A stretch of 64,000 nt of DNA from Candidatus Aenigmatarchaeota archaeon (GTDB taxonomy: Archaea; Aenigmatarchaeota; Aenigmatarchaeia; CG10238-14). Shown here piece by piece: positions 1 through 64,000 of this stretch (position 1 is its first letter; each line of letters opens with the position of its first letter). Location of the stretch: positions 64,994 to 128,993 of the forward strand of contig JAOAJH010000003.1 of the NCBI GenBank assembly GCA_026414305.1, in the 5' to 3' direction. Both the position numbers and the translations under genes were made by a program. Below the pieces are notes generated by a model. It did no database searches. It was not told where the DNA came from and saw only the letters and a list, made by a program, of their open reading frames with translations.

Positions 1-65
1 TAATCATAGAGAATATGCTTCTTGCTACTGATTTCGACATATGTTACTATCTAATAGTAAATAAT

Positions 66-644
66 TTAAACTTTTCTAAAGAGCATGTAAATCGTTGAAG
101 ATGCTATCAGAGCTATCATTATAAAAATGCTAAACTCGCTTAAGCTAAAGTATTCCTCAGAAGAAACGTTAACAGTTATCTGCTTTGTTGTATGCCTGTT
201 TGTGACTGTAAATGTGATTGGTATTGGTGATGTTGTTTGTGACAAAAGCACAATTTTTGGTTGCAAATATCCTGTCAATTTTGGTCCTATTGAAGTTGAA
301 TGAGACGGTAAGCTTACTATAACATTGCTAGAGCTTGTTTGATAGCTTGTTATTGTATATTCAAAAGTATATCCACCCAAATTTCTTACATATATGTTGA
401 TTGGTTTTTCCATGCCTATAGTAGCTTTATGATCCCCTGACCAGAGTTCAAAATCTTCGCAATCTTGATACCAAAAACCTCCACAACATTCACCACTCGC
501 AAAACATCTCTGCTGGTTTGTCTGATAATCTCTGCAGCAAACATAAGCATTAGCAGTGTTTAATGCAAATACCAGAATCAAAACAGCCAAAACAATTCTT
601 TTGAACATAATAAATTTTATTTGAATTTTCATATTAAAAAACAA
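66..644 (-). CDS. Small Cys-rich surface protein with N-terminal signal/anchor and C-terminal hydrophobic tail (hypothetical)
   Basis: 192-aa ORF. Hydrophobic N-terminus (IVLAVLILVFALNTANA), then a CC..C..CC..C cluster (YVCCRDYQTNQQRCFASGECCGG), an S/T-rich middle and a C-terminal hydrophobic stretch (FSIFIMIALIASSTIYMLF). No family recognised. Confidence 0.4.
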   Translation of the reverse strand: MFFNMKIQIKFIMFKRIVLAVLILVFALNTANAYVCCRDYQTNQQRCFASGECCGGFWYQDCEDFELWSGDHKATIGMEKPINIYVRNLGGYTFEYTITSYQTSSSNVIVSLPSHSTSIGPKLTGYLQPKIVLLSQTTSPIPITFTVTNRHTTKQITVNVSSEEYFSLSEFSIFIMIALIASSTIYMLFRKV

Positions 645-650
645 TGTTGG

Positions 651-962
651 TTATACAAAAACCCAAATAATGCTGTATAATCCTTTAAGAGCCATCAAAA
701 TTCCTATGTAAAAAGCCACTTTTAAGAAAAAAACACCGACTAGAGGCAATGAAACTAGTAATATAATAAAAGCGGCCAAAACGTCAACTAAACCCATCCA
801 ATCAAAATAATATCCTGCTGCAAAGCTGCCCATCAATGAAGTTATGCCTTTGATTGAATGGATCCATAAAAAAGTGATAACTAAAGGGTGTGTCATCCCC
901 TTTATAAGAAAATATGCGCTAAATAGGTCTGACAAAGCCAATATAAAAAGCAGGTAGCGCAT
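651..962 (-). CDS. Small integral membrane protein (hypothetical)
   Basis: 103-aa ORF, almost entirely hydrophobic helices. Sits 6 nt upstream of the 66..644 gene on the same strand. Confidence 0.35.
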   Translation of the reverse strand: MRYLLFILALSDLFSAYFLIKGMTHPLVITFLWIHSIKGITSLMGSFAAGYYFDWMGLVDVLAAFIILLVSLPLVGVFFLKVAFYIGILMALKGLYSIIWVFV

Positions 963-1007
963 AAAACAAAATTGTAAATTAAATTTTTAAACTGAATAAT
1001 TCATTTT

Positions 1008-1466
1008 ATGAACATGGGAGAATGCATATTTTGCAGAATTGTAAAAGGATATGAAGAAAGTGCGAAAATTTGGGAAGACGATGATTTTTTAGCGATTTTG
1101 GATGTTATGCCAAACACAAAAGGCATGACATTGCTTATAACAAAAAAACATTATGATTCTTATGTTTTTGATATGGATGATGAATTTTACAAAAAATATA
1201 TGGCTGCTGCTAAAAAAGTTGCAAAAATTCTTGAAAAAGGATTGAAAGTAAAAAGAGTTGCAATGGTCATTGAAGGCATGGGGATAAATCATTCTCATAT
1301 AAAACTTTACCCATTGCATGGTTTGAAGGAAAAGTTCACAGAAATGTGGACAAAAGAAAAGGTATGGTTTGACAAATATCCTGGATATATAACAACGCAC
1401 ACTGGGCATAGAGTTGAAGTTAAAAAATTGAAGAAGCTGGCAGAAAAAATAAAAAACAAAAAATAG
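1008..1466 (+). CDS. HIT-family (histidine triad-like) nucleotide hydrolase/transferase, atypical motif
   Basis: N-terminal CIFCRI..., as in HIT proteins. Motif NHSHIKLYP is H-x-H-x-K rather than the canonical HxHxHxx. 152 aa. Confidence 0.65.
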   Translation: MNMGECIFCRIVKGYEESAKIWEDDDFLAILDVMPNTKGMTLLITKKHYDSYVFDMDDEFYKKYMAAAKKVAKILEKGLKVKRVAMVIEGMGINHSHIKLYPLHGLKEKFTEMWTKEKVWFDKYPGYITTHTGHRVEVKKLKKLAEKIKNKK

Positions 1467-1467
1467 A

Positions 1468-2037
1468 TTATATGAAATTTCCTATAGACAAAATCGCAAA
1501 TATACCCAAACTATGCAAAATAAACGCAATTATCAAAAACTTCTGTGTGTTTATGTTTTTTGAGCTTGCCAAAAGGGATACACCTATCTCTGTAGGCAAA
1601 GGTGATGCTATTAAAAAACCGGCAATGACAGGAATAACATAATTTGACTTTTTTCCGAAAAGCCTTTTTCCGTTTTCAATTATAGTTTTGATCATTTTCT
1701 CATTCTTTATATTGTCAATTTCGTCCATAAATGAGTGTCTTACAAAACGGAATATAAGATAATCACTTATTACTGCACCAAGACCGCCAACTAAGGTTGC
1801 TAAAACCAATATTTGCTCTTTTGAAAGTACTAGCAATACAGCTGTAGCTGGGGCTGAAGTAAAACCATATGCATAAAAGAAACCGCCTATAAAAGTTCCT
1901 ATATAACCTAAAGACACTATAAAGTCATGGAAGGGATCGTAGTTTTTGCCTTCATAAAATATTATTACTGCAACTATTATGGTAAATATCAATACTGTGA
2001 GTTTAGGGTATTTTATTTTATTAGTTTCTTTAGCCAT
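1468..2037 (-). CDS. DedA/TVP38-like membrane protein (tentative)
   Basis: 189 aa with several TM helices and a Gly-rich core (GYIGTFIGGFFYAYGFTSAPA) resembling the SNARE-associated/DedA family. Call by pattern only. Confidence 0.4.
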   Translation of the reverse strand: MAKETNKIKYPKLTVLIFTIIVAVIIFYEGKNYDPFHDFIVSLGYIGTFIGGFFYAYGFTSAPATAVLLVLSKEQILVLATLVGGLGAVISDYLIFRFVRHSFMDEIDNIKNEKMIKTIIENGKRLFGKKSNYVIPVIAGFLIASPLPTEIGVSLLASSKNINTQKFLIIAFILHSLGIFAILSIGNFI

Positions 2038-2158
2038 ATCTATGAGTAACTTTGCAATTTTATATAATTTTCCACGTAAAAATAAGAAAATTTATTGCTT
2101 ATTAAATTCGACTCATTTTTATCATTATAATGAAAAAATTAAATTTTTTATTAAAACA

Positions 2159-2233
2159 TGCTCCGACTGGGATTTGAACCCAGAATCTTTGCCTTAGGAG
2201 GGCACTGCTCTATCCAAGTTGAGCTATCGGAGC
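2159..2233 (-). tRNA. tRNA-Arg (anticodon CCU)
   Basis: Reverse complement folds as a cloverleaf. Acceptor GCUCCGA/UCGGAGC, D-arm GCUC-AACUUGGAUA-GAGC, anticodon loop CUCCUAA (U33, A37, anticodon CCU), T-arm CUGGG-UUCAAAU-CCCAG. One G-A mismatch at the top of the anticodon stem. No encoded CCA. Confidence 0.75.
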
Positions 2234-2285
2234 TTATAATTTTATAAGGGAAAACAAAATTAATGTTTTTATGTTTTTGAAAAAA

Positions 2286-2951
2286 TTATTCTATTGTTTT
2301 CAAAAACATTTCAGCCATTTCTGCAATATTTTCATCAGATTTTATACCAGTCCATGGATCTTCTTTTGAAACAATATTGACTACAACAATATTTGAGCCA
2401 TTAAATATAGCACTTCTAGCTTCTTTCAAATCAACACCGCCTGCAGCTGATATTAAAACGTTATATTTGCTTTTTATTTTGTTTATATGCTTGTATTTTA
2501 TGACCTTGCCTCTTGTTCCCTCTTCATCCCTGCCTTTGTGAAGAATTACAACATTTGGAGGCTTTTTCAGTTTTAATAAAATTTTTATTGGCTCATCAAC
2601 TCCGATCATGTCAATCATTGAAACCATTCCAAGTTCACTACATTTATGAATAAATAAATTGACTGTTTCAATTGGAGCACTTCCCAAAACTGTTGCAGCA
2701 GCTGCCCCGGCTTTATACGCAAGCTCAACCTCCCTTAAAGCACCATCCATTACTTTCAAGTCTGCAACTACCTTGCCGCCCCATAAATTGGAAATAAGTT
2801 GTATTCCATAAAATCCTTCTTTTTTGATAAATGGTGTGCCTGCTTCTATGAGAATTCTCTCGTTTTTTGGAATTTTTGGAAGAATTCTTATAACCTCATT
2901 CAAATCATTATTAAAAGCTATCTGTAAATATCTTTTTTTCTGCTCTAGCAT
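2286..2951 (-). CDS. 3-hexulose-6-phosphate synthase-like protein (OMP decarboxylase suprafamily, RuMP pathway)
   Basis: 221 aa. LQIAFNND...ILIEAGTPFIKKEG and ADLKVMDG match the HPS/KGPDC signature (VDIIEVGTPLIK, ADLKTMD). Archaea use HPS-PHI for pentose synthesis. Confidence 0.55.
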   Translation of the reverse strand: MLEQKKRYLQIAFNNDLNEVIRILPKIPKNERILIEAGTPFIKKEGFYGIQLISNLWGGKVVADLKVMDGALREVELAYKAGAAAATVLGSAPIETVNLFIHKCSELGMVSMIDMIGVDEPIKILLKLKKPPNVVILHKGRDEEGTRGKVIKYKHINKIKSKYNVLISAAGGVDLKEARSAIFNGSNIVVVNIVSKEDPWTGIKSDENIAEMAEMFLKTIE

Positions 2952-2962
2952 CTGAGCATCTC

Positions 2963-3706
2963 CTATTTTTTAACTATTTTTTTGACAAGTCTTTCAGTGT
3001 CAGAAGGCAAAAACAATACAATTTTTTCAGAAGGATCTGCGGCTATATCTCTTATTGTTTGCAATGTTCTCAGTTGAACTGCTGCAGGACTCTTTGAAAG
3101 ATTATCTGCTGCTTTTCTTAGATTCTCAGAAGCTTTTAGTTCACCTTCTGCAGCAATTATAATAGCTCTTCTTTCTCTCTCTGCTTCTGCTTGCTTTGCC
3201 ATAGCCCTTTTCATTTCTGCTGGCAGTTCTATTTCCTGAATTTTTATTGACTCTATGTTAACACCCCAACCAGATGTTTCAGCATCAACAATTTTTCTTA
3301 TGCTACTTGCAATTTTTTCTCTTTCTGTTAAAACAAAATCCAATTCAGAGTTACCAACAACGTCTCTTAATGCAGCTTGTGTGTACTGCTTCACAGCAAA
3401 CTCAAAATCTTCAATTTTTATTATTGCGTCAGCTGGTTTTTCAACTCTGAAATAAACGACAGTATTAGCCAAAATAGGTATATTATCTTTTGTTATAACT
3501 TCTTGTCTTGGTATGTCAGCAGTTTTGATTCTTATATCAACTCTTGTCATTGTCTGAATTATTGGTATAATCCATGTTAAACCAGGCTCTTTAACAGTAC
3601 TAAATTTTCCAAGTGTAAAAACTACGCCTCGTTCATATTGATATAGAACTCTAATACCAGACAAAAATAAAATTACGAAAAATGTTGTTAAAAATACGAA
3701 AATCAT
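2963..3706 (-). CDS. SPFH/band-7 (stomatin/prohibitin-like) membrane protein
   Basis: 247 aa. N-terminal TM, then a typical SPFH core (RVLYQYERGVVFTLGKF...), then a C-terminal coiled-coil with AEAERERRA. Confidence 0.8.
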   Translation of the reverse strand: MIFVFLTTFFVILFLSGIRVLYQYERGVVFTLGKFSTVKEPGLTWIIPIIQTMTRVDIRIKTADIPRQEVITKDNIPILANTVVYFRVEKPADAIIKIEDFEFAVKQYTQAALRDVVGNSELDFVLTEREKIASSIRKIVDAETSGWGVNIESIKIQEIELPAEMKRAMAKQAEAERERRAIIIAAEGELKASENLRKAADNLSKSPAAVQLRTLQTIRDIAADPSEKIVLFLPSDTERLVKKIVKK

Positions 3707-3804
3707 TTTTATACCTAAATATAATTTTTATTTTCGATATTTAAATCTAACCTTAACCATTCAAAATATTCTATAATTTTATAATAACAAAAACAAAATT
3801 AATA

Positions 3805-5139
3805 GTGATGAGTATGAAAGATAAAGATTTGAAATTTATGGCAAAACACTTTGTAGTAAATTCAATGGGTATAGGCACAAAGGAAAATCCAGGAATAAAA
3901 AAAGCAATGAAATTATATCCAAGTTTTGTTAAGAAAATTATAAAATTAAAATCATTTTCTGCAAAAAAATTGAATGACAAAGAGAAAAAGATTGTTGAAA
4001 AATTAAAAGATCCTGATTTTGGGCCACTAGTAGTTGAATGGAAAGGAAAATACTTTGTCAAAAAAAGAATTGGCCACACAGTTAGATTGCTTTACTCAAA
4101 CACTGATAAGGAATGTGTGAAATTTGTTGAATATGTGAAAGAAGAATGCTGGAAAAGAGGTGCACATGTTGCTGATATACCAACAAACACATTTGATTCG
4201 AGAAAGCATTTGCAAATGATACCGTTTGACACAGCTGCAGAATTACCAGAATCCTCAAAAGCCATGGCAAAGGCATATGATTTTAGGATTTTCATAGGCG
4301 GCGATGAAGATATAAATTGGACTGCTGGTTTGGAGGATAAACTGAAAATAGGTGCTCCTGCTACAATGAAAATAAGAGAAATACTTGACAAAAACAAAGT
4401 CAACTGGTGTTTGTTTGGATGGCCTGTTATGAGAAAGAGAAGCCAGCTTTACGTATCTCCACAAAAATACAAAAAAGTTTTCTTTGATTCAATAAAAGAG
4501 ACGTTTACGCCAAGAGTGAAAAGAATATGCAATTATTACAAAAAAGCTTTGGAAGGTGTTGAAAATATAAGAGTAACAGCAAAAGATGGTACTGACTTTT
4601 CGCTTAGCATTAAAGGAAGGAAAATAAAAGTAGCTGATGGTATAATGTCTGAAGATGATATAAGAAATGGCGATAATGGATTGAACATACCTGATGGCGA
4701 AGTATATTATGCCCCTGTTGAAACATCAGGAAATGGATACATAAAATTCGATTACACGACAATACATGGATATGGGTTTATAAAAAATCTAGAGCTTAAA
4801 TTTGAAAAAGGAAAAGTAGTTTGGTTTAATGCCCCTGGCAATGAAAAGAAAATATTTCAGAAATTTTTGGACAGCAACACAGGTGATAAAGATAGGCTAG
4901 CAGAGTTTGCAATAGGCACAAATCCAAAAGCACAATTTGTTGGCGAGACAATAGTTGATGAAAAAATATTTGGTACAATCCATGTAGCTATAGGAAACAA
5001 CAGAGGCCCAGGGTTTGGCGGAAAGAACAAAGCATCATGTCATCAGGATATGATAAAGATAATGAAAGGCAGACAAGGCAATGTTTATGCAGATGGGAAA
5101 TTGATAATGAAAAATGGAATGCCTGTTGGTCTAAAATGA
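3805..5139 (+). CDS. M29-family (AmpS/aminopeptidase T-like) aminopeptidase, long form
   Basis: 444 aa. C-terminal EFAIGTNPKAQFVGETIVDEKIFGTIHVAIGNN...CHQD is shared with the paralog at 56634..57608 and resembles thermophilic metalloprotease M29. Confidence 0.5.
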   Translation: MMSMKDKDLKFMAKHFVVNSMGIGTKENPGIKKAMKLYPSFVKKIIKLKSFSAKKLNDKEKKIVEKLKDPDFGPLVVEWKGKYFVKKRIGHTVRLLYSNTDKECVKFVEYVKEECWKRGAHVADIPTNTFDSRKHLQMIPFDTAAELPESSKAMAKAYDFRIFIGGDEDINWTAGLEDKLKIGAPATMKIREILDKNKVNWCLFGWPVMRKRSQLYVSPQKYKKVFFDSIKETFTPRVKRICNYYKKALEGVENIRVTAKDGTDFSLSIKGRKIKVADGIMSEDDIRNGDNGLNIPDGEVYYAPVETSGNGYIKFDYTTIHGYGFIKNLELKFEKGKVVWFNAPGNEKKIFQKFLDSNTGDKDRLAEFAIGTNPKAQFVGETIVDEKIFGTIHVAIGNNRGPGFGGKNKASCHQDMIKIMKGRQGNVYADGKLIMKNGMPVGLK

Positions 5140-6188
5140 ACATTGATGTTCTTTATAAAAAATTGAAACAAAGCAAGTTAGATGCAGCCATATTTTTTAG
5201 CTCTGAGAACAGCAAAGATGTAAATTTTGATTATTTTTCAGATTTTAAAAACCCGACTTTTTCATTTTTGGTTGTTTGCAAAAAAAGTTTCATTGCAGCT
5301 AGCTCTATAGATTATGAAAGAGCATTGGAGGAAAGTAGTTTAGACGTCATCAAATTAAAGGATTACAAATATAATTTGAAAAAAATAATCAAAGAAAAAA
5401 CAAAAGCAAAGAAAATAGGTATATTGTTTTCATCCATTCCATATTCAATTGCAAAATCATTGCGTGGATATAAGCTTGTAAGCATATCAGAGCAAGTTCA
5501 ATCAATCAGGGCTATAAAGAGCAAGAAGGAAATAAGCTACATTAAAAGAGCGTGTGAAATTGCAAATAAATGCATAAAGCATATAGAAAAAGAGTTCTCA
5601 AATTTTACAAATGAGAAAGAAATATTTTTTGAAATAAAAAATGTTATTGAAAAGAAAAAAGGTGATGGGTTTTCATTTGATCCAATTATAGCTAGTGGAA
5701 ACAGATCTGCTATTATTCATCCTTATCCTTCTTTTAGCAATAAAAAAATATCAAAAGGTTTGGGGTTGATTGATTTTGGTGTCAAATATAAAGGATATTG
5801 CTCTGATGTTACTTTGCCTTTTTCTGTTGGCAGCTTGAATAAAAAGCAGAAAGTAATAGTTGAAGCTGTTTTAGATGCATATGGCACTTGTAAAGATATG
5901 TTGAAAGACGGTCAATCAGTCAGCGAGGTTTTCAAAGTTGCTGAAAAGACGATAAATAAGCATGGATTTGAATTTAAGCATGCTGCAGGACATGGTATAG
6001 GATTGGAAGTGCATGATCCGCCTTCTTTGTCTATAGCAATGAAATCCGAAAGATTGAAAAAATATATGACTGTCACACTTGAACCAGGAGTTTATGAAAC
6101 TGATATAGGTGGATGTAGGTTGGAGAATGATTTTCTTATAAGTAAAAAACCTGTTGTTTTAACAAAATCAGAATTTAAGGAATTCTAA
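5136..6188 (+). CDS. M24-family Xaa-Pro aminopeptidase/prolidase
   Basis: Creatinase-like N-domain plus the pita-bread catalytic domain (ASGNRSAIIHPYP, HGIGLEVHDPP). The ORF track starts at 5037 inside the previous gene. The likely true start is the ATG at 5136, overlapping the upstream TGA stop (ATGA junction). Confidence 0.7.
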   Translation: MNIDVLYKKLKQSKLDAAIFFSSENSKDVNFDYFSDFKNPTFSFLVVCKKSFIAASSIDYERALEESSLDVIKLKDYKYNLKKIIKEKTKAKKIGILFSSIPYSIAKSLRGYKLVSISEQVQSIRAIKSKKEISYIKRACEIANKCIKHIEKEFSNFTNEKEIFFEIKNVIEKKKGDGFSFDPIIASGNRSAIIHPYPSFSNKKISKGLGLIDFGVKYKGYCSDVTLPFSVGSLNKKQKVIVEAVLDAYGTCKDMLKDGQSVSEVFKVAEKTINKHGFEFKHAAGHGIGLEVHDPPSLSIAMKSERLKKYMTVTLEPGVYETDIGGCRLENDFLISKKPVVLTKSEFKEF

Positions 6189-6235
6189 CAAGAATAACTC
6201 TAATTTATTTAAAGTAGGAAACGAATAAAATTATT

Positions 6236-6919
6236 ATGTTTGGCTTGTTTAAAAAGAAAAAAGAGGATTTAGATTATACATTACCTCCTTTGGAAAGTCA
6301 GGCAGCTCAAGTAAATCAAAAAAATGAGATTGAAGAGCAATTACCACAAATTGAGGATTTTCCAAAAGATGAAGAGTTACCAAAAACTGAAGAAAAAGTC
6401 GAAATTTCAAAGCCAGAGATTTCTAGCATTGAAAGCGAGTTAGCATCATTAGAAACGTTAATGCCAAAATCAGAATCAGAGCCAAGTAAAAACATGACTT
6501 TGGAAAACCTTTGTATAAAAATAGATCTTGAAGCAGAAGACATAGAAAGAAGGATAAAAGAAATAAAGACAATTGTCTCAAAGATAAGCCTCAGTAGCTC
6601 TGAAATATTTGATTTGCTTGATCTATACTCAAAAGCAAAGACAAAGCTAAAGGAATTTACACAAGAAATAGACAGGTTTGACAGCATCGGGTGGGGTGTT
6701 GATGAAGAAACAGCAGCATTTTACAAGTTCAAAGCATGCAAGAGTTTGGCTAAAATAAGAAAAGAAATGATTGATATAGAAGAATTGATAAAAGAATCAG
6801 GTTTTACACCCGCTAAAATAGAAGAGATATTGCACACTCCAGCAGAAAAGCTAGTTGATCAGATGGCCAAAGTAAAGCCAGTAGAGCATAAGTTAAAAAA
6901 GGTTAAAAAAAAGAGATAA
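6236..6919 (+). CDS. Acidic, E/K/S-rich hypothetical protein
   Basis: 227 aa. Low-complexity acidic N-half, helical C-half. No family recognised. Confidence 0.4.
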   Translation: MFGLFKKKKEDLDYTLPPLESQAAQVNQKNEIEEQLPQIEDFPKDEELPKTEEKVEISKPEISSIESELASLETLMPKSESEPSKNMTLENLCIKIDLEAEDIERRIKEIKTIVSKISLSSSEIFDLLDLYSKAKTKLKEFTQEIDRFDSIGWGVDEETAAFYKFKACKSLAKIRKEMIDIEELIKESGFTPAKIEEILHTPAEKLVDQMAKVKPVEHKLKKVKKKR

Positions 6920-6931
6920 TTTTGAGGGATT

Positions 6932-7537
6932 ATGAGCGAGGATATATTGATAAATAAAGCTATACGTATCCTTAGTTCAGGCGGTGTAATAATCTATCCA
7001 ACAGAAACTGTTTATGGTTTGGGTGCGGACGCTACAAATAAAATGGCTGTAAAGAAGATTTTTGACATAAAAAGAAGGGACAAACTCAAACCCATTTTAA
7101 TAGCTTTTTCTAGTGTAGAAATGGCAAAGAAATATGTTTGGTGGAACAAGTATGCTGACAAGCTTGCTAGCAGATATTTACCAGGGCCGCTTTCACTTGT
7201 GCTAAGCATAAAGGATGACAGCATTGATGAAAGCATATATCAAGGTGGTATTAAAGTGGGTATAAGAATACCTAAAAATGATTTTGTACTAAAGCTAATA
7301 TCAAGTTTTAACAGGCCGATAACTTCTACTTCTGCAAATTTGTCAGGGGAAAACCCTCCTATAAAAGTTGAAGATATTGATGATGAAGTGAAAGGCAAAG
7401 TTGACTTGATTATAGACAAGGGAAAATGTGATGTTGGTAAGCCATCAACAATAGTTGATGTTTCTTCATATCCACCAAAACTTATAAGAGAAGGTGTAAT
7501 AAAGTTTCAGGAAATAATGGATGTTATAAACAGCTAA
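6932..7537 (+). CDS. tsaC: L-threonylcarbamoyladenylate synthase TsaC/YrdC/Sua5 (t6A biosynthesis)
   Basis: Classic YrdC signature IIYPTETVYGLGADATN and overall YrdC-domain pattern. 201 aa. Confidence 0.85.
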   Translation: MSEDILINKAIRILSSGGVIIYPTETVYGLGADATNKMAVKKIFDIKRRDKLKPILIAFSSVEMAKKYVWWNKYADKLASRYLPGPLSLVLSIKDDSIDESIYQGGIKVGIRIPKNDFVLKLISSFNRPITSTSANLSGENPPIKVEDIDDEVKGKVDLIIDKGKCDVGKPSTIVDVSSYPPKLIREGVIKFQEIMDVINS

Positions 7538-7986
7538 TCGCAAAAATCATCTACTATAGCATTGTTCAATTTTATCACATCATCGACTTTTAGCTCTATT
7601 ATAAGCTTTTTGCTGCCGCCTCCCCCAAACATTGTTTCATGCTTTAAAAAGTCTTTATCCAAGCCTACTGCCTTTATGTTAAAGTATGATAATGGTGGCG
7701 TCTCTCCAGGGTCATACCCTGAATAATTTTTAGCTTTTTCTGGTAATGCAAGATGGACCTTTTTCAGATTAAATGCCTTTTTCACCTTACTAAAATTCAG
7801 TTTTTTATTACCTGGAATTATAACAACATAAGCATTGTTTTTATTATCCAGAATGACAAGTGATTTTGAAACTTTTTCAGGATTTAAGTTTACAGATAAA
7901 GCAGACTCTAATGTATGGCCTGTCTCGATGGGTTTTTCTATAAACCTATACCAAATCCCTTTGCTTTTCAAATATTCACTTAACAT
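7534..7986 (-). CDS. YbaK/ProX-family aminoacyl-tRNA deacylase (trans-editing domain)
   Basis: Shares the YbaK fold pattern with the paralog at 56176..56646 (..K.L...P...V......). Track ORF 7534..8037 extends over tRNA-Pro. The internal ATG at 7984..7986 (MLSEYLKSKG...) is the plausible start, 10 nt downstream of the tRNA 3' end. Confidence 0.55.
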   Translation of the reverse strand: MLSEYLKSKGIWYRFIEKPIETGHTLESALSVNLNPEKVSKSLVILDNKNNAYVVIIPGNKKLNFSKVKKAFNLKKVHLALPEKAKNYSGYDPGETPPLSYFNIKAVGLDKDFLKHETMFGGGGSKKLIIELKVDDVIKLNNAIVDDFCD

Positions 7987-7996
7987 GCAACCACCA

Positions 7997-8071
7997 TGGG
8001 GCAGCCGAGATTTGAACTCGGGTCGCCAGCACCCCAAGCTGGAATACTAGACCAAGCTATACTACTGCCCC
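7997..8071 (-). tRNA. tRNA-Pro (anticodon GGG)
   Basis: Reverse complement: acceptor GGGGCAG/CUGCCCC, D-arm with two G-U pairs, anticodon stem CCAGC/GCUGG with loop UUGGGGU (anticodon GGG, G37), T-arm CCGAG-UUCAAAU-CUCGG, discriminator A. Confidence 0.85.
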
Positions 8072-8500
8072 TTTTTCTCTTAAAAAGCATTCTATATCAT
8101 CTTTTATGCCTTTGTGTTTGACAAAATCTAATGCTTTTTCAGGCTCTATCCATATAAATTCGCTGTGCTCATGAGAAAGAAAAACTTTTCTGGAATTTGT
8201 TTCACACCAATAAATTATTCCTACTAACTCATTTTCAGCATTTTTGCTTCCACGAAACATGTGAAACACTTTGAGTGGTTTTATAATTTTTGCATTTAAT
8301 CCTGTTTCTTCTTTTATTTCTCTTTTTAAAGCACTTTCAGGGTCTTCAAATTGCTTTACCCTGCCTGTTATATTTTCCCAGACATCGGGCTCAAAGTCAG
8401 CATTAGAACTTCTCTTTATTAAAAGTATTTTTCCTGTATTTTTGTTCTCTATTACAGCACCAACAGCAAGGTTGAATTTGCCTTCATTAGTATTTACCAT
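8057..8500 (-). CDS. NUDIX hydrolase
   Basis: Nudix box GRVKQFEDPESALKREIKEETGL (GX5EX7REUXEEXGU). 147 aa. The last 15 nt, including the TAG stop, overlap the 5' end of tRNA-Pro. Confidence 0.85.
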   Translation of the reverse strand: MVNTNEGKFNLAVGAVIENKNTGKILLIKRSSNADFEPDVWENITGRVKQFEDPESALKREIKEETGLNAKIIKPLKVFHMFRGSKNAENELVGIIYWCETNSRKVFLSHEHSEFIWIEPEKALDFVKHKGIKDDIECFLREKGAVV

Positions 8501-8513
8501 AAAACCCCTCTAA

Positions 8514-8597
8514 CGCTGGAGGCGTGATTTGAACACGCAAGGGCTTGCGCCCGCAGGCTTTCCAGGCCTGTGCCATACCAGATTAGGCGACTCCAGC
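8514..8597 (-). tRNA. tRNA-Ser (anticodon GGA), type II with long variable arm
   Basis: Reverse complement: acceptor GCUGGAG/CUCCAGC, anticodon stem CAGGC/GCCUG, loop CUGGAAA (anticodon GGA), ~15-nt variable arm with GGGC/GCCC stem, T-arm GCGUG-UUCAAAU-CACGC, discriminator G. Confidence 0.85.
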
Positions 8598-8644
8598 TTT
8601 GAAATAATATATCCTTTAATAATTGATTTAATTTTTATAAAAAT

Positions 8645-8953
8645 ATGGAAAGACTAAAGCCTTTTGTTTATAGTTCATTAGCTATAGCAGCTGATGGAAT
8701 AACAACATTCTATGGTATATCAAAAGGCATAGAAGAAGTATGGCCTTTGACAAAAATTGGGTTAGAATTTTATGGTGATATTTACCTTTTTTATAGAACT
8801 ATTATCGGTATAGCTATAACAGCAGCTTTAGGCGCCGCCCTTTTGTCATATGATGTAAAAAATCAGAAATATTCCCATAGGCTTTTTTTATATTCTGTGG
8901 GTTTGATAGAGGCAATTGCTGCATTAAACAATGCTATTCTTTTAGCTAAATAG
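8645..8953 (+). CDS. Small membrane protein (hypothetical)
   Basis: 102 aa with two or three hydrophobic helices. Divergent from tRNA-Ser across a palindromic TATA-like element (tttttataaaaat). Confidence 0.35.
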   Translation: MERLKPFVYSSLAIAADGITTFYGISKGIEEVWPLTKIGLEFYGDIYLFYRTIIGIAITAALGAALLSYDVKNQKYSHRLFLYSVGLIEAIAALNNAILLAK

Positions 8954-9323
8954 CCTTGTTTTGTAAATTGAGCAAAAAATCTATGCCTGCAACTATCAGG
9001 GCAAGCCAAAAGCCAAAGCCATTGATGAAAATTATCAGAAAAACTATGGTTGGTTTTGTTATGAGCTCTATTATTCTTCCTATAGTAAAAAAGTGAAAAA
9101 CAAGATCTTCTGCTAATTGCAAAAGAAGGAACAAACCATAACCAGATATGTCCCAGAAATAGTCTATACCGAATATGACTACTTTCGGTATTATGGTCAT
9201 TATGTCAAAACCAAGGATAAACGCAACTATTTGAAACTCCTGCCCGAATTGAAACGGATCAATCCATGATGCAAATATCAATATCAACCCAAAAATTTGC
9301 CTTGTCAAGCTGAAGTTGAACAT
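8946..9323 (-). CDS. Membrane protein (hypothetical)
   Basis: 125 aa, 3-4 predicted TM helices. Confidence 0.35.
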   Translation of the reverse strand: MFNFSLTRQIFGLILIFASWIDPFQFGQEFQIVAFILGFDIMTIIPKVVIFGIDYFWDISGYGLFLLLQLAEDLVFHFFTIGRIIELITKPTIVFLIIFINGFGFWLALIVAGIDFLLNLQNKAI

Positions 9324-9351
9324 TTTTATCTATTCATACTAATTTCTTTTT

Positions 9352-9549
9352 ATGAAAATTAAGCTTGTTGTTGAAGGTAAAAACAAAACAATTGTCATAA
9401 AAAAATCTAACATTATTGATCTGGCCAAAAATCAAGGGATTGTTCTGTCAAATTATATAGTAAGAGTCAACAACAAAATAGTTCCTGAAGATGAAAAACT
9501 TAAGGATGGGGATGTTGTTGAGTTTTTCAAAGTTATAAGCGGTGGTTGA
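9352..9549 (+). CDS. ThiS/MoaD-like ubiquitin-fold small protein with C-terminal Gly-Gly (SAMP-like)
   Basis: 65 aa ending ...EFFKVISGG. The size, beta-grasp pattern and di-Gly terminus are typical of ThiS/MoaD/SAMP sulfur-carrier or modifier proteins. Confidence 0.5.
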   Translation: MKIKLVVEGKNKTIVIKKSNIIDLAKNQGIVLSNYIVRVNNKIVPEDEKLKDGDVVEFFKVISGG

Positions 9550-10083
9550 ATGGTTGTTATTGCCATTTCAGGATTGGCTGGGTCAGGTACATCAACCCTT
9601 GCTAAAATGCTTGCTAAAAAATTAGGGTTGAAATATTTTTCTCCGGGAGAATATTTTAAAAGCCATTCAAGCGGGAGCAATGAAACAGAGAGAGTAATGG
9701 ATGTATTTAAAAGTGGAAAGGGTTCTGACAAAGACTTTCATAAGAAGATTGATGAAATGCAGATAGATCTGGGGAAAAAAGGCAACATTGTAATTTGTGG
9801 TAAGCTTTCTATATTGATGCTTAAAGATATTGCTGACTACAAGATTTGGGTTGAATGTGATTTGAAAGAAAGGGCAAGAAGAACAGCAAAAAGGGATGGG
9901 ATAAGATTCGAAGATGCTTTGAAAGCTTTGAAAGAAAGAGAAAAACTACAGCTAAAAGAATGGAAAAAGGATTATGGTATAGACTATACTAGTCAAAAAA
10001 AAATGGCTGACTTGATTATAGATAATACAAATTTAAATGAAAACCAGGTTTTAAATATGGTTATAAAATTTATGAAAAAATAA
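9550..10083 (+). CDS. Archaeal-type cytidylate kinase-like P-loop kinase
   Basis: P-loop IAISGLAGSGTSTLAKMLAKKLGLKY and overall ~180-aa layout match the archaeal Cytidylate_kin2-type CMP kinase. Starts 1 nt after the SAMP-like ORF stop. Confidence 0.55.
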   Translation: MVVIAISGLAGSGTSTLAKMLAKKLGLKYFSPGEYFKSHSSGSNETERVMDVFKSGKGSDKDFHKKIDEMQIDLGKKGNIVICGKLSILMLKDIADYKIWVECDLKERARRTAKRDGIRFEDALKALKEREKLQLKEWKKDYGIDYTSQKKMADLIIDNTNLNENQVLNMVIKFMKK

Positions 10084-10354
10084 CAATTGCGCTGTCGGAA
10101 AGAAGTTCAAAAACCACACCATCACGTCCAGCCGCAATATATCTATTTTCATCTGATCTCCTATTGCCATTCGGAAAATACGTTAATTGTAATTGTTCAC
10201 CATTGTTTGAACCAGGAAAATAAACAGTTCCTTGCCTAATCCCTCTGAAATAAAATGGTTTTCCATCACCATTATAAAGTCTTCCTTTTTCAACTGTATA
10301 CATTTTTTTTGAATCATTAATGATATTCATAATTATCACCAGTATTGGTACCAA
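10070..10354 (-). CDS. Hypothetical protein
   Basis: 94-aa ORF on the opposite strand, overlapping the kinase 3' end by 14 nt. No recognisable family; could be spurious. Confidence 0.25.
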   Translation of the reverse strand: MVPILVIIMNIINDSKKMYTVEKGRLYNGDGKPFYFRGIRQGTVYFPGSNNGEQLQLTYFPNGNRRSDENRYIAAGRDGVVFELLSDSAIVIFS

Positions 10355-10401
10355 TAAATTCAGATTAAATTAATTAATATGTAAAGTATATAAAACTTTG
10401 T

Positions 10402-10767
10402 CTATTTTTTTGAAAATAAATATTTAGACGGCACTTCAAGCATTAGACCAGTTGAAAAATTGCATTTCTTGCAAATATAGCCAACGTGGCTTTTTTTACC
10501 AAACACGTCTATACCATATTTCTTCTCAAATTCATCCCCACATACAGGGCAGCTTTTCACATTCTTTCTCCTAAGAACTCTCTTCTTTATTTTTATTTCA
10601 ATTCCTCTTGTTTTCAACGCTATTAATTTTAATCTGCTCAAAGAAACTGAATAAGGATGTAGTTTTTTACTAACAATTTTATGCAATTCGGTTAAACTCT
10701 TTACAGAATTTTGCACACTCTTCATTAAAGCATCTTTAACCTGATTGTCAGAAGCTATTTTCCTCAC
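10402..10767 (-). CDS. Hypothetical protein with C-terminal Zn-ribbon (CPVCG...CKKC)
   Basis: 121 aa. Basic helical N-part followed by a C-x2-C...C-x2-C motif. Confidence 0.35.
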   Translation of the reverse strand: MRKIASDNQVKDALMKSVQNSVKSLTELHKIVSKKLHPYSVSLSRLKLIALKTRGIEIKIKKRVLRRKNVKSCPVCGDEFEKKYGIDVFGKKSHVGYICKKCNFSTGLMLEVPSKYLFSKK

Positions 10768-10811
10768 AATTAATTATATGTATTATTATTTTAAACTGCT
10801 TATTTATTTAC

Positions 10812-11081
10812 ATGAAGGTTTATTTTTTGTTCAAACCATGCAAAACTGATTCAGTGTTTGAGATAATACCACAAAAAGAAATAAACAGGAAACTGCTTAT
10901 AAAGGTCATACAAAAAGAGTTTAATGGAAAGATAGTTACAGACTCTAATTTTTTAACAGTTATAGATACAACCGAAGGTAAAGTTTCTGTTACAAAAAAC
11001 AACAAAATAATTTTAAGGGGTATTAAAGAAGATAAAGCAAAAGATATGGCAAATAAAATAATGAGATACTTTTTCAGCTGA
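10812..11081 (+). CDS. Hypothetical small protein
   Basis: 89-aa ORF. No family recognised. Confidence 0.3.
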   Translation: MKVYFLFKPCKTDSVFEIIPQKEINRKLLIKVIQKEFNGKIVTDSNFLTVIDTTEGKVSVTKNNKIILRGIKEDKAKDMANKIMRYFFS

Positions 11082-11688
11082 TTAAATGAATATTTTCCTC
11101 TATTCTTTTGATTATTTCATTTTTTTCATTTGCCTTGAAAATCAAAAATATTTTACATTCTATACTGTTGTCTATTGAAAAACCTGTTGTTAAAACAAGA
11201 AATTTCTGGCTATAAACATCTTTAAATCCGAAAAATTCAACGGCTCTAGCAGGGTTTACAGACAGCTCTGGTCTGCTTTGCTCAAAATTGTCTGCGAATA
11301 ATTTTATTTCTGCATCTATAAAATATCCTATAATCAAATCGCAAATTTGTTTTATGACAGATACATTTTCGTCGCTTAGAGATTTATAAAAGCCATAATC
11401 TTTATGCAATGCTACATCGGCAAGCCTTAAAATATCATTTTCTCTTGAAAGGACAAATATTGTGTTTTGAATTCTATTTTCCACTTTCACCCATGTAACA
11501 ATAGGCTTATCTGTATAAGGATAAAATGTCTGTATCAAATCTTTTATTGACAAAATATCGACTTCTGATTTTAATGTCTTTATCTTTTTAGATAATGTTT
11601 GAGACAAAGCAGAAAATGAGTTTTTTGAAGCTATTGCTAAAGCTTTTTTAATCAACTCTTTTTCACTTGAAGTTATATCAGGCTTCAA
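11074..11688 (-). CDS. CheC/CheX-like domain protein (tentative)
   Basis: 204 aa. N-terminal ALAIASKNSFSALSQTL resembles the CheC-family helix (AATALSQLL). Sits directly downstream of a CheY-like receiver gene. Confidence 0.3.
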   Translation of the reverse strand: MKPDITSSEKELIKKALAIASKNSFSALSQTLSKKIKTLKSEVDILSIKDLIQTFYPYTDKPIVTWVKVENRIQNTIFVLSRENDILRLADVALHKDYGFYKSLSDENVSVIKQICDLIIGYFIDAEIKLFADNFEQSRPELSVNPARAVEFFGFKDVYSQKFLVLTTGFSIDNSIECKIFLIFKANEKNEIIKRIEENIHLIS

Positions 11689-11701
11689 ACAATGTCGCCT
11701 T

Positions 11702-12067
11702 TTATTTTAGAGCTTTTTTTATTCTGCTAACTAGATCGTTGTTATCAAAAGGTTTTGTTATATAGTCTGATATACCAAGTTTAGCCACTTCTTTCTTCCC
11801 TATTTCAGACATTCTGGCAACTGTCAAAAATATTACTTTGATTTTTTTGGTTTCTTGGTTTTCTCTTATCTTTTCAAGCACATCTTTGCCTGTCATTCCT
11901 GGCATCATCATATCCAAAACTATCAAATCTGGTTTTATAGTCTTCAACCTATTTAGGCATTCCTTGCCATTAGAAGCTGTGTCTACTTGAAAACCTGCTT
12001 GTTCTAGCACTTCTTTAACCAATATCAATATATTCTCTTCATCATCTACTACCAGTATTTTTGTCAT
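11702..12067 (-). CDS. CheY-like response regulator receiver (single-domain)
   Basis: ILVVDDEENIL..., phospho-acceptor context DLIVLDMMMPGMTG, and conserved K in YITKPF. 121 aa. Confidence 0.85.
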   Translation of the reverse strand: MTKILVVDDEENILILVKEVLEQAGFQVDTASNGKECLNRLKTIKPDLIVLDMMMPGMTGKDVLEKIRENQETKKIKVIFLTVARMSEIGKKEVAKLGISDYITKPFDNNDLVSRIKKALK

Positions 12068-12119
12068 TTCTTCTCAAAACATAATTTTAAATAAACCTAA
12101 ATTTAAATTAAACGATTGA

Positions 12120-12395
12120 ATGCTAGGTATCCTAGATGCTTTCAGTATAATCAATTTAGCATTAATTACCTACAGCACAAAAAGTGGTGGTACAAGAATG
12201 GACATAGCAAAAGAAGCCAAAAACATAATAAAACAAATAGTTGGCGAAGAAGCAGCTGAAATGATAAATAAATTTTCTGATCCAAAAAGATATCCTAAAG
12301 AATTTTTAGAAGATTGTATCTATTTTTTAGCAAAATTTGTAGGTGAAGAGGCTGCAAGAGAAAGATTTTCAAAATTATATAAAAAATATGCTTAA
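12120..12395 (+). CDS. Hypothetical small protein
   Basis: 91-aa ORF on the opposite strand, between the receiver gene and the multi-TM protein gene. Confidence 0.3.
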   Translation: MLGILDAFSIINLALITYSTKSGGTRMDIAKEAKNIIKQIVGEEAAEMINKFSDPKRYPKEFLEDCIYFLAKFVGEEAARERFSKLYKKYA

Positions 12396-13144
12396 GATTT
12401 GATTATCTTTTTTGTTGTCTTTAAGTGATGGTAAAAGCCATATGCTAGACTTAGATATGACAAAATCCAAAGTAAATCTATCCATTCGCCTGTTTCGTAA
12501 ATTTCAATAATATTGTAATATATTATATCTGCTATCAATATCAATGAAAATGACAAAAGAATTATGCTCCAAGATTTGAAAAATTCGCTTTTGCTAATAT
12601 TTGAAACAACAATAAAAGTCTTTAAAAGAAGTGATGAATCTAAAAACACATAACTCAAAATTAAGATTTCTTCAACTAGTGTAATACTTTTGGAACTAAA
12701 TTCAATAAGGATTAATGTAAATATTGTGACAAACAAGGTAATAATTGATGAAAAAACAATTTTTGTTGTTGTTATCTTTGATTTTGAAATTTTAAACAAA
12801 TTAAAGATGCCTATAATAAAAAATGGGTAACCTAATAGCCAGAAAAAGTCTGCTAGAGATATTTTAGGTGACATTATACCATTTAATTCATATAAAAACC
12901 ATGCTGTTTCTGCCAAAAACCATGATAATGCGCCTAAAAACATGAAAAATAAAGATTTACCTTGAATGTTTTTATAACCATATGGTTTGTAAGCTAAAAA
13001 AGCAAACAAAAAGAACAAAGATGAATTTATTACAGGAAGCAAGTCTGCCAAAATATAAAAATTATCACCAAAAGGTCTAGTTATATATAAAGCAATATCA
13101 GCTAAACCTATTAAAACAAATAATATTATTGGATTTAATCTCAT
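12392..13144 (-). CDS. Multi-pass membrane protein (7-8 TM), possible membrane module of the adjacent histidine kinase
   Basis: 250 aa, highly hydrophobic throughout. Its start overlaps the histidine kinase stop by 4 nt. Confidence 0.5.
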   Translation of the reverse strand: MRLNPIILFVLIGLADIALYITRPFGDNFYILADLLPVINSSLFFLFAFLAYKPYGYKNIQGKSLFFMFLGALSWFLAETAWFLYELNGIMSPKISLADFFWLLGYPFFIIGIFNLFKISKSKITTTKIVFSSIITLFVTIFTLILIEFSSKSITLVEEILILSYVFLDSSLLLKTFIVVSNISKSEFFKSWSIILLSFSLILIADIIYYNIIEIYETGEWIDLLWILSYLSLAYGFYHHLKTTKKIIKS

Positions 13145-14256
13145 CTTTTCACTCTACTATTTATTGGTAAAGTGAAATAAAAAGTTGTGCCTTTGCCAAC
13201 CTCACTATCAAACCATATTTTTCCTCCCATTTTGTTTACAAGCTCTTTACAAACAGACAAGCCTAACCCATAACCTTTGTTTTCTCTTGTATATGTCGGA
13301 TCAACTTGGAAAAACCTTTCAAATATTTTTTTATGATATTTTTTATCTATACCTATTCCTGTGTCAATTACAGAAAATTTTATGAATTTCCCTTGTTTTT
13401 CAGCAACAACCTTGACAAAGCCTTTCTCTGTATATTTTATCGCATTGCTTACAAGATTGATCAATATTTCATAAAGTTTCTCTCTGTCTGTCTTTATCTT
13501 TATTTTATTTTTACATTCATAACTCAATTGCAACTTTTTCTCTTTAGCTAATTGCTGCATTTCTTTTTGAACTCTGTCTAATATTTCGCTAATGTCTACA
13601 TCTTCTACTATGAATTTTATAGTACCTAGATCTATTCTTGTCAAATCAAGCAAATCGGTAACAAGCAATGACAGTCTATCAACCTCATTCTCAATTATTT
13701 TCAAATATTTGCTTCTTTTTTCTTTATCCTTAACCAATTCATCATTATTCAGTAATTGTGTAAAGCCTTTTATTGCTGCCATTGGTGTTTTTAATTCATG
13801 TGCAGCTATTGAAAGAAACATGTTCTTTTCTTTGTTTAATTCTTTTAATTTTTTTATTGATTCGTGCAATTTTTTTTCTGCAATAACTTTGGTAGTAACA
13901 TCGCGTGCAACGCCCAAAACAAAATATTTTTTCTTCGAACCACAATAACATCTTTTTGCAATTACTTCAACTGTCGTTATCTTACCTGTTTTAACATTTT
14001 TTATGTCGACATTGGCAGGACCTATTTGCTTGCCACTCAGAACAGATTTAACAAGATAACTCACTTTTTTGATTTCATAATCTGGAAATATGCCCAAATT
14101 TATAAATTCTTTTGATTTTAATTTTTTCGGAGTTAAACCTGTTATCTTTTCAGCCATTTTATTAGCATAAACAAAAATACCCTTTTCATCATGTATATAA
14201 TAAATATCAGGTGCAAAATCAAAAAGTTTCTTCCACATATTTGGGTTCAATTTCAT
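13141..14256 (-). CDS. Sensor histidine kinase (PAS - HisKA - HATPase_c), soluble
   Basis: H-box SIAAHELKTPMAAIKGF. ATPase motifs (VSNAIKYT, DTGIGIDKKYHKKIFERF, GYGLGLSVCKELV) and an N-terminal PAS-like region. 371 aa. Confidence 0.85.
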   Translation of the reverse strand: MKLNPNMWKKLFDFAPDIYYIHDEKGIFVYANKMAEKITGLTPKKLKSKEFINLGIFPDYEIKKVSYLVKSVLSGKQIGPANVDIKNVKTGKITTVEVIAKRCYCGSKKKYFVLGVARDVTTKVIAEKKLHESIKKLKELNKEKNMFLSIAAHELKTPMAAIKGFTQLLNNDELVKDKEKRSKYLKIIENEVDRLSLLVTDLLDLTRIDLGTIKFIVEDVDISEILDRVQKEMQQLAKEKKLQLSYECKNKIKIKTDREKLYEILINLVSNAIKYTEKGFVKVVAEKQGKFIKFSVIDTGIGIDKKYHKKIFERFFQVDPTYTRENKGYGLGLSVCKELVNKMGGKIWFDSEVGKGTTFYFTLPINSRVKR

Positions 14257-15645
14257 TTACTTCACCAACATTCTTGATGTTTTCTGATAGGCTTTCTCGC
14301 TAATCAAACCTTTCTTGTATAATTCTTTTAAATCGTTTAGCAATTTTGTGCTTTTATCTTCTTCAACTGGTGCTGGTTGAGGCTCTGGTTGAGGTTGTAC
14401 GACAGGTTGTGGAACAGGTTGTGCTTGAACTCCTTTTATCCTTTCTATGCTTTCCCTTATTTGCTTGTCAATATTTGCAAGTTTCTCCAAGTTAGCTTCT
14501 CTTATTTTTTTATAATCCTGTTCCTTTATAGCTCTGTTTTTATATTGCTCGTCAATGTTGCTTAAAAGAGTGCTTATCTCTTGTTTTTGTTTTTGCAATT
14601 GTTGTATCTCTTCTGGCAATGGACCTAAGAATGGTATGCCACTAGAAACTGATTTTTTAACATCTTCCAAATCTTTTGTGAATGATGTAAACAATTCTTT
14701 CATTTTATAAAGTTCTTCTTCTGTTGCCAATTTGCCGATTTTAACATTTATATCATCAACAGCCTTGAGCAAATCTTTTGATAAACCATCTATTTGTATC
14801 TGTTTATTCTTATATTCCTCAAATTCCTCTAATTTTTTATTCAACTCAACAAACAATTTTTCAATTTTCTCAGAAATCTTTTCAACATCTCTCAGCATAT
14901 TCTCCATTTTCACAAATTTTTCATTTATTCTTTTGCTGACATTTACAAGATTCTCAACACTTCCTATTTCTTTGAACACGTTTCTAATCTCATTAACATC
15001 TTTAACCATGTCATAAGAAACTTTTTCTAGTTTTTCAAGCCTTAAATTTTGATTGGCTAACTCTTTATCTCTTTTTTGCAATTCTCTTGTATATTGTTCT
15101 GGCTTGACATCATTGAAAACTTCCTCTATCTTTTGCACTTTTACATTCATCTTGTCAATTTCGCTTTCTTTTTGAAATATCATTGATCTCAATTCGCCTA
15201 TTCCTTCTGTCAGTCTTTGCAACTTTTCATCTGTAGCAACCCTCAAATCTTTTTGAGCATCAAGAAATGCCTTTATCCTTTCCATTTCAACATTTATCTT
15301 GTTTATTTCTGTCTCTATTTTTTTGTTAAGTTCAATTATTATTTCTGATTTAATTTTTGCTGTATCAGCTGTCTTAGCCACTTGCACTGATGGTTGAGGT
15401 TGGCTCTGAGGTTGTTGCAAAGTTTGAGTTTGTGCAGGCTGCTCAACTTCTGGTTGAATCTGTACAGGTTCGCCGCCTAACTTTTGTATTTCTGCTTCTA
15501 TAGTTGCCAGTTTTGCCTTGTTTTTATTTTTTATCTCATTATAAGTATTATCGCTTATTTGAGCTCTGCCATACTCATCCTCAAGCGATTTAAGGAGATT
15601 CTCTATTTCTTTCTTCTGCTCTATTAGCTCGTTTAAGTCAGCCAT
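14257..15645 (-). CDS. Long coiled-coil protein with PQ-rich segments and SHOCT-like terminal motifs
   Basis: 462 aa, predominantly heptad-like E/K/L/I sequence. P/Q-rich stretches (PQPEPQPAP). Termini resemble the SHOCT motif (ELYKKGLISEKAYQKTSRML; ISDNTYNEIKNKNKAKL). Starts 45 nt after the giant gene stop. Confidence 0.55.
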   Translation of the reverse strand: MADLNELIEQKKEIENLLKSLEDEYGRAQISDNTYNEIKNKNKAKLATIEAEIQKLGGEPVQIQPEVEQPAQTQTLQQPQSQPQPSVQVAKTADTAKIKSEIIIELNKKIETEINKINVEMERIKAFLDAQKDLRVATDEKLQRLTEGIGELRSMIFQKESEIDKMNVKVQKIEEVFNDVKPEQYTRELQKRDKELANQNLRLEKLEKVSYDMVKDVNEIRNVFKEIGSVENLVNVSKRINEKFVKMENMLRDVEKISEKIEKLFVELNKKLEEFEEYKNKQIQIDGLSKDLLKAVDDINVKIGKLATEEELYKMKELFTSFTKDLEDVKKSVSSGIPFLGPLPEEIQQLQKQKQEISTLLSNIDEQYKNRAIKEQDYKKIREANLEKLANIDKQIRESIERIKGVQAQPVPQPVVQPQPEPQPAPVEEDKSTKLLNDLKELYKKGLISEKAYQKTSRMLVK

Positions 15646-15690
15646 AGTTTAACAACCTATATATTTATTTTGTTTTTTAAATTTGAAATT

Positions 15691-18600
15691 CTACCTCCTT
15701 TCCAAAGCTTTTAGCCTGCTGTCAACTGATTCAAGATATGTCTGAGCCATCTTGAACATACCCTGTTTCATTTTATCTTTTGCTATATTCAATTCTAATT
15801 CAACATCATAAGTATCAATCTTTCTTGCTTTCAACTTCTCTATTCTTTGATCTGCTTCATTTATCTTTTGCTGAGTAGCGTCATATTCAGCCAATTCCTC
15901 ATCTGTTAATCTGTGTGTGTCATGCAATAATGGTCTGAATGACAAGAACCATGGTTTACCTTCATTGTATTCTGGATTTTGCACTAAACCTGTACCTGTT
16001 GTTAGCTTTGTTATTCTAGCTGCATAATCAGCGCCATACTTTGTCTTTACTCTATTGATATCGCCTTCATACTTTGTTCTCAACTGTATTTCTGTTCCGA
16101 TGTTGGCTCTAATTGCGCCTCTGAAATCCATAAGGACTTGAGATATCATGAATAGACCGATACCCCACTTTCTGAATTCTCTTGCACCTCTTTCCAATGC
16201 TACAAAACCGCCTTTACCACCATATTTTGGAAGCAATCTATGAACTTCATCATACACCATTAATAGCTTTAGCTGTTTAGATTCTGGCAAGTTCATGTCG
16301 AATATTTCTTGTATAGATGCTCTTATCAGTGTGTCTATATCTGCCATCGACAATTTATTCATAACAAATACTGTTATTTCTCCTGGTTTCATGTATTGCT
16401 TCAAATTCAACTTCATGTGTGGATCTTTTACTATTATTATATTTGTCTTGAAACCTCTTGCATCTTCTCTCTTTAAGCCGAATTGTGGATATAACTTGAA
16501 CATTTCTTCATCTTTACATGGCCTTATGAAACCAGTCCATTGTGCAGTTGGATCAAATACAATTACAGGTATGTCCCTCTTTAATAACTCTTCAGCAGTT
16601 GCCATAGCTGATACTGTTTTACCTGAACCAGTACCACCTGCAGCTAAGCTATGCATTACAAGTTTGTTTATATCTGTGTAAGCGTTTATATCAGTTTCAG
16701 CTACTTTACCAACCAAAACTGTGTTTGGACCTGGTTGTGGCAGCTTTTTAACATCAACCGGGAATATGTACTTTGCTTTTATCTTCTTCATTGTTGTATA
16801 ATATCTGTAAGCTCTGTAGCCAATTATAGTTGCCGGAGCTATCAATAACAAAACAGCATATGTTATCCAACTTGTTGCTAAAGCCTTCAATATTATTAAT
16901 GGTGCTGGAAGATAAACAACATCAAATGCTGTTGCTGCTCTAGCAACTTTCTTTCCATACCAATATGAAGCTGTTACCTCTAGTATGTATCTTTCTGTTG
17001 GTGTATCTTCTGGTATATCAAACGTCTTAATAAATGTTAAAACGTCTTCAACTGCAACTGTTTCCTGAGATCTTGTAATAACCTCTTCTGTCTTAAGATT
17101 CCTCAATGTGTAATTCAAAACAATATCCTCAACTTTTGCAGTTTGACCCATGTTCAAAACTGTTACTTGGAATTTAGCCTGGTGCCCAGGCTGAACTGAT
17201 TTTGTTAATGATTCTACTTTTACATCAAGCAATGGTTCTGGACCATAATCAACTTTTATCGTAATTGGTGTTCTGTGCTGTTTATCTCCAATTGTTGTAA
17301 CAAGATCAGCTGTGTATATACCAGGTTGATTTGATGGTAATGCAAATACTTTAACTTTAATTACTTTGGTTGATTTAGGTGCAACTGTAAAGCTTGATTC
17401 TTCAAGCATTATCATTTCCCATGCAAATCCTTCTACTTTAATTTCACCTTTCATCTCACTCTCTTCATTGTTTGTTATTTCAATTGAATGTATCTCTTCC
17501 TCTCCTGGCTTCAAAGTCACAAACAACAAAGTTGATTTAATTGAAAATGGCACACCTGGAATTGTTATTTGACCTAAACCTGCTCCTCCGGCTCCGCCAC
17601 CGCCTCCACCTGCACCACCTGCCGCACCACCTGCTGCTTGCGGTGGTAATGTAACTGGTGGTGGTAATGGACAATCAGCTGGACATGTAAATGTTGATTC
17701 ACCATAACCATGATCGCATGTGTTATCTCCACATATATATGGAGCTAATGCATATGCACCTGAAATATTGCCTGTTACTTGAGCTGTAGCTGTGTGCAAT
17801 GTTGAATTGACTGTTGTTGTTAATCTTGTCCATGAACCCAAACATCCTGTTTTTCTTACCCAATTATCGCACCTGAATAAAGCTAATGATCCTTCAAAGA
17901 ATGCAGCTGGTCTGCAATCATTATTCATCTTGCATATTGTCTTGCTCATATAATCGCTGTAATCAAATGTTATGCTTGTGTTTGTTGTATTCAATACAGT
18001 TTCAATATACAGTCCTTGCAGAGTGCCTATACTAACTCTTTCAGAAGGTATGTCACCAAATATCATTGGATTAAAAACATCTGTTATTATTTCAACATTT
18101 CTTGAAAGTATTGTTGAATTGAAAATTGATGCTTGCAGGTCATATCTTCTTGCATCTATCAATACATTGTAATAACCATTAGCCATATTTGGTGTGATAT
18201 TAAACAGCATTTGTGTTGTGTCAGGTTGATATAAAGTGAAGTTTACAAATGTTATCGGTTCTGCAGCATGCTCATAATCTTTTGAATATCCATGGAATAA
18301 AGCTGCAGGATATATCTGAAATTCAGATGATGCATTTCCACAATTATTTGAATAATCACAAGCTGTTGCATTGATTGTATAAACACCTAACAAGGTTGTG
18401 TTTGTTATGTTGTACTGATAATAGTATGTATTATTGACTCTGTACAAGAATATAAATGAAATTTGTTGTGTTCTGTTGTCTGGATATGTTATTATAGCTG
18501 GAACATTTCTCAAATTACCTTCTTCGTATGCTATGCCATTAACTGTTGCAACATAACCAGCTGGAACTTTGGATGGAACTATCAAAGTCAATTGAGGTGG

Positions 18601-21600
18601 TATTGAATCCATGTAATTTATAGACCTATATTCAACATCACTTCTTATCAAATTGTCAAACGTATCATTTGCTGTTATATTCAAATCATATGCTCTATTT
18701 TCTGGAAGCATTGGTGCTGTAAAGTTGACTATCCATAATTGTTGTGATGGTGAATAGTAAGCAGAGTCAACAACAACTGCTTGCGAAAATGATTCGTTGA
18801 AAATTCTGACAAAGAATGTTACATTATCTGTCAACACTTGACCAAATGTGACATTAACTCTTGCTGATATAGTGTCGCCAAATGTTATTCCTGTTATTGG
18901 ATTTGTTGACGTTGGATATTTAATGTCAACATAATATGGCGTGACATGCAAGCTAACAAATGTTGATTTTTGTTGATCAGCCGTTGTATTTCCTGTAGTT
19001 ATATAGCCAGTAAAGTTGCTTATTTGAGCTATGTTAGGCACAGTGTAATTTATTTTAATTGTATAGACAGCTCCAATTGGAATTGTAATGTATGATTCTG
19101 CCAAAGATAGATAAGATGATATATTTCCTGTCTTTTCAACTTTCAAAAGCAATGGAGTATTACCTGTATTTTGCAATTCAATGCTTCCATAATAGCCATA
19201 TGAATCACCTAAGACGTTTCTATATATTTCTAGAGGTGACTGAGTCCAAGACAAATTCATTGGTACAATGACATATATTGGAACATTCATCGAAATGTTT
19301 GTTGCATTTACTTGTATAGTTCCATTGTATGTACCCAGTGGATATTGTCTAGGCACTGCAACTGAAATGTTGACATAAGCTGCTTCTGAAACATTCAATC
19401 TGCTGATAAATGATGGTATGAATGATATATTGAAATCTTGGCATACTGTTCCGGATAAGCAAGAAAATGTTATGTTTGTAACATCGTCATTACCTATTGA
19501 TTGAATAGTCAAAGTACCATTATTTTCAGTGCCGTCTGGAACATACACAGTAACATTGGAAGATAAATTCAATTTTGGATTTGACAAAACTTCAAATTCT
19601 AATTGGCTCAACGATTCATCAGTTGTATTGTCTAGATTAATCCATGAGTTGCTAAAGTTAAGCATGTATTTTCCTGGCTTTGTTGCAGGTGATATGTTGA
19701 CTAAAACTAAATCTGAATATGATTGAGTCTTTAATATCAAATTATAAAAGCTGTTGTTAATGTTTGTTGAAAGGTTCTGCGGTGATGTTATGTTGACAGA
19801 AACATTGAATGCTCTTGAATTTCCTATGTTGTTTGTAGAAACATTTAATACATATTGTTTTCCTTCAAATAATGTTATATTGGATACGTCAACTTTGGAA
19901 ACATTGAATGATTGATTGATTTGTGTTTTGCCAGATGCTAATACTGGTATTGGATTAGTGCATGCTATCAATGATTGAGTATCGTTTGCGCATATGCTTA
20001 TGTTGTGATAGCCGTGTATATTTGTTGAATAAACAGCAGAATAATATTTTCCAGTTGGCTGTATAGGCTGTTGTATTGATGATCCGTTTGGCAATGTGAC
20101 ATTAATGAATGCATAAGAAACTGCAAAATTATCTGTTATAATAGCTGAGATGTTTGTGTTTTCATAAATCATTTCAAATGTTTGAGGTATGATGCTAACA
20201 TTGCTTATAATAGGAGGTATATCTGTCACGTTTAGCCAGAAGCTTGTCTTGTATTCTTGAGGCATTGCTGTTGTGTTTGTTATTATTATCTCAGCATAAT
20301 ACATTCCTTGTGCTGATACATATGATGCTGGAATTGTATAATTGACGCTGACATTTCTCACTGCACCATTGTCCAAACTGAAAGCAGATGGATAAATGTT
20401 AAACAGCTGTGAAGCATTTTGCTGCTTGTATGCATTGAAAATTATTCTTATGTTTGCAAAACTTGTTGTTGTTATATCGCCTATATAACCAGTTGTGTTT
20501 GGTGGTGCTAGTATTATGCCAAAGCTATCTGGTGATCTTTGCCATGAAGCATTCAATGGAACTGTTATATACAAAGGCATCAAATCAGGTGCTGTTTCTG
20601 GTGATGATGCTCTTACATATGTCCAATAAGTTCCTGGAGGTTGAGCTATTGGAACTTGAACCTTTAAATCGACAATAAAGTTTGCACCTGCTTCAAGCAA
20701 ACCCCATTCATTTGGAACTATGATTATCTGACATTCAGGACATAATGTTGAAATGTTGCCACCTACTGTTGTTACAGTAATATCTGTTATCAAATCATTT
20801 CCTATTGAACTCACATTTACATCAGGTATATCTGTCAATTTGTCATGCGGTGTTATTGCTGTAACATTTTCTTCTATTATATCTATGATTTTGTTTGATA
20901 TTATGATGAAATTCGTATCTTCTGAGTCTATGCCTAAACTTTGATCAGGATTTCTCCAAACAGCATCTGTTATAAGCTTTAACACAGAAGGTGGTGTTGC
21001 AGCTGGAACTGTGACAAGCAATCCAAATATACATGAACTTTGATTGTAAACAATACCACATTGATGCATTGTCTCGTTAAATATTAATGAATTCAAAGGA
21101 TCTGCTGTGAATGTTAAATTGACGCCATATGCTGTCGCTGGGCCAGTGTTTGTAAAGTTTATTGTAATTGCTGCTGATTCTGAATTTACCCATGTTATTC
21201 CATTTATTTGTATTTCGTCGGGTTGTGTAACAATTCCGTCTGTTTTGCCGTTTACATAGAAATATCCAACAAATGTGTTATTGATATTGTTTTCAGGTGG
21301 ATTATCGACTGCAAATATTGTGACATTGTATACCCCGCCTATAGGAGGCAAATAAAATAATGAATATAGGTTTGATCCCATGTGAGACAATGTTAAATTG
21401 ACATATGTTCCATTAGGTGTTCCTATCCTAGCAAATACATTACTTACGCCTATATCATCTATTACAACTGCTGATATATTTGTATAATTCAAATTAGCTT
21501 CTAAACCATAAATTGGATGTATGCTTTGATTATATATTTGTGGTGGTCTTGTATCTCTTACTGTTATTGATGCTAAAGCTTCTGGTATGTTTGGTGTATA

Positions 21601-24600
21601 TAGCTTGACATAATCGTTTGTTATGTTGCATCTAAATGTTATCGTTCCTTTTTGTATTGGTTCAAATGTGTTTGTAGCATGTCCAGATGCATTTGTGAGT
21701 AGCGTTCCGTTATATATGTACCCTGGTGTATAGTTGTACCAGAAATCAACTAAATAGTTTGCTATGCCAACGCCTGTACTTGAATCAACAACTCTACAAA
21801 CTGTATTAAATGGTAAAGGATATGGCATTATGCTGCCATCTTGTGGATAAATCCATTGTACATCAGCCAAGCTACTTACAGTTATTATCAATGTCTGTTC
21901 GCCTTTGTCATAATAATCTCTTGTTGCGTTTGCGGTTAATGTATGGTTGCCTGTTGTTTGATCAAGCAAAAGCCAATTTGTATTTTCACCTGATGCAACT
22001 AGAGCTGTTTCGTTAAACCATCTTAAATTCGATGAAGTGGGTTGATTTGATTCATCGACGACTGAAGCTGACAAAACAAGATTGTCTGTTTTTGCCCAGA
22101 AGCTATTGTTTTGAGGTGATGATATATTCAAATAAAGTTTACCTCTCACTTCTATTGTGGTTGTGTTTGTTTCTGAATCTTCCAATCCTGATTTAGTTGC
22201 GTTTATGTATATAGTGTAAACATTTGGTGTAACTGTATCGCTTGGATTGAAATTTATGGTACAAATACCACTTGAGTTTGTCATGCAATAGTCAATTAAT
22301 GCTGTTGAATTGTAAAATGTGATATTTGCATTGTTTGCATCTCCAACCAAAGAATCTCTAACTTTCACTGTTATATTCACATTGTTCGGTTCAAAACTAT
22401 TGTTTCTATAAACAAATGGTGCGTCTTTTTGAATTGTCTGAATTATTAATGGTCTTTTTATTAATATCTGAACTTCATCTTGTTTCTTTGATGCATTATA
22501 GAAAAGAATATTATTGTCAGATATTGAACAAGTGATATTATACCAACCAGGTGTTTCTGCTAACGTTTGCCATAACCAGACAGCTTCACCTTCAGAGTTT
22601 GTCAATTGTGAATCCTGGAATGTACCATTTTTGTAAAAGTTGACAGTATAACCTTGCAATGGTGATGTTGTGTTTTGATCAGTTACTTTGCATTTGACAT
22701 TTACTGAAAATCCTGCAAGATAATTTGAAGCATTTATTGGATTTTCTATTAAAACACCACTCCAACCATAAATGTACACATTTGTGAAATTGCTGTTTTT
22801 ATCATAATATGTTCTGCTTGTGTTTACGTAAATTGTTTCTGGACCAAGTTGATAGAAAGTTGGTATTTGCCATGTTGTGCTATAACCATTTGCAATATTG
22901 TAAAATGTTTCGTTATACCAATTAACAGTTGAGTCATTAACAGCAACTAGACATTCATCAAAAACATTTGTTGTAAGGTTTGCATATTGATTTCTGTTTA
23001 ATATTTGCTGATTGTAAGGTGATTGTATTGATGTATTCAACTGAGCTATGACTGTTAGTTGAGTCGGCACTGTTTGTACATATTCATAGCAGCTATCATC
23101 TGTTTTTCCTATCCATTGCTGCACTCCAGCTAAAGAAGAACAGTCAGGGTTATAATAGACATAACATTGACCTGTTGAATCTGTTGTACAATTCATAACA
23201 TAAGAGTAATTTGTATAATCCAAAGTAATGTTGACTTTTCCACTTGCCAAAGGTGCATATCTTCCATAATCATAATCATAAATTGTAAAGTTTAGTAATG
23301 CTAAATTGTTTCCTATCCTTCTAACAGTTGAGTTAGACAAACCAACAACTAAGCTAACATTATCGTATTCCAGCGTGAAATTCATTACTGTTGTATTTGC
23401 CGAATAGCCGAATTGATCAACTGTTGTGAAATAGAAATAATTGAATCCCATGTCACTGCAATTAAACTTCTTTGAAAATACAACATCCTGATTGACAGCA
23501 TTGCTAACATTTCTTGAATCAACCAATGTCCAGTTAATACCGTCAAAGCTCTTCCAGACAGAAACATTATTTATGTTAAGATCAAAATCTGTTACTCTTA
23601 CTGCAAAGTCATATGTCTCTCCCCATCCGCCTCTGTAATGATTATTCAATATTCTTGGATTGCTTAATGATGGTAAAGTACCTAAGAAGTATGCATCATC
23701 TCTAAAGCTGCTGTTTAATGCATAATAATTCTTTGTAACGCTAAACAACAAATCGTAATAGCCGTATGGTCTGTTTGTTGAAACCCATGTACAATTATAC
23801 CATCCGTTTGCTTCTGTCTTGTTAAAGCAACCGTATTCATTTATTCCTATGTAAGAAGTCCATGTTGATGTAGCACCTGAAACTAAACCACAATCATCAT
23901 ACACTCTACCAACAAATGGAACTGGGTTTGATCTTATAAATCCTTGGCCGTATGGAAAATCTATTTGTGGCCTCAATTCAGATTTAATTGTTATTGTATA
24001 ATTTGTTGAATTCTTGTCTTTATAGCAAGCATCATCATAAACTCCTGCTATCCATTTTTGCGGTCCTGTCAAATAATCGCATTCAGGTTGAGGTGCTTCT
24101 GAAGTGAATAAATAATTCAAATGGCTGGAGATATTTGTCGTAGTCTGTTTGCCAATGTCAAATGAAAGATAATTGGTTGTAACCCAGAACATGCCATTAT
24201 AGCCTGCTCCTGGATATGTGTTTTTATCACTGTCATAAACTCTTACGCTTAGCCTTCTATTATCAGTTCCGTTTCTCCAAACTTCATCTCCATTTCCAGA
24301 TTCTAATGTGAGTATAACATCATCTTTGGTCAAATTAAATGTTTTATTCCATGGCTCAATTAATGTACTGTTTGTTAGATAGGATCTTGTATCTAAAGCT
24401 GAAATTTCAAATTGTTGTTGATAATCTTGATCTGCGCATGTAAATCCTTGATATGTCATGATTACAGTGGAATTCAATGGTGAAGATACTGTTGTGAAAT
24501 TGATTTGATTCCAGTCATCAAAAACAACTGATTTGTAATAAAGACTGACAACAACATCATCTAAATCTTCATCTGTGACATTTGCTGTGAATGTATATCT

Positions 24601-27600
24601 CTCTCCCCAACCCCAATCTTGCGCAGGTGTTATTGTTAAATTCTGTACAATTGGTTTTGTTTTTACAAAGAACGGTCTTATATGCAGTGAAATGTTTGAA
24701 TTATAGTATTGCTGACTGGAATTAACAGAAACGTTATACCATCTTGCCCTCATTCCTGTTGTGTTTTTCTCACAATAATAAATTCCGCCGCCTATTGTTG
24801 TTACTGGCTCGCATCCATAGACATTTCCATATTCACTTGTCAAATTCAATATTATATTGGCATTTTCAACAGGAGCTGCACAATCATCAATTTCTTCCAA
24901 AGCAAATGTAACATTTTCTTCTCCTCTTAAATAACTGTCGCCTGTAGGTCCTGTTAATTTATTGATTATGTCTCCTATTATGTAAACTGTGTAGTTTTCA
25001 GTTGTATTAATATTCTTGTAGCATATGTTGTTGTTAGCGCCAACTTTCCAATATTGCAAACCAAGGTTGTTAAATGTACACGATGGATTGAATGAATAAT
25101 TGAGCGTTCCATTGAACGATGTTTTTGGTGTTGAATTTTCTATAAAGTTTGACTGATCAACTGTAACATATACAGACATGTTAACATTTGAAGGATACAA
25201 GTTGCTATCCAAATCATAAACTTGTAAAACAAAGTTTGTTGATTGAGAGCCGCTTCTATTTACATATGATTGATTTCCGCTGATATAATACAATTGAACA
25301 TCGTTTGGTTCTATGACAAGATTTGTGTTGTTTGTTGTGTTAAATGTATTTGTACCATCGTAAACTTCAAACATATATCTGTTATCATTTCCTATATCGC
25401 CACAATCAAATGTTGATACATTGACTTGACATCTTCCATAACCATTGTAAATTGTTGAATTGCCTTTGTTCATCCATGTTAATCCATTATTGGTTGACAC
25501 TAATAAAGTACATGTTACATTATCTTTCTGTAAATCATCTACATCCAAACTAAATGTAAATGTTCTGCCCCAACCTTCTGATGTTGGTGTAACAGATAGG
25601 TTTTCTACATAAGGCGGTGTATTGACAAGATATAGCCATTGAGATAATAGCGTACTGTTAGAATAATAATATGTCTTTGATGAATTTAGTCTTATATCCC
25701 AATAACCACCTTGATGTAAAGTTGTGTTCCAAGTGCAATTGTATATATTTTGTGAAGATGTTACAGGCAAGCATGATTCATAAATTCCTGAAGGCGATCT
25801 AAATTCTATTTTGCCGTTTGATTGATTTACAGGCAAAGAGCATTCATCAAGTACTGCAAATGTTGTGTTTACATAATTGCCTACTGCAAATGTTGTGTTG
25901 TATGGTGGTGATAATATATAATTCTTTAATTGACCTGTTATCTCTATTGTAAATCCAAAGTCAGGATTATTATCTTTGTAACAAACATCGTCATATATAC
26001 CTGCTCTCCATTTTTGTACGCCAACATTGTATGTACAATTAGGATCAAAATAATAGCTTAAATAGCTTGAAGAGTCTGTTGTATTTATTGCGCTTAAAAT
26101 ATAATTTACACCATCTGTTGTTATCCAAACAGAACCGTTTATATTTGGCCCGACAAGATAATCATCTCTATCAAAATCTCTTATTTGAACTCTTATCAGT
26201 TCATAATCGTTGTATTCCCTATCAACTTGAGTTCCTGCACCTGATACATACTCAATCGTTGTATCGTCTTTGTCTATGTTGAACGGTGATGTATAATTAT
26301 TTGAATAGCCCCATACATCTGTTACTTTGAACATAAATTGTCTCTGGCCGATATTCTCACAGGCAAATGTTTTGTCTGGAAAATCAACTTGTTGTGGTCC
26401 ACTTACTATTGTTGAGTCAGCTAACTGCCAACTACCTGTCAAGTTAAACCATAATGACACATTGTAATAATCACCGTCCAAATCTTGTGTTATTGCTGTA
26501 AATAGCCAATTCTCACCCCAACCACCATCTTGTTCTGGTGTAGCTGTTGGCGGTGGTGTTAGCAATATCTCTGGTTTTGTTGCCAAATAAAATGCATTTG
26601 TTTTTTCCACAAACGTGCCATTGTAATACTGCTTGGAAACATCAACTGTTACATCATGCCATCCAGTATTCCATGTAGTTGTAGTTGAATAAGGTATTGT
26701 ACAATTGTAATAGCCATTGCCTTCATAGTAAACATTATTGCATTCATAACTTTCTGATGGAACATAAAACACAACAGTTGCGTTTGGCACACCACCACAG
26801 TCATCTGTAACTCTTACTCGCAATACAATATCATCAATGCCTCTTAATCTTGAAATACCGTCTGGGTTTGTAATATTAGCTGTCAATCCCACTGTAACAA
26901 TTGTCCAGTTGAAGATGCTTGAGTTTGTATCTTTGTAAGGAGTATTGCCATACAATTCGGCAAACCAATATTGCGGACCTACTTGGAAGGAACATTCTAA
27001 TGCTTGCAAATGAGCAATTTCACCTGAACTATTTGCAAATTTGTCTATTGTGTTTGTAAATGAAGAGCCATCTTTTGTAAACCAAAATCTACCTCTGCTA
27101 CCAGAAGGCAAATCATCCCATGGTGTTCTGTCAGTATCCCACATTCTTACTCTGAAGAAGAGACTACCTTCTGTTCTGTTCACAACTGTTGAATTTCCAT
27201 AAGTATGATTTATGTAAACATCATCTTTCTGCAGACTTATATTCAATTCTTGTGTTTGATCTATATCATTTTCTGTTGGTATAACTTCATCTTGTGTTCT
27301 GAAATAATATTTTGTTAAGTTGTTTAATGAATTGATATAATCGCTTGAGCTGAATAGATTTACTTGAATAAATGTTACTGTTTGATTTATGCCTGATATA
27401 GTTGTTGTGTTTGAGTTAGTCCAGCCACTTGATTTGTTGACCCACAACCTTAATGTATTTGGATCCAAATCTTCATCTGTAAAGTTGACAGTGAAAATAT
27501 ATGTTTCGCCCCAACCACCATCACCAGAAGCTGTAACTGTTGGGTTATTTAATTCTGGTTTTGTCTCTATCCAAAATGCATTTGACTTTGTTGTATAATT

Positions 27601-30600
27601 GAAATTGTATAATGTTTTAACGCTAAATGCTGTAACATTCCACCATCTTGCCGCATATGTTGAAGTATTAAATGTGCAGTTATAAAGTCCTGTATTTTCA
27701 TTCAATATAGGAGTGCATAAATATTGAGTTGAATCTTTAACATTTGTGAAGTTTATTGTGACAGATTCATTCATTACTTCATTTGAACAATCACTTGAAA
27801 CATTCACTTTGATAGTAATGTTACTTCCTCTCAAAAATTCTTGACTGCTTGGTTGAATTATGTTGTTAAATAGTGTGCCATTTACATGAACTAAATATTC
27901 GGTTGAATTTATGTCTACATAGCATTTGTCATTGCTAACACCACCTATCCATTTTTGTGTTCCTGGTATATACATACAAGTTGGCAAAAAGCTGTGCAAA
28001 ACATAACCAAGCAAATCTGTTTTTGTTTGATTTACAAGTGTATAATTGTAATAATCATAAGTTATCCAAAAACTTGTGTTAGCATTGTAAACAAAGGTTT
28101 GATTTTCTGTATCATAAACCCTAACAACTAATGGTTTTGTTTGGAAACTTCTATTGACAAATGTATTGTTACCTTGATGAAGCTGCACTTGAACAGATGA
28201 TTCTGTAATATTTGGACCTGCATATACTGTTGTGTTATATGCATTAGCGGGCTCACCATTGACAATTTGCCATTTATAGTAAATATCTTTTCCTATGTCA
28301 TCACAGCTAAAGTCATGTACAGTTACAAAACATTTACCCAAGCCATTTTGAAGCAAATAACTTCCTTTGTACTCCCATGTTAATTGATTGTCTTTACTTA
28401 CAAACAAACTGCAGTTTATATCTTCTCTTTCTGGATCATCTATATCTATGGTATAATTATATAATCTGCTCCATCCACCTATTCCTGGCGCTAAAGTTAC
28501 ATTATCATATGTTGAATTTAGATTTTCAAGCCAGAACCAATTTGTATACATGGACGAATTAAATGCAAAATATGGTGTCTTTGTGCTATTAAGCGTTATT
28601 GACCAATATCCCTCTTTTTTGTGAGTGGAATTCCATGTACAATTGTACCATCCATTGTATTCATTGTAAACAGGTGTGCATGTTTCCCAAACATTCAATG
28701 GTGATCTCAAAGAAATAGTTGGTGTAGCATTTGCTATTATTCCTTCGGTCAAGCATTCAGTTGTTGTATTGAATCTTATTGCTATTAAATCTGTTACATT
28801 ATAGACGCTATTGTAGCTTGGTAGTTGTATATTGTTCCTCAATTGAGCTGTAACTTCAAATTGAGGTGCGAATGACAAATTCTTGTTTTTATAGCAACTA
28901 TCTTGATAAACTCCTGCTATCCATCTCTGCATGCCGTATCCATAATTGCAATCTGGGTCAAAATCATAATTTGCATAACCACTTGAATTTATTTGTACAA
29001 ATCTTCCACTGTCATAATTGTTTCCATCAACAGTTATCCACATTGCTGTGTTTGTAGATGTGTTTATAACATAACTGTTGCTATCAGTATCTAAAACTCT
29101 ATAGATGAATCTACCTGTAGTTGAGTTAGCTCTGTATATTGATGATGGTTGATCAACAAACTCTATTGCAACATCGCTTTTATCAATTGTGAATGTCGAT
29201 GACGTTTCGTTTTTGTAATTCCATTGATCTGTTACATTCCATTTGTATGATTTTATTCCGATATCACCACATGAAAACTTGTTGTACAAAAATGTTATTG
29301 CCTTCCAACTTGCACAATTTGGATTGTCTATTGCTGAACATATTGTGCTGTTTATTAATTGATAACCGCTGCCAAAATCAATCCACAGGCTTATGTTCAA
29401 TTTTTCAAAATTGTAAACATTTTGATCGACATCTCTTACAATTGCAGTGAAATTCCATGTTTCAGACCATCCATATGGTGATAATGAATCTGATGTTGTT
29501 GGAGCATATGCTGTTATTTCTGGGTTTGTTACAAGCACAAATGAATCTTGTTTGTAAGCAGTGTTCGATGCGTTGTAATATTGCTTGGATGCATTGAATT
29601 CAAGATCATAATATGTCAAGCCTGCTGTTGGCGGCGAATATAACGTGCAATTATATGTTCCATTCAAATTGTCAGTTGGTGAATTGCATGTTGTCCATGA
29701 ATATTCAGGATATGCTTTGAAAAATGCCGTGGCTTGTGTCAAACCGCCGCAATCATCGCTTGCATAAGCTATCAATGGTATTGGATCTATTACTCTTCTG
29801 AAAGTCTGATTGTTTGGACCGATTATTTGCAAAGCTATTTCATGTGTTGTTATATTTATTGAAAATTCAGAACTGTTTGTAGTTTTGTAAGCATATGATC
29901 CAAATTCAACTTTCCATTTTTGTGGTCCAATTCCATATGTACATCTAGAAAGTGTTGGAAATGTATTTGTTAAATAGCTGCCACCTTCTATTGATGATAA
30001 TGTTTTATCTATCACATAACTATTAGCATTATTAGGATCTGTTGTAACATAGAAATAACCTGTTCCTGGTTCACCTGGCGAAATTGCTACATTTCTATCT
30101 ACATCAAAAACTTTAACTCTCAAAGTAACTGTTTGTGTTGTGCTTCTGTTTATTACAACATTGTCGCCTTCAATTAAAGTGATGTTTATTGTATCTTTAT
30201 CTATTGTGAATGTACCAATAGTTGTGTTAGCTGAGTTCAAGCCATCTGTTGAATTGAAGAAATATTCCCAGTTGCCTATATCTAAAGCTGTAAAGTCTGT
30301 TTTAACAAATTGCACTTGCTGCGGCGACGATGATGCTGAAACTAGAGATGTCTTTGCAAGCCAAAAGTTTGTTGGAGTGCAATCGCCGCCAACACATCTT
30401 ATCCATAAGCTCACATTATTGACGTCATTATCATCATCTCTTACATAAACACTAAATGTATGTGGAGCGCCCCAACCACCTGTTAATGGAGATGTTGTTG
30501 GATTTGCTAAAACAGGTCTTGTAGATACAAAGAATGCCTGTGTCTTTATTGTATTATTCGGAGTCAAATACTGAAATCCGGAAGAGTTCATTCTTATGTT

Positions 30601-33600
30601 ATACCATTGAGTTGGTTTTGATGTAGTATCAAAACTACAATTGTAATAGCCATTTCCTTCATTTGTAAATGAACCTGGCGTACATGAATATTGATTTGAT
30701 GTGCCTATGTGAATTATTGTAAAGTTGACTGTTGCATTATTTATTAATCCCTCATTTGACGGGCAATCTGTTGTTACATTTGCTCTTATTGTAACATTTT
30801 GTTCGTCTCTATTGTACTTTTCTCCATTCGGTATTGCAATATTATTTATCAAATTTCCAAATATTGTCAAATTGTACACAGATGATGAAGCATCATTGTA
30901 ACATTGATCACCACCTGTAGCACCTGATTTGTAAGCAAACCATTTTTGGTCTCCAACATTGTAAGAACAGCTTGGATTGAATCTATATGTTACATTTCCT
31001 CTCAATGTTGTGTTTGATCCATCAATGACGTAAGAGACACCATTAATTGTAACATTGAAATAGACTGTTGCATTTCCGGATGTGCCATTTCCAACAGGCC
31101 ATGCTTTTGTTGTGTCATTTACAAAAACTCTTAATGTTGTAAATTCATTTCCAGTTCTATTTACAATTGTGTTGTTGCCTGAGAGCAATGTTATAGTTAT
31201 GTTATTTCTTTCTATTATAGGACCTTCTTCGCTTGAAATGTTGAATGGTGTGTGATAACCGTCTGTTATTTCAAATTTAAACCAGTTATCGCTACCAACA
31301 TCTGTATATGTTGCATTGCAATTGAAATTTGAGACAACAAAGCTACATAATCCAGAGCTCCCTATTGTTCTTTGTCCTTGTCTTCTCCATGTATTACCAT
31401 CATCTGTTGATGTATACAAAACACATGTTATTGGATCGCCGTCAGAATCTGTTAAATAGACAGAGTAATTGTAAACATCGCCCCATCCTCCCATTGTTGG
31501 TGTTACTGTAGGTATGGTTGTGTTTGTTGGATTTGCGTTGTATATTTCAAACCAATCTGGAAATACCGTTTGTTTTGTGTTAAAGTATTGCTTTGAGCTT
31601 GTGAATTTTATATCCCAAAATCCTGGTTGTTTGAATGAGCTATTCCACGAACAATTGTAAACACCATAAGTTGAATTTACAGGCGAACATGTTTCCCAAG
31701 ATGCTCCATTTAAGCTTAACTCTATTGTCGGTGTTACATTTATCAAAGGTGCTTCATCTGATCTTGTATATGTACAATCACTTGTCGTGTTGTATTTTAT
31801 TTCTATAACTGATCCTGTTGGGTAAGATGATAAATAGTCTGGTAACTCGAGATTATTGTAGATGCTGCCTTTGATTATGAATGAATCTTGTTCTGTTGTT
31901 GTTTTATAACAAACATCATTGTAAACTTGTGCTCTCCATTGTTGTATGCCAACTGAATAAGTGCAGTCTGGGTCTAAATAATAATTAATATAACCGCTGC
32001 TGTTTGTTTGCAAATTAAAATCATTCCAACTGTTTGGATCGCTTGAATTGTATGTTACTCTTATCCTGGTAGATACATCTTGTCCTACAGGGGTAGAATA
32101 TCTATCTAAATCTGTCACAAGTGCGCTTAAAAGAATTTGATCCAAACCTTCTCTGTTTAATTCATAGCCAGTTGTGGATGAGATGAAAATTTCTGTATCA
32201 TCCTCCTGTAACGTGAAAGTGCTGTTTATCTCATCTTTGAAACCGAAATCGTCTGAAACGTTGAATTTGAAAAGCTTTAATCCTAAATCAGATGCTTGAG
32301 TGCAATTGAACGTGTTGTAAAATGTTATTGTTGATGGATCTATACCATTCCTCCAATATGTTTGATTAAATAAAACCCAATTGCCATCTAAATTCATCCA
32401 TAAGTAAACTGTAGAATTATCATTGTCTGGATCTATTAAATCGACTGAAAAACTCCATAATTCTCCCCACCCGCCAACATTTGAACCTTGTTGAGACAGC
32501 ACAACTATGTTTGATAATTCAGGTGCTGTACCTATTCTAAATGATCTATGTTCTATATAAACAGGTGACGATTCGTAATATTGTTTGCTAGCATTTACAG
32601 AAACGTTGTACCATCCTGTTGGCCAATCTTCTGAAAATATCTGTGACGCAGATAATGTACAATTGTAAATACCATTACCTTCATCTAACGTTGGATTAAA
32701 TGGATCGTTCGGATTACATATACCTCTCACAACACCACTAGCATCAATTGCCCTTATTGTAACATTAGCGTTTCTAACCAAACCACAATCGTCTGTCAAG
32801 TTTACTTTGATCACAACATTATCAATACCTTTTAATGCTGTTTGGTTTTTAGGTGATATTACTCTCGCTTGTAGTGGTTGAGCAATTATTGTAAAGAATG
32901 AAACGCTTGAATTGCTTGATTTGTATGGTGTTTCATCATAAATCTCTGCTTTCCATTTCTGAGGACCGACAGTGAATTTACAATCTGGTTTTGAGTAATT
33001 TGTCGCATAACCCCATCCTGCTGATGATGGTTGCTCGCCTGTACCATTTGTTCTTAAGGCAGGTGGGGAAACAATTGTATAGTTTTCATTGTTATCATTT
33101 GTCATCAAAAATCTTATTCTTCTGTTACCTAGAGTCGTATCATACTTGTCTGCATCCCACAATCTTACTGTCATTGTAAAGTTGGAGACAGACAAAGGTG
33201 ATGATCTATTGACGACTGTATTGTTGCCTTCTATATATTGAACAAATGTGTCGTCTTTATCAAGATAGAAAGTTCCATTGCCTGTTTCATTTACATTTTG
33301 TATGAAATCAACTGTGTTTTCAGTAACATTGTATTTGAATTTGAATGCCTTGTTTGCAAATGTTGATGTAAATGTCACGTTGAAATAAACTGTTTGATTT
33401 ACACCTGAAACTGTGTTGTTTGATGCTCTGAATGTCCATATTTCTGGATCTACTGTTGAATTTACCCATAATCTTAATGTCAAAACATCCATATCTTCAT
33501 CTGTCACATTAGTTGCAAATAGCCAATATTCACCCCAACCACCATCTCCTGCTGGCACTGGTGTTAATGGCAAATAAGGTTCTATAACAGGTTTTGTTTC

Positions 33601-36600
33601 AACCCAATATCCTCTTTGATTAGCTTGATAAACATGAATTGTGTAATTGTTATTGTAATTTGCAAGAGATGCATTCATTGTTACATTCCAAGCGCCAGCT
33701 TGATAGCTTGACGTGTCTATTGTACAATTGTAATTGCTGTTCAATTCATTAATTATTGGGTTGCAATAAATGTTTTGTGAGAAGCGATTTGATGTAAAGT
33801 TAACGGCTGCATTTGTTATAGGCAATTGACAATCATCTGATATATTTGCTCTTATGTAAACATATTCGCCGTCTGGATAGCTTGTTCGCAAATATTTTTC
33901 ACCTTTTGGTGCATTGATAAAGAGCTGTAAATCGCCAAGTATATTCACAGTAAAGTTGGTTGTTGTGTTTATGCTGTTGTAGCATGCATCGTTTGTTATT
34001 CCTGCTAGCCAGAATTGTCTGCCTAGAGTGTATGATGGTGATGAGCAGTTTGGATTGAAATAGAAATTCAAATAACCTGTGGAGTTTGTTTGTATATTGA
34101 AAGATGACCCATAAAATGAACCGTCAGTTGTTATCCATATTGTTGCGTTTGCGTTTGATGCTTTGACATTCTTTGTTATGTCAGTTGCATTTATTACAAA
34201 CAATGTTGTTTGATCTGCTGTTCTGTTTACAAACGAATTGTTGCCCAGTATGTAAACAAGCTGAACATTGTCTTTCACTATTGTCGGACCATTTGAAACA
34301 CTTGTGTTAAATCTTGTGAATGTATCATTTATTTCAAATCTAAATGATGCCAATCCTTGTTCATTGCAGTTAAAGTCATTAACAACAATCGAACAATTTC
34401 CAGGTGCTGTTATTGTGTTTGACCCTTTGTATATCCATGTTCCAGTTGTATTAGTATATAGCGAGCATGTAACTGTATCATTTTCTTCATCGAATATTTC
34501 TGCCGTATATGTGTATGTATCACCCCACCCTGAAACTTGTGGTGTTACTGACATGTTTGTCACATTTGGCTGTCTGTTTCTCAAATAAAACCAATCTACG
34601 TATAATGTTGAATTGTAATTGTAGTATGATTTTTGAACAGTTATGTTGACTGTATAATTGCCTTGCGCCTTGTTTGTTGTATCCCATGTGCAATTATAAT
34701 TGCCTGTTGATTCTTGATTGATTGGTGTACAGCTGAATGTGTTGTTTATTGTCAGCTGGCTTGAATCAACAGAAATGTTTCCATTATCTTCGGCTCCTTG
34801 CAAATAACAATCAGAATAAGTTGAATATTTGAATGTTACATTGTCAGTTACATTGAATTGAGTGTATTGTGGTGGTCTATATAGCAATGTATTTAATTGA
34901 CCATATATATTCATTGAAGGATAAGGCGCTGTCATGTTGCTGTCTTTGTAGCATGTGTTGCCTATGATGCCTGCTCTCCAATATTGCAAGCCTACTCTAT
35001 AATTGCAGTTTGGATTGAATAGATATGATAAACTGCCATTAACAGTTGTGTTGCTCCATCCAGCATCGAATGTTGGATTCATTGGTTCTGTGCTAAACCA
35101 TAGATAGCCTGTTATTTGTGATGTTGGTTCTTCACTGCTGTTTACAGTTACGTTTCTTCTATCTGTATCATTTACAATGACAATGAAGTTATATACATTG
35201 CCTGTATTCAAATTGCTTCTATTTATTATAGCACCGTTTCCTTGAACTATTGTGAATATGACATCATCTTTTTCAAAGTTGATCGTGAAATTGCTTGTTT
35301 CTGCTTTCAAACCATAAGAGTCTGATGTGTTGAATTTAAATCTTACTATAGGACCGTTTACATAATCTTCGCAACTGAAAATAGGATAGAAGAAGAATGT
35401 TTGTTGGCTTAAGCAAGACTCGCAATTTTGTTGAGAAACTTTTATCCATTCACCGCCATAACTCTTCCACAAACTTATGTTCAAATAATCTCCTGGATCA
35501 GAATCTTGCGCTGAAACATTGAATGTAAAGTTGTAACCCCATCCTTCTGTTGTTGGATAAACTTGATGGTTGTTTAATTGTGGCGAATATCTGATTCTGA
35601 ATGCGTTTTCTTTGAATGTAGAAGCTGAAGTATAGAAAGCTTTAGAAGCATCAGCGGTTTGATTGTAATCGCCTGTTCCTAAAACAGATGTTATAAGAGT
35701 GCAAGAATATTGTCCGTCTGGTGAGCCAGTGTTGTTTGAACAGCTTATGCCTTCGCCTGCTACTGATATCTGGACAGAAGCACCTTGAACATACTCGCAT
35801 TCATCAGAAACATTTGCAACTGTAAACACATTATATCCAACTGGATAATATTCTCCTGATGGTCTTGTTATCAAAACATTCAAAGAAGAATTGATAAACA
35901 AAGTAAAGTTTGATGATGTGTTTGCATAATAGTATATGCCTGGTTCTGTGCTGCTTGAAAATGTTGCATTCCACCATTGCATTCCTGTTCTGAAAAAGTC
36001 GATGCCACCATCAGTAGCAGGGCATGTTGGGTTGAAAGAAAATTCTGCATAACCAGGACCGCTTTGACCAGTTGTGTTTGATCTTGGTGTTGTTGACCAA
36101 ACATTGCCATTTTGTGTAAACCAGAAATTAACTGATAATCCGTTCAAAGGTTCATCAGCACCGCCGTCAACACCAACTCTAAACAATCTTACTCTAACTT
36201 GAGTTGTGTTGCTTCCTAATCTGCTTACACTTGTGTCATTTCCAGAAACATATGTAATGTATACAGGTCTTTTTGTAACATTGAATGTGTAAATTGATGA
36301 AGAAGCTGAGCCATTATATAAATCAGATGCATTGATAAACCATTCATAATTGCCTATGTTGACGCCGTCTGGATATTTCTTTGTAAGCACAAGCTGCTGA
36401 TTGATGTAATCATAAACAATTGATGAATTTGCTAGCTGGAATTGTGAAGATGGATCACAACCGTTTGGCGTTATGTTGCCACCAATACATCTCACCCATA
36501 GACTGACATTGACATAATCATCATCATCTGTTACATTAACTCTGAATGAGAAGGTTGAACCCCACCAAGTTGAATTTGGTGATACAAATAAAGATGTTAG

Positions 36601-39600
36601 CTGTGGATTGACTTGATGGAAGAATGATTGGCTTTTGAATAAGCTAGCATTATTGTAGTAATTCTTTGAAGAATTCATTGTTATTGAATACCAACCAGAC
36701 GGGTTGTTTGATATATTCCAAGTGCAGTTATACCAACCATTTCCAAATGAATAATCTATGCAATAATCAACAAAATTGCTGTGGTTGAGTTTTAATGTTA
36801 TGTTTGCGTTTGTTATAGGTATTAAACACTCGTCAGTTATGTTGGTTTTTATTGAAACATTTTGGTTTGAATAGTATACTTGACCATTTGGCGAAGATAT
36901 TGTGTTGTTTAGCCATCCAAATATTGTTATGTTGAGTTGAGATGTTATATTGCTGTCTTTGTAACAAGCATCATTGTATATTCCTCCCTTCCATTGTTGC
37001 AAGCCAGGCTGATAGCTGCAATTTGGTGAGAAATAATAGCTTATATATCCTTGACTATCTGTTTGATTGGCATTACCTAAATCAAAATCAACATAATTTG
37101 TTGTAACAAATATTCTTGCATTCAATCCAGCAGGTACATAACTTTTGTTATCAGTATCATAAACTCTTAGCCTTAGCTGCTTATACTCTGATCTATTCAC
37201 AGCAGAATTGTTTCCTGTTGACAAGTCAATGTATCTGGCATCAACATCATTTTTGTTGACAGTAAAGCTTATGCCTCCTGTGTCTGTTTTATTGTAAACA
37301 TCACTTGCATTGAACTTGAAATAATATTGTGGTATTGCGCTGCAGTCTAAACCTTTATAATAGAACGTTAATTGCTGTTTGCTTCCACAGTTGTAGCATA
37401 TCTGAGATGATATAAATTGCCATGTTTGATTATCTGGTGAAAGCCATAAACTGACATTTATGTCTTGAGCATTTTGATCGCTTACATTGACTATAAATGT
37501 AAAGTTTTCACCCCAACCCCAATCTTGCTCAGGCAAAACTGTCACATTTTCTAAAACAGGTGGAACCCATTGTTGCACAACACGGAATTTGTTTGTTGCA
37601 AGCACAGTTGCATTGTTGTAATATTGAACATTGGTTGCATTCATTCTTATGTTGTACCAACCTTCTTGTATTTCTGTTGCGTTCAAAGTGCAGTTATAGC
37701 TTCCATCATTGTTGTTGCTAACAGGTGAGCATTGATAGCTGTTTCCGAAGCCAACGCTTATTGCTGTAAATGTAACTGTAGCATTTTCATTGTAACGCAA
37801 ATTGCATTCATCTGTCACTGTTCCGTTTATTGGAATATATAACAAAAGATTTCTAAAGTATGTCTCACCATCAGGATAAGTTACATTTGGTGTTAAATCA
37901 GCTATTATTGTAACATTGTATTCTTGCGCTGTCGAGTCTTTATAGCATGAATCAGATGAAGTATAACCTTGCCAGTTGAATTTTCCTGGTTCATAACTGC
38001 ATGATGGATTGAAATTGTATTCAACATAACCTGTTGTATTAGTAGTGTTAGATCCATCAACCAAATAGGATGTGCCGTTGAAAACTCTAAACCACACTTG
38101 AGGTTTGGCAGATGCACCAAGCAAATAATAAGCTGGTTGATTTTTATCTGTGTCATTGACAAATAAAACAAATTTTGTTGAGTTGATGCCATTTCTATTT
38201 ACAATAGAATCATGACCTGATGAATAGCTTATAACAATATCATTTTTCACAAGGACGTGAGATTGTTCGGTTGTGTTTGAATTTGTAGCTGGCACGCCTG
38301 GCTCACTTGCATTAAATGCATAATATCTTAAAGCAGATGCTTGATATTGATCGCATGTATAATCTTTTGTGAAATTAACCATTGTATTTTGTGGATTGCT
38401 GATGTATTTACATTCTGTGACTTGCCATTGAGTTGCTGGCGTCCTTTCAAGCAAACAAACATTCACAGGTGCATAATGGGTAGCATAAACAGTAAAGTTG
38501 TGCAACTCACCCCAGCTACCATCGCCTGGATAGATGACTTGCGGTGAGCTAAGCTGAACAGGTGTAACAAGGAAGAATGCATTTTGTTGATAATCGCTGC
38601 CGTTTATGTGATAGTCTTTGCTTGACTCCATAGTTACATTGTAAAATCCTCCTGGTTTGCCAGTTGAATCCCATGTACACAAATAATAGTTGCCGGTAGA
38701 GTTTGTAATATAGCCAGAGACTGGACAATAATAAACATTTGATCCTGACTGAAGTTTGAATCTAACATTAGCATTTGTTACAGCTTGTGAACAATCATCT
38801 GTTATTTCGCCTAAAAGAAGGATTTGATCATTTTGAGTATAATTTACTGTTCCGTCTGGTAAAATTAAATTGTTTATTAGGCTGCCGTAAATGTTGACGA
38901 AAAATTCTTGAGATGTGTTTGTTGAGTAGCATGATGATGTTGTGTTTACTTTCCATTTTTGCATTCCAGATTGAAACGTACAATTTGGATTAAAGTCAAA
39001 ATAATAATGAGATGTGTTGCTTAATTCAAACTCCTCTATGTATTGGCTACCTGTGTTAATCCAAGTGTAGACGTCTGAAGTTGATATTGCTGTTTCATAT
39101 TTTCTAGTTACTAAATTGAATATTTGAACAGCCAATCTTCTTTGATTGCTTGGTTCTGTATCACTTCTGTTTACATCTGTGTTATTGCCTTGCGAATGCA
39201 AAATTGATATATCTGATTTTGTAACATTGAAAATAAATGTTGATGTTAAATTAGTGAATGATGTTGCTGATGTTGCATTGAATTGAAGCTGCCATTCGCC
39301 TATATTATAGCAGCTGAAATTGTTTTGTGTCAAGAAATAATAGTTATTGCAATTATTGCAGGTAGTAGTGTTTTGTACAAACCAATTGTCTGTTTGATTT
39401 CTCAACCACAATCTTGTTAAAACAGATTCATTATCAACATTTGTAACATAAACAGAAAAGTTGAATGGTTTTAATTCCCAGCTGCCTGTTGGATATGGTT
39501 GTATTTGTACATTGTTTAATTGTGGTGTGGATGACAAGAAAAATGCATTTTGTTTGAAAAAGCTGCTATTCCAATATTTACCTTCTTCTGTGCCTTCTGT

Positions 39601-42600
39601 AAACGATATCATTGTAATGTTATACCATCCTAATGGAGCATTTGTTGGGATTGACCAAGACGTTGATGTCAAGTCAGCTGTAACTCTGTATTGAGTTGAT
39701 TCATGTGACAAAATATATTCTGCGCCGAATTTTGCAGAATCTGTTTTTACATCATTGCAATCATCTTTTATTACACCGTCTAAATTAACAATAGATCCTC
39801 TTGTAAAGTTAATATTCGATGGTTGAGTCAAGTATGAATTGGACAAGTCACCGACAAGCACAAATGGATAAATTCCTGTTGCATTATTCTTGTATGTGAC
39901 TGCTCCTTCTATGCCACCTCTCCAATAATTTTGACCCAAATAATAATCTGTGACAAAACACCATTGATTTGAAACATTGCTCATTTGTCTTGTTATGTGG
40001 CCTGTTGTATTCGCTGATAAAGATGGTGATAGATCAAATGTTGCGTTGCTTCCGAATTTTGAAATATATATTCTTCCTTTTCCTTCATCTACTTCACCTT
40101 GAGTCAAATAATAAGGTGATGTTTGATTGTCCCTATCATAGACAAGAATTACAAAATCACTTGTTCTGCTTCTGTTAACTGTCATGTTATAACCAGGATA
40201 TGCAAAGTCAACATTTATGTCATCTGCTTCTACTGTGTATGGATAGCCATTCAATGTAGAAGTGCCGTCATCATTGGTTGCATTGAACTTGAAATCCCAA
40301 CTGCTTATGTCGCTGCCAACATAATCATAACTAAAGTTTGCTTGGTTCCAATTTAAACATGAATAACAAACCCAGCTTCCGATCAAGCTATATTCGCCAG
40401 CACCTTTTTTATGCCAAGCATATACAGTAACGTTTCTACCAAAACGATCTCTTATTTGAACAGAGAAATTGAATTGCTCGCCCCAACCACCTGTTAATCT
40501 TGTGCTATTGCCGTTTATATATAGAGTCGCATTTTCAAGTAAAGGTGTGTATTTGTATATTTTTGATTTTATGAAAATTTCTTGAGGTTCTTCAAACTTC
40601 TTTCCTACATTCCAAGTATAGCTTATTTTGCTCAATGTGATGTTTGTGTAAGCATCATCAGTTGCATCAGCATATCCTTCTATTTTTATTTGTCTTGATG
40701 GTAAAACATAATTTGAATCCAATATTGTATAGTTTTGCCAATTTGCTAAAGTAAAGCTGTCATGACTATAATTCTGCCATAAAGTTGAATAAACATTTAA
40801 ATCGTTTGTCAAGCTTATTTTTGCATGACCGATTGTATTTCTATAGCCAAATAACTCTTGTCTTGTCAGCAAGCTTATTGATGAAAGTGTTTCATATCTT
40901 GCATTAACCGGCTTTGTGAATGTATATGTCTGTTCTGTTAAGCAATCGTTGCCCACACAAGAAATTAATGTATCATTTGTGAAAGTTATTTTTTGTCTTT
41001 CATCTTTGACTGCTTCTGCTATTAAAACTTTTTTACCTTCAACACTACAGTTCAATGTAAAGTTCAAATAAGTGCTATCATAAGATTCTATTTCTGGCAA
41101 AGACCAAGAAATTTTTCTTGAAGTTGAGTTCCAGCTTCCAGAATTTTGAATCGCTGTGACAGAGCAATCTTGTGGAATGAATAGTGTCACATTCCAACCA
41201 GTAGCATTAATGTCACCTATGTTTGTAACCTTTAAAGAATAATCATAGTTTCTGTTTAATTGTGCTGATCTTGGTTCAACCCATGGATAATCTGATTGTT
41301 GTAAAGCCTCCAAATCAAATTCTAAATGAGCTTCTTGAGAATAATTTGCTGTTTGAACTTTGAAATTATCTCTTTCTATCAAGTTTCTGCTGTCCCAAGA
41401 AATATTCCATCTAAATTGGCCTTCTCTTGACAAGTCAACTGGGGCTTTTATTTGATATGTGAGAACAGCATATTCGTTTACTCCTATTTCACCTAATGTC
41501 CACGTTATTCTATTCCTTATCAAATCAACTTGTGTTGATACTAAATCTATATTGTCGCCATATTCATTCGTCTTTATGAATGGGTTGGCAGGTATCCAAC
41601 CAGATGATATATCTTCTCTAACAACTGTAGTACCTGATGTCGGCGCACAACCTTTATTGTGTATTGTTAATTGAGCATCAAAGACTTTGTCATTACCAAC
41701 ATACTTTGGCATTTCTCTTGTTACTTCTAGAATTGCAATTGAATTGCTTTGTTGAATTTGTTTGCTTAATGTCATGGATTTAGCAGTTGGATAATTGTAT
41801 TTTATTGTTGCATTTATTGTTGCAGTTTCGGAAGCAGCATTGCTTGATGTTATTGAAAAGTTTGCTGTATAATTGCCTTTTGATGTTGCATTTATCAAAA
41901 CATAAGAAGGTTGACTTGACCATCCTGTTGGAATTTGTAAAGACACATTGTATTGTATAAAATCATTAAATGGATGGTAAATATTGATTGAAAAACTTTC
42001 TGTGGAAGAATTGCAAATCCAGTCATATGCGTAAACTCTTGCTTGAATTTGGCTAAGCTCAAATGGTTCTATTCTTTTTGTTTTATTTCCATAATCAACA
42101 TAAGCTCTAATTGAATATGTTCCTTGCTGCCAGCCTGTTGTATCGATATTGTTAACAAAAAATAAACTTGTGCCTGTTGGTATGTTTACATTTTGTGATG
42201 AATAATTCACAACTCCGCTAGGTCCTGTGATGTTTAGCCATAAAACACCTGTTTGAGATTGGCCAGAATTTCCAACTCTAACAGTAACATTGATTTTTTC
42301 ATTTGGTTCTATGCCAGTTAATTGCATAGAAGATGATGTTATGTTTATATCTTGCACTTTGACAGTTTGGTTGTAGTAAGGTGTAAATTGCAATTGATTG
42401 ATGTTTATATAATTGTCGCCGATATTTTCTATTTTTACAACACAATAACCTGTTTCGTTTGAATTTAGCTGGTTTTGTAATATAGGTATAAATTCTGTTG
42501 ATGTTGAATTCAAATATCTTTCTGCTATTTCAATCCAAGTTGTACCATTGTAGGAATATAATTTTGTTTTCGTTTCTGTTCCATTCCATGAAGCAGTTAA

Positions 42601-45600
42601 ATTCGCTATTCTATAATCACCAGATTCGCAAGGCCAGCTGAATGTTTTTGACTGCAAAGGTTGAATTATCGTTGGCAAAGTTTCAGTAACAGATGGCGTT
42701 GCTGGTTTGTAAGAAACAAGTTTATTTGAATATATAGTTTCATTGTTTGCATTAGTTGAATTCACATAAACTGTAAAGTTCTGCTCTCCATAACTGGTTG
42801 AATTAACTTGCCATGAAACTCTATAATGTTGGCCTACATTTACAGTACCTAAACTCTTTGTCGATTGATCAACTTGCCAACCTGATGGTGCACGCAAAGT
42901 TACAAAAACATTTTCTGCTGATGCAACCCATGCTGTTATTGTTGCATTGACAGTAAAGTTTCTTCCGGCAAAAACTTCTTTTGGTGTCAATACTTCTTCA
43001 GCATCTATTTGAGGTTGGCATCCAGGCAATTGAATTGTTATCGTACCATTGCCCATTTGGCTTGGTTTATAATATTGCTCCGATGAATTGATTTCAGCTG
43101 TCCATAATTGTGTTCCTTCATAGAAACCGTAGCAACTGGTGATGTTGAATAAAAATCTTGCATAGCCTGTTTCATTTGTTAAAGCTGTTCCTAAAATTAT
43201 ATAACCTTCTGGATAGCCTGAATTGAAAATCTTGAAAGTAACAGTTGCTGATGGACTAGTAACATTATATGTCTGCCTATCCAAATCATAAACTCTTGCT
43301 GACAAATATTGAGGTTGCACATCTTTTATCAAAGTTGTTAAATTACCTTCGCCGCCATAAGTTATGTTTGTATCATCCTTTTCAACTGTTACTGACAAAA
43401 CTTGTTCTGTCTGTGTGCCATCTAACTTGAATTGATAATACCATGTGCCTTGGTCAAATGCAGTGAAATTGCGATACCAATATTTGGTTGAGCCTATGCA
43501 ATTATCGCATTCCAAAGGAGTTTGGTTTAAGCATATATTAGATGGACATAAAGTTATTGGTGGCCAAAATTGGGCCATGTATATGCTAGCATTCAAAACA
43601 TTTTCAGAATCGCCACTGCTTACATTTATCGAAAAATTCCAGTTTCTGTAACCCCATCCTTCTGTTGTTGGATATGCGTATGGTTGCAACAGCTTCTTGA
43701 TTGGATATAAATAGAATAAGCCAGGATTGCCTAGATTGTTTGTATAATTTGTGTAATGCTGATCTCTTACAGCATACATACTTGCGTTATACCAACCCAT
43801 TGGTGTGTTTATTGTTGTTGGCAATTCACATGTAAATGCGTTTGAACCGACTTGACTAATATCTGTACATTCTATACTTGTTGAAGATTTGTTGATGAAA
43901 TATCTTACTGTTGGCGTTAATGGATCATTACAATCATCACTTGTAGCGCCCAAAAATGGAATTTCTTGCTCTTGAGTAAAGTTTGATGATTCATCTGGCC
44001 TGACAAAGCTTAGTATTATATCACCTGTTACGTTTACAGCCAATCCAAAACTTGTTTCAGTATTATTATCTTGATAGCAGTCGTTGTTTGACAAAACAGC
44101 TCTCCATTTTTGCAAACCTACTTGATATTTTGGACTGCAAATAGCTTGGAAATAATAATTTGCATAAGCAGAAGCGTTTGTCGATGTTGTATAACCTGCA
44201 TCATAAATAGAACCGTCTAATGTTACGTAAAATACAAGTGGCAAATTGTTTACTAGTGTTCCATTTAAATCCCTTGTCCTTAAAGCAAGCAGTGTTGATG
44301 TTTTACCTCTTCTTGTTTCTGTATTGTTGCCAATGATATTTTCAAAAATTATTTTGTCTTTTGTAATTGTAAACAGCGATTGAGTTGAATTTGTTGTGCC
44401 TGCATCATTTGTTGCGTTGAATTTAACAAAAACAGGTGAACCTATATCATTGCAGCCTGGATCAAATTCATATGTATAGTTTCTCCATGGACCAGTTGTC
44501 GGGCCTGGTGCATTGTAATTTTGGCAATTACCTACTTGCAACCAAGGCTCGCTGCCAGTCTTGCTGAAATAAGAGCATACATTAACATTTGTATCTGAAT
44601 TGCTTACTCTTACGCTTATGTTAAAAGTAAAATTATAACCCCATGAGCCACTTGAGCTACCTGTTTCTTTGCTTATTACTATTGGATTTTCTAATTCTAT
44701 AACAGCAGGTGGAGATTGTATTTGCACATCTCTACAAGATGCTGCCCTAGTTGAATTTTCCGTTGCATTTGCTATTATACAAAATCTATATGTTCCTGGA
44801 ATCACACCTGTAGTGTTGACTGTGTAATAATAATCTGTGTGAGCCTGCTTTGTTTCTTTGCTTGAAATATTTCCCAAATATGTTATGTTGTTTTGATGAT
44901 TTGTTGAGTTTCTTACATTAAAATTAGCTGTGTAGTTGATTAAGACAATTACATTTGTAGCACTACCTGGTCCATCATTATATATTGATGAAGAAATATT
45001 AAACGAATCTCCGCTATATATAGGTGGATTTGTCAATTCACCTTTTTTTATTACAGGTTCGCTGACAATCAATGAGGCACCACATGAAATAAGAGATGTA
45101 TAATTTTTATCATAAAATAAGTATGTCACATTTCTTGTCAATGCTTTGAAAACAAATGTACCATTTGTTTGATATGGCACTGTAATCAAATAAGTGTAGT
45201 TTCTTGAATTATCTTTTCCTGTTGGAATAAAATTGATGTTGTTATTTCCCCAAATTATGTTGTTGCTGCTATAAACATTTGCAGATGGATTGAAGTTTGA
45301 AAATTGCAAATCATTCCAATGTGTTACAGTTTGGTTATATTTGTTTTCAGTCACATTAAAGTTTGTTGCTGGCAAATTTCCTTTGTTAAATACTTGTAGT
45401 TTTACTGAGAACGGTTGGCACATGTTTGAAGTTGGGAAGCCTTCTTCTTCGTTACTACTTGTTGTATTATAATATCTAACTGTTTTTATGAATGGTGATA
45501 AAACATTTACTACATTTCTATCTGTTTTGAAAAGGTAATCTTTGTTTTGTCTCATCCATCCAACATAATTTGTGTAAAAGACTTTTCCACCAGGTGTTAT

Positions 45601-48600
45601 ATTATTTTCAGGTAAAACTGTTGTTGTAAAATCTACATAATGGTTTAAATTGCCGACTGATGCAGTTGCTGCAGCAGCAAATCTTATTACTGTACCGCCA
45701 ACTGAATATGGTGAAAATTTAACAATCCATCCCTCTTCTGGCGATCCTATTGGATAACCTGGGTCTGGAGATGTTGCTCTGACAGTCGCGCCATTGTTAT
45801 CCACAATTCTGAAATTTGTCGGTCTTTGAAATCCCGGTGGTATATATAGCTCGACATAATGAACAACTGTCTGCGTTGCGGCACCATCAATTGATGTAAA
45901 ACCTTCACTACCACCCAATTTTGCAATTGCTCTCAGAGCTAATTGTTCATTTGGATAAACTGATGTCTTATTCAAAGTTGTAGTTATTGTCGGTGATTGG
46001 GTTCCAGTTAATGCAGATATTAAAGAAACATGTTGGTTTGTAACCATTTGTGGTTCTCTTGTTATTGGATCAATCCACTCGGCTTGCAAAATAAATGTTT
46101 CTTCGCCTGTATCGTCAGTTGGTCTATAAGGAATATCTGCCATAAAACATGAAGAGGTATTTATTCTTACATTATACCATCTAACTTCACCTGTTGCATT
46201 ATAATCAGGTTGCGGCACGGCTGGTGGACCATCTGTTTCTGTTATAAAATAAACATTTGAACCGGCTGTAAAATCAGTAACATTTACAGTTAAATTGTAA
46301 TCACCATAATTGCAAACATATATTTGTCTGAAATTTTTAAAGCAAGGCTGACCGTCTGCATCTGCACATACAGACGCATGACCAGTACCACAGTTTGTTG
46401 TCTGACCACCTGTATCTTCACAGTTTGCGCCAAGTTTTCTCGGTGTACTAGTGAATAAAACAATATCATTTGATGTTCCTCCTTCATCTGTATATACAGT
46501 AAAAGTTTTTGTATGTTGAACGGTTGTTTGATTGTAAGATATATTTACATAAGCAGTGTAAGTTGTAGCCTGTATATTATCAGGGACATATATCGTATAT
46601 ACAACTCTTCTTTCGCTCCAATTTGGTCTTGATGAAGTTCCTGATAAAGAAATTGATTGTGTTTTTCCTTCTTCAACAAACCAATCAACTGAATTGCCGC
46701 TTGAATCCTTTATATCAATGCTTATGTTAGCTTGCTTTGCAGATGAATTGTAATTTGCTAATGGTACTACTATTCTTGCTAAATGACCTCTTGAAATTAC
46801 ATCTGTAGGCTCGCCTGTAGGGCCAAATATTTTTATCGGTCTTACAAGATTTATGTTTTGACAATCAATTATGTATGCGTAAAATTCATTTGTATCAAAC
46901 ATTGGTCCTTGTGTTCTTGTTTTTGGCAAAACTCTTAGTTTTGTTAAACCCAAAGATGCTGTCCTATTAATTGTAATGTTCCATCTGAAATGTTCACCCC
47001 ACTCACATTTATCACCATTAGTTGTTCCAAAATCAGAAGTACATGTATCTGTTTGACCAACACCACTTCCTGTGACTGGGTTGCTATCACCAGTCATTAA
47101 AAAGAATCCTGCTACACCATTTGATGTTATTGGTTTCCAAGAACCGTCATATACTTGAAATTCCCATTGCTGAGATATGCCAGCATCGTCATCTGCTTCA
47201 TCTGTTAATAAAACATTAAATGAATAATTTTCATGATTTCTACACATAACAACAGGGTCTCTATATTGGTCAAAGCTGTTGAATACTACATGCTGGACAG
47301 CATCAGTTACGTTGCTTGTTCTATAGTAATAAGGCATAAATTTGAAGAAATAATAAACAACATCAACCACAATAAATGTCCATGGTTTTGATTCTTCATA
47401 AACAAGCGAACCATTATAATAAACTGTTAATGGACCTGCCAAATATATAGCAGGGTCAACATCTGGTGTTGTAAAGCTGTATTTTAATGTTTTTTCGTCG
47501 CCGTAGTTCAAGCTGTTAAAACTCCATATGATCCAAGTTTCGTTTTCTTTTCTTTCTATTCTTGCGCCATACACTGTTATTTCTAAAAAGCTGTTAGGTA
47601 GTTTTTCTATAAATGTAACATTGCTTGCATTCACATAAGACTTTATTTTTAATTCAGCTGTGTTTGGATGACCTATATCTATTAATGTCTTCATCTTTCT
47701 TTGTATATCAAATTCAACGTAATCTCTTGATTCAAAGAATGTTTGATAATCAACTGAAAAGTTTGAACCATATGCTGATACTTCTATTGAATAATATCCA
47801 GTTTCATTTACATCATAAAGTAGTGTTAAACTTCCGTCAAATTCATCAGTTGAAAAATCTCCATTATAGCTGTTGAATGTTGTTATTTGTCCTGATGGAG
47901 ACAATATATTCATGATGACAGTTGCATCATACGCTCTTTTGCCTTCATTGTTCAAAACACCAACTGTTATCTTTGCCTTGTCATTTTTCAAGTAAATGCT
48001 CTTGTCTGTATTGACATTTATCAAACCGACAGCAAACTCTATCTCCTCTTCAACTATAACTTCACCTGGGTTGGGACTAACATAGCTGAATCTAACTTTT
48101 AGTTTGTGAATACCAGGCTTGAAGTCTCTTTCTGTATCAAGTTCTATATAGAATTTTCCTGGGTTCTCGTTATCTGCTATAACGCTTAATTCTGTTATAT
48201 TACCTTCAGGGTCTATAGAATATGCAGAAACATTAACATCTGGATAAAGCATTCCATCTTCATCAATAGCTTCTATCTCAAACCTTATTTTTTCTCCAAG
48301 ATCATAATTGAATTTTTCTTGTTTAATTTTTGGTTTCACAACCTTGTGTTTCAAAACATCAAAAACTATTATTTCAGTTGTGTTTCCATATTCTGTTTCT
48401 GCTTTTATTTCAGCTGTGTATTTACCATAATTTTTTGGTAGCAAAGTTAAGTTGAAAACAAAATCCCCTTCTGTATAAACTTCCCTTTGCGCAACAATAT
48501 CGCTTTTTGCATCCTTCAAGACAAGTTTCACATTCCCATTTGTTTTGCTATCGCCATAAATTAAACTTCCATTCACAAGTATTGACTTGAATTTTGTTTC

Positions 48601-49437
48601 TCCTATGTTTTCTGAATGTCCATCTACTTTTATCCTTATCTTGCTTGTTTTATACTCAAAAGTTGTTGTGTTTACTAATCCAATGAAATTTACTTTTACT
48701 GTATATTGACCGTCAGAATAAACAGAAATATTATCTTCATAATATCCGTCAGAATAAACATAATTTTCATAAACAGCAGAATCATTATAAATTACTGTTA
48801 TTTGGACAGTGCCGTTAACTGATGTATAGCCGTAAATTCTGACTGTATCGTTTTGTTTATATATTGATTTATCAGTAAAAACAGTCAAGAAATTTTGTTG
48901 TGGTGCATCGGTGTAATTTGCTTTTATTTCGAGCGAAGACGGATTTAAAAACAAGGAATTGTTGCCTTTGTAGACTATCGAGATGTTTGAATTTTGCTGA
49001 ATATATATTTCACCAAGATCATTTGTGTATAGTTTTTCAAAAACGCCATTTGAATATACTTCCAACTCTTGATTTGGCACAAAAGAGCCGTTGTCCATTC
49101 TTAGTGTTGCCTTTTCATCATCAACTGAAATAAAAGTATCAGCCCATATTTCTATCGATGCTTCTTGCTCTATATTGTTGTCTGAAACAGATGAAAACAT
49201 ACCTGTTATTGGAGAGTTTAATGTAGAGTTTGTTGCTATTACAGCAGCAGATGTTATTAACAAAATTATGAACGATGTGAGCAATTGAGTTTGGCCTGAC
49301 TCTGATTTTTTACTCAAATGTAAAAAAACTGCATATATAAAAGCTATCAGTAAACTTGCATATAACGGCAAAATTATGAATAGAGGAAGCATGACAATTG
49401 GTAATGCTGCTGAAAGTGTTGCTTGGCTCTTACTCAT
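15691..49437 (-). CDS. Giant (11,248 aa) multi-modular cell-surface protein with C-terminal TM and cytoplasmic FtsK/HerA-like ATPase domain
   Basis: Uninterrupted 33,747-nt ORF. N-terminal hydrophobic segments, a very long N/T/S/Y-rich ectodomain dense in NxS/T sequons, ~21 reiterated ~350-aa modules, CARDB/Ig-like C-proximal domains, a Gly/Ala linker, a TM helix and a Walker A/B ATPase tail. Antisense ORFs in this span are all short. Confidence 0.9.
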   Translation of the reverse strand: MSKSQATLSAALPIVMLPLFIILPLYASLLIAFIYAVFLHLSKKSESGQTQLLTSFIILLITSAAVIATNSTLNSPITGMFSSVSDNNIEQEASIEIWADTFISVDDEKATLRMDNGSFVPNQELEVYSNGVFEKLYTNDLGEIYIQQNSNISIVYKGNNSLFLNPSSLEIKANYTDAPQQNFLTVFTDKSIYKQNDTVRIYGYTSVNGTVQITVIYNDSAVYENYVYSDGYYEDNISVYSDGQYTVKVNFIGLVNTTTFEYKTSKIRIKVDGHSENIGETKFKSILVNGSLIYGDSKTNGNVKLVLKDAKSDIVAQREVYTEGDFVFNLTLLPKNYGKYTAEIKAETEYGNTTEIIVFDVLKHKVVKPKIKQEKFNYDLGEKIRFEIEAIDEDGMLYPDVNVSAYSIDPEGNITELSVIADNENPGKFYIELDTERDFKPGIHKLKVRFSYVSPNPGEVIVEEEIEFAVGLINVNTDKSIYLKNDKAKITVGVLNNEGKRAYDATVIMNILSPSGQITTFNSYNGDFSTDEFDGSLTLLYDVNETGYYSIEVSAYGSNFSVDYQTFFESRDYVEFDIQRKMKTLIDIGHPNTAELKIKSYVNASNVTFIEKLPNSFLEITVYGARIERKENETWIIWSFNSLNYGDEKTLKYSFTTPDVDPAIYLAGPLTVYYNGSLVYEESKPWTFIVVDVVYYFFKFMPYYYRTSNVTDAVQHVVFNSFDQYRDPVVMCRNHENYSFNVLLTDEADDDAGISQQWEFQVYDGSWKPITSNGVAGFFLMTGDSNPVTGSGVGQTDTCTSDFGTTNGDKCEWGEHFRWNITINRTASLGLTKLRVLPKTRTQGPMFDTNEFYAYIIDCQNINLVRPIKIFGPTGEPTDVISRGHLARIVVPLANYNSSAKQANISIDIKDSSGNSVDWFVEEGKTQSISLSGTSSRPNWSERRVVYTIYVPDNIQATTYTAYVNISYNQTTVQHTKTFTVYTDEGGTSNDIVLFTSTPRKLGANCEDTGGQTTNCGTGHASVCADADGQPCFKNFRQIYVCNYGDYNLTVNVTDFTAGSNVYFITETDGPPAVPQPDYNATGEVRWYNVRINTSSCFMADIPYRPTDDTGEETFILQAEWIDPITREPQMVTNQHVSLISALTGTQSPTITTTLNKTSVYPNEQLALRAIAKLGGSEGFTSIDGAATQTVVHYVELYIPPGFQRPTNFRIVDNNGATVRATSPDPGYPIGSPEEGWIVKFSPYSVGGTVIRFAAAATASVGNLNHYVDFTTTVLPENNITPGGKVFYTNYVGWMRQNKDYLFKTDRNVVNVLSPFIKTVRYYNTTSSNEEEGFPTSNMCQPFSVKLQVFNKGNLPATNFNVTENKYNQTVTHWNDLQFSNFNPSANVYSSNNIIWGNNNINFIPTGKDNSRNYTYLITVPYQTNGTFVFKALTRNVTYLFYDKNYTSLISCGASLIVSEPVIKKGELTNPPIYSGDSFNISSSIYNDGPGSATNVIVLINYTANFNVRNSTNHQNNITYLGNISSKETKQAHTDYYYTVNTTGVIPGTYRFCIIANATENSTRAASCRDVQIQSPPAVIELENPIVISKETGSSSGSWGYNFTFNISVRVSNSDTNVNVCSYFSKTGSEPWLQVGNCQNYNAPGPTTGPWRNYTYEFDPGCNDIGSPVFVKFNATNDAGTTNSTQSLFTITKDKIIFENIIGNNTETRRGKTSTLLALRTRDLNGTLVNNLPLVFYVTLDGSIYDAGYTTSTNASAYANYYFQAICSPKYQVGLQKWRAVLSNNDCYQDNNTETSFGLAVNVTGDIILSFVRPDESSNFTQEQEIPFLGATSDDCNDPLTPTVRYFINKSSTSIECTDISQVGSNAFTCELPTTINTPMGWYNASMYAVRDQHYTNYTNNLGNPGLFYLYPIKKLLQPYAYPTTEGWGYRNWNFSINVSSGDSENVLNASIYMAQFWPPITLCPSNICLNQTPLECDNCIGSTKYWYRNFTAFDQGTWYYQFKLDGTQTEQVLSVTVEKDDTNITYGGEGNLTTLIKDVQPQYLSARVYDLDRQTYNVTSPSATVTFKIFNSGYPEGYIILGTALTNETGYARFLFNITSCYGFYEGTQLWTAEINSSEQYYKPSQMGNGTITIQLPGCQPQIDAEEVLTPKEVFAGRNFTVNATITAWVASAENVFVTLRAPSGWQVDQSTKSLGTVNVGQHYRVSWQVNSTSYGEQNFTVYVNSTNANNETIYSNKLVSYKPATPSVTETLPTIIQPLQSKTFSWPCESGDYRIANLTASWNGTETKTKLYSYNGTTWIEIAERYLNSTSTEFIPILQNQLNSNETGYCVVKIENIGDNYININQLQFTPYYNQTVKVQDINITSSSMQLTGIEPNEKINVTVRVGNSGQSQTGVLWLNITGPSGVVNYSSQNVNIPTGTSLFFVNNIDTTGWQQGTYSIRAYVDYGNKTKRIEPFELSQIQARVYAYDWICNSSTESFSINIYHPFNDFIQYNVSLQIPTGWSSQPSYVLINATSKGNYTANFSITSSNAASETATINATIKYNYPTAKSMTLSKQIQQSNSIAILEVTREMPKYVGNDKVFDAQLTIHNKGCAPTSGTTVVREDISSGWIPANPFIKTNEYGDNIDLVSTQVDLIRNRITWTLGEIGVNEYAVLTYQIKAPVDLSREGQFRWNISWDSRNLIERDNFKVQTANYSQEAHLEFDLEALQQSDYPWVEPRSAQLNRNYDYSLKVTNIGDINATGWNVTLFIPQDCSVTAIQNSGSWNSTSRKISWSLPEIESYDSTYLNFTLNCSVEGKKVLIAEAVKDERQKITFTNDTLISCVGNDCLTEQTYTFTKPVNARYETLSSISLLTRQELFGYRNTIGHAKISLTNDLNVYSTLWQNYSHDSFTLANWQNYTILDSNYVLPSRQIKIEGYADATDDAYTNITLSKISYTWNVGKKFEEPQEIFIKSKIYKYTPLLENATLYINGNSTRLTGGWGEQFNFSVQIRDRFGRNVTVYAWHKKGAGEYSLIGSWVCYSCLNWNQANFSYDYVGSDISSWDFKFNATNDDGTSTLNGYPYTVEADDINVDFAYPGYNMTVNRSRTSDFVILVYDRDNQTSPYYLTQGEVDEGKGRIYISKFGSNATFDLSPSLSANTTGHITRQMSNVSNQWCFVTDYYLGQNYWRGGIEGAVTYKNNATGIYPFVLVGDLSNSYLTQPSNINFTRGSIVNLDGVIKDDCNDVKTDSAKFGAEYILSHESTQYRVTADLTSTSWSIPTNAPLGWYNITMISFTEGTEEGKYWNSSFFKQNAFFLSSTPQLNNVQIQPYPTGSWELKPFNFSVYVTNVDNESVLTRLWLRNQTDNWFVQNTTTCNNCNNYYFLTQNNFSCYNIGEWQLQFNATSATSFTNLTSTFIFNVTKSDISILHSQGNNTDVNRSDTEPSNQRRLAVQIFNLVTRKYETAISTSDVYTWINTGSQYIEEFELSNTSHYYFDFNPNCTFQSGMQKWKVNTTSSCYSTNTSQEFFVNIYGSLINNLILPDGTVNYTQNDQILLLGEITDDCSQAVTNANVRFKLQSGSNVYYCPVSGYITNSTGNYYLCTWDSTGKPGGFYNVTMESSKDYHINGSDYQQNAFFLVTPVQLSSPQVIYPGDGSWGELHNFTVYATHYAPVNVCLLERTPATQWQVTECKYISNPQNTMVNFTKDYTCDQYQASALRYYAFNASEPGVPATNSNTTEQSHVLVKNDIVISYSSGHDSIVNRNGINSTKFVLFVNDTDKNQPAYYLLGASAKPQVWFRVFNGTSYLVDGSNTTNTTGYVEYNFNPSCSYEPGKFNWQGYTSSDSCYKDSTAQEYNVTIIADLTPNVTYPDGETYFRNLLLYIPINGTVTDECNLRYNENATVTFTAISVGFGNSYQCSPVSNNNDGSYNCTLNATEIQEGWYNIRMNATNVQYYNNATVLATNKFRVVQQWVPPVLENVTVLPEQDWGWGENFTFIVNVSDQNAQDINVSLWLSPDNQTWQFISSQICYNCGSKQQLTFYYKGLDCSAIPQYYFKFNASDVYNKTDTGGISFTVNKNDVDARYIDLSTGNNSAVNRSEYKQLRLRVYDTDNKSYVPAGLNARIFVTTNYVDFDLGNANQTDSQGYISYYFSPNCSYQPGLQQWKGGIYNDACYKDSNITSQLNITIFGWLNNTISSPNGQVYYSNQNVSIKTNITDECLIPITNANITLKLNHSNFVDYCIDYSFGNGWYNCTWNISNNPSGWYSITMNSSKNYYNNASLFKSQSFFHQVNPQLTSLFVSPNSTWWGSTFSFRVNVTDDDDYVNVSLWVRCIGGNITPNGCDPSSQFQLANSSIVYDYINQQLVLTKKYPDGVNIGNYEWFINASDLYNGSASSSIYTFNVTKRPVYITYVSGNDTSVSRLGSNTTQVRVRLFRVGVDGGADEPLNGLSVNFWFTQNGNVWSTTPRSNTTGQSGPGYAEFSFNPTCPATDGGIDFFRTGMQWWNATFSSSTEPGIYYYANTSSNFTLFINSSLNVLITRPSGEYYPVGYNVFTVANVSDECEYVQGASVQISVAGEGISCSNNTGSPDGQYSCTLITSVLGTGDYNQTADASKAFYTSASTFKENAFRIRYSPQLNNHQVYPTTEGWGYNFTFNVSAQDSDPGDYLNISLWKSYGGEWIKVSQQNCESCLSQQTFFFYPIFSCEDYVNGPIVRFKFNTSDSYGLKAETSNFTINFEKDDVIFTIVQGNGAIINRSNLNTGNVYNFIVIVNDTDRRNVTVNSSEEPTSQITGYLWFSTEPMNPTFDAGWSNTTVNGSLSYLFNPNCNYRVGLQYWRAGIIGNTCYKDSNMTAPYPSMNIYGQLNTLLYRPPQYTQFNVTDNVTFKYSTYSDCYLQGAEDNGNISVDSSQLTINNTFSCTPINQESTGNYNCTWDTTNKAQGNYTVNITVQKSYYNYNSTLYVDWFYLRNRQPNVTNMSVTPQVSGWGDTYTYTAEIFDEENDTVTCSLYTNTTGTWIYKGSNTITAPGNCSIVVNDFNCNEQGLASFRFEINDTFTRFNTSVSNGPTIVKDNVQLVYILGNNSFVNRTADQTTLFVINATDITKNVKASNANATIWITTDGSFYGSSFNIQTNSTGYLNFYFNPNCSSPSYTLGRQFWLAGITNDACYNSINTTTNFTVNILGDLQLFINAPKGEKYLRTSYPDGEYVYIRANISDDCQLPITNAAVNFTSNRFSQNIYCNPIINELNSNYNCTIDTSSYQAGAWNVTMNASLANYNNNYTIHVYQANQRGYWVETKPVIEPYLPLTPVPAGDGGWGEYWLFATNVTDEDMDVLTLRLWVNSTVDPEIWTFRASNNTVSGVNQTVYFNVTFTSTFANKAFKFKYNVTENTVDFIQNVNETGNGTFYLDKDDTFVQYIEGNNTVVNRSSPLSVSNFTMTVRLWDADKYDTTLGNRRIRFLMTNDNNENYTIVSPPALRTNGTGEQPSSAGWGYATNYSKPDCKFTVGPQKWKAEIYDETPYKSSNSSVSFFTIIAQPLQARVISPKNQTALKGIDNVVIKVNLTDDCGLVRNANVTIRAIDASGVVRGICNPNDPFNPTLDEGNGIYNCTLSASQIFSEDWPTGWYNVSVNASKQYYESSPVYIEHRSFRIGTAPELSNIVVLSQQGSNVGGWGELWSFSVDLIDPDNDNSTVYLWMNLDGNWVLFNQTYWRNGIDPSTITFYNTFNCTQASDLGLKLFKFNVSDDFGFKDEINSTFTLQEDDTEIFISSTTGYELNREGLDQILLSALVTDLDRYSTPVGQDVSTRIRVTYNSSDPNSWNDFNLQTNSSGYINYYLDPDCTYSVGIQQWRAQVYNDVCYKTTTEQDSFIIKGSIYNNLELPDYLSSYPTGSVIEIKYNTTSDCTYTRSDEAPLINVTPTIELSLNGASWETCSPVNSTYGVYNCSWNSSFKQPGFWDIKFTSSKQYFNTKQTVFPDWFEIYNANPTNTTIPTVTPTMGGWGDVYNYSVYLTDSDGDPITCVLYTSTDDGNTWRRQGQRTIGSSGLCSFVVSNFNCNATYTDVGSDNWFKFEITDGYHTPFNISSEEGPIIERNNITITLLSGNNTIVNRTGNEFTTLRVFVNDTTKAWPVGNGTSGNATVYFNVTINGVSYVIDGSNTTLRGNVTYRFNPSCSYNVGDQKWFAYKSGATGGDQCYNDASSSVYNLTIFGNLINNIAIPNGEKYNRDEQNVTIRANVTTDCPSNEGLINNATVNFTIIHIGTSNQYSCTPGSFTNEGNGYYNCSFDTTSKPTQWYNIRMNSSGFQYLTPNNTIKTQAFFVSTRPVLANPTTSPLTGGWGAPHTFSVYVRDDDNDVNNVSLWIRCVGGDCTPTNFWLAKTSLVSASSSPQQVQFVKTDFTALDIGNWEYFFNSTDGLNSANTTIGTFTIDKDTINITLIEGDNVVINRSTTQTVTLRVKVFDVDRNVAISPGEPGTGYFYVTTDPNNANSYVIDKTLSSIEGGSYLTNTFPTLSRCTYGIGPQKWKVEFGSYAYKTTNSSEFSINITTHEIALQIIGPNNQTFRRVIDPIPLIAYASDDCGGLTQATAFFKAYPEYSWTTCNSPTDNLNGTYNCTLYSPPTAGLTYYDLEFNASKQYYNASNTAYKQDSFVLVTNPEITAYAPTTSDSLSPYGWSETWNFTAIVRDVDQNVYNFEKLNISLWIDFGSGYQLINSTICSAIDNPNCASWKAITFLYNKFSCGDIGIKSYKWNVTDQWNYKNETSSTFTIDKSDVAIEFVDQPSSIYRANSTTGRFIYRVLDTDSNSYVINTSTNTAMWITVDGNNYDSGRFVQINSSGYANYDFDPDCNYGYGMQRWIAGVYQDSCYKNKNLSFAPQFEVTAQLRNNIQLPSYNSVYNVTDLIAIRFNTTTECLTEGIIANATPTISLRSPLNVWETCTPVYNEYNGWYNCTWNSTHKKEGYWSITLNSTKTPYFAFNSSMYTNWFWLENLNSTYDNVTLAPGIGGWSRLYNYTIDIDDPEREDINCSLFVSKDNQLTWEYKGSYLLQNGLGKCFVTVHDFSCDDIGKDIYYKWQIVNGEPANAYNTTVYAGPNITESSVQVQLHQGNNTFVNRSFQTKPLVVRVYDTENQTFVYNANTSFWITYDYYNYTLVNQTKTDLLGYVLHSFLPTCMYIPGTQKWIGGVSNDKCYVDINSTEYLVHVNGTLFNNIIQPSSQEFLRGSNITIKVNVSSDCSNEVMNESVTINFTNVKDSTQYLCTPILNENTGLYNCTFNTSTYAARWWNVTAFSVKTLYNFNYTTKSNAFWIETKPELNNPTVTASGDGGWGETYIFTVNFTDEDLDPNTLRLWVNKSSGWTNSNTTTISGINQTVTFIQVNLFSSSDYINSLNNLTKYYFRTQDEVIPTENDIDQTQELNISLQKDDVYINHTYGNSTVVNRTEGSLFFRVRMWDTDRTPWDDLPSGSRGRFWFTKDGSSFTNTIDKFANSSGEIAHLQALECSFQVGPQYWFAELYGNTPYKDTNSSIFNWTIVTVGLTANITNPDGISRLRGIDDIVLRVRVTDDCGGVPNATVVFYVPSESYECNNVYYEGNGYYNCTIPYSTTTTWNTGWHDVTVDVSKQYYNGTFVEKTNAFYLATKPEILLTPPPTATPEQDGGWGENWLFTAITQDLDGDYYNVSLWFNLTGSWQLADSTIVSGPQQVDFPDKTFACENIGQRQFMFKVTDVWGYSNNYTSPFNIDKDDTTIEYVSGAGTQVDREYNDYELIRVQIRDFDRDDYLVGPNINGSVWITTDGVNYILSAINTTDSSSYLSYYFDPNCTYNVGVQKWRAGIYDDVCYKDNNPDFGFTIEITGQLKNYILSPPYNTTFAVGNYVNTTFAVLDECSLPVNQSNGKIEFRSPSGIYESCLPVTSSQNIYNCTWNTTLHQGGYWDIRLNSSKTYYYSNSTLLSQWLYLVNTPPYVENLSVTPTSEGWGRTFTFSLDVDDLQKDNVTCTLLVSTNNGLTWMNKGNSTIYNGYGRCQVNVSTFDCGDIGNDNRYMFEVYDGTNTFNTTNNTNLVIEPNDVQLYYISGNQSYVNRSGSQSTNFVLQVYDLDSNLYPSNVNMSVYVTVDQSNFIENSTPKTSFNGTLNYSFNPSCTFNNLGLQYWKVGANNNICYKNINTTENYTVYIIGDIINKLTGPTGDSYLRGEENVTFALEEIDDCAAPVENANIILNLTSEYGNVYGCEPVTTIGGGIYYCEKNTTGMRARWYNVSVNSSQQYYNSNISLHIRPFFVKTKPIVQNLTITPAQDWGWGERYTFTANVTDEDLDDVVVSLYYKSVVFDDWNQINFTTVSSPLNSTVIMTYQGFTCADQDYQQQFEISALDTRSYLTNSTLIEPWNKTFNLTKDDVILTLESGNGDEVWRNGTDNRRLSVRVYDSDKNTYPGAGYNGMFWVTTNYLSFDIGKQTTTNISSHLNYLFTSEAPQPECDYLTGPQKWIAGVYDDACYKDKNSTNYTITIKSELRPQIDFPYGQGFIRSNPVPFVGRVYDDCGLVSGATSTWTSYIGINEYGCFNKTEANGWYNCTWVSTNRPYGYYDLLFSVTKNYYALNSSFRDDAYFLGTLPSLSNPRILNNHYRGGWGETYDFAVRVTDFDLNINNVSVWKSFDGINWTLVDSRNVSNAVNQDVVFSKKFNCSDMGFNYFYFTTVDQFGYSANTTVMNFTLEYDNVSLVVGLSNSTVRRIGNNLALLNFTIYDYDYGRYAPLASGKVNITLDYTNYSYVMNCTTDSTGQCYVYYNPDCSSLAGVQQWIGKTDDSCYEYVQTVPTQLTVIAQLNTSIQSPYNQQILNRNQYANLTTNVFDECLVAVNDSTVNWYNETFYNIANGYSTTWQIPTFYQLGPETIYVNTSRTYYDKNSNFTNVYIYGWSGVLIENPINASNYLAGFSVNVKCKVTDQNTTSPLQGYTVNFYKNGTFQDSQLTNSEGEAVWLWQTLAETPGWYNITCSISDNNILFYNASKKQDEVQILIKRPLIIQTIQKDAPFVYRNNSFEPNNVNITVKVRDSLVGDANNANITFYNSTALIDYCMTNSSGICTINFNPSDTVTPNVYTIYINATKSGLEDSETNTTTIEVRGKLYLNISSPQNNSFWAKTDNLVLSASVVDESNQPTSSNLRWFNETALVASGENTNWLLLDQTTGNHTLTANATRDYYDKGEQTLIITVSSLADVQWIYPQDGSIMPYPLPFNTVCRVVDSSTGVGIANYLVDFWYNYTPGYIYNGTLLTNASGHATNTFEPIQKGTITFRCNITNDYVKLYTPNIPEALASITVRDTRPPQIYNQSIHPIYGLEANLNYTNISAVVIDDIGVSNVFARIGTPNGTYVNLTLSHMGSNLYSLFYLPPIGGVYNVTIFAVDNPPENNINNTFVGYFYVNGKTDGIVTQPDEIQINGITWVNSESAAITINFTNTGPATAYGVNLTFTADPLNSLIFNETMHQCGIVYNQSSCIFGLLVTVPAATPPSVLKLITDAVWRNPDQSLGIDSEDTNFIIISNKIIDIIEENVTAITPHDKLTDIPDVNVSSIGNDLITDITVTTVGGNISTLCPECQIIIVPNEWGLLEAGANFIVDLKVQVPIAQPPGTYWTYVRASSPETAPDLMPLYITVPLNASWQRSPDSFGIILAPPNTTGYIGDITTTSFANIRIIFNAYKQQNASQLFNIYPSAFSLDNGAVRNVSVNYTIPASYVSAQGMYYAEIIITNTTAMPQEYKTSFWLNVTDIPPIISNVSIIPQTFEMIYENTNISAIITDNFAVSYAFINVTLPNGSSIQQPIQPTGKYYSAVYSTNIHGYHNISICANDTQSLIACTNPIPVLASGKTQINQSFNVSKVDVSNITLFEGKQYVLNVSTNNIGNSRAFNVSVNITSPQNLSTNINNSFYNLILKTQSYSDLVLVNISPATKPGKYMLNFSNSWINLDNTTDESLSQLEFEVLSNPKLNLSSNVTVYVPDGTENNGTLTIQSIGNDDVTNITFSCLSGTVCQDFNISFIPSFISRLNVSEAAYVNISVAVPRQYPLGTYNGTIQVNATNISMNVPIYVIVPMNLSWTQSPLEIYRNVLGDSYGYYGSIELQNTGNTPLLLKVEKTGNISSYLSLAESYITIPIGAVYTIKINYTVPNIAQISNFTGYITTGNTTADQQKSTFVSLHVTPYYVDIKYPTSTNPITGITFGDTISARVNVTFGQVLTDNVTFFVRIFNESFSQAVVVDSAYYSPSQQLWIVNFTAPMLPENRAYDLNITANDTFDNLIRSDVEYRSINYMDSIPPQLTLIVPSKVPAGYVATVNGIAYEEGNLRNVPAIITYPDNRTQQISFIFLYRVNNTYYYQYNITNTTLLGVYTINATACDYSNNCGNASSEFQIYPAALFHGYSKDYEHAAEPITFVNFTLYQPDTTQMLFNITPNMANGYYNVLIDARRYDLQASIFNSTILSRNVEIITDVFNPMIFGDIPSERVSIGTLQGLYIETVLNTTNTSITFDYSDYMSKTICKMNNDCRPAAFFEGSLALFRCDNWVRKTGCLGSWTRLTTTVNSTLHTATAQVTGNISGAYALAPYICGDNTCDHGYGESTFTCPADCPLPPPVTLPPQAAGGAAGGAGGGGGGAGGAGLGQITIPGVPFSIKSTLLFVTLKPGEEEIHSIEITNNEESEMKGEIKVEGFAWEMIMLEESSFTVAPKSTKVIKVKVFALPSNQPGIYTADLVTTIGDKQHRTPITIKVDYGPEPLLDVKVESLTKSVQPGHQAKFQVTVLNMGQTAKVEDIVLNYTLRNLKTEEVITRSQETVAVEDVLTFIKTFDIPEDTPTERYILEVTASYWYGKKVARAATAFDVVYLPAPLIILKALATSWITYAVLLLIAPATIIGYRAYRYYTTMKKIKAKYIFPVDVKKLPQPGPNTVLVGKVAETDINAYTDINKLVMHSLAAGGTGSGKTVSAMATAEELLKRDIPVIVFDPTAQWTGFIRPCKDEEMFKLYPQFGLKREDARGFKTNIIIVKDPHMKLNLKQYMKPGEITVFVMNKLSMADIDTLIRASIQEIFDMNLPESKQLKLLMVYDEVHRLLPKYGGKGGFVALERGAREFRKWGIGLFMISQVLMDFRGAIRANIGTEIQLRTKYEGDINRVKTKYGADYAARITKLTTGTGLVQNPEYNEGKPWFLSFRPLLHDTHRLTDEELAEYDATQQKINEADQRIEKLKARKIDTYDVELELNIAKDKMKQGMFKMAQTYLESVDSRLKALERR
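15694..16800 (-). other. Cytoplasmic FtsK/HerA-superfamily P-loop ATPase domain (C-terminal ~370 aa of the giant protein)
   Basis: Walker A AAGGTGSGKT (nt ~16612..16650). Walker B/DEAH-like LLMVYDEVHRLLP. Arginine-finger-like region further C-terminal. Located after the only C-terminal TM helix. Confidence 0.7.
16813..16912 (-). other. Transmembrane helix of the giant protein (PLIILKALATSWITYAVLLLIAPATIIGY) followed by basic YRAYRYY
   Basis: Hydrophobic 28-aa stretch followed by a positive-inside patch, immediately before the ATPase domain. Translated directly from 16801..16905. Confidence 0.7.
17569..17661 (-). other. Gly/Ala-rich flexible linker (PPVTLPPQAAGGAAGGAGGGGGGAGGAGLG) in the giant protein
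   Basis: Conspicuous GC-rich run (gctcctccggctccgccaccgcctccacctgcaccacctgccgcacc) in otherwise AT-rich DNA. Verified by translating the reverse complement. Confidence 0.8.
22300..45000 (-). repeat. Intragenic array of ~21 diverged tandem protein modules (~350 aa / ~1 kb each) within the giant gene
   Basis: About 20 copies each of three recurring sub-domains. Sub-domain 1: (G)GWGE-x-F-x-V-x-V-x-D-x-D...N-V-S-L-W. Sub-domain 2: V-N-R-S...R-V-Y-D-T-D...F-N-P-x-C-x-Y-x-x-G-x-Q-x-W-x-A-G...C-Y-K-D-x-N. Sub-domain 3: D-E-C...N-A-N-V...Y-x-C-x-P...G-x-Y-N-C-T-W...G-W-Y-N-x-T. Two anchor points mapped by translation: TEGWGYRNW at ~43640..43670 and PECDYLTGPQKW at ~24050..24140. Array boundaries are approximate. 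Confidence 0.6.
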
Positions 49438-50287
49438 ATGTCACCACAATTTTTATTTTTTTGATGCCTAGCTCAGAGGATTTTGTGTCTATCAAAATCT
49501 CTGGATAACAACTTTGGCCAAATTCTAAATCGCAACTGCCTGTTTTTTCGTTTAAAATATTCAAATCAGCCGGAATTATCCATTCATAGGAAATCTTTCT
49601 TAATCCGTTCAAATTACTTGTCAATACAGCCTTGATTGAAAATGTATTACCTCTTGTGGCCTTTTGGTTATAGTCAAACTCTATTTTTACTTTACCACTT
49701 GACACATCAGTTAAATCATTTGAAACATTATAGGATTCAGAAATTTGATTGTCTGAATAATTGCTATCTGGAATTTGGGTTGTAGAAACTGTCGAAAATT
49801 CATCACCTATTGTTGAAGTTGTAGCAGAAATTTGATTGTCTGAAACTGTCGATGTTTCTTGATCCTCGAAAGATGTCGTAGTTGACATGATATCGCTAGA
49901 TGATGTTACTGTCAAAGTGTCGAAAACTTCAGGAAAATTGCCTGTTACAGGATTGCTTGAATTGTCGATGTTTTGTGCTATTATAAGAACAGGTATTGCC
50001 ATCAGTATTAGTGCCAAGAGAAAGATTTGCACCTGTCCTGTTTCAGCTTTTTCGCTAGCTACTGCATGAACTGGTTTGTATTTTGGCAAGAAACAAAGCT
50101 TTGCCATACCGACTTTTCTTTCTTCCACCTTGCCTGATAGGATTAGATCCTTTACGTATTTTGTTGCTGTGTGTCTATGAATGCCTGCTTTGTCTGCTAA
50201 AGAAGATATTGTTAATCCCTCTGGATGCTTTGACAAAACGTCCAAAATGTTTTTCATCAAATTTTGTTCCATATGGAATTTCCCCAT
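49430..50287 (-). CDS. Membrane-tethered winged-helix transcription regulator (N-terminal wHTH, one TM, S/T-rich extracytoplasmic spacer and C-terminal beta-rich domain)
   Basis: N-terminal LDVLSKHPEGLTISSLADKAGIHRHTATKYVKDLILSGKVEERKVGMAKLCFL is a wHTH paralogous to 52933..53235. TM segment VQIFLLALILMAIPVLIIA. Spacer with SDNQIS repeats. Its stop TAA (49430..49432) overlaps the giant gene start ATG (49435..49437). Confidence 0.6.
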   Translation of the reverse strand: MGKFHMEQNLMKNILDVLSKHPEGLTISSLADKAGIHRHTATKYVKDLILSGKVEERKVGMAKLCFLPKYKPVHAVASEKAETGQVQIFLLALILMAIPVLIIAQNIDNSSNPVTGNFPEVFDTLTVTSSSDIMSTTTSFEDQETSTVSDNQISATTSTIGDEFSTVSTTQIPDSNYSDNQISESYNVSNDLTDVSSGKVKIEFDYNQKATRGNTFSIKAVLTSNLNGLRKISYEWIIPADLNILNEKTGSCDLEFGQSCYPEILIDTKSSELGIKKIKIVVTYE

Positions 50288-50532
50288 CTAGTATTGGCCA
50301 ATATTGTTATACAATATTGTCGATTGATATAAGTGCTGCGAATCAATCTAGCAAAAGTGTCGAATCGACAGTATTTTCAAAAAACGACAAAAACATATCT
50401 ATATTTTATATGATTATTTTTCATTTTCAAGCAATTTCTTTCAAAATTGTCGATTTGCAACTTTTATGAAAAGTCGAACATACAAGTGTCGAATAGAAAA
50501 CAATTTTATATCGACAATACAAATAATAAGAT
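50288..50532. promoter_or_regulatory. Divergent promoter region with repeated TGTCGA/TCGACA motifs and a 17-bp palindrome
   Basis: Palindrome ATATTGTTATACAATAT (50301..50317). Motif copies: TGTCGATTGA (50318..50327); perfect 13-bp palindrome TGTCGAATCGACA (50358..50370); TGTCGATTTG (50448..50457); GTCGAA (50473..50478); TGTCGAATA (50487..50495); TCGACAAT (50511..50518). TATA-like AATTTTATAT (~50503). Confidence 0.5.
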
Positions 50533-50937
50533 ATGATAAAGTTTCTAGGTCAGGAAAAGGCTAAACAAACAGAAGATGATCTAAACAAGCAGTTAAACAT
50601 ACAACATGCTCAACTATTCAAGGTAATAGAGGATATGAGAGAGTTAAACCAGAAAATAGAAAGGATATTTGTTGAGTTGGAACAAATAAAACAAAAGTTG
50701 GATAAAACTCCAATTTCGGACAACGGTTTTGAAAATCAAGCTCAACTTAAAAAGGATAAGACAAAAGAAGCAATAAAAATAATTTTGAGAAAAAAAGGCA
50801 GAATGACATCAGAAGATCTATCAAAACTCATTGGATTGTCAAGGTCAAGGTGCAATGAATATTTGAAAGAAATGGAAAGAAACAAAGAGGCTAAATCAGA
50901 AATAGAGAATAGAAAGAAATATTACAGGCTTGTTTAA
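50533..50937 (+). CDS. Coiled-coil protein with C-terminal winged-helix DNA-binding domain (putative regulator)
   Basis: 134 aa. N-terminal coiled coil; C-terminal RMTSEDLSKLIGLSRSRCNEYLKEMERN is wHTH-like. Confidence 0.45.
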   Translation: MIKFLGQEKAKQTEDDLNKQLNIQHAQLFKVIEDMRELNQKIERIFVELEQIKQKLDKTPISDNGFENQAQLKKDKTKEAIKIILRKKGRMTSEDLSKLIGLSRSRCNEYLKEMERNKEAKSEIENRKKYYRLV

Positions 50938-51644
50938 ACACTCATTTCCTTCATTATCTCTTTTGAATAATCCTTCCACAGCTTGAAAACTTTTGCTTCA
51001 TCAAACAAGTCTAAAGGCATCTCTTTTGTCGAAAGGTCTTTTATAACAGATTTGTAATATGAAAAGAAGTTTGTGCCGAAATAAGGTGAAAAGATCAATG
51101 ATTGAGATAGCAACAAAATACTGTCTAAATCAACTTTTAGTTTTTTCTTCAAAGTAACTATTATAAAGTAATTAAAAATTGTTATCAGTGGTGCTGTTAT
51201 GCAAAGCTCATAATTGTTTTTCAAATTCTGTTTGTCGCCAAATAATATCTTAAGCCTTTGAAGCATGAAAAATACTTCTCTGTTTGTGTCAATATAATAT
51301 AAAAGCTTCTTCTTGTTCTTTATACAACTTAATATGTGAAACGGCAAATCGTTTTCAAATGACACTCTGCTTTTTTTAGCATGCTCATCCAAAAAATCAA
51401 ATATCCATTCTGTTTTGCCATATATTAGATCGCCAGAAACGCCTCTTACTTTGACTTTGCCTTTACTTTCAATAAAACCCTTTTCCAACATTTCTTTCCA
51501 AATTGATTTGTTCAGACCTTTTTGATATAAAGCATTGCCGTCATAACCCCAAAAATCTTGTATTTCATTTATCGTCCTCGGTCTATCTAAACAGCTTGAC
51601 CATATTATCCAAAACTTGTCAAAAGCCCAAATTTGCCTCTCCAT
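50934..51644 (-). CDS. Hypothetical protein, possible N-terminal wHTH
   Basis: 236 aa. LDRPRTINEIQDFWGYDGNALYQKGLNKSIWKEMLEKGFI resembles a wHTH. ATGA overlap with the upstream plus-strand gene end. GGGGGGT immediately upstream of the ATG. Confidence 0.4.
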   Translation of the reverse strand: MERQIWAFDKFWIIWSSCLDRPRTINEIQDFWGYDGNALYQKGLNKSIWKEMLEKGFIESKGKVKVRGVSGDLIYGKTEWIFDFLDEHAKKSRVSFENDLPFHILSCIKNKKKLLYYIDTNREVFFMLQRLKILFGDKQNLKNNYELCITAPLITIFNYFIIVTLKKKLKVDLDSILLLSQSLIFSPYFGTNFFSYYKSVIKDLSTKEMPLDLFDEAKVFKLWKDYSKEIMKEMSV

Positions 51645-51784
51645 TCTACCCCCCGGCCAGACGGTCTGAACTGTATGTTTTTTGAAATTGCCTGTTTTTT
51701 GTTTTAGTTAACTATAACATTTTAAATTTTTAAAATTTAGGCACCTATAACATTTTTTTACTAGATGAAACGTTAGTGAAACGA

Positions 51785-51985
51785 TTATTTTTTCCCTATC
51801 TTCCTTAAAACTGGCAAAGCTGTTCTAGGGCTTTCAACTACTTCATATCCTATTGGCAAATCTATTGAATCAACAGGATCTTTTGAGAAATAATATACTT
51901 TTTTCTTTTCAGAAAAATGCAAATAGTATTTTTCACCCTTTTTATTTTTATAAGAATACCCACCAAAAAGTCCCATAAAAATCAC
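51785..51985 (-). CDS. Small basic hypothetical protein (66 aa)
   Basis: KGEKYYLHFSEKKKVYYFSKD...LPIGYEVVESPRTALPVLRK. Looks like a small conserved domain but not placed. Begins 5 nt after the stop of the upstream secreted-protein gene. Confidence 0.3.
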   Translation of the reverse strand: MIFMGLFGGYSYKNKKGEKYYLHFSEKKKVYYFSKDPVDSIDLPIGYEVVESPRTALPVLRKIGKK

Positions 51986-51989
51986 AAAA

Positions 51990-52886
51990 TTACTCTGCTA
52001 CTATTGTCAAAATACTTGTGGAAGTATTACCTGTTGGAACGCCTCTTGGCACTAGCACTGTTAAATTGAGTGTGTGGATCATTCCTGACATGAAATCTTC
52101 TGTTGTTATGTATTTTCTAGCTGAACAAGCTGGTAGTGTTTGATTATAATCCCATTGTGCTACCATTATTCTTGAGCAATCTCTGTATATGTATACACAA
52201 TAATCTTGCAAAGGTCCTGATGAAAACGTCCATGAACTCCATTCAGTTGTGTTTGCTTCAAATGTTGCTGCGATTGTGCCGACAGTCATGTCTCTGTTTG
52301 GCGATGATAAAGATTCTGCTGATGACTTTATTCTAAACTCCATTTGGCTGCCGTTCAAGCATTCACCAACAGTTGCGCTGTCATTGAAATTCCACAAATA
52401 TATGTCAGTGAAATTCCTGAAATATCCCCATGATACAGCGTCTGCTGGATTCAAAGTCATGTATGTTGGTTGCTCTGTTTCATTCCATTCGATTCTATTG
52501 ACAAATCTATAGCCTGCTTCACCTGTCTCGTTTTTCAGCACTAAAAACGATCCTGCAGCATATAATGTAGGATTACCTTTTCCTATCGGATTTGTTGTTT
52601 CTATTGCAAATGAATTAACAGTTGACCATAACTTTGTGAAATTGACTGAACCTGTGTTTTGAATATCAACACTGTAAAGTGTTGCTGTGTATGTTGGCAC
52701 AATGTCCAACCATTCTATAGCAGCTGGTGTCACTATGATTTCTGATAGCAAAGAAACGTTCAAAGATATTATAACAGTATCATTTGTTGCTGCTTTTACA
52801 GAAGGTATGTTTGTGGTCAAAATGAAAGACAAGATAATTGATAAAATCCCTATGATTAAAAAAAATGTATTTCTACCTACTTTCAT
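51990..52886 (-). CDS. Secreted/surface protein with N-terminal signal-anchor (hypothetical)
   Basis: 298 aa. N-terminal hydrophobic segment then AxA-like VKAATN. N-x-S/T rich, beta-rich extracellular composition. Confidence 0.5.
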   Translation of the reverse strand: MKVGRNTFFLIIGILSIILSFILTTNIPSVKAATNDTVIISLNVSLLSEIIVTPAAIEWLDIVPTYTATLYSVDIQNTGSVNFTKLWSTVNSFAIETTNPIGKGNPTLYAAGSFLVLKNETGEAGYRFVNRIEWNETEQPTYMTLNPADAVSWGYFRNFTDIYLWNFNDSATVGECLNGSQMEFRIKSSAESLSSPNRDMTVGTIAATFEANTTEWSSWTFSSGPLQDYCVYIYRDCSRIMVAQWDYNQTLPACSARKYITTEDFMSGMIHTLNLTVLVPRGVPTGNTSTSILTIVAE

Positions 52887-52932
52887 CAGATACCACTAAG
52901 ATTAATATTGTTATCCCTATTTATAAAATTTA

Positions 52933-53235
52933 TTGTTATACAATAATTTTAAATATAATTGTTTATCAATATTTATTATAGATTTTATGTCTGATCCAAA
53001 ACACCATATAATAGAAGTGTTGAAGAAGCATCCTGAAGGTCTGACATTACAAAAAATAGCGCAATTAACAAACATGAGCAGACTGACTGCTACAAAATAT
53101 GTCCACGAGTTAATCGGCGGCGGTATAGTTTACCAAAGAAAAGTTGGTGTTGCAAAATTATGCTATCTTAAAGACAGATACATAAAACTGGTTAAAGAAG
53201 AGGAAATACTGGAACAGTTGAAAAAGATATCATAA
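52933..53235 (+). CDS. Stand-alone winged-helix transcription regulator (paralog of the N-terminal domain of 49430..50287)
   Basis: IEVLKKHPEGLTLQKIAQLTNMSRLTATKYVHELIGGGIVYQRKVGVAKLCYL aligns closely with the membrane-tethered regulator. Confidence 0.6.
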   Translation: MLYNNFKYNCLSIFIIDFMSDPKHHIIEVLKKHPEGLTLQKIAQLTNMSRLTATKYVHELIGGGIVYQRKVGVAKLCYLKDRYIKLVKEEEILEQLKKIS

Positions 53236-53517
53236 ATAGCTTATAAAACCATTTTTTTCCAATTCACTTAAAATGTTTATTAAAGTTGGCTTTACATCTT
53301 CCTGGTTTGCCTCTATTCCCTTTGCTATTTCTTCAGCTATCTGATCTATATTTCTGCTGCCGTCACACAAACTTAAAATAAAGTTTATTCCAGGGTCTAT
53401 TTCCCAAACTCTGGATCCATCAAAAGTTGCATATAAAGACCCTATGTTTGATATTATTTTCAGTTTGCTTGATTTTATCGGTCTTTTTTGAAACTCTTCC
53501 ATATTATTATTAATCAC
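53230..53517 (-). CDS. PqqD-family protein (RiPP recognition element-like peptide chaperone)
   Basis: 95 aa. SRVWEIDPGINFILSLCDGSRNIDQIAEEIAKGIEANQEDVKPTLINILSELEKNGFI matches the PqqD pattern (..iW.lldG.rtv.eI...l...y.v....v..Dv..fl..L...gli). Confidence 0.55.
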   Translation of the reverse strand: MINNNMEEFQKRPIKSSKLKIISNIGSLYATFDGSRVWEIDPGINFILSLCDGSRNIDQIAEEIAKGIEANQEDVKPTLINILSELEKNGFISYL

Positions 53518-53641
53518 ATTTGATAAATATAAATGATAACCATTAAGTTATATACTAATTGTTTATGTTTATAAAAATTATATATTATAAAATATAAATA
53601 TTTATAAATCATTAATTATATTACTACTTTAAGGTGATAAT

Positions 53642-53827
53642 ATGGGGAAAACATATGCTGAAAAAACTGCTGATTTTTTTGGTAGCTTGTTTGCAGCAAT
53701 CTCATTGTACGCAATGTATACAATGATCGATATTGCGTCAAGATACGCAAATACACCAGATCTACCTTTGTCAGCGATTGATGTTTACAATAAAATTCAG
53801 CCTTATTTAAGTCATATTTTGAGATAA
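53642..53827 (+). CDS. Small protein (61 aa), possibly membrane-associated; candidate peptide partner of the PqqD-like protein
   Basis: Strong SD AAGGTGATAAT 4 nt upstream of the ATG and TATA-like TTTATAAA ~55 nt upstream. Hydrophobic middle (FFGSLFAAISLYAMYTMIDIA). Confidence 0.35.
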   Translation: MGKTYAEKTADFFGSLFAAISLYAMYTMIDIASRYANTPDLPLSAIDVYNKIQPYLSHILR

Positions 53828-53914
53828 TTTTCTTTTTTTTAATTAGATAGCTTTAAAAACTTTGAAAATAACAAATTTAATTGCAAAACTCGATATTAGT
53901 TTGAGTGTGTTAAT

Positions 53915-54109
53915 ATGATTATACCAGTAAGATGTTTTTCTTGCGGAAAGCCTGTTGGGCATCTGTGGGAAGATTATCAAAAAAGAGTAAAAAATGGTGA
54001 AGATAGTGAAAAGGTATTGAATGAGTTAGGGTTAGAAAGATATTGTTGCAGATCCCTATTCTTAGGTCATGTTGATTTAATCAAAAAAGTTGCAGAGTTC
54101 AAACATTGA
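53915..54109 (+). CDS. rpoN: DNA-directed RNA polymerase subunit N (Rpb10)
   Basis: MIIPVRCFSCGKPVGHLWEDY...LGLERYCCRSLFLGHVDLI is the archaeal RpoN zinc-bundle signature. Confidence 0.9.
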   Translation: MIIPVRCFSCGKPVGHLWEDYQKRVKNGEDSEKVLNELGLERYCCRSLFLGHVDLIKKVAEFKH

Positions 54110-54119
54110 GGTGTAAATA

Positions 54120-54374
54120 ATGCCCGAGTGGCCAAAAGATAGATTAACAAGATTTGAAGTTGCTAGAATAATAGGCGCAAGATCACTTCAAATATTTCTA
54201 GGTGCACCTGTGTTAATAAAAACAGATTCTTCTGATCCTATGGAAATAGCTGAACAAGAGTTTAAGCAAGTAAAAATACCAATGACAATAAAGAGGCCCA
54301 TGCCTGACGGATCAAAGGAGATAGTTGACATAAAAAAGGCAATTAAAAACTGGGTAGAAGAAAACCCAAATTAA
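54120..54374 (+). CDS. rpoK: DNA-directed RNA polymerase subunit K (Rpb6/omega)
   Basis: RFEVARIIGARSLQIFLGAPVLI matches the RpoK/Rpb6 core. GAGGTG SD 10 nt upstream. Confidence 0.85.
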   Translation: MPEWPKDRLTRFEVARIIGARSLQIFLGAPVLIKTDSSDPMEIAEQEFKQVKIPMTIKRPMPDGSKEIVDIKKAIKNWVEENPN

Positions 54375-54375
54375 A

Positions 54376-55446
54376 CTATCTTGTTATTTTAGCATTCTTG
54401 ACAGTCTCAAACAGCTCTTTAGCCTTGCCTTTCTCAAAATGCTTTCTAACAGGATCTATGATTTTGTCCAAAGCTTGAACAGTAGCATTCTTTAAATCTA
54501 AAGGATGTATATCGCCTGATGCAAACATCTTTTCCAGTTTACCATAACTTTCTACAGTTACATCACCACCAAACTTTTGAGGCCTTTTTATTTCAAAATA
54601 ATCAAACTTTCTCATGATTATGTATTTCCATATTTCCAGTATAGGATTCCCTTCAATTTGTTTTTCTGGGCAATAGGATTTTTTTATTTTTTCTGCTATT
54701 TCCTCTGTGCTATCATGAATAAATATTGCAGTGTGAGGTTTTGATTTGCTCATTTTAGCATCTAAATCGTCTTTTCCCATTCTTCCTGCTTCAAACCCTT
54801 GCAGTCCGGCTAATAGATGGTGATGAACACACACTCTTATCGAGCCATCAATTTTAGGTGCCAATTCTCTTGTCAATATTGTTGCCTTTCTTTGATCCAT
54901 ACCGAGCTGCAAAATGTCTGCCTTAATGTAAAAAGGATCCCACGCCTGCATCATAGGATAAAGTAGCTGTGCTGTATATTGCATTTCGCCTTCCTTTCTT
55001 CCCATAATTGTGCAAGCTCTCACTGTTCGCTGAACAGTCGTGTTTTTAGCAATATCTATCACACCTCTCCAATAATCAGGATCAGAAACAGCATCACTTG
55101 TCCACATTATTTTTACTTTTTTAATGTCAACTCCACAAGCCTTCCATCCCTCAATGTAATATTCTCCTGTTTTTTTAATCAAATCTAAATTTCCCCCCAT
55201 TTTATTATTTATGTAAGCAAACCAATCAGCTATCCACAAGATAAAATCACATTTAGCATCCAGCATATCCTGAAGTTTTATTGCCCTTAAAATACCAGAG
55301 CCTAAATGAAGCAAGCCTGATGTTTCAAAACCGTCATATGCAGTTGGTTTTTGCTTAGTTTGAAGCAAAATTTTCAAGTCATCTTCTGTTATTATTTCCT
55401 CTGTTGGTGCTTTCTTTATCAATTCAATTCTCCTTTCCAAGTCCAT
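54376..55446 (-). CDS. tyrS: Tyrosyl-tRNA synthetase, archaeal type
   Basis: HLGS (HIGH variant), KMSKS, and close overall similarity to archaeal TyrRS (YDGFETSG..HLG; YCPEKQIEGNPILEIWKYII; KRPQKFGGDVTVESYGKLEKMFASGDIHPLDLKNA). Confidence 0.85.
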   Translation of the reverse strand: MDLERRIELIKKAPTEEIITEDDLKILLQTKQKPTAYDGFETSGLLHLGSGILRAIKLQDMLDAKCDFILWIADWFAYINNKMGGNLDLIKKTGEYYIEGWKACGVDIKKVKIMWTSDAVSDPDYWRGVIDIAKNTTVQRTVRACTIMGRKEGEMQYTAQLLYPMMQAWDPFYIKADILQLGMDQRKATILTRELAPKIDGSIRVCVHHHLLAGLQGFEAGRMGKDDLDAKMSKSKPHTAIFIHDSTEEIAEKIKKSYCPEKQIEGNPILEIWKYIIMRKFDYFEIKRPQKFGGDVTVESYGKLEKMFASGDIHPLDLKNATVQALDKIIDPVRKHFEKGKAKELFETVKNAKITR

Positions 55447-55447
55447 A

Positions 55448-55624
55448 TCATACCACCTTTATAGCTTTCCCTGGGCATGCGTCAATAGCATGGCTTACAC
55501 ATGAAAATATTTTATTTTTTTTCACTTTACATTTGCCGTCATTGCCAATCTCAAAAACTTCGTCGCACACAGAAACACAAACCCCACAACCAAAACATTT
55601 TTCTTTATCAACAAAAATCCTCAT
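55448..55624 (-). CDS. Small single-cluster [4Fe-4S] ferredoxin (58 aa), not in the ORF track (<60 aa)
   Basis: Reverse-complement translation: MRIFVDKEKCFGCGVCVSVCDEVFEIGNDGKCKVKKNKIFSCVSHAIDACPGKAIKVV. CxxCxxC...CP layout like Pyrococcus-type ferredoxin. Sits directly upstream of tyrS. Confidence 0.7.
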   Translation of the reverse strand: MRIFVDKEKCFGCGVCVSVCDEVFEIGNDGKCKVKKNKIFSCVSHAIDACPGKAIKVV

Positions 55625-55646
55625 ATTTAATATTTCAAAATTAATT

Positions 55647-56174
55647 TTATAAATCTCTTGATTTCCATTCCTTTTCTGATATTTTTAATCTTTTGTTGCA
55701 AATTCTGGCCGATGCAAAAAGCAAGTCAGAAAGCCTATTCAAATAAGCGATAATATTTCTATTGACCTGATGTTTTTTTGAAAGTTTCACAACATATCTT
55801 TCTGCCTCTCTGCATTTTGTTCTTGATATGTGAATTAAAGATGACAATTCACCAGTAGGTAAAATAAAGTTTTTCAATTCTGGAAGCTCGCCTTCATATT
55901 TTTCTATTTTGTTTTCAATGAAAACAACATGATCTTTGTTTATCATTTTTCTTGATGGATATGCAATTTCTGCGCCAACTTCAAACAAATGTTTTTGTAT
56001 GTTTTCAAAATCTTCGGAAATGTCCTTGAAATTTATCTTTGAAATTATCAAACCCAAATAACTATTTAGCTCGTCAATTTTTCCGATAGCTTCCATTCTT
56101 TCGTCATCCTTCCAAACTCTTTTATCTATTAGATTAGTTTTTCCATCATCGCCTGATCCTATGTTCGGTTTCAT
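55647..56174 (-). CDS. PduO-type ATP:cob(I)alamin adenosyltransferase-like protein
   Basis: GSGDDGKTNLIDKRVWKDDERMEAIGKIDELNSYLGL matches the PduO/MMAB N-terminal signature (GDxGxTxL...R..K.D.R.EA.G..DELN). The likely start is the internal ATG at 56174, 1 nt after the upstream gene stop, rather than 56195. Confidence 0.65.
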   Translation of the reverse strand: MKPNIGSGDDGKTNLIDKRVWKDDERMEAIGKIDELNSYLGLIISKINFKDISEDFENIQKHLFEVGAEIAYPSRKMINKDHVVFIENKIEKYEGELPELKNFILPTGELSSLIHISRTKCREAERYVVKLSKKHQVNRNIIAYLNRLSDLLFASARICNKRLKISEKEWKSRDL

Positions 56175-56175
56175 T

Positions 56176-56646
56176 TCACTCCCTTGCAACATCAACTATT
56201 TTTCCTTTAATTAAATTCATCAAATCTTTTGAATTTATTTCTATTCCAAAATAAATGTCACCAGACCCAAAATTTATTTTTTCTGTTTCAAAAACTCTTT
56301 TATCGACCAATATCTCTTTTTCTATTAAAATAGGGCAGACTTCGCCTTGAAAAAATCCTATTGAAAAAAGCTCATCATTGTTCAAAAATCTTATATCTGA
56401 TTTCCCCAATATTTTTGACAGTTTTTTATTGTCTATTTTCAAAACACCCGGAATCATTACCGCATAAATTTCATTACCAGCTTTTATTAAAATGGTTTTG
56501 ATTATCTCCCTAGGATTTATATCATAAAACATTGCAACTTCTTCAGCAGTTCTAGCTGGTTTGCCAATATCCAAAATTCTATAATAAACACCCTTCTGCT
56601 TTAGTTTTTCTATTGCCCTTAATATTTTTTCGTTCATATCAACCAA
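56176..56646 (-). CDS. YbaK/ProX-family aminoacyl-tRNA deacylase (second paralog)
   Basis: 156 aa. YRILDIGKPARTAEEVA...AVMIPGVLKIDNKKL...GFFQGEVCPI pattern of the YbaK trans-editing domain. Confidence 0.6.
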   Translation of the reverse strand: MVDMNEKILRAIEKLKQKGVYYRILDIGKPARTAEEVAMFYDINPREIIKTILIKAGNEIYAVMIPGVLKIDNKKLSKILGKSDIRFLNNDELFSIGFFQGEVCPILIEKEILVDKRVFETEKINFGSGDIYFGIEINSKDLMNLIKGKIVDVARE

Positions 56647-57560
56647 ACACCATTCTTTATCAGTTTTTTATTGTCAGCTATCAGCGTTGGTTTTAAAATT
56701 ATTCCATCCTGATGAAACTGAACTTTGTTTTTTCCGCCATAAGAAGTGTTGTTACCAAATGCTATGTGAACTGTTCCCAAGACCTTTTCATCTTCCAAAA
56801 CGTTCCCTATTACTTTTGCCTTGGGGTTTGTGCCTATTCCGAGTTCAGCGACAATTCTTACCTTTTCCCCAATTTCATTGATTTTTTCAATCATTTTCTG
56901 AGATCCTTTTATATCGTATGCCACGCCTTCTCTCACTTTAAACTCAATTTTGTCTCCATAACTACCCATTTTGTCAATTATTATCCTTCCTTTTGAGCTA
57001 AAATCATTAGGAGATGTGTCTACTTCGCCTGCAGGCAAATTACCGAAATCTCCAGGTTTGTGATAAAGCCCTTCATCGATGTCCCAATCGTACATACCAA
57101 ATTGCATTTCAAAATCTGTTCCGTTTTTAGAAATTATTTTTATGTTTTTAGAATTTTTAATTGCAAAAAACATTTTCAAGCAAAGTTTTTTTATTACATT
57201 ATAATCTGCTGTTAACCCACCGTGAATCAAGGAAAACTTGGTTATGCCTGGCATCGAAGCAATTCTTGCGCCTGATTTGCATGCTTTGATTCTTGCTTTT
57301 GTATGACTTAAAGACTTTGACGTTATAAGGAATTCAGCTTGATATTCTTTCATTAATTTGGCCGTATTCACATCAGGCTCTTGACCGTTTGTTTGAAGCG
57401 GTTCTATTAAATGAACAGTTGTTTTTGCTTTTGTTTTCAAACATTCATTTTTTATAGCTTTGACAATTTTTTGATCTGCTTTTTCATCTGTGATTATTAA
57501 AACTCTGTCTTTTTCAGAAATTTTCATACATTGGTTAACAGCTATTTTTGCGCCTAACAT
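56634..57560 (-). CDS. M29-family aminopeptidase, short form (paralog of 3805..5139)
   Basis: ELGIGTNPKAKVIGNVLEDEKVLGTVHIAFGNN...FHQD shared with 3805..5139. Track start 57608 overlaps the alaS 3' end by 44 nt; the internal ATG at 57560 avoids that overlap. Confidence 0.55.
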   Translation of the reverse strand: MLGAKIAVNQCMKISEKDRVLIITDEKADQKIVKAIKNECLKTKAKTTVHLIEPLQTNGQEPDVNTAKLMKEYQAEFLITSKSLSHTKARIKACKSGARIASMPGITKFSLIHGGLTADYNVIKKLCLKMFFAIKNSKNIKIISKNGTDFEMQFGMYDWDIDEGLYHKPGDFGNLPAGEVDTSPNDFSSKGRIIIDKMGSYGDKIEFKVREGVAYDIKGSQKMIEKINEIGEKVRIVAELGIGTNPKAKVIGNVLEDEKVLGTVHIAFGNNTSYGGKNKVQFHQDGIILKPTLIADNKKLIKNGVWLI

Positions 57561-57564
57561 TTGC

Positions 57565-59907
57565 TCAACTGTTTTTCTTTTTCTTTCTTTCATTTTTCCA
57601 TTCTTCAAAAACTCTTTCTGCTGCTTCGATGGCCTTATCTTCTGTTGTTTTCAAGACGTCACATGTTTGTCTCAGAATTTCTGCCTTTTCTCTTAAATAT
57701 TTCTCAGCTACATCACCAGAGCAAAATTCTATTCTAACTACGCCATCCTGTATCCTCTTTGTTTTCAGTATTTTTATATATCCTATTTCTTTTGTTTTGT
57801 CCACGTGCGTTCCGCCGCAAGCTTGGCTGTTAAAGCCAGATAATGTTATTATTCTTACTTTTTTAGATGGAACATAACCACCTTGATAAATTGTAAAACC
57901 AAATTTCTTTTCTGCTTCTGTTCTGTCATACCATTCTTTTTTTACGATGACGTTTTTTTCAATTATTTCATTTGCAATTCTTTCAATTTCTTTGACTTGC
58001 TGTTCTGTCAAACTATCAAAATGAGTTATGTCAAGTCTTGCTTTCTCTGTTGTTTTTTCAGCGCCATGTTGCCACACCCATGATCCCAACACTTTTTTTG
58101 CTGCTGTAAATATTACATGGGTTGCTGTGTGATGTCTTGTGTGAATCATTCTTCTGGAAACGTTTATTTTGCATTCTACGTCATTTCCTTCTTTAACGCT
58201 GCCCATTATTTTGTGTACGACCACATTACCTATTTTTTGAACGTCTATGACAGGTTGACCATTAATAAATCCCATGTCTGCTTTTTGCCCGCCACTTTCA
58301 GGATAGAAATATGTCTTGTCCAAAACCACATATTGATTATTTATAAAACGCAAAACCTTTGCCTTAAACTCCATTTTTTTCTCGTCATCATAATACATCA
58401 ACTGTGTTGGAGGCAAACCAGAAATATCTATTTCTTGCCTTGATATTTGCTCTTCTTCTTTCATGTGCATTGCAGCTATTTTTGAATAAAAATCTTCTGG
58501 TATTTTTATATCTGGCTTATGTTGCGCAATCAATTCTGGATTTATACCTTCAGAATCATATAGCCTTATCATTTCTTCTTCTGTTATATCTTGACCTTTC
58601 TGAACTATTTCCTCGACAATTCTTTGTGCCCTGCTTTTACTTGTGTTATATCTCTTTCTTTCAACGTCAAATATAACATTTACATCATCAATATGCTCTT
58701 TTAATTCAGGTGAAAAATACTCAAGCTGCTTTGCATGCAATTCGCACACTTTAATCAAATCTATGTTAAATTTAAGATCATCCAAAAAACTAAACATTCG
58801 TCTCATTATTATCCTTAAATTATAGCCACCACCAACATTGCTCGGAAGTGCTCCGTCAGAAATTGCAAATGTCAATGCTCTTGTATGATCTGCAATTGCA
58901 TACATTGCCTCAAAAGGTTTTACTTTGGCAACAAGATCCTCAACCTTTATGTTAAGGTCTTTTGATATTTTTGCTCTTGCCTTTTTTAAATCGCCTGCTT
59001 CCTCTATGTTCAAACTTCCGGCCAAACGAGAATATTTTTGGAAAAAATCCCAATCTGCTTTCAAGCCTATTTGATTTATCATATATTTTATTACCGGCTC
59101 AAAAACAACATCATAAGCAGTCGAAGTTCCGTTAGTTATCCATGACATTCTTTCCAAGCCAGCTCCCATGTCTATAACTTTTGGTGACATTTCTTTGTAA
59201 TTGTCAATTGTGCCTGAAAATTCTGTGAAAACTGCATTTCCAAGCTCTAGACCCCTTGAGTAGTATTCTAATGACGGCCCAAAGGCACTTGGTCCTGCCC
59301 ACATGTCTTCTATAAACATTACCTCTCTTTCAGGTATTCCTAAAACTTTTGTTACCATATCAAAATCAAGTCTTATGCACTCGTCTTTCCAATATCCTTG
59401 TTTGCCATCATAAAATCCGGCTTGTCCGACCATGTTAAAGCATGTGAAATGTTTACCTGTTATACCTACATTTGGTATGTCATTGAATCTTAAGCAAAAT
59501 TGGGGCACTATTACAGGGTTTGCCGGGAATTCAAAAACAAGCTGGTTGTTTTCAACTCTGTAAAAATCTATTATAGAAGCTATGTTGAAAAACAAAGGAT
59601 ACCATCTGCAAACAACAGGATATCTTCTTAGTGATGTATGATTGTTTTTCACAAAAAACTTTTCTATTGCCTTCCACGTTTCTACATAATCCATTCTGTT
59701 TTTTGTAGGTGGATTTCCTATAAATTCGTAAAATCTGCAAGGTTGATCATCGCATGTTTTCCTTTCTGTGTCTAAAGTCCAGAAAAATTTTCCGCATGAT
59801 ATACATTTTTTTCTTTCAAAACCTTTTTCTGAAAATAGGGATACTTTCCAATATTTTTCAGGATCTTGCTGGAATTTCTTCATCAAAGCTTTTTTGTCAA
59901 TTGGCAT
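57565..59907 (-). CDS. alaS: Alanyl-tRNA synthetase, archaeal type, lacking a C-Ala domain
   Basis: Archaeal N-terminus (KKCISCGKFFWTLDTERKTCDDQPC...RRYPVVCRW), editing-domain HxxxH (HTATHV) and CGGTH zinc motif. Ends ~60 aa after the editing domain at 780 aa. Confidence 0.9.
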   Translation of the reverse strand: MPIDKKALMKKFQQDPEKYWKVSLFSEKGFERKKCISCGKFFWTLDTERKTCDDQPCRFYEFIGNPPTKNRMDYVETWKAIEKFFVKNNHTSLRRYPVVCRWYPLFFNIASIIDFYRVENNQLVFEFPANPVIVPQFCLRFNDIPNVGITGKHFTCFNMVGQAGFYDGKQGYWKDECIRLDFDMVTKVLGIPEREVMFIEDMWAGPSAFGPSLEYYSRGLELGNAVFTEFSGTIDNYKEMSPKVIDMGAGLERMSWITNGTSTAYDVVFEPVIKYMINQIGLKADWDFFQKYSRLAGSLNIEEAGDLKKARAKISKDLNIKVEDLVAKVKPFEAMYAIADHTRALTFAISDGALPSNVGGGYNLRIIMRRMFSFLDDLKFNIDLIKVCELHAKQLEYFSPELKEHIDDVNVIFDVERKRYNTSKSRAQRIVEEIVQKGQDITEEEMIRLYDSEGINPELIAQHKPDIKIPEDFYSKIAAMHMKEEEQISRQEIDISGLPPTQLMYYDDEKKMEFKAKVLRFINNQYVVLDKTYFYPESGGQKADMGFINGQPVIDVQKIGNVVVHKIMGSVKEGNDVECKINVSRRMIHTRHHTATHVIFTAAKKVLGSWVWQHGAEKTTEKARLDITHFDSLTEQQVKEIERIANEIIEKNVIVKKEWYDRTEAEKKFGFTIYQGGYVPSKKVRIITLSGFNSQACGGTHVDKTKEIGYIKILKTKRIQDGVVRIEFCSGDVAEKYLREKAEILRQTCDVLKTTEDKAIEAAERVFEEWKNERKKKKNS

Positions 59908-59939
59908 AAAAATTAATACAAGTTTAATTTTTTAAATCA

Positions 59940-60485
59940 TTATTCCTTGCAGCAGTCTATTGCTTTTTGAAAAGCTTGTTTTAATTTGTTTACAAACCCC
60001 TTTTCGTTTTTATCAACTGGAAGATAGTTCTCCTTTTTAGAATCTTCTATTATCTTTTTCTTGTCTATATCCTTTGCATTTATTAAACCTAAATTCAGAC
60101 CCCAAAACATTGTATATAGCGTATATGAATCCTCAAACAGTTCCTTTGCTTCTTTTTTGTTTCCTTTGCTAAGCTGTTTTGTACCAACTTCCATTAATCT
60201 CATTGACGCAGCCAAAAGATGCTTTGAAATGCACCAAACCTCTCCTTCATAATCTTTTATTATTTTTTTGAGCATTCTTTTTCTTATTTCCCTTATTTCG
60301 TTCAGCATCACAAAATACTTGTCTTTACCTGTTTTCATTGCTGTAAAAAATAGATGCTCTTCAATGCTAATAAGATTCATTATGCCTATGCTCAAATCTT
60401 CATCAGAAGACAAATCAAGTTTTTTTTCTTTTATGACCTTATCGACTTTGGATATGAAATCATCAACTTTATCCATACTCACCAC
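59940..60485 (-). CDS. Hypothetical helical protein
   Basis: 181 aa, predicted all-alpha, basic. No family recognised. Confidence 0.4.
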   Translation of the reverse strand: MVSMDKVDDFISKVDKVIKEKKLDLSSDEDLSIGIMNLISIEEHLFFTAMKTGKDKYFVMLNEIREIRKRMLKKIIKDYEGEVWCISKHLLAASMRLMEVGTKQLSKGNKKEAKELFEDSYTLYTMFWGLNLGLINAKDIDKKKIIEDSKKENYLPVDKNEKGFVNKLKQAFQKAIDCCKE

Positions 60486-60486
60486 C

Positions 60487-60987
60487 TTATCCCAATATGC
60501 CTAAAATCAAATAAAAAGATATGCTCGCTATTAGCAGAAAAAGTAAAGGCAATATTACCTTTTGGTATGGAAACAGAACTTTGTTTTGGTTTATCTTCCT
60601 CAAATACCTGTCGAAATAAATAGATTTCAAAAATGCTACTGTTCCAACAAACATTCCAAAAATTATCTTGTCAATACCAAAAAATGTATTTAGCGGATGG
60701 CCTATTATTTGACCTAAATAAAATGGAATTATCACAAGCAAATAAAATGACAAAAAAACTATTTGATCCCTGAAAATAAATTTTATCTTCTTTTTTTCCA
60801 GCCAATCAATTGTCCAAAATGACATTGATATTAGCAAACCTCCTATCCATATCGATGTTATCAAGTCATCTATACCCATGTATCTAAATAAACCCAGTCC
60901 AGCACCCACAGCAATTGTGCATAATGGACATACTGCTTTTGCGTATGGAAGCAAAAGCAATGATATCAAAAGAACAAAAATTTTCAC
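60487..60987 (-). CDS. Polytopic membrane protein with N-terminal CPLC motif (candidate disulfide-relay membrane partner)
   Basis: 166 aa, 4-5 TM helices. AVCPLCTIAVGAGLG at the start of TM1. ATGA overlap with the upstream thioredoxin-like gene. Confidence 0.4.
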   Translation of the reverse strand: MKIFVLLISLLLLPYAKAVCPLCTIAVGAGLGLFRYMGIDDLITSIWIGGLLISMSFWTIDWLEKKKIKFIFRDQIVFLSFYLLVIIPFYLGQIIGHPLNTFFGIDKIIFGMFVGTVAFLKSIYFDRYLRKINQNKVLFPYQKVILPLLFLLIASISFYLILGILG

Positions 60988-61358
60988 TCAACATCACCTA
61001 AAACTTTAAGCAAGTCTATGCAATCTTTGTCACCAACGTAGCACTTGCCGTCATAATATATCATTGGTACCCCGAGATTGTTTTCATTTATGCCGCATTT
61101 ACTTGCGTATGAAATCATTTTATTAAGATTAGCCCTGTTATTGTAAACTTCTAAACTTTCTATTTTCAATTTCACATCAAGATTGTTTTGCTCTATAAAT
61201 ACCTCAACATTCTTGCAATGTGGGCATGTTATTCCATAAAAAAACAATATTTTGCCAGTATCAGATGATTGTTTGTTCTTATAAATAGCATAAAGCGATA
61301 GAATCAATATTAAGCTAATTATGACAAAACCCACAAAAACTTTTACAGCCTTGCTCAT
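60984..61358 (-). CDS. Membrane-anchored thioredoxin-fold protein (CPHC active site)
   Basis: N-terminal TM, then FFYGITCPHCKNVEVF and a second Cys pair (GKCYVGDKDC). 124 aa. Confidence 0.6.
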   Translation of the reverse strand: MSKAVKVFVGFVIISLILILSLYAIYKNKQSSDTGKILFFYGITCPHCKNVEVFIEQNNLDVKLKIESLEVYNNRANLNKMISYASKCGINENNLGVPMIYYDGKCYVGDKDCIDLLKVLGDVE

Positions 61359-61459
61359 GAAAATACCTCTTTAAAAGGTATATTTCAATCTTATAAAATT
61401 TAACTATTTCTATTTAATAGAAAAGCAAACCTATAAATGAAGTGTTTTAATATATTCTT

Positions 61460-62062
61460 ATGACATCGGAATATTTTGTAAACATAAAACCCAAAGATGT
61501 AAGTTTTGATAGCATTGAAGAAGTAAATAATGTTCTGATAAAAAACAAACCTTGGTTCCTGATACTTACAAACAATAAGATAGAAAACAATTCAATAATT
61601 TTTGATGACGAAAATGCCGGCTCATTTGCTTCAATAAAAAAAGATGGTGAAATAGAATACAGAGAAAAAGTCTTTCTTGATAATAAAATAGACATAATAA
61701 GAACAATAGCAATAGTATGTGGTATTTTCAAAATGGGAAAAATTGTATATGCTAAAAAACCAAACACCGTTTTCAGATTTTATATGAAAATAGATAATTT
61801 AAATGGGAAGACAGTTTTAGAGAATGAAGATCTTGCTATTTTTGGTGAAATAAAAATTGAAGCAGACAAGGTCGAAATAAACAGGGAATTTTCATTTGAT
61901 AAAAATTTCGATGCGTACAAATCTGTGAAAGAAATCGTTTCAGAGTTTTGCAAAGAAATAGACTTTCCTTTTGATGATGGTCTGCTGCAAAAAGAGATAG
62001 AAAATGCTATTAGCGTTCTAGACAATCCTCTTATGTTTGCAAAAAAAATCAACCTGCAATAG
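61460..62062 (+). CDS. Hypothetical soluble protein
   Basis: 200-aa ORF with protein-like composition. Preferred over the overlapping antisense 61447..61767. Confidence 0.45.
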   Translation: MTSEYFVNIKPKDVSFDSIEEVNNVLIKNKPWFLILTNNKIENNSIIFDDENAGSFASIKKDGEIEYREKVFLDNKIDIIRTIAIVCGIFKMGKIVYAKKPNTVFRFYMKIDNLNGKTVLENEDLAIFGEIKIEADKVEINREFSFDKNFDAYKSVKEIVSEFCKEIDFPFDDGLLQKEIENAISVLDNPLMFAKKINLQ

Positions 62063-62489
62063 TTCTTCCAACTTGGGATTTTATAGAAAACAATTCGCTC
62101 AAAGTTTCAATCATTTTAGGTTCAAAAGATATCAAGTCAGTTGCAGTTATTATTCCAACCAGTTTGCCGCCATCAATAACTGGAAGTCTTTTTATCTTAT
62201 TTTCAACCATTTTTTCAGCTGCATTTTGCAAATCATCTTCAGGACTTATTGATATAACTTTGCTTGACATTATGTCAGAAACCTTAACCTTCTCTGGATC
62301 CTTTTTGGTTGCAACTATTTTTCCTATAATGTCGCTTTCTGTCACTATGCCTAAAACCTTGTCATTTTCCATAACAAGCAGGCTTCCTATTCTCATTTGC
62401 GACATTATTTCTGCTGCTTCTTTTATAGTTGCGTGTGGTTTTGCCACAACAACTTGAGGATTCATTACGTCTTTAACTTGTGCTGCCAT
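62049..62489 (-). CDS. CBS-domain pair protein
   Basis: Two CBS motifs (VKDVMNPQVVVAKPHATIKEAAEIMSQMRIGSLLVM; VSDIMSSKVISISPEDDLQNAAEKMVENKIKRLPVID). Confidence 0.8.
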   Translation of the reverse strand: MAAQVKDVMNPQVVVAKPHATIKEAAEIMSQMRIGSLLVMENDKVLGIVTESDIIGKIVATKKDPEKVKVSDIMSSKVISISPEDDLQNAAEKMVENKIKRLPVIDGGKLVGIITATDLISFEPKMIETLSELFSIKSQVGRTIAG

Positions 62490-62518
62490 ACGAATAATAT
62501 TTAGAAAGCTTGCTTATA

Positions 62519-64000
62519 TTATTTTTTGTCAAAAGCTATTTGAATTGTTATATCATCAAGTTCAACCTTGCTTGTGTATTTGCCTTTAAGTTTGCCAAAA
62601 AAAACTGATTTTGCACCAACCTCTTTTTCAAGATCTTTTGCGAACTTTTTAATCATGTCTTCTGTTTTCTTGTCTGACGATATAGACAACTCAATACTAT
62701 CTGATATTACAAAGCTGTTTTTCTTTCTTGTTTCTTGTATTGATCTTACAACCTCTCTATACAACATTTCAGCATATATGTTTTCATCCTTTTCTAAATC
62801 CAAGTATAGCTTGAGATTTTCCAAAATTGCTTCTGAAAACTTGCCTTTTGGTAGTTTTTTGGCGACAACAATATCTTTCACATTGCATGAAAACTTCAAT
62901 ACATCCTGAAGGTTTTTAATTGTGTCCAACACATCTTTGCTGTTGCTTATTACAACAAGTCTTTTCAAGGGCCATTTGAGTTTTATTTTTTCTTTTTGCC
63001 TTATGTTTGTAGACGCTTCAAAAATGTCTCTAGCTATTTTCATTTGTTTTTCCAATTCCAAATTCACCAATTTTTTATCTGGGATTGGTAAATCTGTCAT
63101 ATGAACAGATTCTGACTCTCCTTTGAATAACTGCTGGTAATAGTATTCTGACAAAAATGGTGTTATTGGTGCCAACATTTTCAGCAAAACTTCAGAAACT
63201 TTATTTAGTGTGTAAAATGCTGCAATTTTATCGCTTTTCTCGTATGTTGGCCACACTCTGTCCCTAACCAGTTTTATATACCACCTTGAAAAATCATTTA
63301 ATATAAAGTCTTGCAAAAGTTGTACTGCTTTGTGAATGTTATAACTCTGCAAATTAGTATCATATTCTGACAAAACTGAATTTAACCTTGAGAGTATCCA
63401 CTTGTCCTCTATTTTAAGTTCCGGTTTCTTGGTTGTTTTTTGAGAATATGTTTTTACAAAATTGAATGTATTTCTTAGTATGTTTAGGTTTTTCGCCACA
63501 TTTTCAGTGTCCTTCCAGTTAAAGTAAAAATCATCCCATGCTGGGCTTGAAAGCAAATAAAATCTCAGAACATCTCTTCCATATTTTTTTATTATATCTT
63601 CAGGTTGCACTATGTTCCCTTTACTCTTTGACATCTTGTTTCCGTGTGCGTCTAAAACAAAACCATGAAACAATATGTTTGTGAATGGCGCTTGACCAAA
63701 GGTTATGTAGCTTGTTATGATCTGGGAATTCCACCAACCTCTTATTTGGTCCGGACCTTCTACTTGAAAGTCACATGGCCACAATCTCTTGAATTTTTCC
63801 TTGTCTCTTGGGTAATCCAAGCTTGACCATGCAGCAAGCCCAGAATCAAACCAAACATCAAGCACGTCTGGAACTCTTTTCATCTCTCCTTTACATTCGC
63901 ATGTTATTTTAACTTGATCTATGAAAGGCCTGTGAAGATCATCAACTTTAACAGGAAGATCGTCTCTTGATTCAAAAATTTTCATTTTTCCGCATCTTTC
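62519..64000 (-). CDS. ileS: Class I aminoacyl-tRNA synthetase, C-terminal part (most likely isoleucyl-tRNA synthetase); 5' end lies beyond the window
   Basis: KMSKS (GNKMSKSKGNIV), VWFDSG and a Zn-ribbon-like C-x-C, plus IleRS-like DQIRGWWNSQ. The ORF runs to the window edge, so the N-terminal catalytic core is outside the window. Confidence 0.65.
   Translation of the reverse strand, partial: ERCGKMKIFESRDDLPVKVDDLHRPFIDQVKITCECKGEMKRVPDVLDVWFDSGLAAWSSLDYPRDKEKFKRLWPCDFQVEGPDQIRGWWNSQIITSYITFGQAPFTNILFHGFVLDAHGNKMSKSKGNIVQPEDIIKKYGRDVLRFYLLSSPAWDDFYFNWKDTENVAKNLNILRNTFNFVKTYSQKTTKKPELKIEDKWILSRLNSVLSEYDTNLQSYNIHKAVQLLQDFILNDFSRWYIKLVRDRVWPTYEKSDKIAAFYTLNKVSEVLLKMLAPITPFLSEYYYQQLFKGESESVHMTDLPIPDKKLVNLELEKQMKIARDIFEASTNIRQKEKIKLKWPLKRLVVISNSKDVLDTIKNLQDVLKFSCNVKDIVVAKKLPKGKFSEAILENLKLYLDLEKDENIYAEMLYREVVRSIQETRKKNSFVISDSIELSISSDKKTEDMIKKFAKDLEKEVGAKSVFFGKLKGKYTSKVELDDITIQIAFDKK

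Follow-up and report, generated by a model that had tools for sequence, protein, structure and literature searches.

A giant gene and its neighbours

The window analysed here, 64,000 nucleotides in length, is dominated by a single gene on the minus strand, which covers 52.7% of it and encodes a predicted surface protein of 11,248 amino acids. Its neighbours are genes for a wHTH protein, a coiled-coil protein and a PAS histidine kinase, together with housekeeping genes. The features of the locus, with the segments of the giant protein ordered from the N- to the C-terminus, are:

49430..50287 (-), upstream 285-aa protein with a wHTH, a TM segment and a Ser/Thr-rich extracellular domain
15691..49437 (-), giant gene, 11,248 codons and a stop; surface protein of the SPEARE family, with a motor at its C-terminus
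49318..49437 (-), N-terminal hydrophobic extension, aa 1-40; forms two additional membrane helices, or stays untranslated with a start at TTG codon 41
49222..49317 (-), Sec signal-peptide-like segment, aa 41-72; n-region KKSES, h-region and AVIA↓TN, in register with homologue P0122
44479..49221 (-), distal "head", aa 73-1653; non-repetitive, with one MG2 beta-sandwich
42604..44478 (-), two copies of the ~330-aa module, aa 1654-2278
40357..42603 (-), spacer and other beta-sandwich domains, aa 2279-3027; DUF11/CARDB, NOMO1-like
22894..40356 (-), array of 17-18 module copies, aa 3028-8848; 33-44% identity
17734..22893 (-), degenerate module fragments and beta-sandwich domains, aa 8849-10568; NEW3 at ~aa 9858-9930
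17569..17733 (-), four-Cys knot CGDNTCDHGYGESTFTCPADCP, followed by a Pro-rich and a Gly/Ala-rich linker, aa 10569-10623
16900..17568 (-), membrane-proximal ectodomain, aa 10624-10846; also in short (~620-780 aa) family members
16828..16899 (-), single transmembrane helix, aa 10847-10870, from hydropathy and the AF2 model
15904..16827 (-), cytoplasmic P-loop ATPase of the HerA/VirB4 branch, aa 10871-11178
15694..15903 (-), helical/coiled-coil tail, aa 11179-11248; AF2 helices, model residues 340-408
14257..15645 (-), downstream coiled-coil protein, 462 aa, predicted to be cytoplasmic; conserved cassette partner gene

The stop of the upstream gene overlaps the ATG of the giant gene by 8 nt. The wHTH part of its 285-aa product shares 44% identity with a 72-aa gene that lies upstream of the corresponding cassette in locus L002, and the protein is a possible regulator. 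The 462-aa protein only has matches of the SMC/Rad50 coiled-coil type. Its homologues are located directly downstream of the giant gene in L001 (72% identity) and in L002 and L003 (29-30%), while those in L004 and L006 (26%) come after an extra short ATPase gene. Compared with the nanohaloarchaeal proteins, the E-values are 2e-18 for the 512-aa protein of SVXNc and 8e-15 for the 741-aa protein of SG9. A second short ATPase paralogue, such as SVXNc_0299, BNXNv_0297 or the 625-aa protein of SG9, is absent directly downstream of the giant gene within the window.

Integrity of the reading frame

The ORF listing and the translation confirm the original prediction of one 33.7-kb ORF that takes up more than half of the window: the frame runs uninterrupted from an ATG for 11,248 amino acids, and its sole stop is the terminal one. 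The probability of finding no stop in 11,248 codons, computed from the base composition, is about 1e-386, whereas the two remaining frames on this strand contain 887 and 927 stops across the gene. The GC content by codon position is uniform along its length. In line with the 60-130 aa noted for the ORFs on the opposite strand, no other ORF of at least 150 aa lies inside the gene in any frame. Tandem Repeats Finder detects no tandem repeats in its DNA, which indicates that the module repeats are ancient and divergent and leads us to reject a collapse at the DNA level.

A concatenation of several genes had been named as a possible source of error, and on this point fragments of orthologues from other DPANN genomes are informative. 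They are about 40% identical to the giant protein, jointly span aa 381-11,245 and keep the order of its parts, with P0123 corresponding to aa 381-5845 (42% identity), P0121 to aa 3481-8831, P0124 to aa 6045-11243 and P0141 to aa 7185-11245 (43% identity). Although short-read assemblies are frequently broken by giant repeat-rich genes and contig ends truncate all of the closest homologues, an artefact or pseudogene, whether due to repeat collapse or expansion, several genes joined into a chimera or gene decay, is very improbable in view of the open frame with its uniform codon-position GC, the collinear and overlapping fragments, the low protein identity of the repeat copies (33-44%), which makes a collapse implausible, and the complete relatives that share the layout, namely P0135 (5,175 aa) and, from closed genomes, the published 8,553-aa and 9,409-aa proteins. 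The giant ORF is a genuine, intact single gene, the part order of which is conserved in orthologues that have diverged to about 40% identity.

The N-terminus

The protein contains hydrophobic segments at aa 5-40 and aa 50-72, and the only further one is located at aa 10847-10870. The segment at aa 41-72 (SKKSESGQTQLL...AVIA↓TN) is exactly in register with the annotated N-terminus of the homologue P0122, and for this reason the real start may be a TTG at codon 41, which would give a protein of 11,208 aa. Two observations speak against the TTG: a GGTGA motif resembling a Shine-Dalgarno sequence is placed 5-9 nt upstream of the ATG, and the upstream gene has a stop that overlaps the ATG. The hydrophobic N-terminal part had been described as an anchor, but the register with P0122 suggests that it is more probably a signal peptide of the Sec type and would be cleaved.

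Composition and modules of the ectodomain

The ectodomain, for which about 10,600 aa had been estimated, is about 10,770 aa long and, judged from sequence and models, probably corresponds to roughly 100 Ig/MG-like beta-sandwich domains. As stated in the original prediction, the protein is enriched in N, T, S, Y and G and the NxS/T sequons number in the hundreds: 523 are counted in the protein, compared with 203 expected, and 522 in the ectodomain, compared with 205±13 in shuffled sequences (z 24.9). The cytoplasmic part contains no sequons and one Cys, while the ectodomain contains 180 Cys. This distribution fits a heavily N-glycosylated and disulfide-bonded extracellular stalk, with the glycosylation suggested by the sequence statistics.

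The sequence is not simply of low complexity, in that a module of ~330 aa, present in about 20 divergent copies at aa 1654-2278 and 3028-8848, makes up over half of the protein. According to its strand pattern, the module contains about three beta-sandwiches, and its conserved features are Cys residues, a YNCT sequon, GGWG and DxDxD. The AF2 model of one module, an analysis that had been recommended, is all-beta with a pLDDT of 91.8. In Foldseek, it matches strings of MG, Ig and FN3 domains, with the macroglobulin arrays of alpha-2-macroglobulin and complement C3-C5 on top. This likeness is one of fold only; the TM-scores are low, about 0.27, because no more than a string of beta-sandwiches is shared.

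Pfam matches in the ectodomain are sparse beta-sandwich domains (MG2, NEW3, DUF11 and CARDB). The MG2 domain of the alpha-2-macroglobulin type is located at aa 475-561 (E 5e-10), in a region of the head (aa ~350-1440) that is common to P0121, P0123, P0143, P0127, P0137 and P0200. From about aa 10027 onwards, the sequence shows homology to the membrane-proximal region of SVXNc_0300 and SG9 SPEARE 1. The four-Cys knot is also present in P0124, P0135, P0141, P0142 and P0222, while SVXNc_0300 has a Gly/Ser-rich linker, with no knot seen, at the same position. The region at aa 10624-10846 is spanned by the A2 consensus, and short ATPases align from aa 10628/10645. A weak ASH-type beta-sandwich match at ~aa 10630-10696 points to a beta-sandwich character of this region.

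Apart from the beta-sandwich and ATPase matches, no enzymatic domain was detected in the whole giant protein by Pfam or NCBIfam, and scans of it for thioester (CGEQ), HExxH, GDSL, subtilase and RGD motifs were all negative. A role as a protease or toxin, as first proposed for SPEARE, finds no support here.

The membrane helix and the cytoplasmic ATPase

Hydropathy, the Walker A motif, the matches to DUF87/HerA_C and the asymmetry of sequons and Cys residues all agree with the predicted topology of a C-terminal TM helix followed by a cytoplasmic ATPase. The Walker A motif (GGTGSGKT, aa 10934-10941) and the Walker B residues (D11063/E11064) are both invariant in 65 homologues. While Pfam recognises DUF87 and HerA_C in the cytoplasmic domain, the match to T4SS-DNA_transf spans only about 40 residues around Walker A, and the NCBIfam HerA models score 17-23 bits against cut-offs of 800-970. 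The scores for the VirB4/VirD4 (TrwB, TraG) and Ced/Ted ATPases also fall far below the family cut-offs. Comparisons of the sequence return HerA matches only, and comparisons of the structure also favour the HerA clade; by these measures, the motor is no more distant from the HerA DNA translocases than from VirB4.

The giant protein shares with HerA (Sulfolobus, PDB 4d2i; HerA-NurA; SIR2-HerA) the RecA-like core with Walker A and B, but only 262 of the 458 HerA residues align with its ATPase. It differs from HerA in that the ATPase is tethered to the membrane as part of a fusion with an extracellular protein; the HAS-barrel is absent, and the TM helix directly precedes the ATPase core. The VirB4 N-terminal domain (PF03135) has no match in the giant protein. 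Within the window, there are no VirB2-, VirB6- or CedA-like genes nearby, nor a channel-forming partner (VirB6/CedA-like), a pilin, a nuclease, or a NurA-like or effector neighbour.

Relationship to the SPEARE family

The SPEARE or giant surface proteins were first described in Nanohaloarchaeota, with a layout of a signal peptide, about 75 Ig-like domains, a TM helix, an ATPase and a coiled coil (PMC6642349, PMC10266531), the last of which is also described at the C-terminus of SVXNc_0300 (PMC10266531). Known members have sizes of 5,998 aa in Ca. Nanohaloarchaeum antarcticus, where the protein was detected by proteomics (PMC6642349) and there are hints of its processing, 8,553 aa in Ca. Nanopetramus SG9 and 9,409 aa in Ca. 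Nanohalococcus occultus (SVXNc_0300). According to Hamm et al. (2019), the cytoplasmic C-terminal region is the most conserved part of SPEARE and every ectodomain contains at least one laminin-G domain; relatives of the intracellular part were already reported in Aenigmarchaeota in that study.

The original prediction could not place the giant protein in any family and suggested that it may belong to an undescribed system. However, its last ~1,200 aa are homologous to SVXNc_0300 and SG9 SPEARE 1. In blastp comparisons with the nanohaloarchaeal sequences, which were taken from loci L004 and L006, aa 10027-11242 align with the C-terminus of SVXNc_0300 over 1,246 columns (E 4e-131), to within 6 residues of the end, and with SG9 SPEARE 1 (8,553 aa) with an E-value of 6e-134. 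Judged by these alignments, the giant protein is an unusually large member of the SPEARE family and not an undescribed system. It shares with SPEARE the order of signal peptide, Ig-like array, Gly-rich linker, membrane-proximal region, one TM helix, DUF87-type ATPase and coiled coil, as well as the homologous downstream coiled-coil gene and the occurrence in DPANN organisms.

The differences concern size (11,248 aa compared with 5,998-9,409 aa) and the content of the ectodomain. An HMM of the ~330-aa module gave no more than weak partial matches when compared with the C-terminal 3,333 aa of both nanohaloarchaeal giants, and the module is thus not common to these regions, where it does not occur intact. 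In contrast to SPEARE, no beta-propellers, laminin-G, protease or toxin-like region were detected in the giant protein; for laminin-G/DUF2341, this is the result of a Pfam search of the whole protein, in which the sensitivity of the HMMs is limited for a divergent domain. The composition of P0135 is halophile-acidic, whereas that of the giant protein is not in that way. A literature search returned nothing that ties DUF87 to DPANN and nothing relevant on HerA in connection with a DPANN surface protein.

Among sequenced nanohaloarchaea, and likewise among all cultivated archaea, SVXNc_0300 has been described as the largest protein. The giant protein exceeds it in length. Surveys already list a few archaeal proteins of more than 10,000 aa.

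Distribution among relatives

A search for syntenic homologues had been recommended. Among species-representative genomes, at least 559 carry the cassette, with a conserved downstream coiled-coil gene, and most of the family belongs to DPANN lineages that depend on a host. For 41 of the 80 closest relatives, no stop interrupts the frame over at least 3,333 aa on the upstream side, a lower bound set by the 10 kb of flanking sequence taken per locus. The giant form is usual, and not exceptional, among the closest relatives in these genomes. The DPANN affiliation suggested for the organism is supported by the names of homologues, which point to the Aenigmarchaeota type, one of them being 91% identical and encoded by an "Aenigmarchaeota archaeon" MAG. 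The contig of L001 has no blastn match to the window despite protein identities of 72-91%, which indicates that the organisms are related but of different species.

P0121 and P0124 are located on one 1.3-Mb contig from Micrarchaeia. They do not overlap as one sequence, as their ends are only 58% identical, and they may be the two parts of one gene of about 12,000 aa that has been split.

Proposed function

On balance, we consider it probable that this genuine, Aenigmarchaeota-type gene encodes a SPEARE-family stalk for host attachment that is joined to an ATP-driven motor for polymer translocation. From sequence and models, the polypeptide is predicted to be exported by Sec and to form a densely N-glycosylated, disulfide-bonded and flexible stalk of a few hundred nanometres with one C-terminal TM tether. 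By analogy with its relatives, the cytoplasmic domain would form rings as an active ATPase from the HerA/VirB4 branch within the FtsK-HerA superfamily. Its hexamer may gather as many as six stalks, or a single giant chain together with short paralogues, and may dock the coiled-coil partner. The stalk would find and hold a host cell, and the motor would then spend ATP on moving a polymer through the symbiont membrane at the contact site. Both the attachment and the translocation are functions that we infer, adhesion being the better-supported half of the mechanism. In the original prediction of a heavily glycosylated giant adhesin or sheath-like protein, the glycosylation agrees with the sequon and Cys statistics and the adhesin with the leading hypothesis for the SPEARE family; the sheath-like character has no specific support. 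The polymer is somewhat more likely to be DNA than protein, given that the nearest relatives with solved structures are double-stranded DNA translocases. The proposed mechanism is countered by the single TM helix per chain, which gives at most a six-helix bundle and hardly suits a channel for DNA or protein, by the lack of a channel-forming partner, a pilin, a nuclease and the second short ATPase gene in the window, by the absence of both the HerA HAS-barrel and the VirB4 N-terminal domain, and by the negative Pfam result for laminin-G.

The weak channel offered by a single helix would also agree with a structural or protective coat, similar to halomucin or an S-layer, in which the ATPase serves the protein's own export, anchoring, turnover or outside-in signalling and nothing is transferred between cells. 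Halomucin from Haloquadratum walsbyi (~9,000 aa) and the bacterial RTX Ig-repeat adhesins are giant repeat-rich extracellular coats or adhesion stalks that are glycosylated or bind Ca, and they are not known to have a C-terminal TM helix with a cytoplasmic motor ATPase. The extreme glycosylation potential and the Ig-like repeats are typical of envelope proteins, and the flanking wHTH-TM protein and PAS histidine kinase are compatible with a signalling context. On the other hand, the invariant catalytic site and the conserved coiled-coil partner in at least 559 genomes point to an active motor, the characterised relatives of which all move nucleic acids or secretion substrates, and the family is concentrated in lineages that depend on a host. 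We therefore regard a mere coat as unlikely.

More doubtful still is a "straw" similar to a type IV secretion system, a model proposed for SVXNc_0300 (Front Microbiol 2023), in which the giant protein would be the outer part of the secretion system and a VirB4/TraG-like ATPase would inject protein effectors into the host. The HerA-clade proteins score better in both sequence and structure, and no other component of a type IV secretion system, VirB4 N-terminal domain or second ATPase gene is present in the window. The module model shows a string of beta-sandwiches without a lumen, which leaves the "straw" unsupported.

The SPEARE-type giants are the main molecular candidates for the way in which DPANN archaea, with the greater part of biosynthesis missing, attach to hosts and gain material from them, but they have been studied in Nanohaloarchaeota only. 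The locus described here shows that the cassette of anchor and motor carries still larger ectodomains in Aenigmarchaeota-type organisms, and the closeness of its motor to HerA bears on the published "secretion straw" model. Going beyond the preferred reading of a host-attachment stalk with a translocation motor, we raise as a speculative and rather improbable extension that a membrane-tethered hexameric HerA-type ring, up to six stalks of ~0.3-0.4 µm (or a giant chain with short paralogues) and the coiled-coil partner form an uncharacterised intercellular translocation machine, with outer parts unrelated to type IV secretion or Ced/Ted, by which DPANN of many phyla would take up or deliver DNA or proteins at the contact with the host. 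If so, the ~330-aa module would define a large, unnamed and non-halophilic branch of this machine. The cytoplasmic domain (378 aa) and its 462-aa partner are small and well-modelled targets for biochemistry.

A single intact gene of 11,248 codons

The mechanical ORF list contains one frame at 15691..49437 on the minus strand, which starts with ATG, encodes 11,248 aa and has a single stop, at its end. It covers 52.7% of the window, in agreement with the original prediction of a single ORF spanning more than half of it. No other ORF of at least 150 aa was listed inside the gene in any other frame. A stop is expected every ~13 codons at the local base composition, which gives a probability of ~1e-386 for 11,248 stop-free codons, and the remaining two minus-strand frames contain 887 and 927 stops. 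The GC content per codon position (~0.38/0.41/0.24) is constant over the full gene.

The original prediction had raised the concern that the ORF is an artefact or a concatenation of several genes. Tandem Repeats Finder reported no DNA repeats in the gene; the internal repeats can be recognized only in the protein sequence, where their identity of 33-44% makes them far too divergent for repeat collapse or expansion. Orthologue fragments from other metagenomes are collinear with the giant protein and overlap each other over nearly its whole length, keeping the same order of parts:

giant aa 381-5845: P0123, “Ca. Haiyanarchaeum thermophilum” (Nanobdellota), 42% identity
giant aa 3481-8831: P0121, aligned orthologue fragment
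giant aa 6045-11243: P0124, Micrarchaeia, 37% identity
giant aa 7071-11246: P0142, Aenigmatarchaeota, 38% identity
giant aa 7185-11245: P0141, 43% identity

An order of parts that is kept over more than 10,000 residues at ~40% identity is the signature of a functional gene. An assembly artefact or a pseudogene was therefore rejected; the gene is intact and its architecture is conserved.

The stop of the gene before it (ATGAGTAA) shares 8 nt with the start region at the ATG, and GGTGA lies at -9 to -5, a pattern of translational coupling. The N-terminus contains two hydrophobic segments (aa 5-40 and aa 50-72). Residues 41-72 (SKKSESGQTQLLTSFIILLITSAAVIA, followed by TN) resemble a cleavable Sec signal peptide and are in exact register with the annotated N-terminus of the homolog P0122 (MKSSTKSGQSQLLIPLLLIISSAMVFA, followed by TN). 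The TTG at codon 41 (window 49315-49317) is an alternative start that brings the N-terminus into this register, and the first 40 codons, which include a hydrophobic stretch of 36 residues, may not be translated or may add a membrane hairpin.

Architecture of the ectodomain

The extracellular part consists of a head, a repetitive region and a C-terminal anchoring region:

aa 73-1653: head, non-repetitive, with one MG2 domain
aa 1654-2278: two copies of a ~330-aa module (iterated HMM)
aa 3028-8848: 17-18 tandem copies of the module (iterated HMM), with degenerate pieces thereafter
aa 10569-10590 (window 17668-17733, minus strand): four-cysteine knot (CGDNTCDHGYGESTFTCPADCP)
after the knot, in order: Pro-rich linker, Gly/Ala-rich linker, membrane-proximal ectodomain, TM helix, ATPase, helical tail

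Part of the head (aa ~350-1440) is common to other giants. In an alignment of 19 module copies, cysteines, a YNCT sequon, GGWG and an acidic DxDxD motif are conserved. The AlphaFold2 model of one module is all-beta (mean pLDDT 91.8), and we read it as approximately three beta-sandwich domains. In Foldseek, its best PDB matches, among them complement C5/C3/C4, A2ML1 and phage Hoc, string together macroglobulin, Ig and FN3 domains; the TM-scores are low, as expected since multi-domain strings are flexible. A motif scan found no thioester motif in the giant protein. Other ectodomain regions match DUF11, CARDB, NEW3 and NOMO1-like beta-sandwiches, and the modelling points to a beta-sandwich stalk. 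The knot motif, CG(N/D)GxCE...GE...CPxDC(P), followed by a Gly-rich low-complexity linker, is also present in P0124, P0135 (two copies), P0141, P0142 and P0222. Ectodomain and anchor peptides were observed in different size fractions (Hamm et al. 2019, PMC6642349), which makes the motif a candidate for a hinge or a processing site.

Hydropathy identifies a single C-terminal hydrophobic segment, aa 10847-10870. The ectodomain (aa 75-10846) contains 522 NxS/T sequons, compared to 205±12.7 in composition-preserving shuffles (z = 24.9) and 210 occurrences of the reversed motif used as a control, while the cytoplasmic part (aa 10871-11248) contains none. The cysteines are similarly divided, with 180 in the ectodomain and one in the cytoplasmic part. 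This split fits an exported, N-glycosylated and disulfide-bonded ectodomain with a cytoplasmic ATPase. Archaeal surface proteins are known to be N-glycosylated, and from this and the sequon statistics we infer N-glycosylation of the ectodomain.

The ATPase domain

Pfam identifies DUF87 (the HerA central domain) and HerA_C, with weaker matches to T4SS-DNA_transf and FtsK around the P-loop. Walker A (G10934-T10941), Walker B (D11063/E11064) and ~55 more columns are invariant across 65 aligned homologs. A profile built from the alignment retrieved only HerA-clade entries among the PDB sequences, with Sulfolobus HerA first (4d2i, E 1e-10) and anti-phage HerAs and YjgR behind it. In the confident AF2 model of aa 10840-11248 (pLDDT 91.1, pTM 0.85), a long TM/juxtamembrane helix leads into a RecA-like core with a tail of three helices, and Foldseek places HerA hexamers at the top, ahead of FtsK and the TcpA coupling protein. 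These results place the domain in the HerA/VirB4 branch of the FtsK-HerA superfamily, nearest to HerA, although the accessory domains of both HerA and VirB4 are missing. Its catalytic site is intact, and by analogy with all solved relatives it would form a hexameric ring.

Relationship to the SPEARE proteins

According to Hamm et al. (2019, PMC6642349), the SPEARE proteins of Nanohaloarchaeota reach 8,553 aa, lie mostly outside the cytoplasm and combine a TM helix close to the C-terminus with a conserved intracellular region. The same study detected such a protein by proteomics in “Ca. Nanohaloarchaeum antarcticus” and noted similar intracellular sequences in Woesearchaeota, Aenigmarchaeota, Micrarchaeota and Altiarchaeales. 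In SVXNc_0300 (9,409 aa) and BNXNv_0298 (8,880 aa), a signal peptide and a single Ig domain precede two beta-propellers and ~75 Ig-like domains, after which come a TM helix, an ATPase termed “VirB4/TraG-like” and a coiled coil (2023 Frontiers paper, PMC10266531). That paper dismissed the assignments as protease and endonuclease and put forward a “straw” resembling type IV secretion.

We compared the giant protein with the 3'-terminal 10 kb of SVXNc_0300 and the SG9 8,553-aa gene, reached via their downstream ATPase genes. Residues 10027-11242 align with the C-termini of both proteins (E 4e-131 and E 6e-134, respectively), and the short downstream ATPases of both Nanohaloarchaeota align with aa 10628/10645-11242 at ~35% identity. 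A 462-aa cytoplasmic coiled-coil protein is encoded directly downstream of the giant gene, and it too is homologous to the neighbors of the nanohaloarchaeal giants. Homologs lie 3' of the ATPase-bearing gene in all five comparison loci, with identities of 72% (L001), 29-30% (L002 and L003) and 26% (the two Nanohaloarchaeota loci), so this partner is conserved. The giant protein therefore shares the core features of the SPEARE family. It adds to this family a very large protein from another DPANN phylum, built on a distinct repeat module and with a function that is predicted. The homology of its C-terminus and coiled-coil neighbor to published loci does not support the earlier suggestion of an undescribed system.

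The giant is larger than the nanohaloarchaeal SPEARE proteins, and no intact copy of its ~330-aa module was detected in the final 3,333 aa of either compared protein. Pfam and motif scans detected no laminin-G, propeller, protease or toxin-like region in it. A few archaeal proteins of more than 10,000 aa exist (survey preprint, 10.1101/2023.11.21.568195), so its size is remarkable, not unique. Both Nanohaloarchaeota loci have an extra short ATPase gene between the giant and the coiled-coil gene, whereas the window has no second ATPase gene downstream. In these loci (L004 1-11872, L006 1-11878), the end of the giant gene overlaps the start of the ~625-aa paralogue by 4 nt, and the paralogue has the same membrane-proximal ectodomain, TM helix and ATPase as the giant. 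This arrangement invites the speculation that giant and short forms co-assemble into mixed rings.

Distribution of the family

A search with the C-terminal module retrieved 507 proteins from a large protein collection, the best being a MAG protein from “Candidatus Aenigmarchaeota archaeon” (91% identity) and the others coming from Aenigmarchaeota, Nanoarchaeota and Woesearchaeota. Short members with complete sequences have 720-785 aa, and the closest matches are cut by contig ends. The module profile matched 757 cluster representatives among 1.84 billion, many of 4,000-6,900 aa, and five of the giants fetched end in the same knot-linker-TM-ATPase cassette. The cassette is encoded at at least 559 loci in species-representative genomes. 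For the 80 nearest loci, the frame 5' of the ATPase continues to the edge of the DNA compared in 70, and in 41 of the 80 it stays open throughout the 10 kb (at least 3,333 aa); only 10 have a frame that closes, at 35-2,356 aa. Three to four near-complete module copies were found upstream in 13 of the 16 fully open loci scanned.

In one Micrarchaeia contig (L027, JBAZVF010000001.1, 1.30 Mb), a C-terminal 5,201-aa piece (P0124/P0276) begins at the contig start, and the contig also carries a 6,938-aa N-terminal piece of this kind of protein (P0121), labelled “partial”; if the contig is a circular chromosome, they may be one ~12,000-aa gene split at the junction. Cassettes 45-67% identical to that in the window occur in L007 (“Candidatus Heimdallarchaeota”, 3.5 kb), P0042 and P0113 (“bacterium”), of which the one on the 3.5-kb L007 contig is most likely mis-binned DPANN DNA. 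P0135, complete at 5,175 aa and very acidic (D+E 14.5%), has an N-terminal subtilase-like domain and RCC1-like repeats before the modules, as read from the sequence, and the same C-terminal cassette. Some members may thus carry a protease after all, as first proposed for SPEARE.

Predicted function

The polypeptide would be exported via Sec, and its densely N-glycosylated ectodomain would form a stalk of roughly 100 domains. An Ig-like domain is ~4 nm long, and such a stalk would reach several hundred nm, comparable to the diameter of a DPANN cell. Most likely, the stalk would find and hold a host cell, and the motor would use ATP to act on a polymer where the two cells touch. The adhesin in a DPANN archaeon proposed originally is reasonable, with the function itself being a prediction. 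A structural or signalling role is a possible alternative. A simple pump is disfavored by the single TM helix per chain and the absence of channel-forming partners from the window.

Neighboring genes

The surrounding genes are chromosomal housekeeping genes, encoding AlaRS, IleRS, Tyr/TrpRS, Sua5, peptidases and three tRNAs. Closest to the giant and coiled-coil genes are:

49430-50287, minus strand: upstream gene; N-terminal winged-helix DNA-binding domain, one TM helix and Ser/Thr-rich extracellular domain
13141-14256, minus strand: PAS-HisKA-HATPase histidine kinase, next after the coiled-coil gene
12392-13144, minus strand: unannotated multi-TM 250-aa protein
11074-11688, minus strand: CheC-like phosphatase

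The upstream protein may be a membrane-bound regulator of the locus; in L002, a 72-aa wHTH gene upstream of the cassette is 44% identical to its N-terminus. The kinase, multi-TM and phosphatase genes (11074-14256, minus strand) lie just downstream of the cassette, and no response regulator or chemotaxis genes were seen within the window. The ORFs of an M29 aminopeptidase (3805-5139, plus strand, GTG start) and an M24 peptidase (5037-6188, plus strand) overlap by ~100 nt as listed, and the M24 gene probably begins further downstream. Another M29-like ORF is located at 56634-57608.

Follow-up and report, generated by a model that had tools for sequence, protein, structure and literature searches.

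Hamm et al. 2019 described SPEARE proteins as having a giant extracytoplasmic part, in which adhesion-type domains occur, with at least one laminin-G domain among others, a C-proximal transmembrane (TM) helix and a cytoplasmic tail, which is their best-conserved part (PMC6642349). The type member, NAR1_1133 of Ca. Nanohaloarchaeum antarcticus, is 5,998 aa long, and its expression was shown by proteomics (PMC6642349). The extracellular part and the TM/cytoplasmic part were found in separate gel size fractions (PMC6642349), and mature SPEARE may therefore be cleaved, its two parts perhaps not forming one covalent unit. Similar tails in Aenigmarchaeota were already noted in that study (PMC6642349). 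Still longer relatives include SVXNc_0300 (9,409 aa) and BNXNv_0298 (8,880 aa) of cultured nanohaloarchaea (PMC10266531) and the 12,127-aa SPEARE of the EX4484-52 MAG KA27 (PMC8470020).

Published readings of the tail conflict, a restriction enzyme on one side and a T4SS ATPase on the other. In the original SPEARE reading, the tail resembles a type III restriction enzyme and degrades imported host DNA (Hamm et al. 2019; PMC6642349). Reva et al. 2023 re-annotated it as an ATPase of VirB4/TraG type that follows a TM helix and ends in a coiled coil, and contested protease- and nuclease-type domains even in the type SPEARE proteins (PMC10266531), which is why we do not take such domains as SPEARE-defining.

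In this study, we analysed a 64,000-nt stretch of DNA (the window) from an Aenigmatarchaeota (DPANN) archaeon. By sequence, the giant protein that it encodes is almost certainly a member of the SPEARE family; its tail and that of the Nha. antarcticus type SPEARE are 43% identical across 359 aa (E 7e-109). The initial annotation of this DNA had regarded a giant ectodomain fused to an ATPase as an architecture not previously known, a view that does not hold, since the architecture has been published as SPEARE (Hamm et al. 2019; Reva et al. 2023) and the type protein has a homologous tail. The window thus provides a new Aenigmatarchaeota case and not a new architecture. In the DPANN and Aenigmarchaeota literature we found no description of it under the names HerA or DUF87; it was found there as a DPANN giant protein. 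One homologue (P0001, 91% identical) was considered as the RLG14629.1 of the list of Hamm et al., but is MCX8179663.1.

One continuous gene

The giant gene (Table 1) is a frame of 33.7 kb without any internal stop. The region that had been annotated at 15694-16912 corresponds to aa ~10,843-11,248 of the product, and each of the strings quoted for it was found in the translation of the giant ORF. The closest genome, a syntenic Aenigmatarchaeota MAG (GCA_038740195.1), is 88% identical at the nucleotide level and carries the gene intact, called at 11,248 aa too. Over the final 3,317 aa, its protein and the window protein share 93% identity with one gap, and identity amounts to 99-100% in the ATPase tail versus 89-96% in the ectodomain. 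That the ORF is kept at this nucleotide divergence indicates, from the comparison of the two sequences, that the gene is real and under selection.

Table 1. Features of the giant gene and of its downstream neighbour, in window coordinates (aa numbering of the giant protein).
Feature	Position (nt)	Strand	Remarks
Whole giant gene	15691..49437	-	11,248 aa + stop codon; stop-free single ORF; SPEARE-family protein (predicted)
Two N-terminal hydrophobic segments (aa 13-38, 50-70)	49228..49401	-	KK-containing loop between them; hydropathy scan, charge distribution
Ectodomain (aa 71-10,845; ~10,770 aa)	16903..49227	-	N/T/S/Y-rich; 522 N-glycosylation sequons, 180 Cys
~1,000-aa super-repeats (aa ~2,943-10,166)	18940..40611	-	33-40% mutual identity
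Pro/Gly/Ala-rich linker (aa 10,593-10,623)	17569..17661	-	direct reading of translation
Conserved juxtamembrane module (aa 10,624-10,845; ~220 aa)	16903..17568	-	conserved in alignment A1
Single C-proximal TM helix PLIILKALATSWITYAVLLLIAPATIIGY (aa 10,846-10,874)	16816..16902	-	hydropathy scan; long helix in AF2 model
Basic cytoplasmic flank YRAYRYYTTMKKIKAKY	16768..16818	-	fits positive-inside rule
RecA-like ATPase core, HerA/VirB4 branch (aa ~10,891-11,176)	15910..16767	-	starts where HAS barrel of HerA would end
Walker A, AAGGTGSGKT (aa 10,932-10,941; Lys 10,940)	16615..16644	-	G, G, G, K invariant, 64 homologues
Walker B, LLMVYDEVH (aa 11,058-11,066; Asp 11,063, Glu 11,064)	16240..16266	-	D, E, H, R invariant, 64 homologues; aligns with HerA VYEEAH
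REFRKWG motif, Arg 11,089 + Lys 11,090 (predicted trans-acting arginine finger)	16162..16182	-	invariant, 64 homologues
FMISQV, sensor-1-like Ser-Gln	16135..16152	-	S, Q invariant, 64 homologues; aligns with HerA (S)QRP
C-terminal helical hairpin or coiled coil (aa 11,177-11,248)	15694..15909	-	AF2 model
Partner gene (462 aa)	14257..15645	-	all-helical coiled coil, SHOCT-like helix hairpins, P/Q-rich linkers, no TM; AF2 all-helix

Related loci number at least 549 in GTDB species genomes, and all locus-level counts given here (reading frame, partner, ParA and two-component system) refer to 80 of them. The relatives carry Aenigmat-, Micr-, Nano-, Woese- and Parvarchaeota labels, and clustering at 50% identity (E<=1e-30) gives 371 clusters. 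The giant form of SPEARE spans Aenigmatarchaeota and further DPANN lineages.

A sequencing frameshift or chimeric assembly could have joined a separate ATPase gene to the giant ORF, and one related locus (L001) would fit such an artefact: there, the giant gene breaks up into several ORFs toward its 3' end, with a 400-aa ATPase called by itself. Against it stand the continuity of the frame in the window and the same 11,248-aa gene in an independent genome. Among the 80 related loci, moreover, the upstream frame stays open up to the edge of the locus in 73, and at least 10 kb of it is open in 41 of the 44 with a full 10-kb flank. Cluster representatives of up to 7,665 aa have the ATPase fused at the C-terminus, and complete short forms hold ectodomain, TM helix and ATPase as one chain. 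We therefore consider the probability of an artefact negligible; the ATPase is encoded as part of the giant protein, as initially proposed.

A predicted HerA-like ring ATPase

Two Pfam profiles, DUF87 (E 6.4e-10, 39.9 bits against a cut-off of 23.2) and HerA_C (30.3 bits against 22), match the tail above their cut-offs, PDB matches by sequence and profile are exclusively to HerA, and fold comparison agrees. These results bear out the earlier assignment to the FtsK/HerA superfamily. The AF2 model of the tail has a pLDDT of 91.7, with about 95 in the terminal helices (residues 363-388, 394-408 and 412-431). Like HerA of S. solfataricus (4d2i), anti-phage SIR2-HerA (8wiv) and DUF4297-HerA (8xau), the tail has Walker A and B motifs, an RE(G/F)RK(Y/W)G finger motif, an SQ sensor and a helical extension at its C-terminus. 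We take the FMISQV motif to play a sensor-1-like role, from the signature of the FtsK-HerA superfamily, which is said to go back to Iyer et al. 2004. The arginine finger, raised as a point to check in the initial annotation, is predicted to be Arg 11,089/Lys 11,090 of REFRKWG, invariant in 64 homologues. In a HerA-to-tail alignment that is reliable only around Walker A and from Walker B to the sensor, this pair aligns to R455/K456 of 8xau, which contact ATP in trans and are required for ATPase activity (PMC11291478). Since a trans finger is meaningful only between subunits, its conservation lends indirect support to an oligomer.

The tail differs from HerA in several respects. It is membrane-anchored and fused to an ectodomain, and it lacks a HAS barrel: the alignment to 4d2i starts at residue ~119 of the latter, right after the TM helix, and in the tail model just ~45 residues, forming one beta-hairpin, separate the TM helix from the Walker A strand. 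Its score for the NCBIfam HerA equivalog lies far under the cut-offs, and none of the HerA partners NurA, SIR2 and DUF4297 is encoded among the scanned neighbours (the coiled-coil protein, a histidine kinase, a wHTH protein and others). Judged by its motifs and model, the best reading of the tail is a ring ATPase of the HerA/VirB4 branch, catalytically intact, in which the TM helix replaces the HAS barrel, and it is probably active as such.

Other membrane-associated ring ATPases offer a likeness in layout. FtsK/SpoIIIE, VirD4/TrwB, EccC/EssC of the T7SS and archaeal CedB also have TM segments N-terminal to the ATPase and hold the ring under the membrane, but with 2-4 TM helices per subunit and a small ectodomain or none; their Pfam and NCBIfam scores on the tail are partial or under cut-off, and their defined partner machineries are absent here. 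The tail is below the Pfam threshold for the FtsK_SpoIIIE motor domain, and the NCBIfam equivalogs of the Ced ATPases score 29.2 bits against 600 (CedD) and 16.2 against 700 (CedB). The T4SS-DNA_transf profile does exceed its Pfam cut-off (24.7 bits against 20.1), with a match limited to 50 of 468 profile positions in the Walker A region, and TrwB_AAD_bind matches weakly. PF03135, a mark of VirB4, is absent from the tail.

The original restriction-enzyme reading draws on weak Pfam matches to ResIII (PF04851) and DEAD (E about 1e-3, 19.5 bits), which some homologues also show among their precomputed domains. The ResIII score falls under its 22.5-bit cut-off, however, and ResIII is itself a helicase module and no nuclease. 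Domain scans of the tail found no nuclease domain, and its fold is that of HerA/VirB4 and not of SF2. Reva et al. 2023 concluded likewise (PMC10266531), and we regard this reading as effectively refuted.

Topology and ectodomain

At the other end of the protein, a pair of hydrophobic segments is probably a signal or anchor that sends the downstream sequence outside the cell; homologues also have a hydrophobic segment at the N-terminus, and their short forms have classical signal peptides. Near the C-terminus, a TM helix lies within 140 aa upstream of Walker A in 72 of the 86 homologues in which the Walker A motif was located, typically ~80 aa ahead of it. The helix is followed by a basic flank, and by the positive-inside rule such a flank faces the cytoplasm. 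The tail contains 1 Cys and no N-x-S/T sequon, whereas the ectodomain has 180 Cys and 522 sequons, at a density of 4.85 per 100 aa against the 1.9 expected from composition. Given this asymmetry of sequons, cysteines and charge, the ectodomain would lie outside and the ATPase inside the cell. Most of the giant protein is thus predicted to be extracytoplasmic, with one TM helix near the C-terminus and a cytoplasmic tail, in agreement with the topology first suggested.

The ectodomain is dominated by super-repeats of ~1,000 aa, which gave 275 off-diagonal HSPs at shifts of ~1,000, 2,000 and 3,000 aa when chunks of the protein were compared with itself by BLASTP. Pfam matches are scattered and of beta-sandwich type (MG2, NPCBM_assoc, DUF11 and Big), and the larger part has none; with most of the ectodomain unmatched, Pfam found no laminin-G domain at E<=0.01. 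Pfam likewise found no serine-protease, nuclease or toxin-like domain in the giant protein. A PG-rich linker equivalent to that of the window protein is seen in short forms of ~725 aa. The juxtamembrane module is also common to these short members; it is visible in P0001, P0042, P0056 and P0058, weakly resembles an NPCBM_assoc-bearing protein of locus L005, and probably consists of two beta-sandwich domains, as far as its sequence tells.

The window protein and the type SPEARE are alike in that short versions of ~650-720 aa occur in both groups and several copies per genome are possible. They differ in phylum, in amino-acid composition, which is non-halophilic here, and in the super-repeats that dominate the window ectodomain. 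SVXNc_0300, BNXNv_0298 and the SPEARE of KA27 share with the window protein a signal peptide, an Ig-like-rich ectodomain, a TM helix, a cytosolic FtsK/HerA-superfamily ATPase and a terminal coiled coil, and that of KA27 likewise has TM helices at both ends.

A conserved coiled-coil partner

The gene downstream of the ATPase encodes a coiled-coil protein, a homologue of which lies downstream on the same strand in 76 of the 80 related loci, within 1.5 kb in 71. The window partner matches its homologues at E 3e-48 (L001) and 5e-35 (L002); in a fold search nothing reached E<=0.001 (the best match had E 1.4), and its only Pfam matches are to SHOCT, all sub-threshold. A ParA/MinD-like gene was present in 29 of the 80 loci, as counted within the fetched locus, which reaches up to 10 kb downstream, and a search of the window for such a gene and for other neighbours from related loci found none. 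The adjacent two-component system was considered as a part of the system and rejected; it occurs near the giant gene in just 4 of the 80 loci, and we therefore treat it as lineage-specific synteny. No membrane-channel gene is conserved alongside the locus, and no substrate-related gene (nuclease, relaxase or secreted effector) is conserved nearby.

This neighbourhood bears on the T4SS-like "straw" of Reva et al. 2023, in which the tail is a VirB4/TraG-type secretion ATPase and the giant protein a channel that injects effectors into the host. In support of a straw, the next gene in nanohaloarchaea encodes a VirB4-like ATPase with PF03135 (PMC10266531) and cytoplasmic bridges have been observed in a nanohaloarchaeal system (PMC11001535); the T4SS-DNA_transf and TrwB_AAD_bind matches point the same way. 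In the window, by contrast, the conserved neighbour is the coiled-coil protein and no ATPase, the 64,000 nt hold no VirB4, VirB6, VirD4 or other T4SS gene, and no effector is identified. HerA also outscores the T4SS ATPases by every method used and is the nearest clade of the tail, and the partial profile match and missing PF03135 count further against a secretion ATPase. We consider a straw improbable for this protein.

Discussion

The overall best explanation, and one that we think has somewhat better than even prospects, is a SPEARE ring ATPase acting at the host contact together with the coiled-coil partner, where host association of the source organism is assumed from its lineage. From N- to C-terminus, the polypeptide would comprise a hydrophobic signal or anchor, a super-repeat glycoprotein ectodomain, the juxtamembrane module, the TM helix, the HerA/VirB4-branch ATPase and a helical hairpin. 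The ATPase tails would form a ring, most likely a hexamer, directly below the membrane, with the face equal to the HAS-barrel side of HerA turned to the membrane, and the ring would tie several TM helices, with their ectodomains, together as a single fibre for host contact. Hydrolysing ATP by means of the trans-acting Arg/Lys finger, the ring and the downstream-encoded coiled-coil protein would either drive a polymer (DNA or protein) through the central channel at the symbiont-host contact or organise the site mechanically. We infer the ring assembly, as we do the substrate, the direction of transport and the role in host contact.

That the tail is a polymer translocase is possible, at odds of rather less than even. 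With one TM helix per subunit, a ring would bring six TM helices together, and these would not suffice to form a pore that conducts DNA or protein. Another possibility is that the ring serves as an organiser or switch without transport: a nucleotide-dependent ring would cluster and anchor giant adhesins, coupled to a cytoplasmic scaffold of coiled coils and, in many cases, to a positioning ATPase of the MinD/ParA type, and the contact site would be fixed or remodelled, or a mechanical signal passed inward, with no polymer crossing the membrane. This is consistent with the single TM helix per subunit, with the lack of a conserved channel gene, with the conservation of the coiled-coil partner, a soluble protein of 462 aa that has SHOCT-like hairpins, and with the ParA/MinD-like genes of 29 of the 80 loci; the tail's own terminal helical hairpin, seen in its model, could dock the partner. 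To our knowledge, those members of the FtsK-HerA superfamily that have been characterised translocate polymers, which we count against an organiser. The full catalytic set, trans finger included, is strictly conserved, beyond the needs of a static scaffold, and the window lacks ParA. We hold a ring without transport to be rather unlikely. Of the functions suggested in the initial annotation, which also included contact with a partner cell and signalling across the membrane, self-export of the ectodomain is the least likely one and unlikely in itself, because the N-terminus has its own hydrophobic signal or anchor and the ATPase is translated last.

SPEARE-type proteins are the most conspicuous genes in many DPANN symbionts, and here a single giant gene occupies 33.7 kb of a small genome. 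To the published SPEARE, our analysis adds the at least 549 DPANN loci, the long open frames, the coiled-coil partner of 76 of 80 loci and a window without T4SS genes. The nearest clade of the tail is HerA here, as opposed to the VirB4/TraG and T4SS assignment of Reva et al. 2023; outside the halophiles, the constant genetic partner is a coiled-coil protein and no T4SS component. The mutable residues K10940, D11063/E11064 and R11089/K11090, together with the partner, provide targets for the cultivable nanohaloarchaeal systems. A more far-reaching reading of the favoured ring, to which we attach a low probability, is that the tail, the coiled-coil partner and, in many genomes, the MinD/ParA-like ATPase make up an archaeal machine across the envelope that has so far gone unrecognised, that differs from both T4SS and Ced and that is built on a HAS-less HerA-type hexamer. 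If so, six giant ectodomains would be gathered into a tube or fibre that extends to the host; host-derived DNA or protein would be pumped into the DPANN cell, which is auxotrophic for nucleotides and lipids, or symbiont material out, and the machine would be the long-sought conduit for exchange between DPANN archaea and their hosts.

A single gene encodes the ectodomain and the ATPase

All strings quoted in the initial annotation, which had placed an FtsK/HerA-superfamily ATPase behind a TM helix at 15694-16912 (residues ~10,843-11,248), were located in the translation of the giant protein (table below). At the 33% G+C of this genome region, a 33.7-kb frame without stops is not explicable by chance. 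A syntenic Aenigmatarchaeota MAG, GCA_038740195.1 (88% nucleotide identity to the window), has a giant gene of the same called length, 11,248 aa. Compared across their last 3,317 residues, the proteins share 93% identity with a single gap, and identities of 99-100% in the tail and 89-96% in the ectodomain indicate purifying selection along this entire stretch. That the ATPase is a separate gene, joined by a frameshift or chimeric assembly, has next to no probability given the equal-length counterpart and the uninterrupted window ORF, although one related locus, an exception among its kind, has the 3' part of the giant gene split among several ORFs. At this locus (L001:1-11203, JGI 3300050342) five short ORFs in differing frames come after a giant gene of 8,615+ aa, and the ATPase is annotated as its own protein of 400 aa, beginning with the TM helix; possible explanations are decay of this copy, sequencing errors or a truly split version.

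Features of the giant gene, its protein (aa) and the surrounding window
Feature	Position	Strand	Description
Giant gene	15691..49437	minus	single ORF without interruption, 11,248 codons
Super-repeats	18940-40611 (aa ~2,943-10,166)	minus	roughly seven, ~1,000 aa each; mutual identity 33-40%
Juxtamembrane module of short forms	aa 10,624-10,845	minus	alignment of homologues
TM helix PLIILKALATSWITYAVLLLIAPATIIGY	aa 10,846-10,874	minus	translation and hydropathy scan
Basic stretch YRAYRYYTTMKKIKAKY	after TM helix, start of tail	minus	translation
Walker A AAGGTGSGKT	aa 10,932-10,941	minus	translation
Walker B LLMVYDEVH	aa 11,058-11,066	minus	translation
Partner	14257-15645	minus	next gene after giant gene; 462 aa, soluble, all-helical coiled coil, SHOCT-like hairpins, P/Q-rich linkers
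PAS-HisKA-HATPase kinase, cytoplasmic	13141-14256	minus	directly after partner
Multi-TM protein	12392-13144	minus	250 aa; 4-nt overlap with kinase gene
REC-only response regulator	11702-12067	minus	cluster after partner
Protein of unknown kind	11074-11688	minus	204 aa; cluster after partner
Winged-helix (HTH_11/MarR-like) protein	49430-50287	minus	285 aa; 8-nt overlap with giant gene start
Second wHTH gene	50533-50937	plus	near giant gene start
Two M29 aminopeptidase-like genes and SPFH/Band-7 gene	3805-5139, 56634-57608, 2963-3706	plus, minus, minus	

Hydropathy scanning of the giant protein found hydrophobic segments at aa 13-38, aa 50-70 and one C-proximal site, and none elsewhere. The ectodomain (aa 71-10,845) carries 522 N-x-S/T sequons (4.85 per 100 aa, where composition predicts 1.9), 180 Cys and 6% Lys + Arg; the tail has no sequon, one Cys and 16% Lys + Arg. 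Since this asymmetry is accompanied by a strongly basic flank opening the tail and by classical signal peptides at the start of short complete relatives, the tail is predicted to be cytoplasmic and the ectodomain outside, and nothing places the ATPase outside the cell.

The N-terminal expansion consists largely of the super-repeats. Most of the ectodomain has no Pfam match; Pfam recognized only scattered beta-sandwich domains in it (MG2, NPCBM_assoc, DUF11, Big). Separate MG2/NPCBM_assoc surface proteins of 1,650-1,950 aa lie a few kb downstream of the ATPase at two related loci (L005:5585-11410, L001:15470-20419), and their identity (<=35%) to ectodomain parts at window ~18.9-21.4 kb suggests that ectodomain modules are exchanged between genes.

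The giant protein is a SPEARE with a HerA-type tail

Very long, mainly extracytoplasmic nanohaloarchaeal proteins with a TM close to the C-terminus were described by Hamm et al. 2019, who took the cytoplasmic region, the most conserved part, to resemble a type III restriction enzyme, pointed to similar sequences in Woesearchaeota, Aenigmarchaeota, Micrarchaeota and Altiarchaeales, reported 717- and 655-aa versions and detected the protein by proteomics (PMC6642349). Reva et al. 2023 re-analysed SPEARE proteins of 9,409 and 8,880 aa, assigned them a signal peptide, an Ig-like ectodomain, a TM, a VirB4/TraG-like ATPase in the cytosol and a coiled coil at the end, and suggested that they act as a T4SS-like "straw" (PMC10266531); a 12,127-aa SPEARE with TM helices at both ends is known from an EX4484-52 MAG (PMC8470020). 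The window tail is 43% identical to the type SPEARE tail printed in the SI of PMC6642349 (359 residues, E 7e-109), and by sequence the giant protein is a new Aenigmatarchaeota member of this family. Thus, the fold, topology and fusion proposed in the initial annotation stand, but its claim of an architecture not previously known fails.

By every method used, HerA is the nearest relative of the tail, which sequence and model assign to the HerA/VirB4 branch. The tail exceeds the Pfam cut-offs for DUF87, the HerA central domain (39.9 bits, cut-off 23.2), and HerA_C (30.3 bits, cut-off 22), with weaker or partial matches to T4SS-DNA_transf, FtsK_SpoIIIE, ResIII and DEAD; every PDB match in sequence and profile searches is a HerA protein; and Foldseek of an AlphaFold2 model built on 64 homologues (pLDDT 91.7, pTM 0.84) ranked HerA structures first, followed by FtsK and TcpA. 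On these grounds the "VirB4/TraG-like" label names the correct superfamily, yet HerA appears nearer. A restriction enzyme-like tail is very improbable; the ResIII match of the window tail falls below threshold, and this match explains the original misreading.

In HerA an N-terminal ring, the HAS barrel, occupies the position held here by the TM helix and ectodomain. We found no HAS barrel in the tail, either in the model, where the TM helix is followed by only ~45 residues, forming one beta-hairpin, before the Walker A strand begins, or in the alignment with S. solfataricus HerA (4d2i), which starts at 4d2i residue ~119. The tail nevertheless looks like an active ATPase: Walker A G-G-G-K, Walker B D-E-x-H-R, R-E-F-R-K-x-G and S-Q are invariant in 64/64 aligned homologues. 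A trans-acting arginine finger is predicted, as R11089/K11090 (R-K of REFRKWG) align with R455/K456 of DUF4297-HerA (8xau), which contact ATP in trans from the adjacent subunit and are required for activity (PMC11291478). Conservation of this trans finger implies that the tail would form an oligomeric ring.

A large DPANN family in which the fusion prevails

A word-indexed search returned 359 matches, and an exhaustive search 988 cluster representatives at E<=1e-3 (371 at E<=1e-30), up to 7,665 aa long and almost always with the ATPase at the C-terminus. A TM helix lies <=140 residues upstream of Walker A in 72 of the 86 homologues with a recognizable Walker A, and many have an N-terminal hydrophobic segment. 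Scanning one genome per species yielded at least 549 related loci, the best 80 of which are mostly from Aenigmatarchaeota, and also from Micrarchaeota, Nanoarchaeia, Woese- and Parvarchaeota and Ca. Haiyanarchaeum. In 73 of these 80, no stop interrupts the ATPase frame upstream before the fetched DNA ends, and the frame stays open, for at least ~3,760 aa, in 41 of 44 loci with a full 10-kb flank. Fusion to an ectodomain is therefore the rule in this family.

Complete short forms (~725 aa) comprise a signal peptide, Cys-rich knot, P/G linker, ~220-aa conserved module, TM and ATPase. Because the window protein shares the juxtamembrane module, the core unit can be read as [module]-TM-ATPase and the giants as N-terminal expansions of it. 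A single genome may hold a giant together with a short copy, or a pair of giants; L027 and L081 belong to the same MAG, and L073 and L079 likewise share one. Five homologues (P0147, P0241, P0246, P0260, P0176) have 450-700 residues beyond Walker A against the usual ~315, and by their length carry additional cytoplasmic C-terminal domains. At L002:1-10066 and L003/L004, a ~722-aa short form belongs to what looks like a gene cluster dedicated to a surface structure, together with a beta-helix surface protein, several small Ig-like proteins anchored at their N-termini, the coiled-coil partner, a 306-aa protein resembling NPCBM_assoc and an ATPase of MinD/ParA type.

A coiled-coil partner in place of a VirB4-like ATPase

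In nanohaloarchaeal SPEARE loci the gene after the giant gene encodes a VirB4-like ATPase with PF03135 (PMC10266531), whereas in the window this place is taken by the coiled-coil partner. A partner homologue lies downstream of the ATPase on the same strand in 76 of the 80 best loci (<=1.5 kb away in 71); a fold search with the partner gave no match. In 29 of the 80, the fetched locus (up to 10 kb) also includes a MinD/ParA-like ATPase downstream; none was found in the window. The neighbours of the giant gene in the window are housekeeping genes and a two-component system, with no T4SS gene, nuclease or channel protein among them. Specific membership of a T4SS, as the published proposal would have it, is unlikely given the lack of T4SS genes among these neighbours.

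Genes are packed directly after the partner on the same strand (11074-14256, minus). Since this kinase and regulator set is found with the giant gene in just 4 of the 80 relatives, it is probably lineage-specific synteny. The 285-aa winged-helix gene is possibly a dedicated regulator or a co-transcribed gene. Ordinary housekeeping genes make up what remains of the window: those for Ala-, Tyr/Trp- and class I aaRS, Sua5, cytidylate kinase, tRNA-Arg, tRNA-Pro and tRNA-Ser.

Possible roles of the ring

Together, the sequences show a covalent chain of a predicted outward-facing giant glycoprotein, one TM helix and an apparently intact ring-type ATPase, with a conserved coiled-coil neighbour gene. 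The ATPase would assemble as a hexamer beneath the membrane and direct towards the bilayer the side on which HerA has its HAS barrel, a geometry like that of FtsK, TrwB and EccC; it could thereby gather several ectodomains into one fibre. To our knowledge, the characterized members of the FtsK-HerA superfamily thread DNA or polypeptide, and we therefore tentatively favour a translocase at host contact. Against this, a pore wide enough for DNA or protein would need more than six TM helices, and the loci have no conserved channel gene; for the same reasons, an organizer or switch acting without transport is a somewhat less probable alternative.

To the published picture of SPEARE proteins, a very large and widespread DPANN family, our analysis adds refinements: the tail is of HerA type but lacks a HAS barrel, the trans finger and the coiled-coil partner are conserved, the setting in the window is without T4SS genes, and the scale of the family is now apparent.

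What the first reader, a model, noticed from the sequence alone, without database searches (positions are those of the whole stretch)
49430..50287. Membrane-tethered wHTH regulator translationally coupled to the giant gene, with a free-standing paralog 2.6 kb away
Seen: the 285-aa protein has a cytoplasmic wHTH (HPEGLT...TATKYV...RKVGMAKLCFL), one TM, a Thr/Ser-rich spacer with SDNQIS repeats, and a ~95-aa extracytoplasmic domain. Its TAA stop overlaps the giant gene ATG (ATGAGTAA), so the two are almost certainly co-translated. A stand-alone wHTH (52933..53235) with the same signature sits next to another secreted-protein gene. Inference: a ToxR/CadC-like one-component transmembrane regulator that senses an external cue, or the giant protein itself, and controls this locus. 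Alternatively an anchor or chaperone subunit for the giant protein.
Basis: partly seen in the sequence, partly recalled or inferred. Interest (0 to 1): 0.65.

Follow-up and report, generated by a model that had tools for sequence, protein, structure and literature searches.

The report
Membrane-tethered DNA-binding partner of giant protein
In a tiny symbiotic-type archaeon (Aenigmatarchaeota), the small gene in front of an 11,248-residue surface-protein gene encodes a membrane subunit carrying a DNA-binding domain, which in related species is fused to the giant protein itself and probably lets the cell adjust transcription of this very costly operon to the amount of product in the membrane.

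Summary
ORF 49430-50287 (minus strand; true start probably M6, giving 280 aa) encodes four parts: a cytoplasmic winged helix-turn-helix (wHTH), one TM helix, a Ser/Thr-rich linker and a beta-sandwich ectodomain. Its stop overlaps the start of an 11,248-aa gene.

The linkage holds in all ~45 related loci I could read.

1. In two separate clades the wHTH-TM module is fused to the giant protein. In other lineages the same anchor-linker-sandwich protein lacks the wHTH but keeps its place in front of the giant gene.
2. A third regulator gene (coiled coil + HTH_24, 50533-50937) is divergently paired with the module in every locus.
3. The shared promoter region holds two conserved operator types. TGTCGA boxes are kept everywhere. 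A palindrome next to the target's start (ATTGTTATACAAT here, TGTACA-N4-TGTACA elsewhere) occurs only where the wHTH is present.

The giant protein is a SPEARE-type DPANN surface protein with a cytoplasmic HerA/FtsK-like ATPase.

Best reading: a transmembrane transcription regulator that is also the small subunit of the giant protein and feeds back on its own operon. It is not a ToxR/CadC family member. I rate it a new variant of a known kind. DNA binding itself has not been tested.
The parts
49430..50287 (-). Target gene: wHTH-TM-linker-sandwich protein. The ORF is 285 aa; the probable start is M6 at 50272, giving 280 aa.
50078..50272 (-). Cytoplasmic winged helix-turn-helix (aa 6-70). The recognition helix H37-R38-H39-T40..K43 and the wing residues R57, G60, K63 are invariant. 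This is the best-conserved part of the protein.
49964..50053 (-). Juxtamembrane motif ETGQVQ plus a Pro-containing TM helix ending in AQN (aa 79-108).
   Evidence: a similar segment lies at the giant's N-terminus (39% over 46 aa, E 0.002)
49697..49963 (-). Disordered Ser/Thr-rich linker (aa 109-197) with two SDNQIS repeats and three N-x-S/T sequons. Its DNA carries 4 extra TGTCGA half-sites.
49433..49696 (-). Extracytoplasmic beta-sandwich (aa 198-285) of macroglobulin/CARDB/NEW3 type. Conserved residues are R212, G213, P239, C260 and G274.
   Evidence: P0018 carries PF10633
49430..49437 (-). ATGAGTAA stop/start overlap with the giant gene. An SD-like GGTGA sits 3 nt upstream of the giant's ATG.
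   Evidence: overlaps of 4-35 nt in the other split loci
15691..49437 (-). Giant gene (11,248 aa). It has N-terminal TM segments, an ectodomain of about 10,770 aa with MG2, NPCBM_assoc, DUF11 and Big_1 domains, a C-terminal TM and a cytoplasmic ATPase.
49228..49425 (-). N-terminal membrane anchor of the giant protein (aa 5-70), including KKSESGQTQ plus an H-domain and ATNST.
15694..16899 (-). C-terminal TM (aa 10847-10867), HerA/FtsK-type P-loop ATPase and terminal coiled coil of the giant protein.
50288..50532 (.). Divergent promoter region (245 bp) with 6 TGTCGA/TCGACA half-sites.
50299..50320 (.). Proximal operator candidate: two overlapping CAATATTGT palindromes containing ATTGTTATACAAT (50303-50315). 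It lies between the TATA-like CTTATATC (50326-50333) and the start codon.
50358..50370 (.). TGTCGAaTCGACA palindrome.
   Evidence: the equivalent palindrome is kept in distant, fused and wHTH-less loci
50487..50516 (.). TGTCGA-N18-TCGACA pair flanking the TATA-like TTTTATAT of the divergent regulator gene.
50533..50937 (+). Divergent soluble regulator: N-terminal coiled coil plus C-terminal wHTH (HTH_24/TrmB). The recognition helix LSR(S/T)RCxEYL is conserved.
52987..53235 (+). Free-standing 82-aa wHTH paralogue (w82).
52932..52944 (.). Second and only other exact copy of ATTGTTATACAAT in the window, in the w82 / secreted-protein divergent promoter.

Best explanation
The gene encodes the small membrane subunit of a SPEARE-type giant surface-protein module of an Aenigmatarchaeota (DPANN) archaeon. 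That subunit doubles as a transmembrane transcription regulator.

**Shown**
- The protein is N-in/C-out, with a cytoplasmic wHTH, one TM helix, a probably glycosylated linker and one beta-sandwich outside.
- The anchor-linker-sandwich part is the universally conserved partner of the giant protein. It is always encoded immediately upstream with overlapping stop/start. In two clades it is continuous with the giant chain.
- The wHTH is an add-on present in most lineages but not all. It is equivalent in extent to the free 82-aa paralogue.

**Inferred**
- The tethered wHTH, probably as a dimer, binds the palindromic element between the TATA-like box and the start codon of its own operon. That element is ATTGTTATACAAT here and two TGTACA hexamers one helical turn apart in other clades.
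- Because this position is at or just after the expected transcription start, binding most likely represses.
- Fusion, or translational coupling after fission, keeps one wHTH per giant chain. The number of wHTH domains at the membrane therefore reports how much giant protein has been made and caps further transcription of a 34-kb gene.
- The soluble coiled-coil HTH_24 protein encoded divergently binds the TGTCGA boxes and controls both promoters.
- Whether the ectodomain also relays a signal, such as assembly state or host contact, is open.
For: **Architecture**
- Domain layout of the target.

**Linkage**
- 13 loci from 7 homologues all show divergent HTH_24 gene, then the target, then an overlapping giant ORF.
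- 26 further species-level loci show the same arrangement.
- The apparent gap in L001 is a start-call error. An ATG overlaps the stop by 8 nt.

**Fusion**
- In L025, L028, L030, L032, L034, L035 and L037 the wHTH-TM ORF runs on for 545 to more than 2,270 aa into sequence homologous to the window's giant protein.
- Independent gene calls P0179 (2,853 aa), P0184, P0192 and P0193 are also fused.
- HTH_IclR and MG2 hits lie on one chain in L035.
- Fused forms fall in two clades of the locus tree.

**wHTH-less forms**
- They occupy the same position in L044-L052.

**Operators**
- TGTCGA half-sites reach 10.7 per kb in the intergenic region against 0.4-1.0 per kb in the background.
- The proximal palindrome is unique in each locus and sits 25-50 nt before the start.
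- It is present in about 37 of 39 wHTH-bearing loci and 0 of 9 wHTH-less loci. Those 9 come from at least 2 lineages and keep the TGTCGA palindrome.
- Half-sites are conserved while the spacer varies, as expected for a protein operator rather than an RNA stem.

**The wHTH itself**
- It is the most conserved region (0.77, against 0.44-0.65 for the other regions).
- Its invariant residues lie in the recognition helix and the wing.

**Paralogue**
- The same 13-mer lies in the promoter of w82.
- w82 aligns end to end with the cytoplasmic part of the tethered proteins.

**Precedent**
- Membrane-bound regulators are widespread in archaea (PMC10269533). ArnR controls surface structures from the membrane (PMC6396743).
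Against: - No binding data exist. Which of the three wHTH proteins binds which element is inferred only from co-occurrence.
- The wHTH-less contrast rests on about 2-5 independent lineages.
- Pfam hits for the window protein itself are below the gathering thresholds.
- The palindrome in the w82 promoter is degenerate in the other window-type loci. A soluble w82-like protein encoded elsewhere could be the real binder.
- The sign of regulation rests on position relative to a TATA-like box identified by eye. No transcription start site data exist.
- The TM helix and topology come from hydropathy, flank charges and AlphaFold, not from a dedicated predictor or an experiment.
- A membrane-bound factor must reach its operator. 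This is plausible in a very small cell but is not shown.
Confidence: 0.5

Rival explanations
1. It is a purely structural small subunit, anchor or assembly partner of the giant protein. The wHTH is a protein-protein adaptor or a relic and does not bind DNA. The promoter palindromes are served by soluble factors (HTH_24, w82-like proteins).
For: - The anchor-linker-sandwich part exists without any wHTH in the same genomic position.
- The module is fused to the giant protein in two clades.
- The sandwich is the same domain type that is repeated in the giant ectodomain.
- The TM and juxtamembrane motif is shared with the giant's own anchor.
Against: - The wHTH is the most conserved region. Its invariant residues sit in the recognition helix and wing.
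- The proximal palindrome appears and disappears together with the wHTH.
- No w82 gene is seen in most loci that carry the palindrome.
Confidence: 0.15
2. It is a signal-responsive ToxR/CadC-like sensor. The ectodomain senses an external cue or host contact and switches DNA binding on or off.
For: - The topology matches transmembrane regulators (PMC10269533).
- The ectodomain is conserved, with a Cys pair (C252 and C260).
- The giant protein is of the type thought to contact host cells (PMC10266531).
Against: - There is no OmpR-type wHTH and no known sensor domain.
- The same sandwich serves in wHTH-less and fused forms, so its primary role looks structural.
- No ligand-binding family was hit.
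Confidence: 0.15
3. Release model. The conserved [G/A/S]-Q site at the cytoplasmic edge of the TM helix is cut by a prepilin-peptidase-like (A24) or other intramembrane protease. Cleavage frees an ~84-aa soluble wHTH each time a subunit is processed, so surface assembly is reported to the chromosome.
For: - GQx[QE] occurs in 43 of 77 family members. Many others have [KR][GAS]Q, for example RKGQVQ, KKSQLK and RKAQAQ.
- The same motif follows a short leader at the N-terminus of split giants and of wHTH-less homologues.
- EppA-type archaeal prepilins are cut at KG|Q[VLI] on the cytoplasmic side of the H-domain (PMC4371748, PMC4858521).
- The free paralogue w82 corresponds exactly to the would-be released fragment.
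Against: - The Pfam Class_IIIsignal model does not hit any of ten anchors tested.
- The -2 residue is Thr in the window protein and Leu/Ile in many relatives, whereas a charged residue is described as critical in archaea (PMC4371748).
- An 84-aa folded leader has no precedent that I know of.
- No A24 peptidase was found among the window proteins that I scanned.
Confidence: 0.1
4. It is a DNA-handling adaptor. The tethered wHTH recruits or guides DNA for the giant protein's HerA/FtsK-like motor, as the gamma domain does for FtsK or the wHTH of Streptomyces TraB does at clt repeats (comparison from my own knowledge). In this reading the short repeats near the gene are a transfer or loading site rather than operators.
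For: - The ATPase is structurally closest to dsDNA translocases and a conjugative coupling protein: HerA 4d2i, FtsK 2ius and TcpA 6o1w.
- In fused forms the wHTH and the motor sit on the same polypeptide, both on the cytoplasmic side.
- Half-sites form an array that extends into the coding region, beyond what the amino-acid content explains.
Against: - The array motif (TGTCGA) persists where the wHTH is absent, so it belongs to another factor.
- The wHTH-linked element is single-copy and placed like an operator.
- Published analysis of the related nanohaloarchaeal giants favours protein secretion (PMC10266531).
Confidence: 0.06

Closest known systems
Transmembrane transcription regulators (TTRs) such as ToxR, TcpP and CadC; surveyed in PMC10269533
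   Same: One polypeptide has an N-terminal cytoplasmic DNA-binding domain, a single TM helix and an extracytoplasmic C-terminal domain. It is expected to act on DNA from the membrane.
   Different: - The wHTH here is MarR/IclR/HTH_11-like, not OmpR/PhoB-type.
- The ectodomain is a generic beta-sandwich that is also the first module of a giant surface protein.
- The regulator is fused to, or translationally coupled with, its presumed target's product.
- The organism is an archaeon.
ArnR/ArnR1 of Sulfolobus acidocaldarius (PMC6396743)
   Same: - They are archaeal membrane-bound HTH regulators that control genes for cell-surface structures.
- They bind inverted repeats in the target promoter. The ArnR box TCGAC-N5-GTCGA shares its core with the TGTCGA boxes seen here.
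   Different: - ArnR has a cytoplasmic HAMP/sensor part and two C-terminal TM helices, and no ectodomain.
- It is not encoded in an operon with, or fused to, its target.
- It acts as an activator from upstream boxes.
SPEARE / giant membrane-anchored surface proteins of Nanohaloarchaeota (PMC6642349, PMC10266531)
   Same: The partner gene has the same plan: an N-terminal signal or anchor, thousands of residues of Ig-like repeats, a TM helix, a cytoplasmic VirB4/TraG/HerA-like ATPase and a terminal coiled coil.
   Different: - Those papers describe no small upstream subunit and no DNA-binding domain.
- Here the giant has a dedicated anchor-sandwich partner, often carrying a wHTH, and a divergent regulator.
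- No separate second ATPase gene follows the giant gene in this window.
Archaeal class III (type IV prepilin-like) signal peptides, EppA substrates (PMC4371748)
   Same: G/A/S at -1 and Gln at +1, followed by a hydrophobic stretch of about 20 residues and then a glycosylated beta-rich domain. The processing site would lie on the cytoplasmic side.
   Different: - The 'leader' would be a folded 84-aa domain.
- The -2 residue is often uncharged.
- Pfam Class_IIIsignal is not matched.
- Cleavage is unproven.
FtsK gamma domain / Streptomyces TraB wHTH with HerA-FtsK-type motors (from my own knowledge, not tested here)
   Same: A wHTH that reads short DNA motifs is combined with a membrane-anchored HerA/FtsK-superfamily ATPase.
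   Different: - There the wHTH follows the motor on the same cytoplasmic arm and guides DNA pumping.
- Here it is at the opposite end of an ~11,000-residue extracellular chain, or on a separate subunit.
- Its linked DNA element looks like a promoter operator.

Membership tests
Transmembrane transcription regulator (definition of PMC10269533: DNA-binding domain plus at least one TM region) | Predicted DNA-binding domain | tested here: met
   - Several wHTH families hit residues 12-66 at E about 1e-4, below the gathering scores.
- Homologues carry PF08279, PF13412, PF09339 and PF12802.
- AlphaFold gives a wHTH with pLDDT about 88.
- Foldseek matches MarR and Z-alpha domains.

DNA binding itself was not tested.
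Transmembrane transcription regulator (definition of PMC10269533) | At least one transmembrane region | tested here: met
   A hydropathy peak at residues 82-109, a helix at 84-108 in the model, and conservation in 77 family members.
ToxR/CadC family | OmpR/PhoB-type winged helix (Pfam Trans_reg_C) | tested here: not met
   No Trans_reg_C hit at E <= 0.1. The best matches are HTH_11, MarR_2, IclR and CodY.
ToxR/CadC family | Family-specific periplasmic sensor domain | tested here: not met
   The ectodomain is a macroglobulin/CARDB-like sandwich. No sensor family was hit.
ArnR-type archaeal membrane regulators | HTH, then a HAMP/sensor part, then two C-terminal TM helices (PMC6396743) | tested here: not met
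   A single TM helix follows directly after the wHTH. There is no HAMP hit, and a large part of the protein lies outside the cell.
SPEARE-type giant surface protein (partner gene) | N-terminal signal or anchor, long Ig-like repeat ectodomain, TM helix, cytoplasmic VirB4/TraG/HerA-like ATPase, terminal coiled coil (PMC10266531) | tested here: met
   - TM-like segments at aa 5-70 and 10847-10867.
- MG2, NPCBM_assoc, DUF11 and Big_1 hits.
- DUF87/HerA_C hits and PDB HerA matches.
- Long C-terminal helices.

Direct sequence comparison with the published SPEARE proteins was not possible.
Class III signal peptide / prepilin-peptidase substrate | G/A/S at -1 before a hydrophobic H-domain | tested here: met
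   G84 precedes Q85-V-Q and the helix. The family-wide pattern is [GAS]Q.
Class III signal peptide / prepilin-peptidase substrate | Charged residue at -2 (critical in archaea, PMC4371748) | tested here: not met
   The -2 residue is Thr in the window protein (ETGQVQ). It is met only in a subset of relatives, such as RKGQ, KKSQ and RKAQ.
Class III signal peptide / prepilin-peptidase substrate | Match to the Pfam Class_IIIsignal profile | tested here: not met
   No hit for ten anchors even at E <= 10. The profile is short and HMMER's filters may hide weak matches.
Class III signal peptide / prepilin-peptidase substrate | Actual cleavage by an A24 peptidase | not testable with these tools
   This needs protein chemistry. 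No A24 peptidase was seen among the window proteins scanned, but the genome is not available in full.
MarR / IclR / TrmB regulator families | Full-length family architecture (wHTH plus the family's dimerisation or effector domain) | tested here: not met
   Only the HTH portion matches, and below the cut-offs. The rest of the protein is TM helix, linker and sandwich.

The most novel reading that the evidence does not exclude
The wHTH is a cleavable, folded 'leader'. A prepilin-peptidase-like cut at the conserved [G/A/S]|Q site would free it into the cytoplasm each time a small subunit is processed at the membrane. In fused lineages the same would happen for each giant chain. Assembly of a cell-contact apparatus would then be reported directly to its promoter. 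This would be a prokaryotic counterpart of Notch- or FlgM-type logic. The free 82-aa paralogue would be the permanently released form.
Probability: 0.1. Interest if true: 0.85.

Novelty: new variant of a known kind. Interest (0 to 1): 0.6.

Why it matters
Giant surface proteins take up several percent of the tiny genomes of DPANN archaea. They are thought to mediate contact with host cells, yet nothing is known about how they are controlled or assembled.

This locus provides three concrete handles:
- a dedicated small subunit, conserved in front of the giant gene;
- a DNA-binding domain physically attached to that subunit, or to the giant protein itself;
- two short, well-defined operator candidates, each with a candidate binding protein.

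All of these can be tested in vitro without cultivating the organism.

If the feedback reading is right, this is a simple way for a cell to meter a 34-kb gene by counting its product at the membrane. It would also be the first case I am aware of in which a transmembrane regulator forms part of its own structural target.

Tried and rejected
- **RNA element.** An RNA hairpin or known RNA family in the leader is unlikely. Rfam found nothing in 49000-54500. Across loci the half-sites are conserved while the spacer changes, with no compensatory pattern.
- **ToxR/CadC and ArnR membership.** Both rejected on domain content.
- **Class III signal profile test.** Negative. I kept the idea only as a low-probability reading.
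- **Shared operator between the target and w82 as a general rule.** The exact 13-mer repeat is seen only in this window. Other window-type loci have 1-2 mismatches at a different site. The extra TGTACA palindrome before the small wHTH gene of L010 is not kept in L018.
- **The 254-aa gene upstream in L006/L012 as a homologue of the window's 236-aa gene.** The alignment shows no real similarity, so only the three-gene core is conserved at long range.
- **The 128-nt gap between the target and the giant gene in L001.** This is a start-call artefact.
- **The target's sandwich as a copy of a particular giant-protein repeat.** BLASTP finds no significant match. Only the TM region matches.
- **Searches that failed or were unavailable.**
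  - The repeat scan with A3 gave only 7 loci.
- **Sigma-70 promoter scanner.** Not used, because the organism is an archaeon.
- **Literature.** I found no paper in the held library that links a DNA-binding protein to SPEARE-type giants.

Full report
**1. What is at the coordinates**

On the minus strand, ORF 49430-50287 encodes 285 codons. The next ORF, 15691-49437, encodes 11,248 aa. The two share the octamer ATGAGTAA, so the small gene's TAA stop lies inside the giant gene's second and third codons.

- The window has 33% G+C.
- An identical protein starting at M6 (280 aa) is on record as a hypothetical protein of a 'Candidatus Aenigmarchaeota archaeon' MAG. All homologues start at the equivalent of M6. 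The true start is therefore probably 50272.

**2. Domain structure of the small protein**

*Winged helix-turn-helix (wHTH).*
- Pfam gives only sub-threshold hits for residues 12-66 (HTH_11, MarR_2, HTH_IclR, HTH_24; E 1e-4 to 6e-4).
- They all fall on the same stretch, and the homologues carry these families in precomputed Pfam.
- A profile of 17 family members finds CodY and TtgV wHTH domains in the PDB.
- An AlphaFold model built on that alignment shows helices 3-20, 27-34 and 38-51 plus a two-stranded wing, with pLDDT about 88.

*Rest of the model.*
- A TM helix spans 84-108.
- Residues 109-197 are unstructured.
- A six-strand sandwich spans 198-285, with pLDDT about 90.

*Fold matches and topology.*
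- Foldseek places the sandwich with macroglobulin (MG) domains and the N-terminal domain with MarR, Z-alpha and Rio2 wHTHs.
- Flank charges (3 K/R before the helix, none after) fit an N-in, C-out orientation. So do the three N-x-S/T sequons and the Cys pair (C252, C260) outside.
- SDNQIS occurs at 149 and 178, and the linker is 40% Ser+Thr.

*Conservation.*
- The wHTH is the best-conserved region (0.77), ahead of the TM helix (0.65), the sandwich (0.57) and the linker (0.44).
- The invariant residues are H21-P-E-G-L-T-I27, G35, H37-R-H-T40, K43, R57, G60, K63 and L64. These lie in the turn, the recognition helix and the wing.

**3. Linkage to the giant gene**

Seven homologues at 29-44% identity were traced to 13 contigs.
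- In every one, a 129-150-aa HTH_24 gene lies divergently upstream, and a very long ORF starts 4-11 nt before the small gene's stop. The longest of these ORFs is 12,230 aa.
- The one apparent exception, L001, has an in-frame ATG that overlaps the stop by 8 nt and gives an N-terminus homologous to the window's giant protein.

A scan of one genome per species found 26 further loci, almost all labelled Aenigmatarchaeota.
- All but one of the split loci again have overlapping stop/start; L026 has an apparent 25-nt gap.
- The HTH_24 gene is present in every locus that has upstream sequence.
- In about half of the split loci an SD-like GGTGA sits 3-4 nt before the giant's ATG, inside the conserved C-terminal codons. 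The rest have none.

This pattern fits termination-reinitiation coupling. That is an inference, not something shown.

**4. Fused and wHTH-less forms**

*Fused forms.*
- In L025, L028, L030, L032, L034, L035 and L037 the ORF that starts with the wHTH and TM helix has no stop. It runs on for 545 to more than 2,270 residues to the end of the fetched DNA.
- The added sequence is homologous to the window's giant protein. For example, L025 residues 695-1119 match giant residues 276-695 at 41% identity.
- L035 has HTH_IclR and MG2 hits on one chain.
- Independent gene calls of 1,871-2,853 aa with the wHTH at the N-terminus exist in the representative library.

*wHTH-less forms.*
- The same profile search found more than a hundred representatives of 220-290 aa. 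These match only from the juxtamembrane region to the C-terminus.
- Nine of their loci were read (L044-L052). All nine have the divergent HTH_24 gene. In the three whose gene tables I read (L044-L046), a downstream ORF overlaps the anchor-sandwich gene, but there is no room for a wHTH.
- The downstream ORF is giant in L044 and L045 (at least 1,899 and 2,454 aa). In L046 it is only 424 aa.

*Tree.*
- A neighbour-joining tree of the HTH_24 protein puts fused forms in two clades and wHTH-less forms in at least two lineages.

The constant unit is therefore HTH_24 regulator, anchor-linker-sandwich and giant protein. The wHTH is an accessory cytoplasmic head, and fusion or fission has happened more than once.

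**5. The giant protein**

- TM-like segments lie at residues 5-70 and 10847-10867. They bracket about 10,770 residues with MG2, NPCBM_assoc, DUF11 and Big_1 hits.
- The last ~380 residues are a P-loop ATPase with Walker A motif GGTGSGKT. They hit Pfam DUF87 at E 7e-8 and HerA_C.
- A model of this region has pLDDT 86.7. Its best structural matches are HerA hexameric translocases, the FtsK motor and the conjugative coupling protein TcpA. It ends in long helices.
- This is the plan published for nanohaloarchaeal SPEARE giants (PMC10266531).
- Relatives of the ATPase are common in DPANN as ~725-aa membrane proteins. In a Woesearchaeota contig, a 15,808-aa ORF overlaps the start of a separate 699-aa copy.

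**6. The promoter region**

The 245-bp spacer 50288-50532 holds six TGTCGA/TCGACA half-sites.
- The whole window has 25 against 10.7 expected.
- They include the palindrome TGTCGAaTCGACA (50358-50370) and a pair that flanks the TATA-like TTTTATAT of the HTH_24 gene.
- Over 30 loci the density is 10.7 per kb in the spacer against 0.4-1.0 per kb elsewhere.
- A TGTCG[AG]-N0-3-TCGACA palindrome beside ATTTAAA is kept in many distant, fused and wHTH-less loci. A TCGACA directly after the second TATA-like box is also widely kept. In clades that lack the compact palindrome, half-sites still flank the TATA-like box.

A second element lies between that TATA-like box (CTTATATC, 50326-50333) and the target's start.
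- Here it is ATTGTTATACAAT, formed by two overlapping CAATATTGT palindromes.
- The 13-mer occurs only twice in 64 kb against 0.46 expected.
- In the seven closest loci its only copy is 28-42 nt before the homologous start.
- Other clades have TGTACAATATTGTACA or TGTACA-N4-TGTACA at the same place, once per locus.

This second element tracks the wHTH.
- About 37 of 39 wHTH-bearing loci have it. The other two have degenerate versions.
- None of the 9 wHTH-less loci has it, although they keep the TGTCGA palindrome.
- wHTH-less loci do carry a single GGTAYACC-like palindrome next to the ATG. A related TTGGGTCC is also present in wHTH-bearing loci, so it is a separate feature.

I therefore assign the proximal element to the tethered wHTH and the TGTCGA boxes to the HTH_24 protein. 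This rests on co-occurrence only.

**7. The free paralogue**

- w82 (52987-53235, 82 aa) passes the HTH_IclR gathering score.
- It aligns over its whole length (53-55% identity) with the cytoplasmic ~82 residues of the L019/L021/L026/L032-type tethered proteins. It ends just where their juxtamembrane motif begins.
- The second copy of the 13-mer lies in its promoter (52932-52944).
- It is divergent from a 298-aa protein with a signal-peptide-like N-terminus.
- The tethered protein thus looks like a w82-type regulator joined to the anchor-sandwich subunit.

**8. The juxtamembrane motif**

- GQx[QE] occurs in 43 of 77 family members, and many others have [KR][GAS]Q.
- In each case it is followed by a Pro-containing hydrophobic stretch that ends in AQN.
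- The motif also occurs after a short leader at the N-terminus of split giants (GQSQLL) and of wHTH-less homologues.
- It resembles EppA-type class III signal peptides, which are cut at KG|Q (PMC4371748).
- However, the -2 residue is often uncharged, and the Pfam Class_IIIsignal profile is not matched.
- I treat cleavage as a low-probability idea.

**9. Mechanism**

*Shown.*
- The architecture of the small protein.
- Its strict linkage to the giant gene.
- Repeated fusion with the giant protein.
- Two conserved DNA elements.
- Co-occurrence of one of them with the wHTH.

*Inferred.*
- The wHTH binds the proximal element from the membrane.
- It most likely represses, because regulators that bind at or after the TATA box and start site generally repress in archaea (established knowledge).
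- Fusion or coupling ties the number of wHTH domains to the number of giant chains, which gives product-coupled feedback.

*Rivals.*
- A purely structural subunit.
- A cue-sensing ToxR-like switch.
- Proteolytic release of the wHTH.
- A DNA-handling adaptor for the HerA/FtsK-like motor.

Each is listed in the rival explanations with its evidence.

**10. Comparison and novelty**

- The protein meets the broad definition of a transmembrane transcription regulator (PMC10269533).
- It is not a ToxR/CadC or ArnR family member.
- The giant protein is a member of a described kind.
- I found no paper in the held library that links a DNA-binding protein to such giants.
- I rate this a new variant of a known kind.

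**11. Caveats**

- All loci come from metagenome-assembled genomes.
- No giant gene other than the window's was read to its 3' end.
- The tree is a rough distance tree.
- TATA boxes were identified by eye.
- Nothing about binding, cleavage or expression has been measured.

Noticed in passing
window 15694-16899 (-); loci L014, L015: The giant protein ends in a TM helix plus a HerA/FtsK-type ATPase and a coiled coil. About 725-aa TM+DUF87 relatives are widespread in DPANN. In a Woesearchaeota contig, a 15,808-aa ORF overlaps the start of a separate 699-aa copy, so the giant protein and the ATPase are either fused or adjacent.
   Followed up: partly
window 49790, 49847, 49918, 49963; codons 100-300 of 30 homologous genes: TGTCGA/TCGACA half-sites are enriched inside the linker-coding part of the small gene. 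There are 65 observed against 11.0 +/- 3.4 after resampling synonymous codons. The enrichment is strong in some clades and absent in others, and I have no explanation for it.
   Followed up: partly
L025 nt ~6780-7160, also L028 and L032: Fused-type giants carry an intein/Hint-like insert in the ectodomain (Pfam Intein_splicing E 1.5e-6, below the gathering score).
   Followed up: partly
window 11702-15645 (-): Downstream of the giant gene on the same strand lie a 462-aa protein of unknown family, a PAS-HisKA-HATPase histidine kinase (13141-14256), a 250-aa protein of unknown family and a stand-alone receiver domain (11702-12067). This may be a two-component system linked to the locus. I could not check whether it is conserved.
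   Followed up: no
L008 nt 9148-10000: A HicB-like antitoxin gene with about 600 bp is inserted into the divergent promoter. It is flanked by a duplicated ~35-bp stretch that includes the TGTCGA...TCGACA pair.
   Followed up: no
window 53230-53517 (-) and 52987-53235 (+): A PqqD-like 95-aa ORF (Pfam PqqD E 1.5e-7) converges on w82 and overlaps its last codons. The pair is conserved in L001, L002, L004 and L008. Its role next to a regulator is unclear.
   Followed up: no
window 50358-50370 and related loci: The TGTCGA boxes share their core with the ArnR boxes of Sulfolobus (TCGAC-N5-GTCGA, PMC6396743). I did not test whether the binding domains are related.
   Followed up: no
window 51785-51985 (-), 50934-51644 (-): A very conserved 63-66-aa protein (MGLFGGYSYKNKKGEKYYLH...) and a 236-aa protein with one TM-like segment accompany the secreted 298-aa protein in the closest loci. 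None has a family assignment.
   Followed up: no
L022, L041: Two short contigs with family members are labelled Thorarchaeota and Bathyarchaeia. These are probably binning errors rather than true occurrences outside Aenigmatarchaeota.
   Followed up: no
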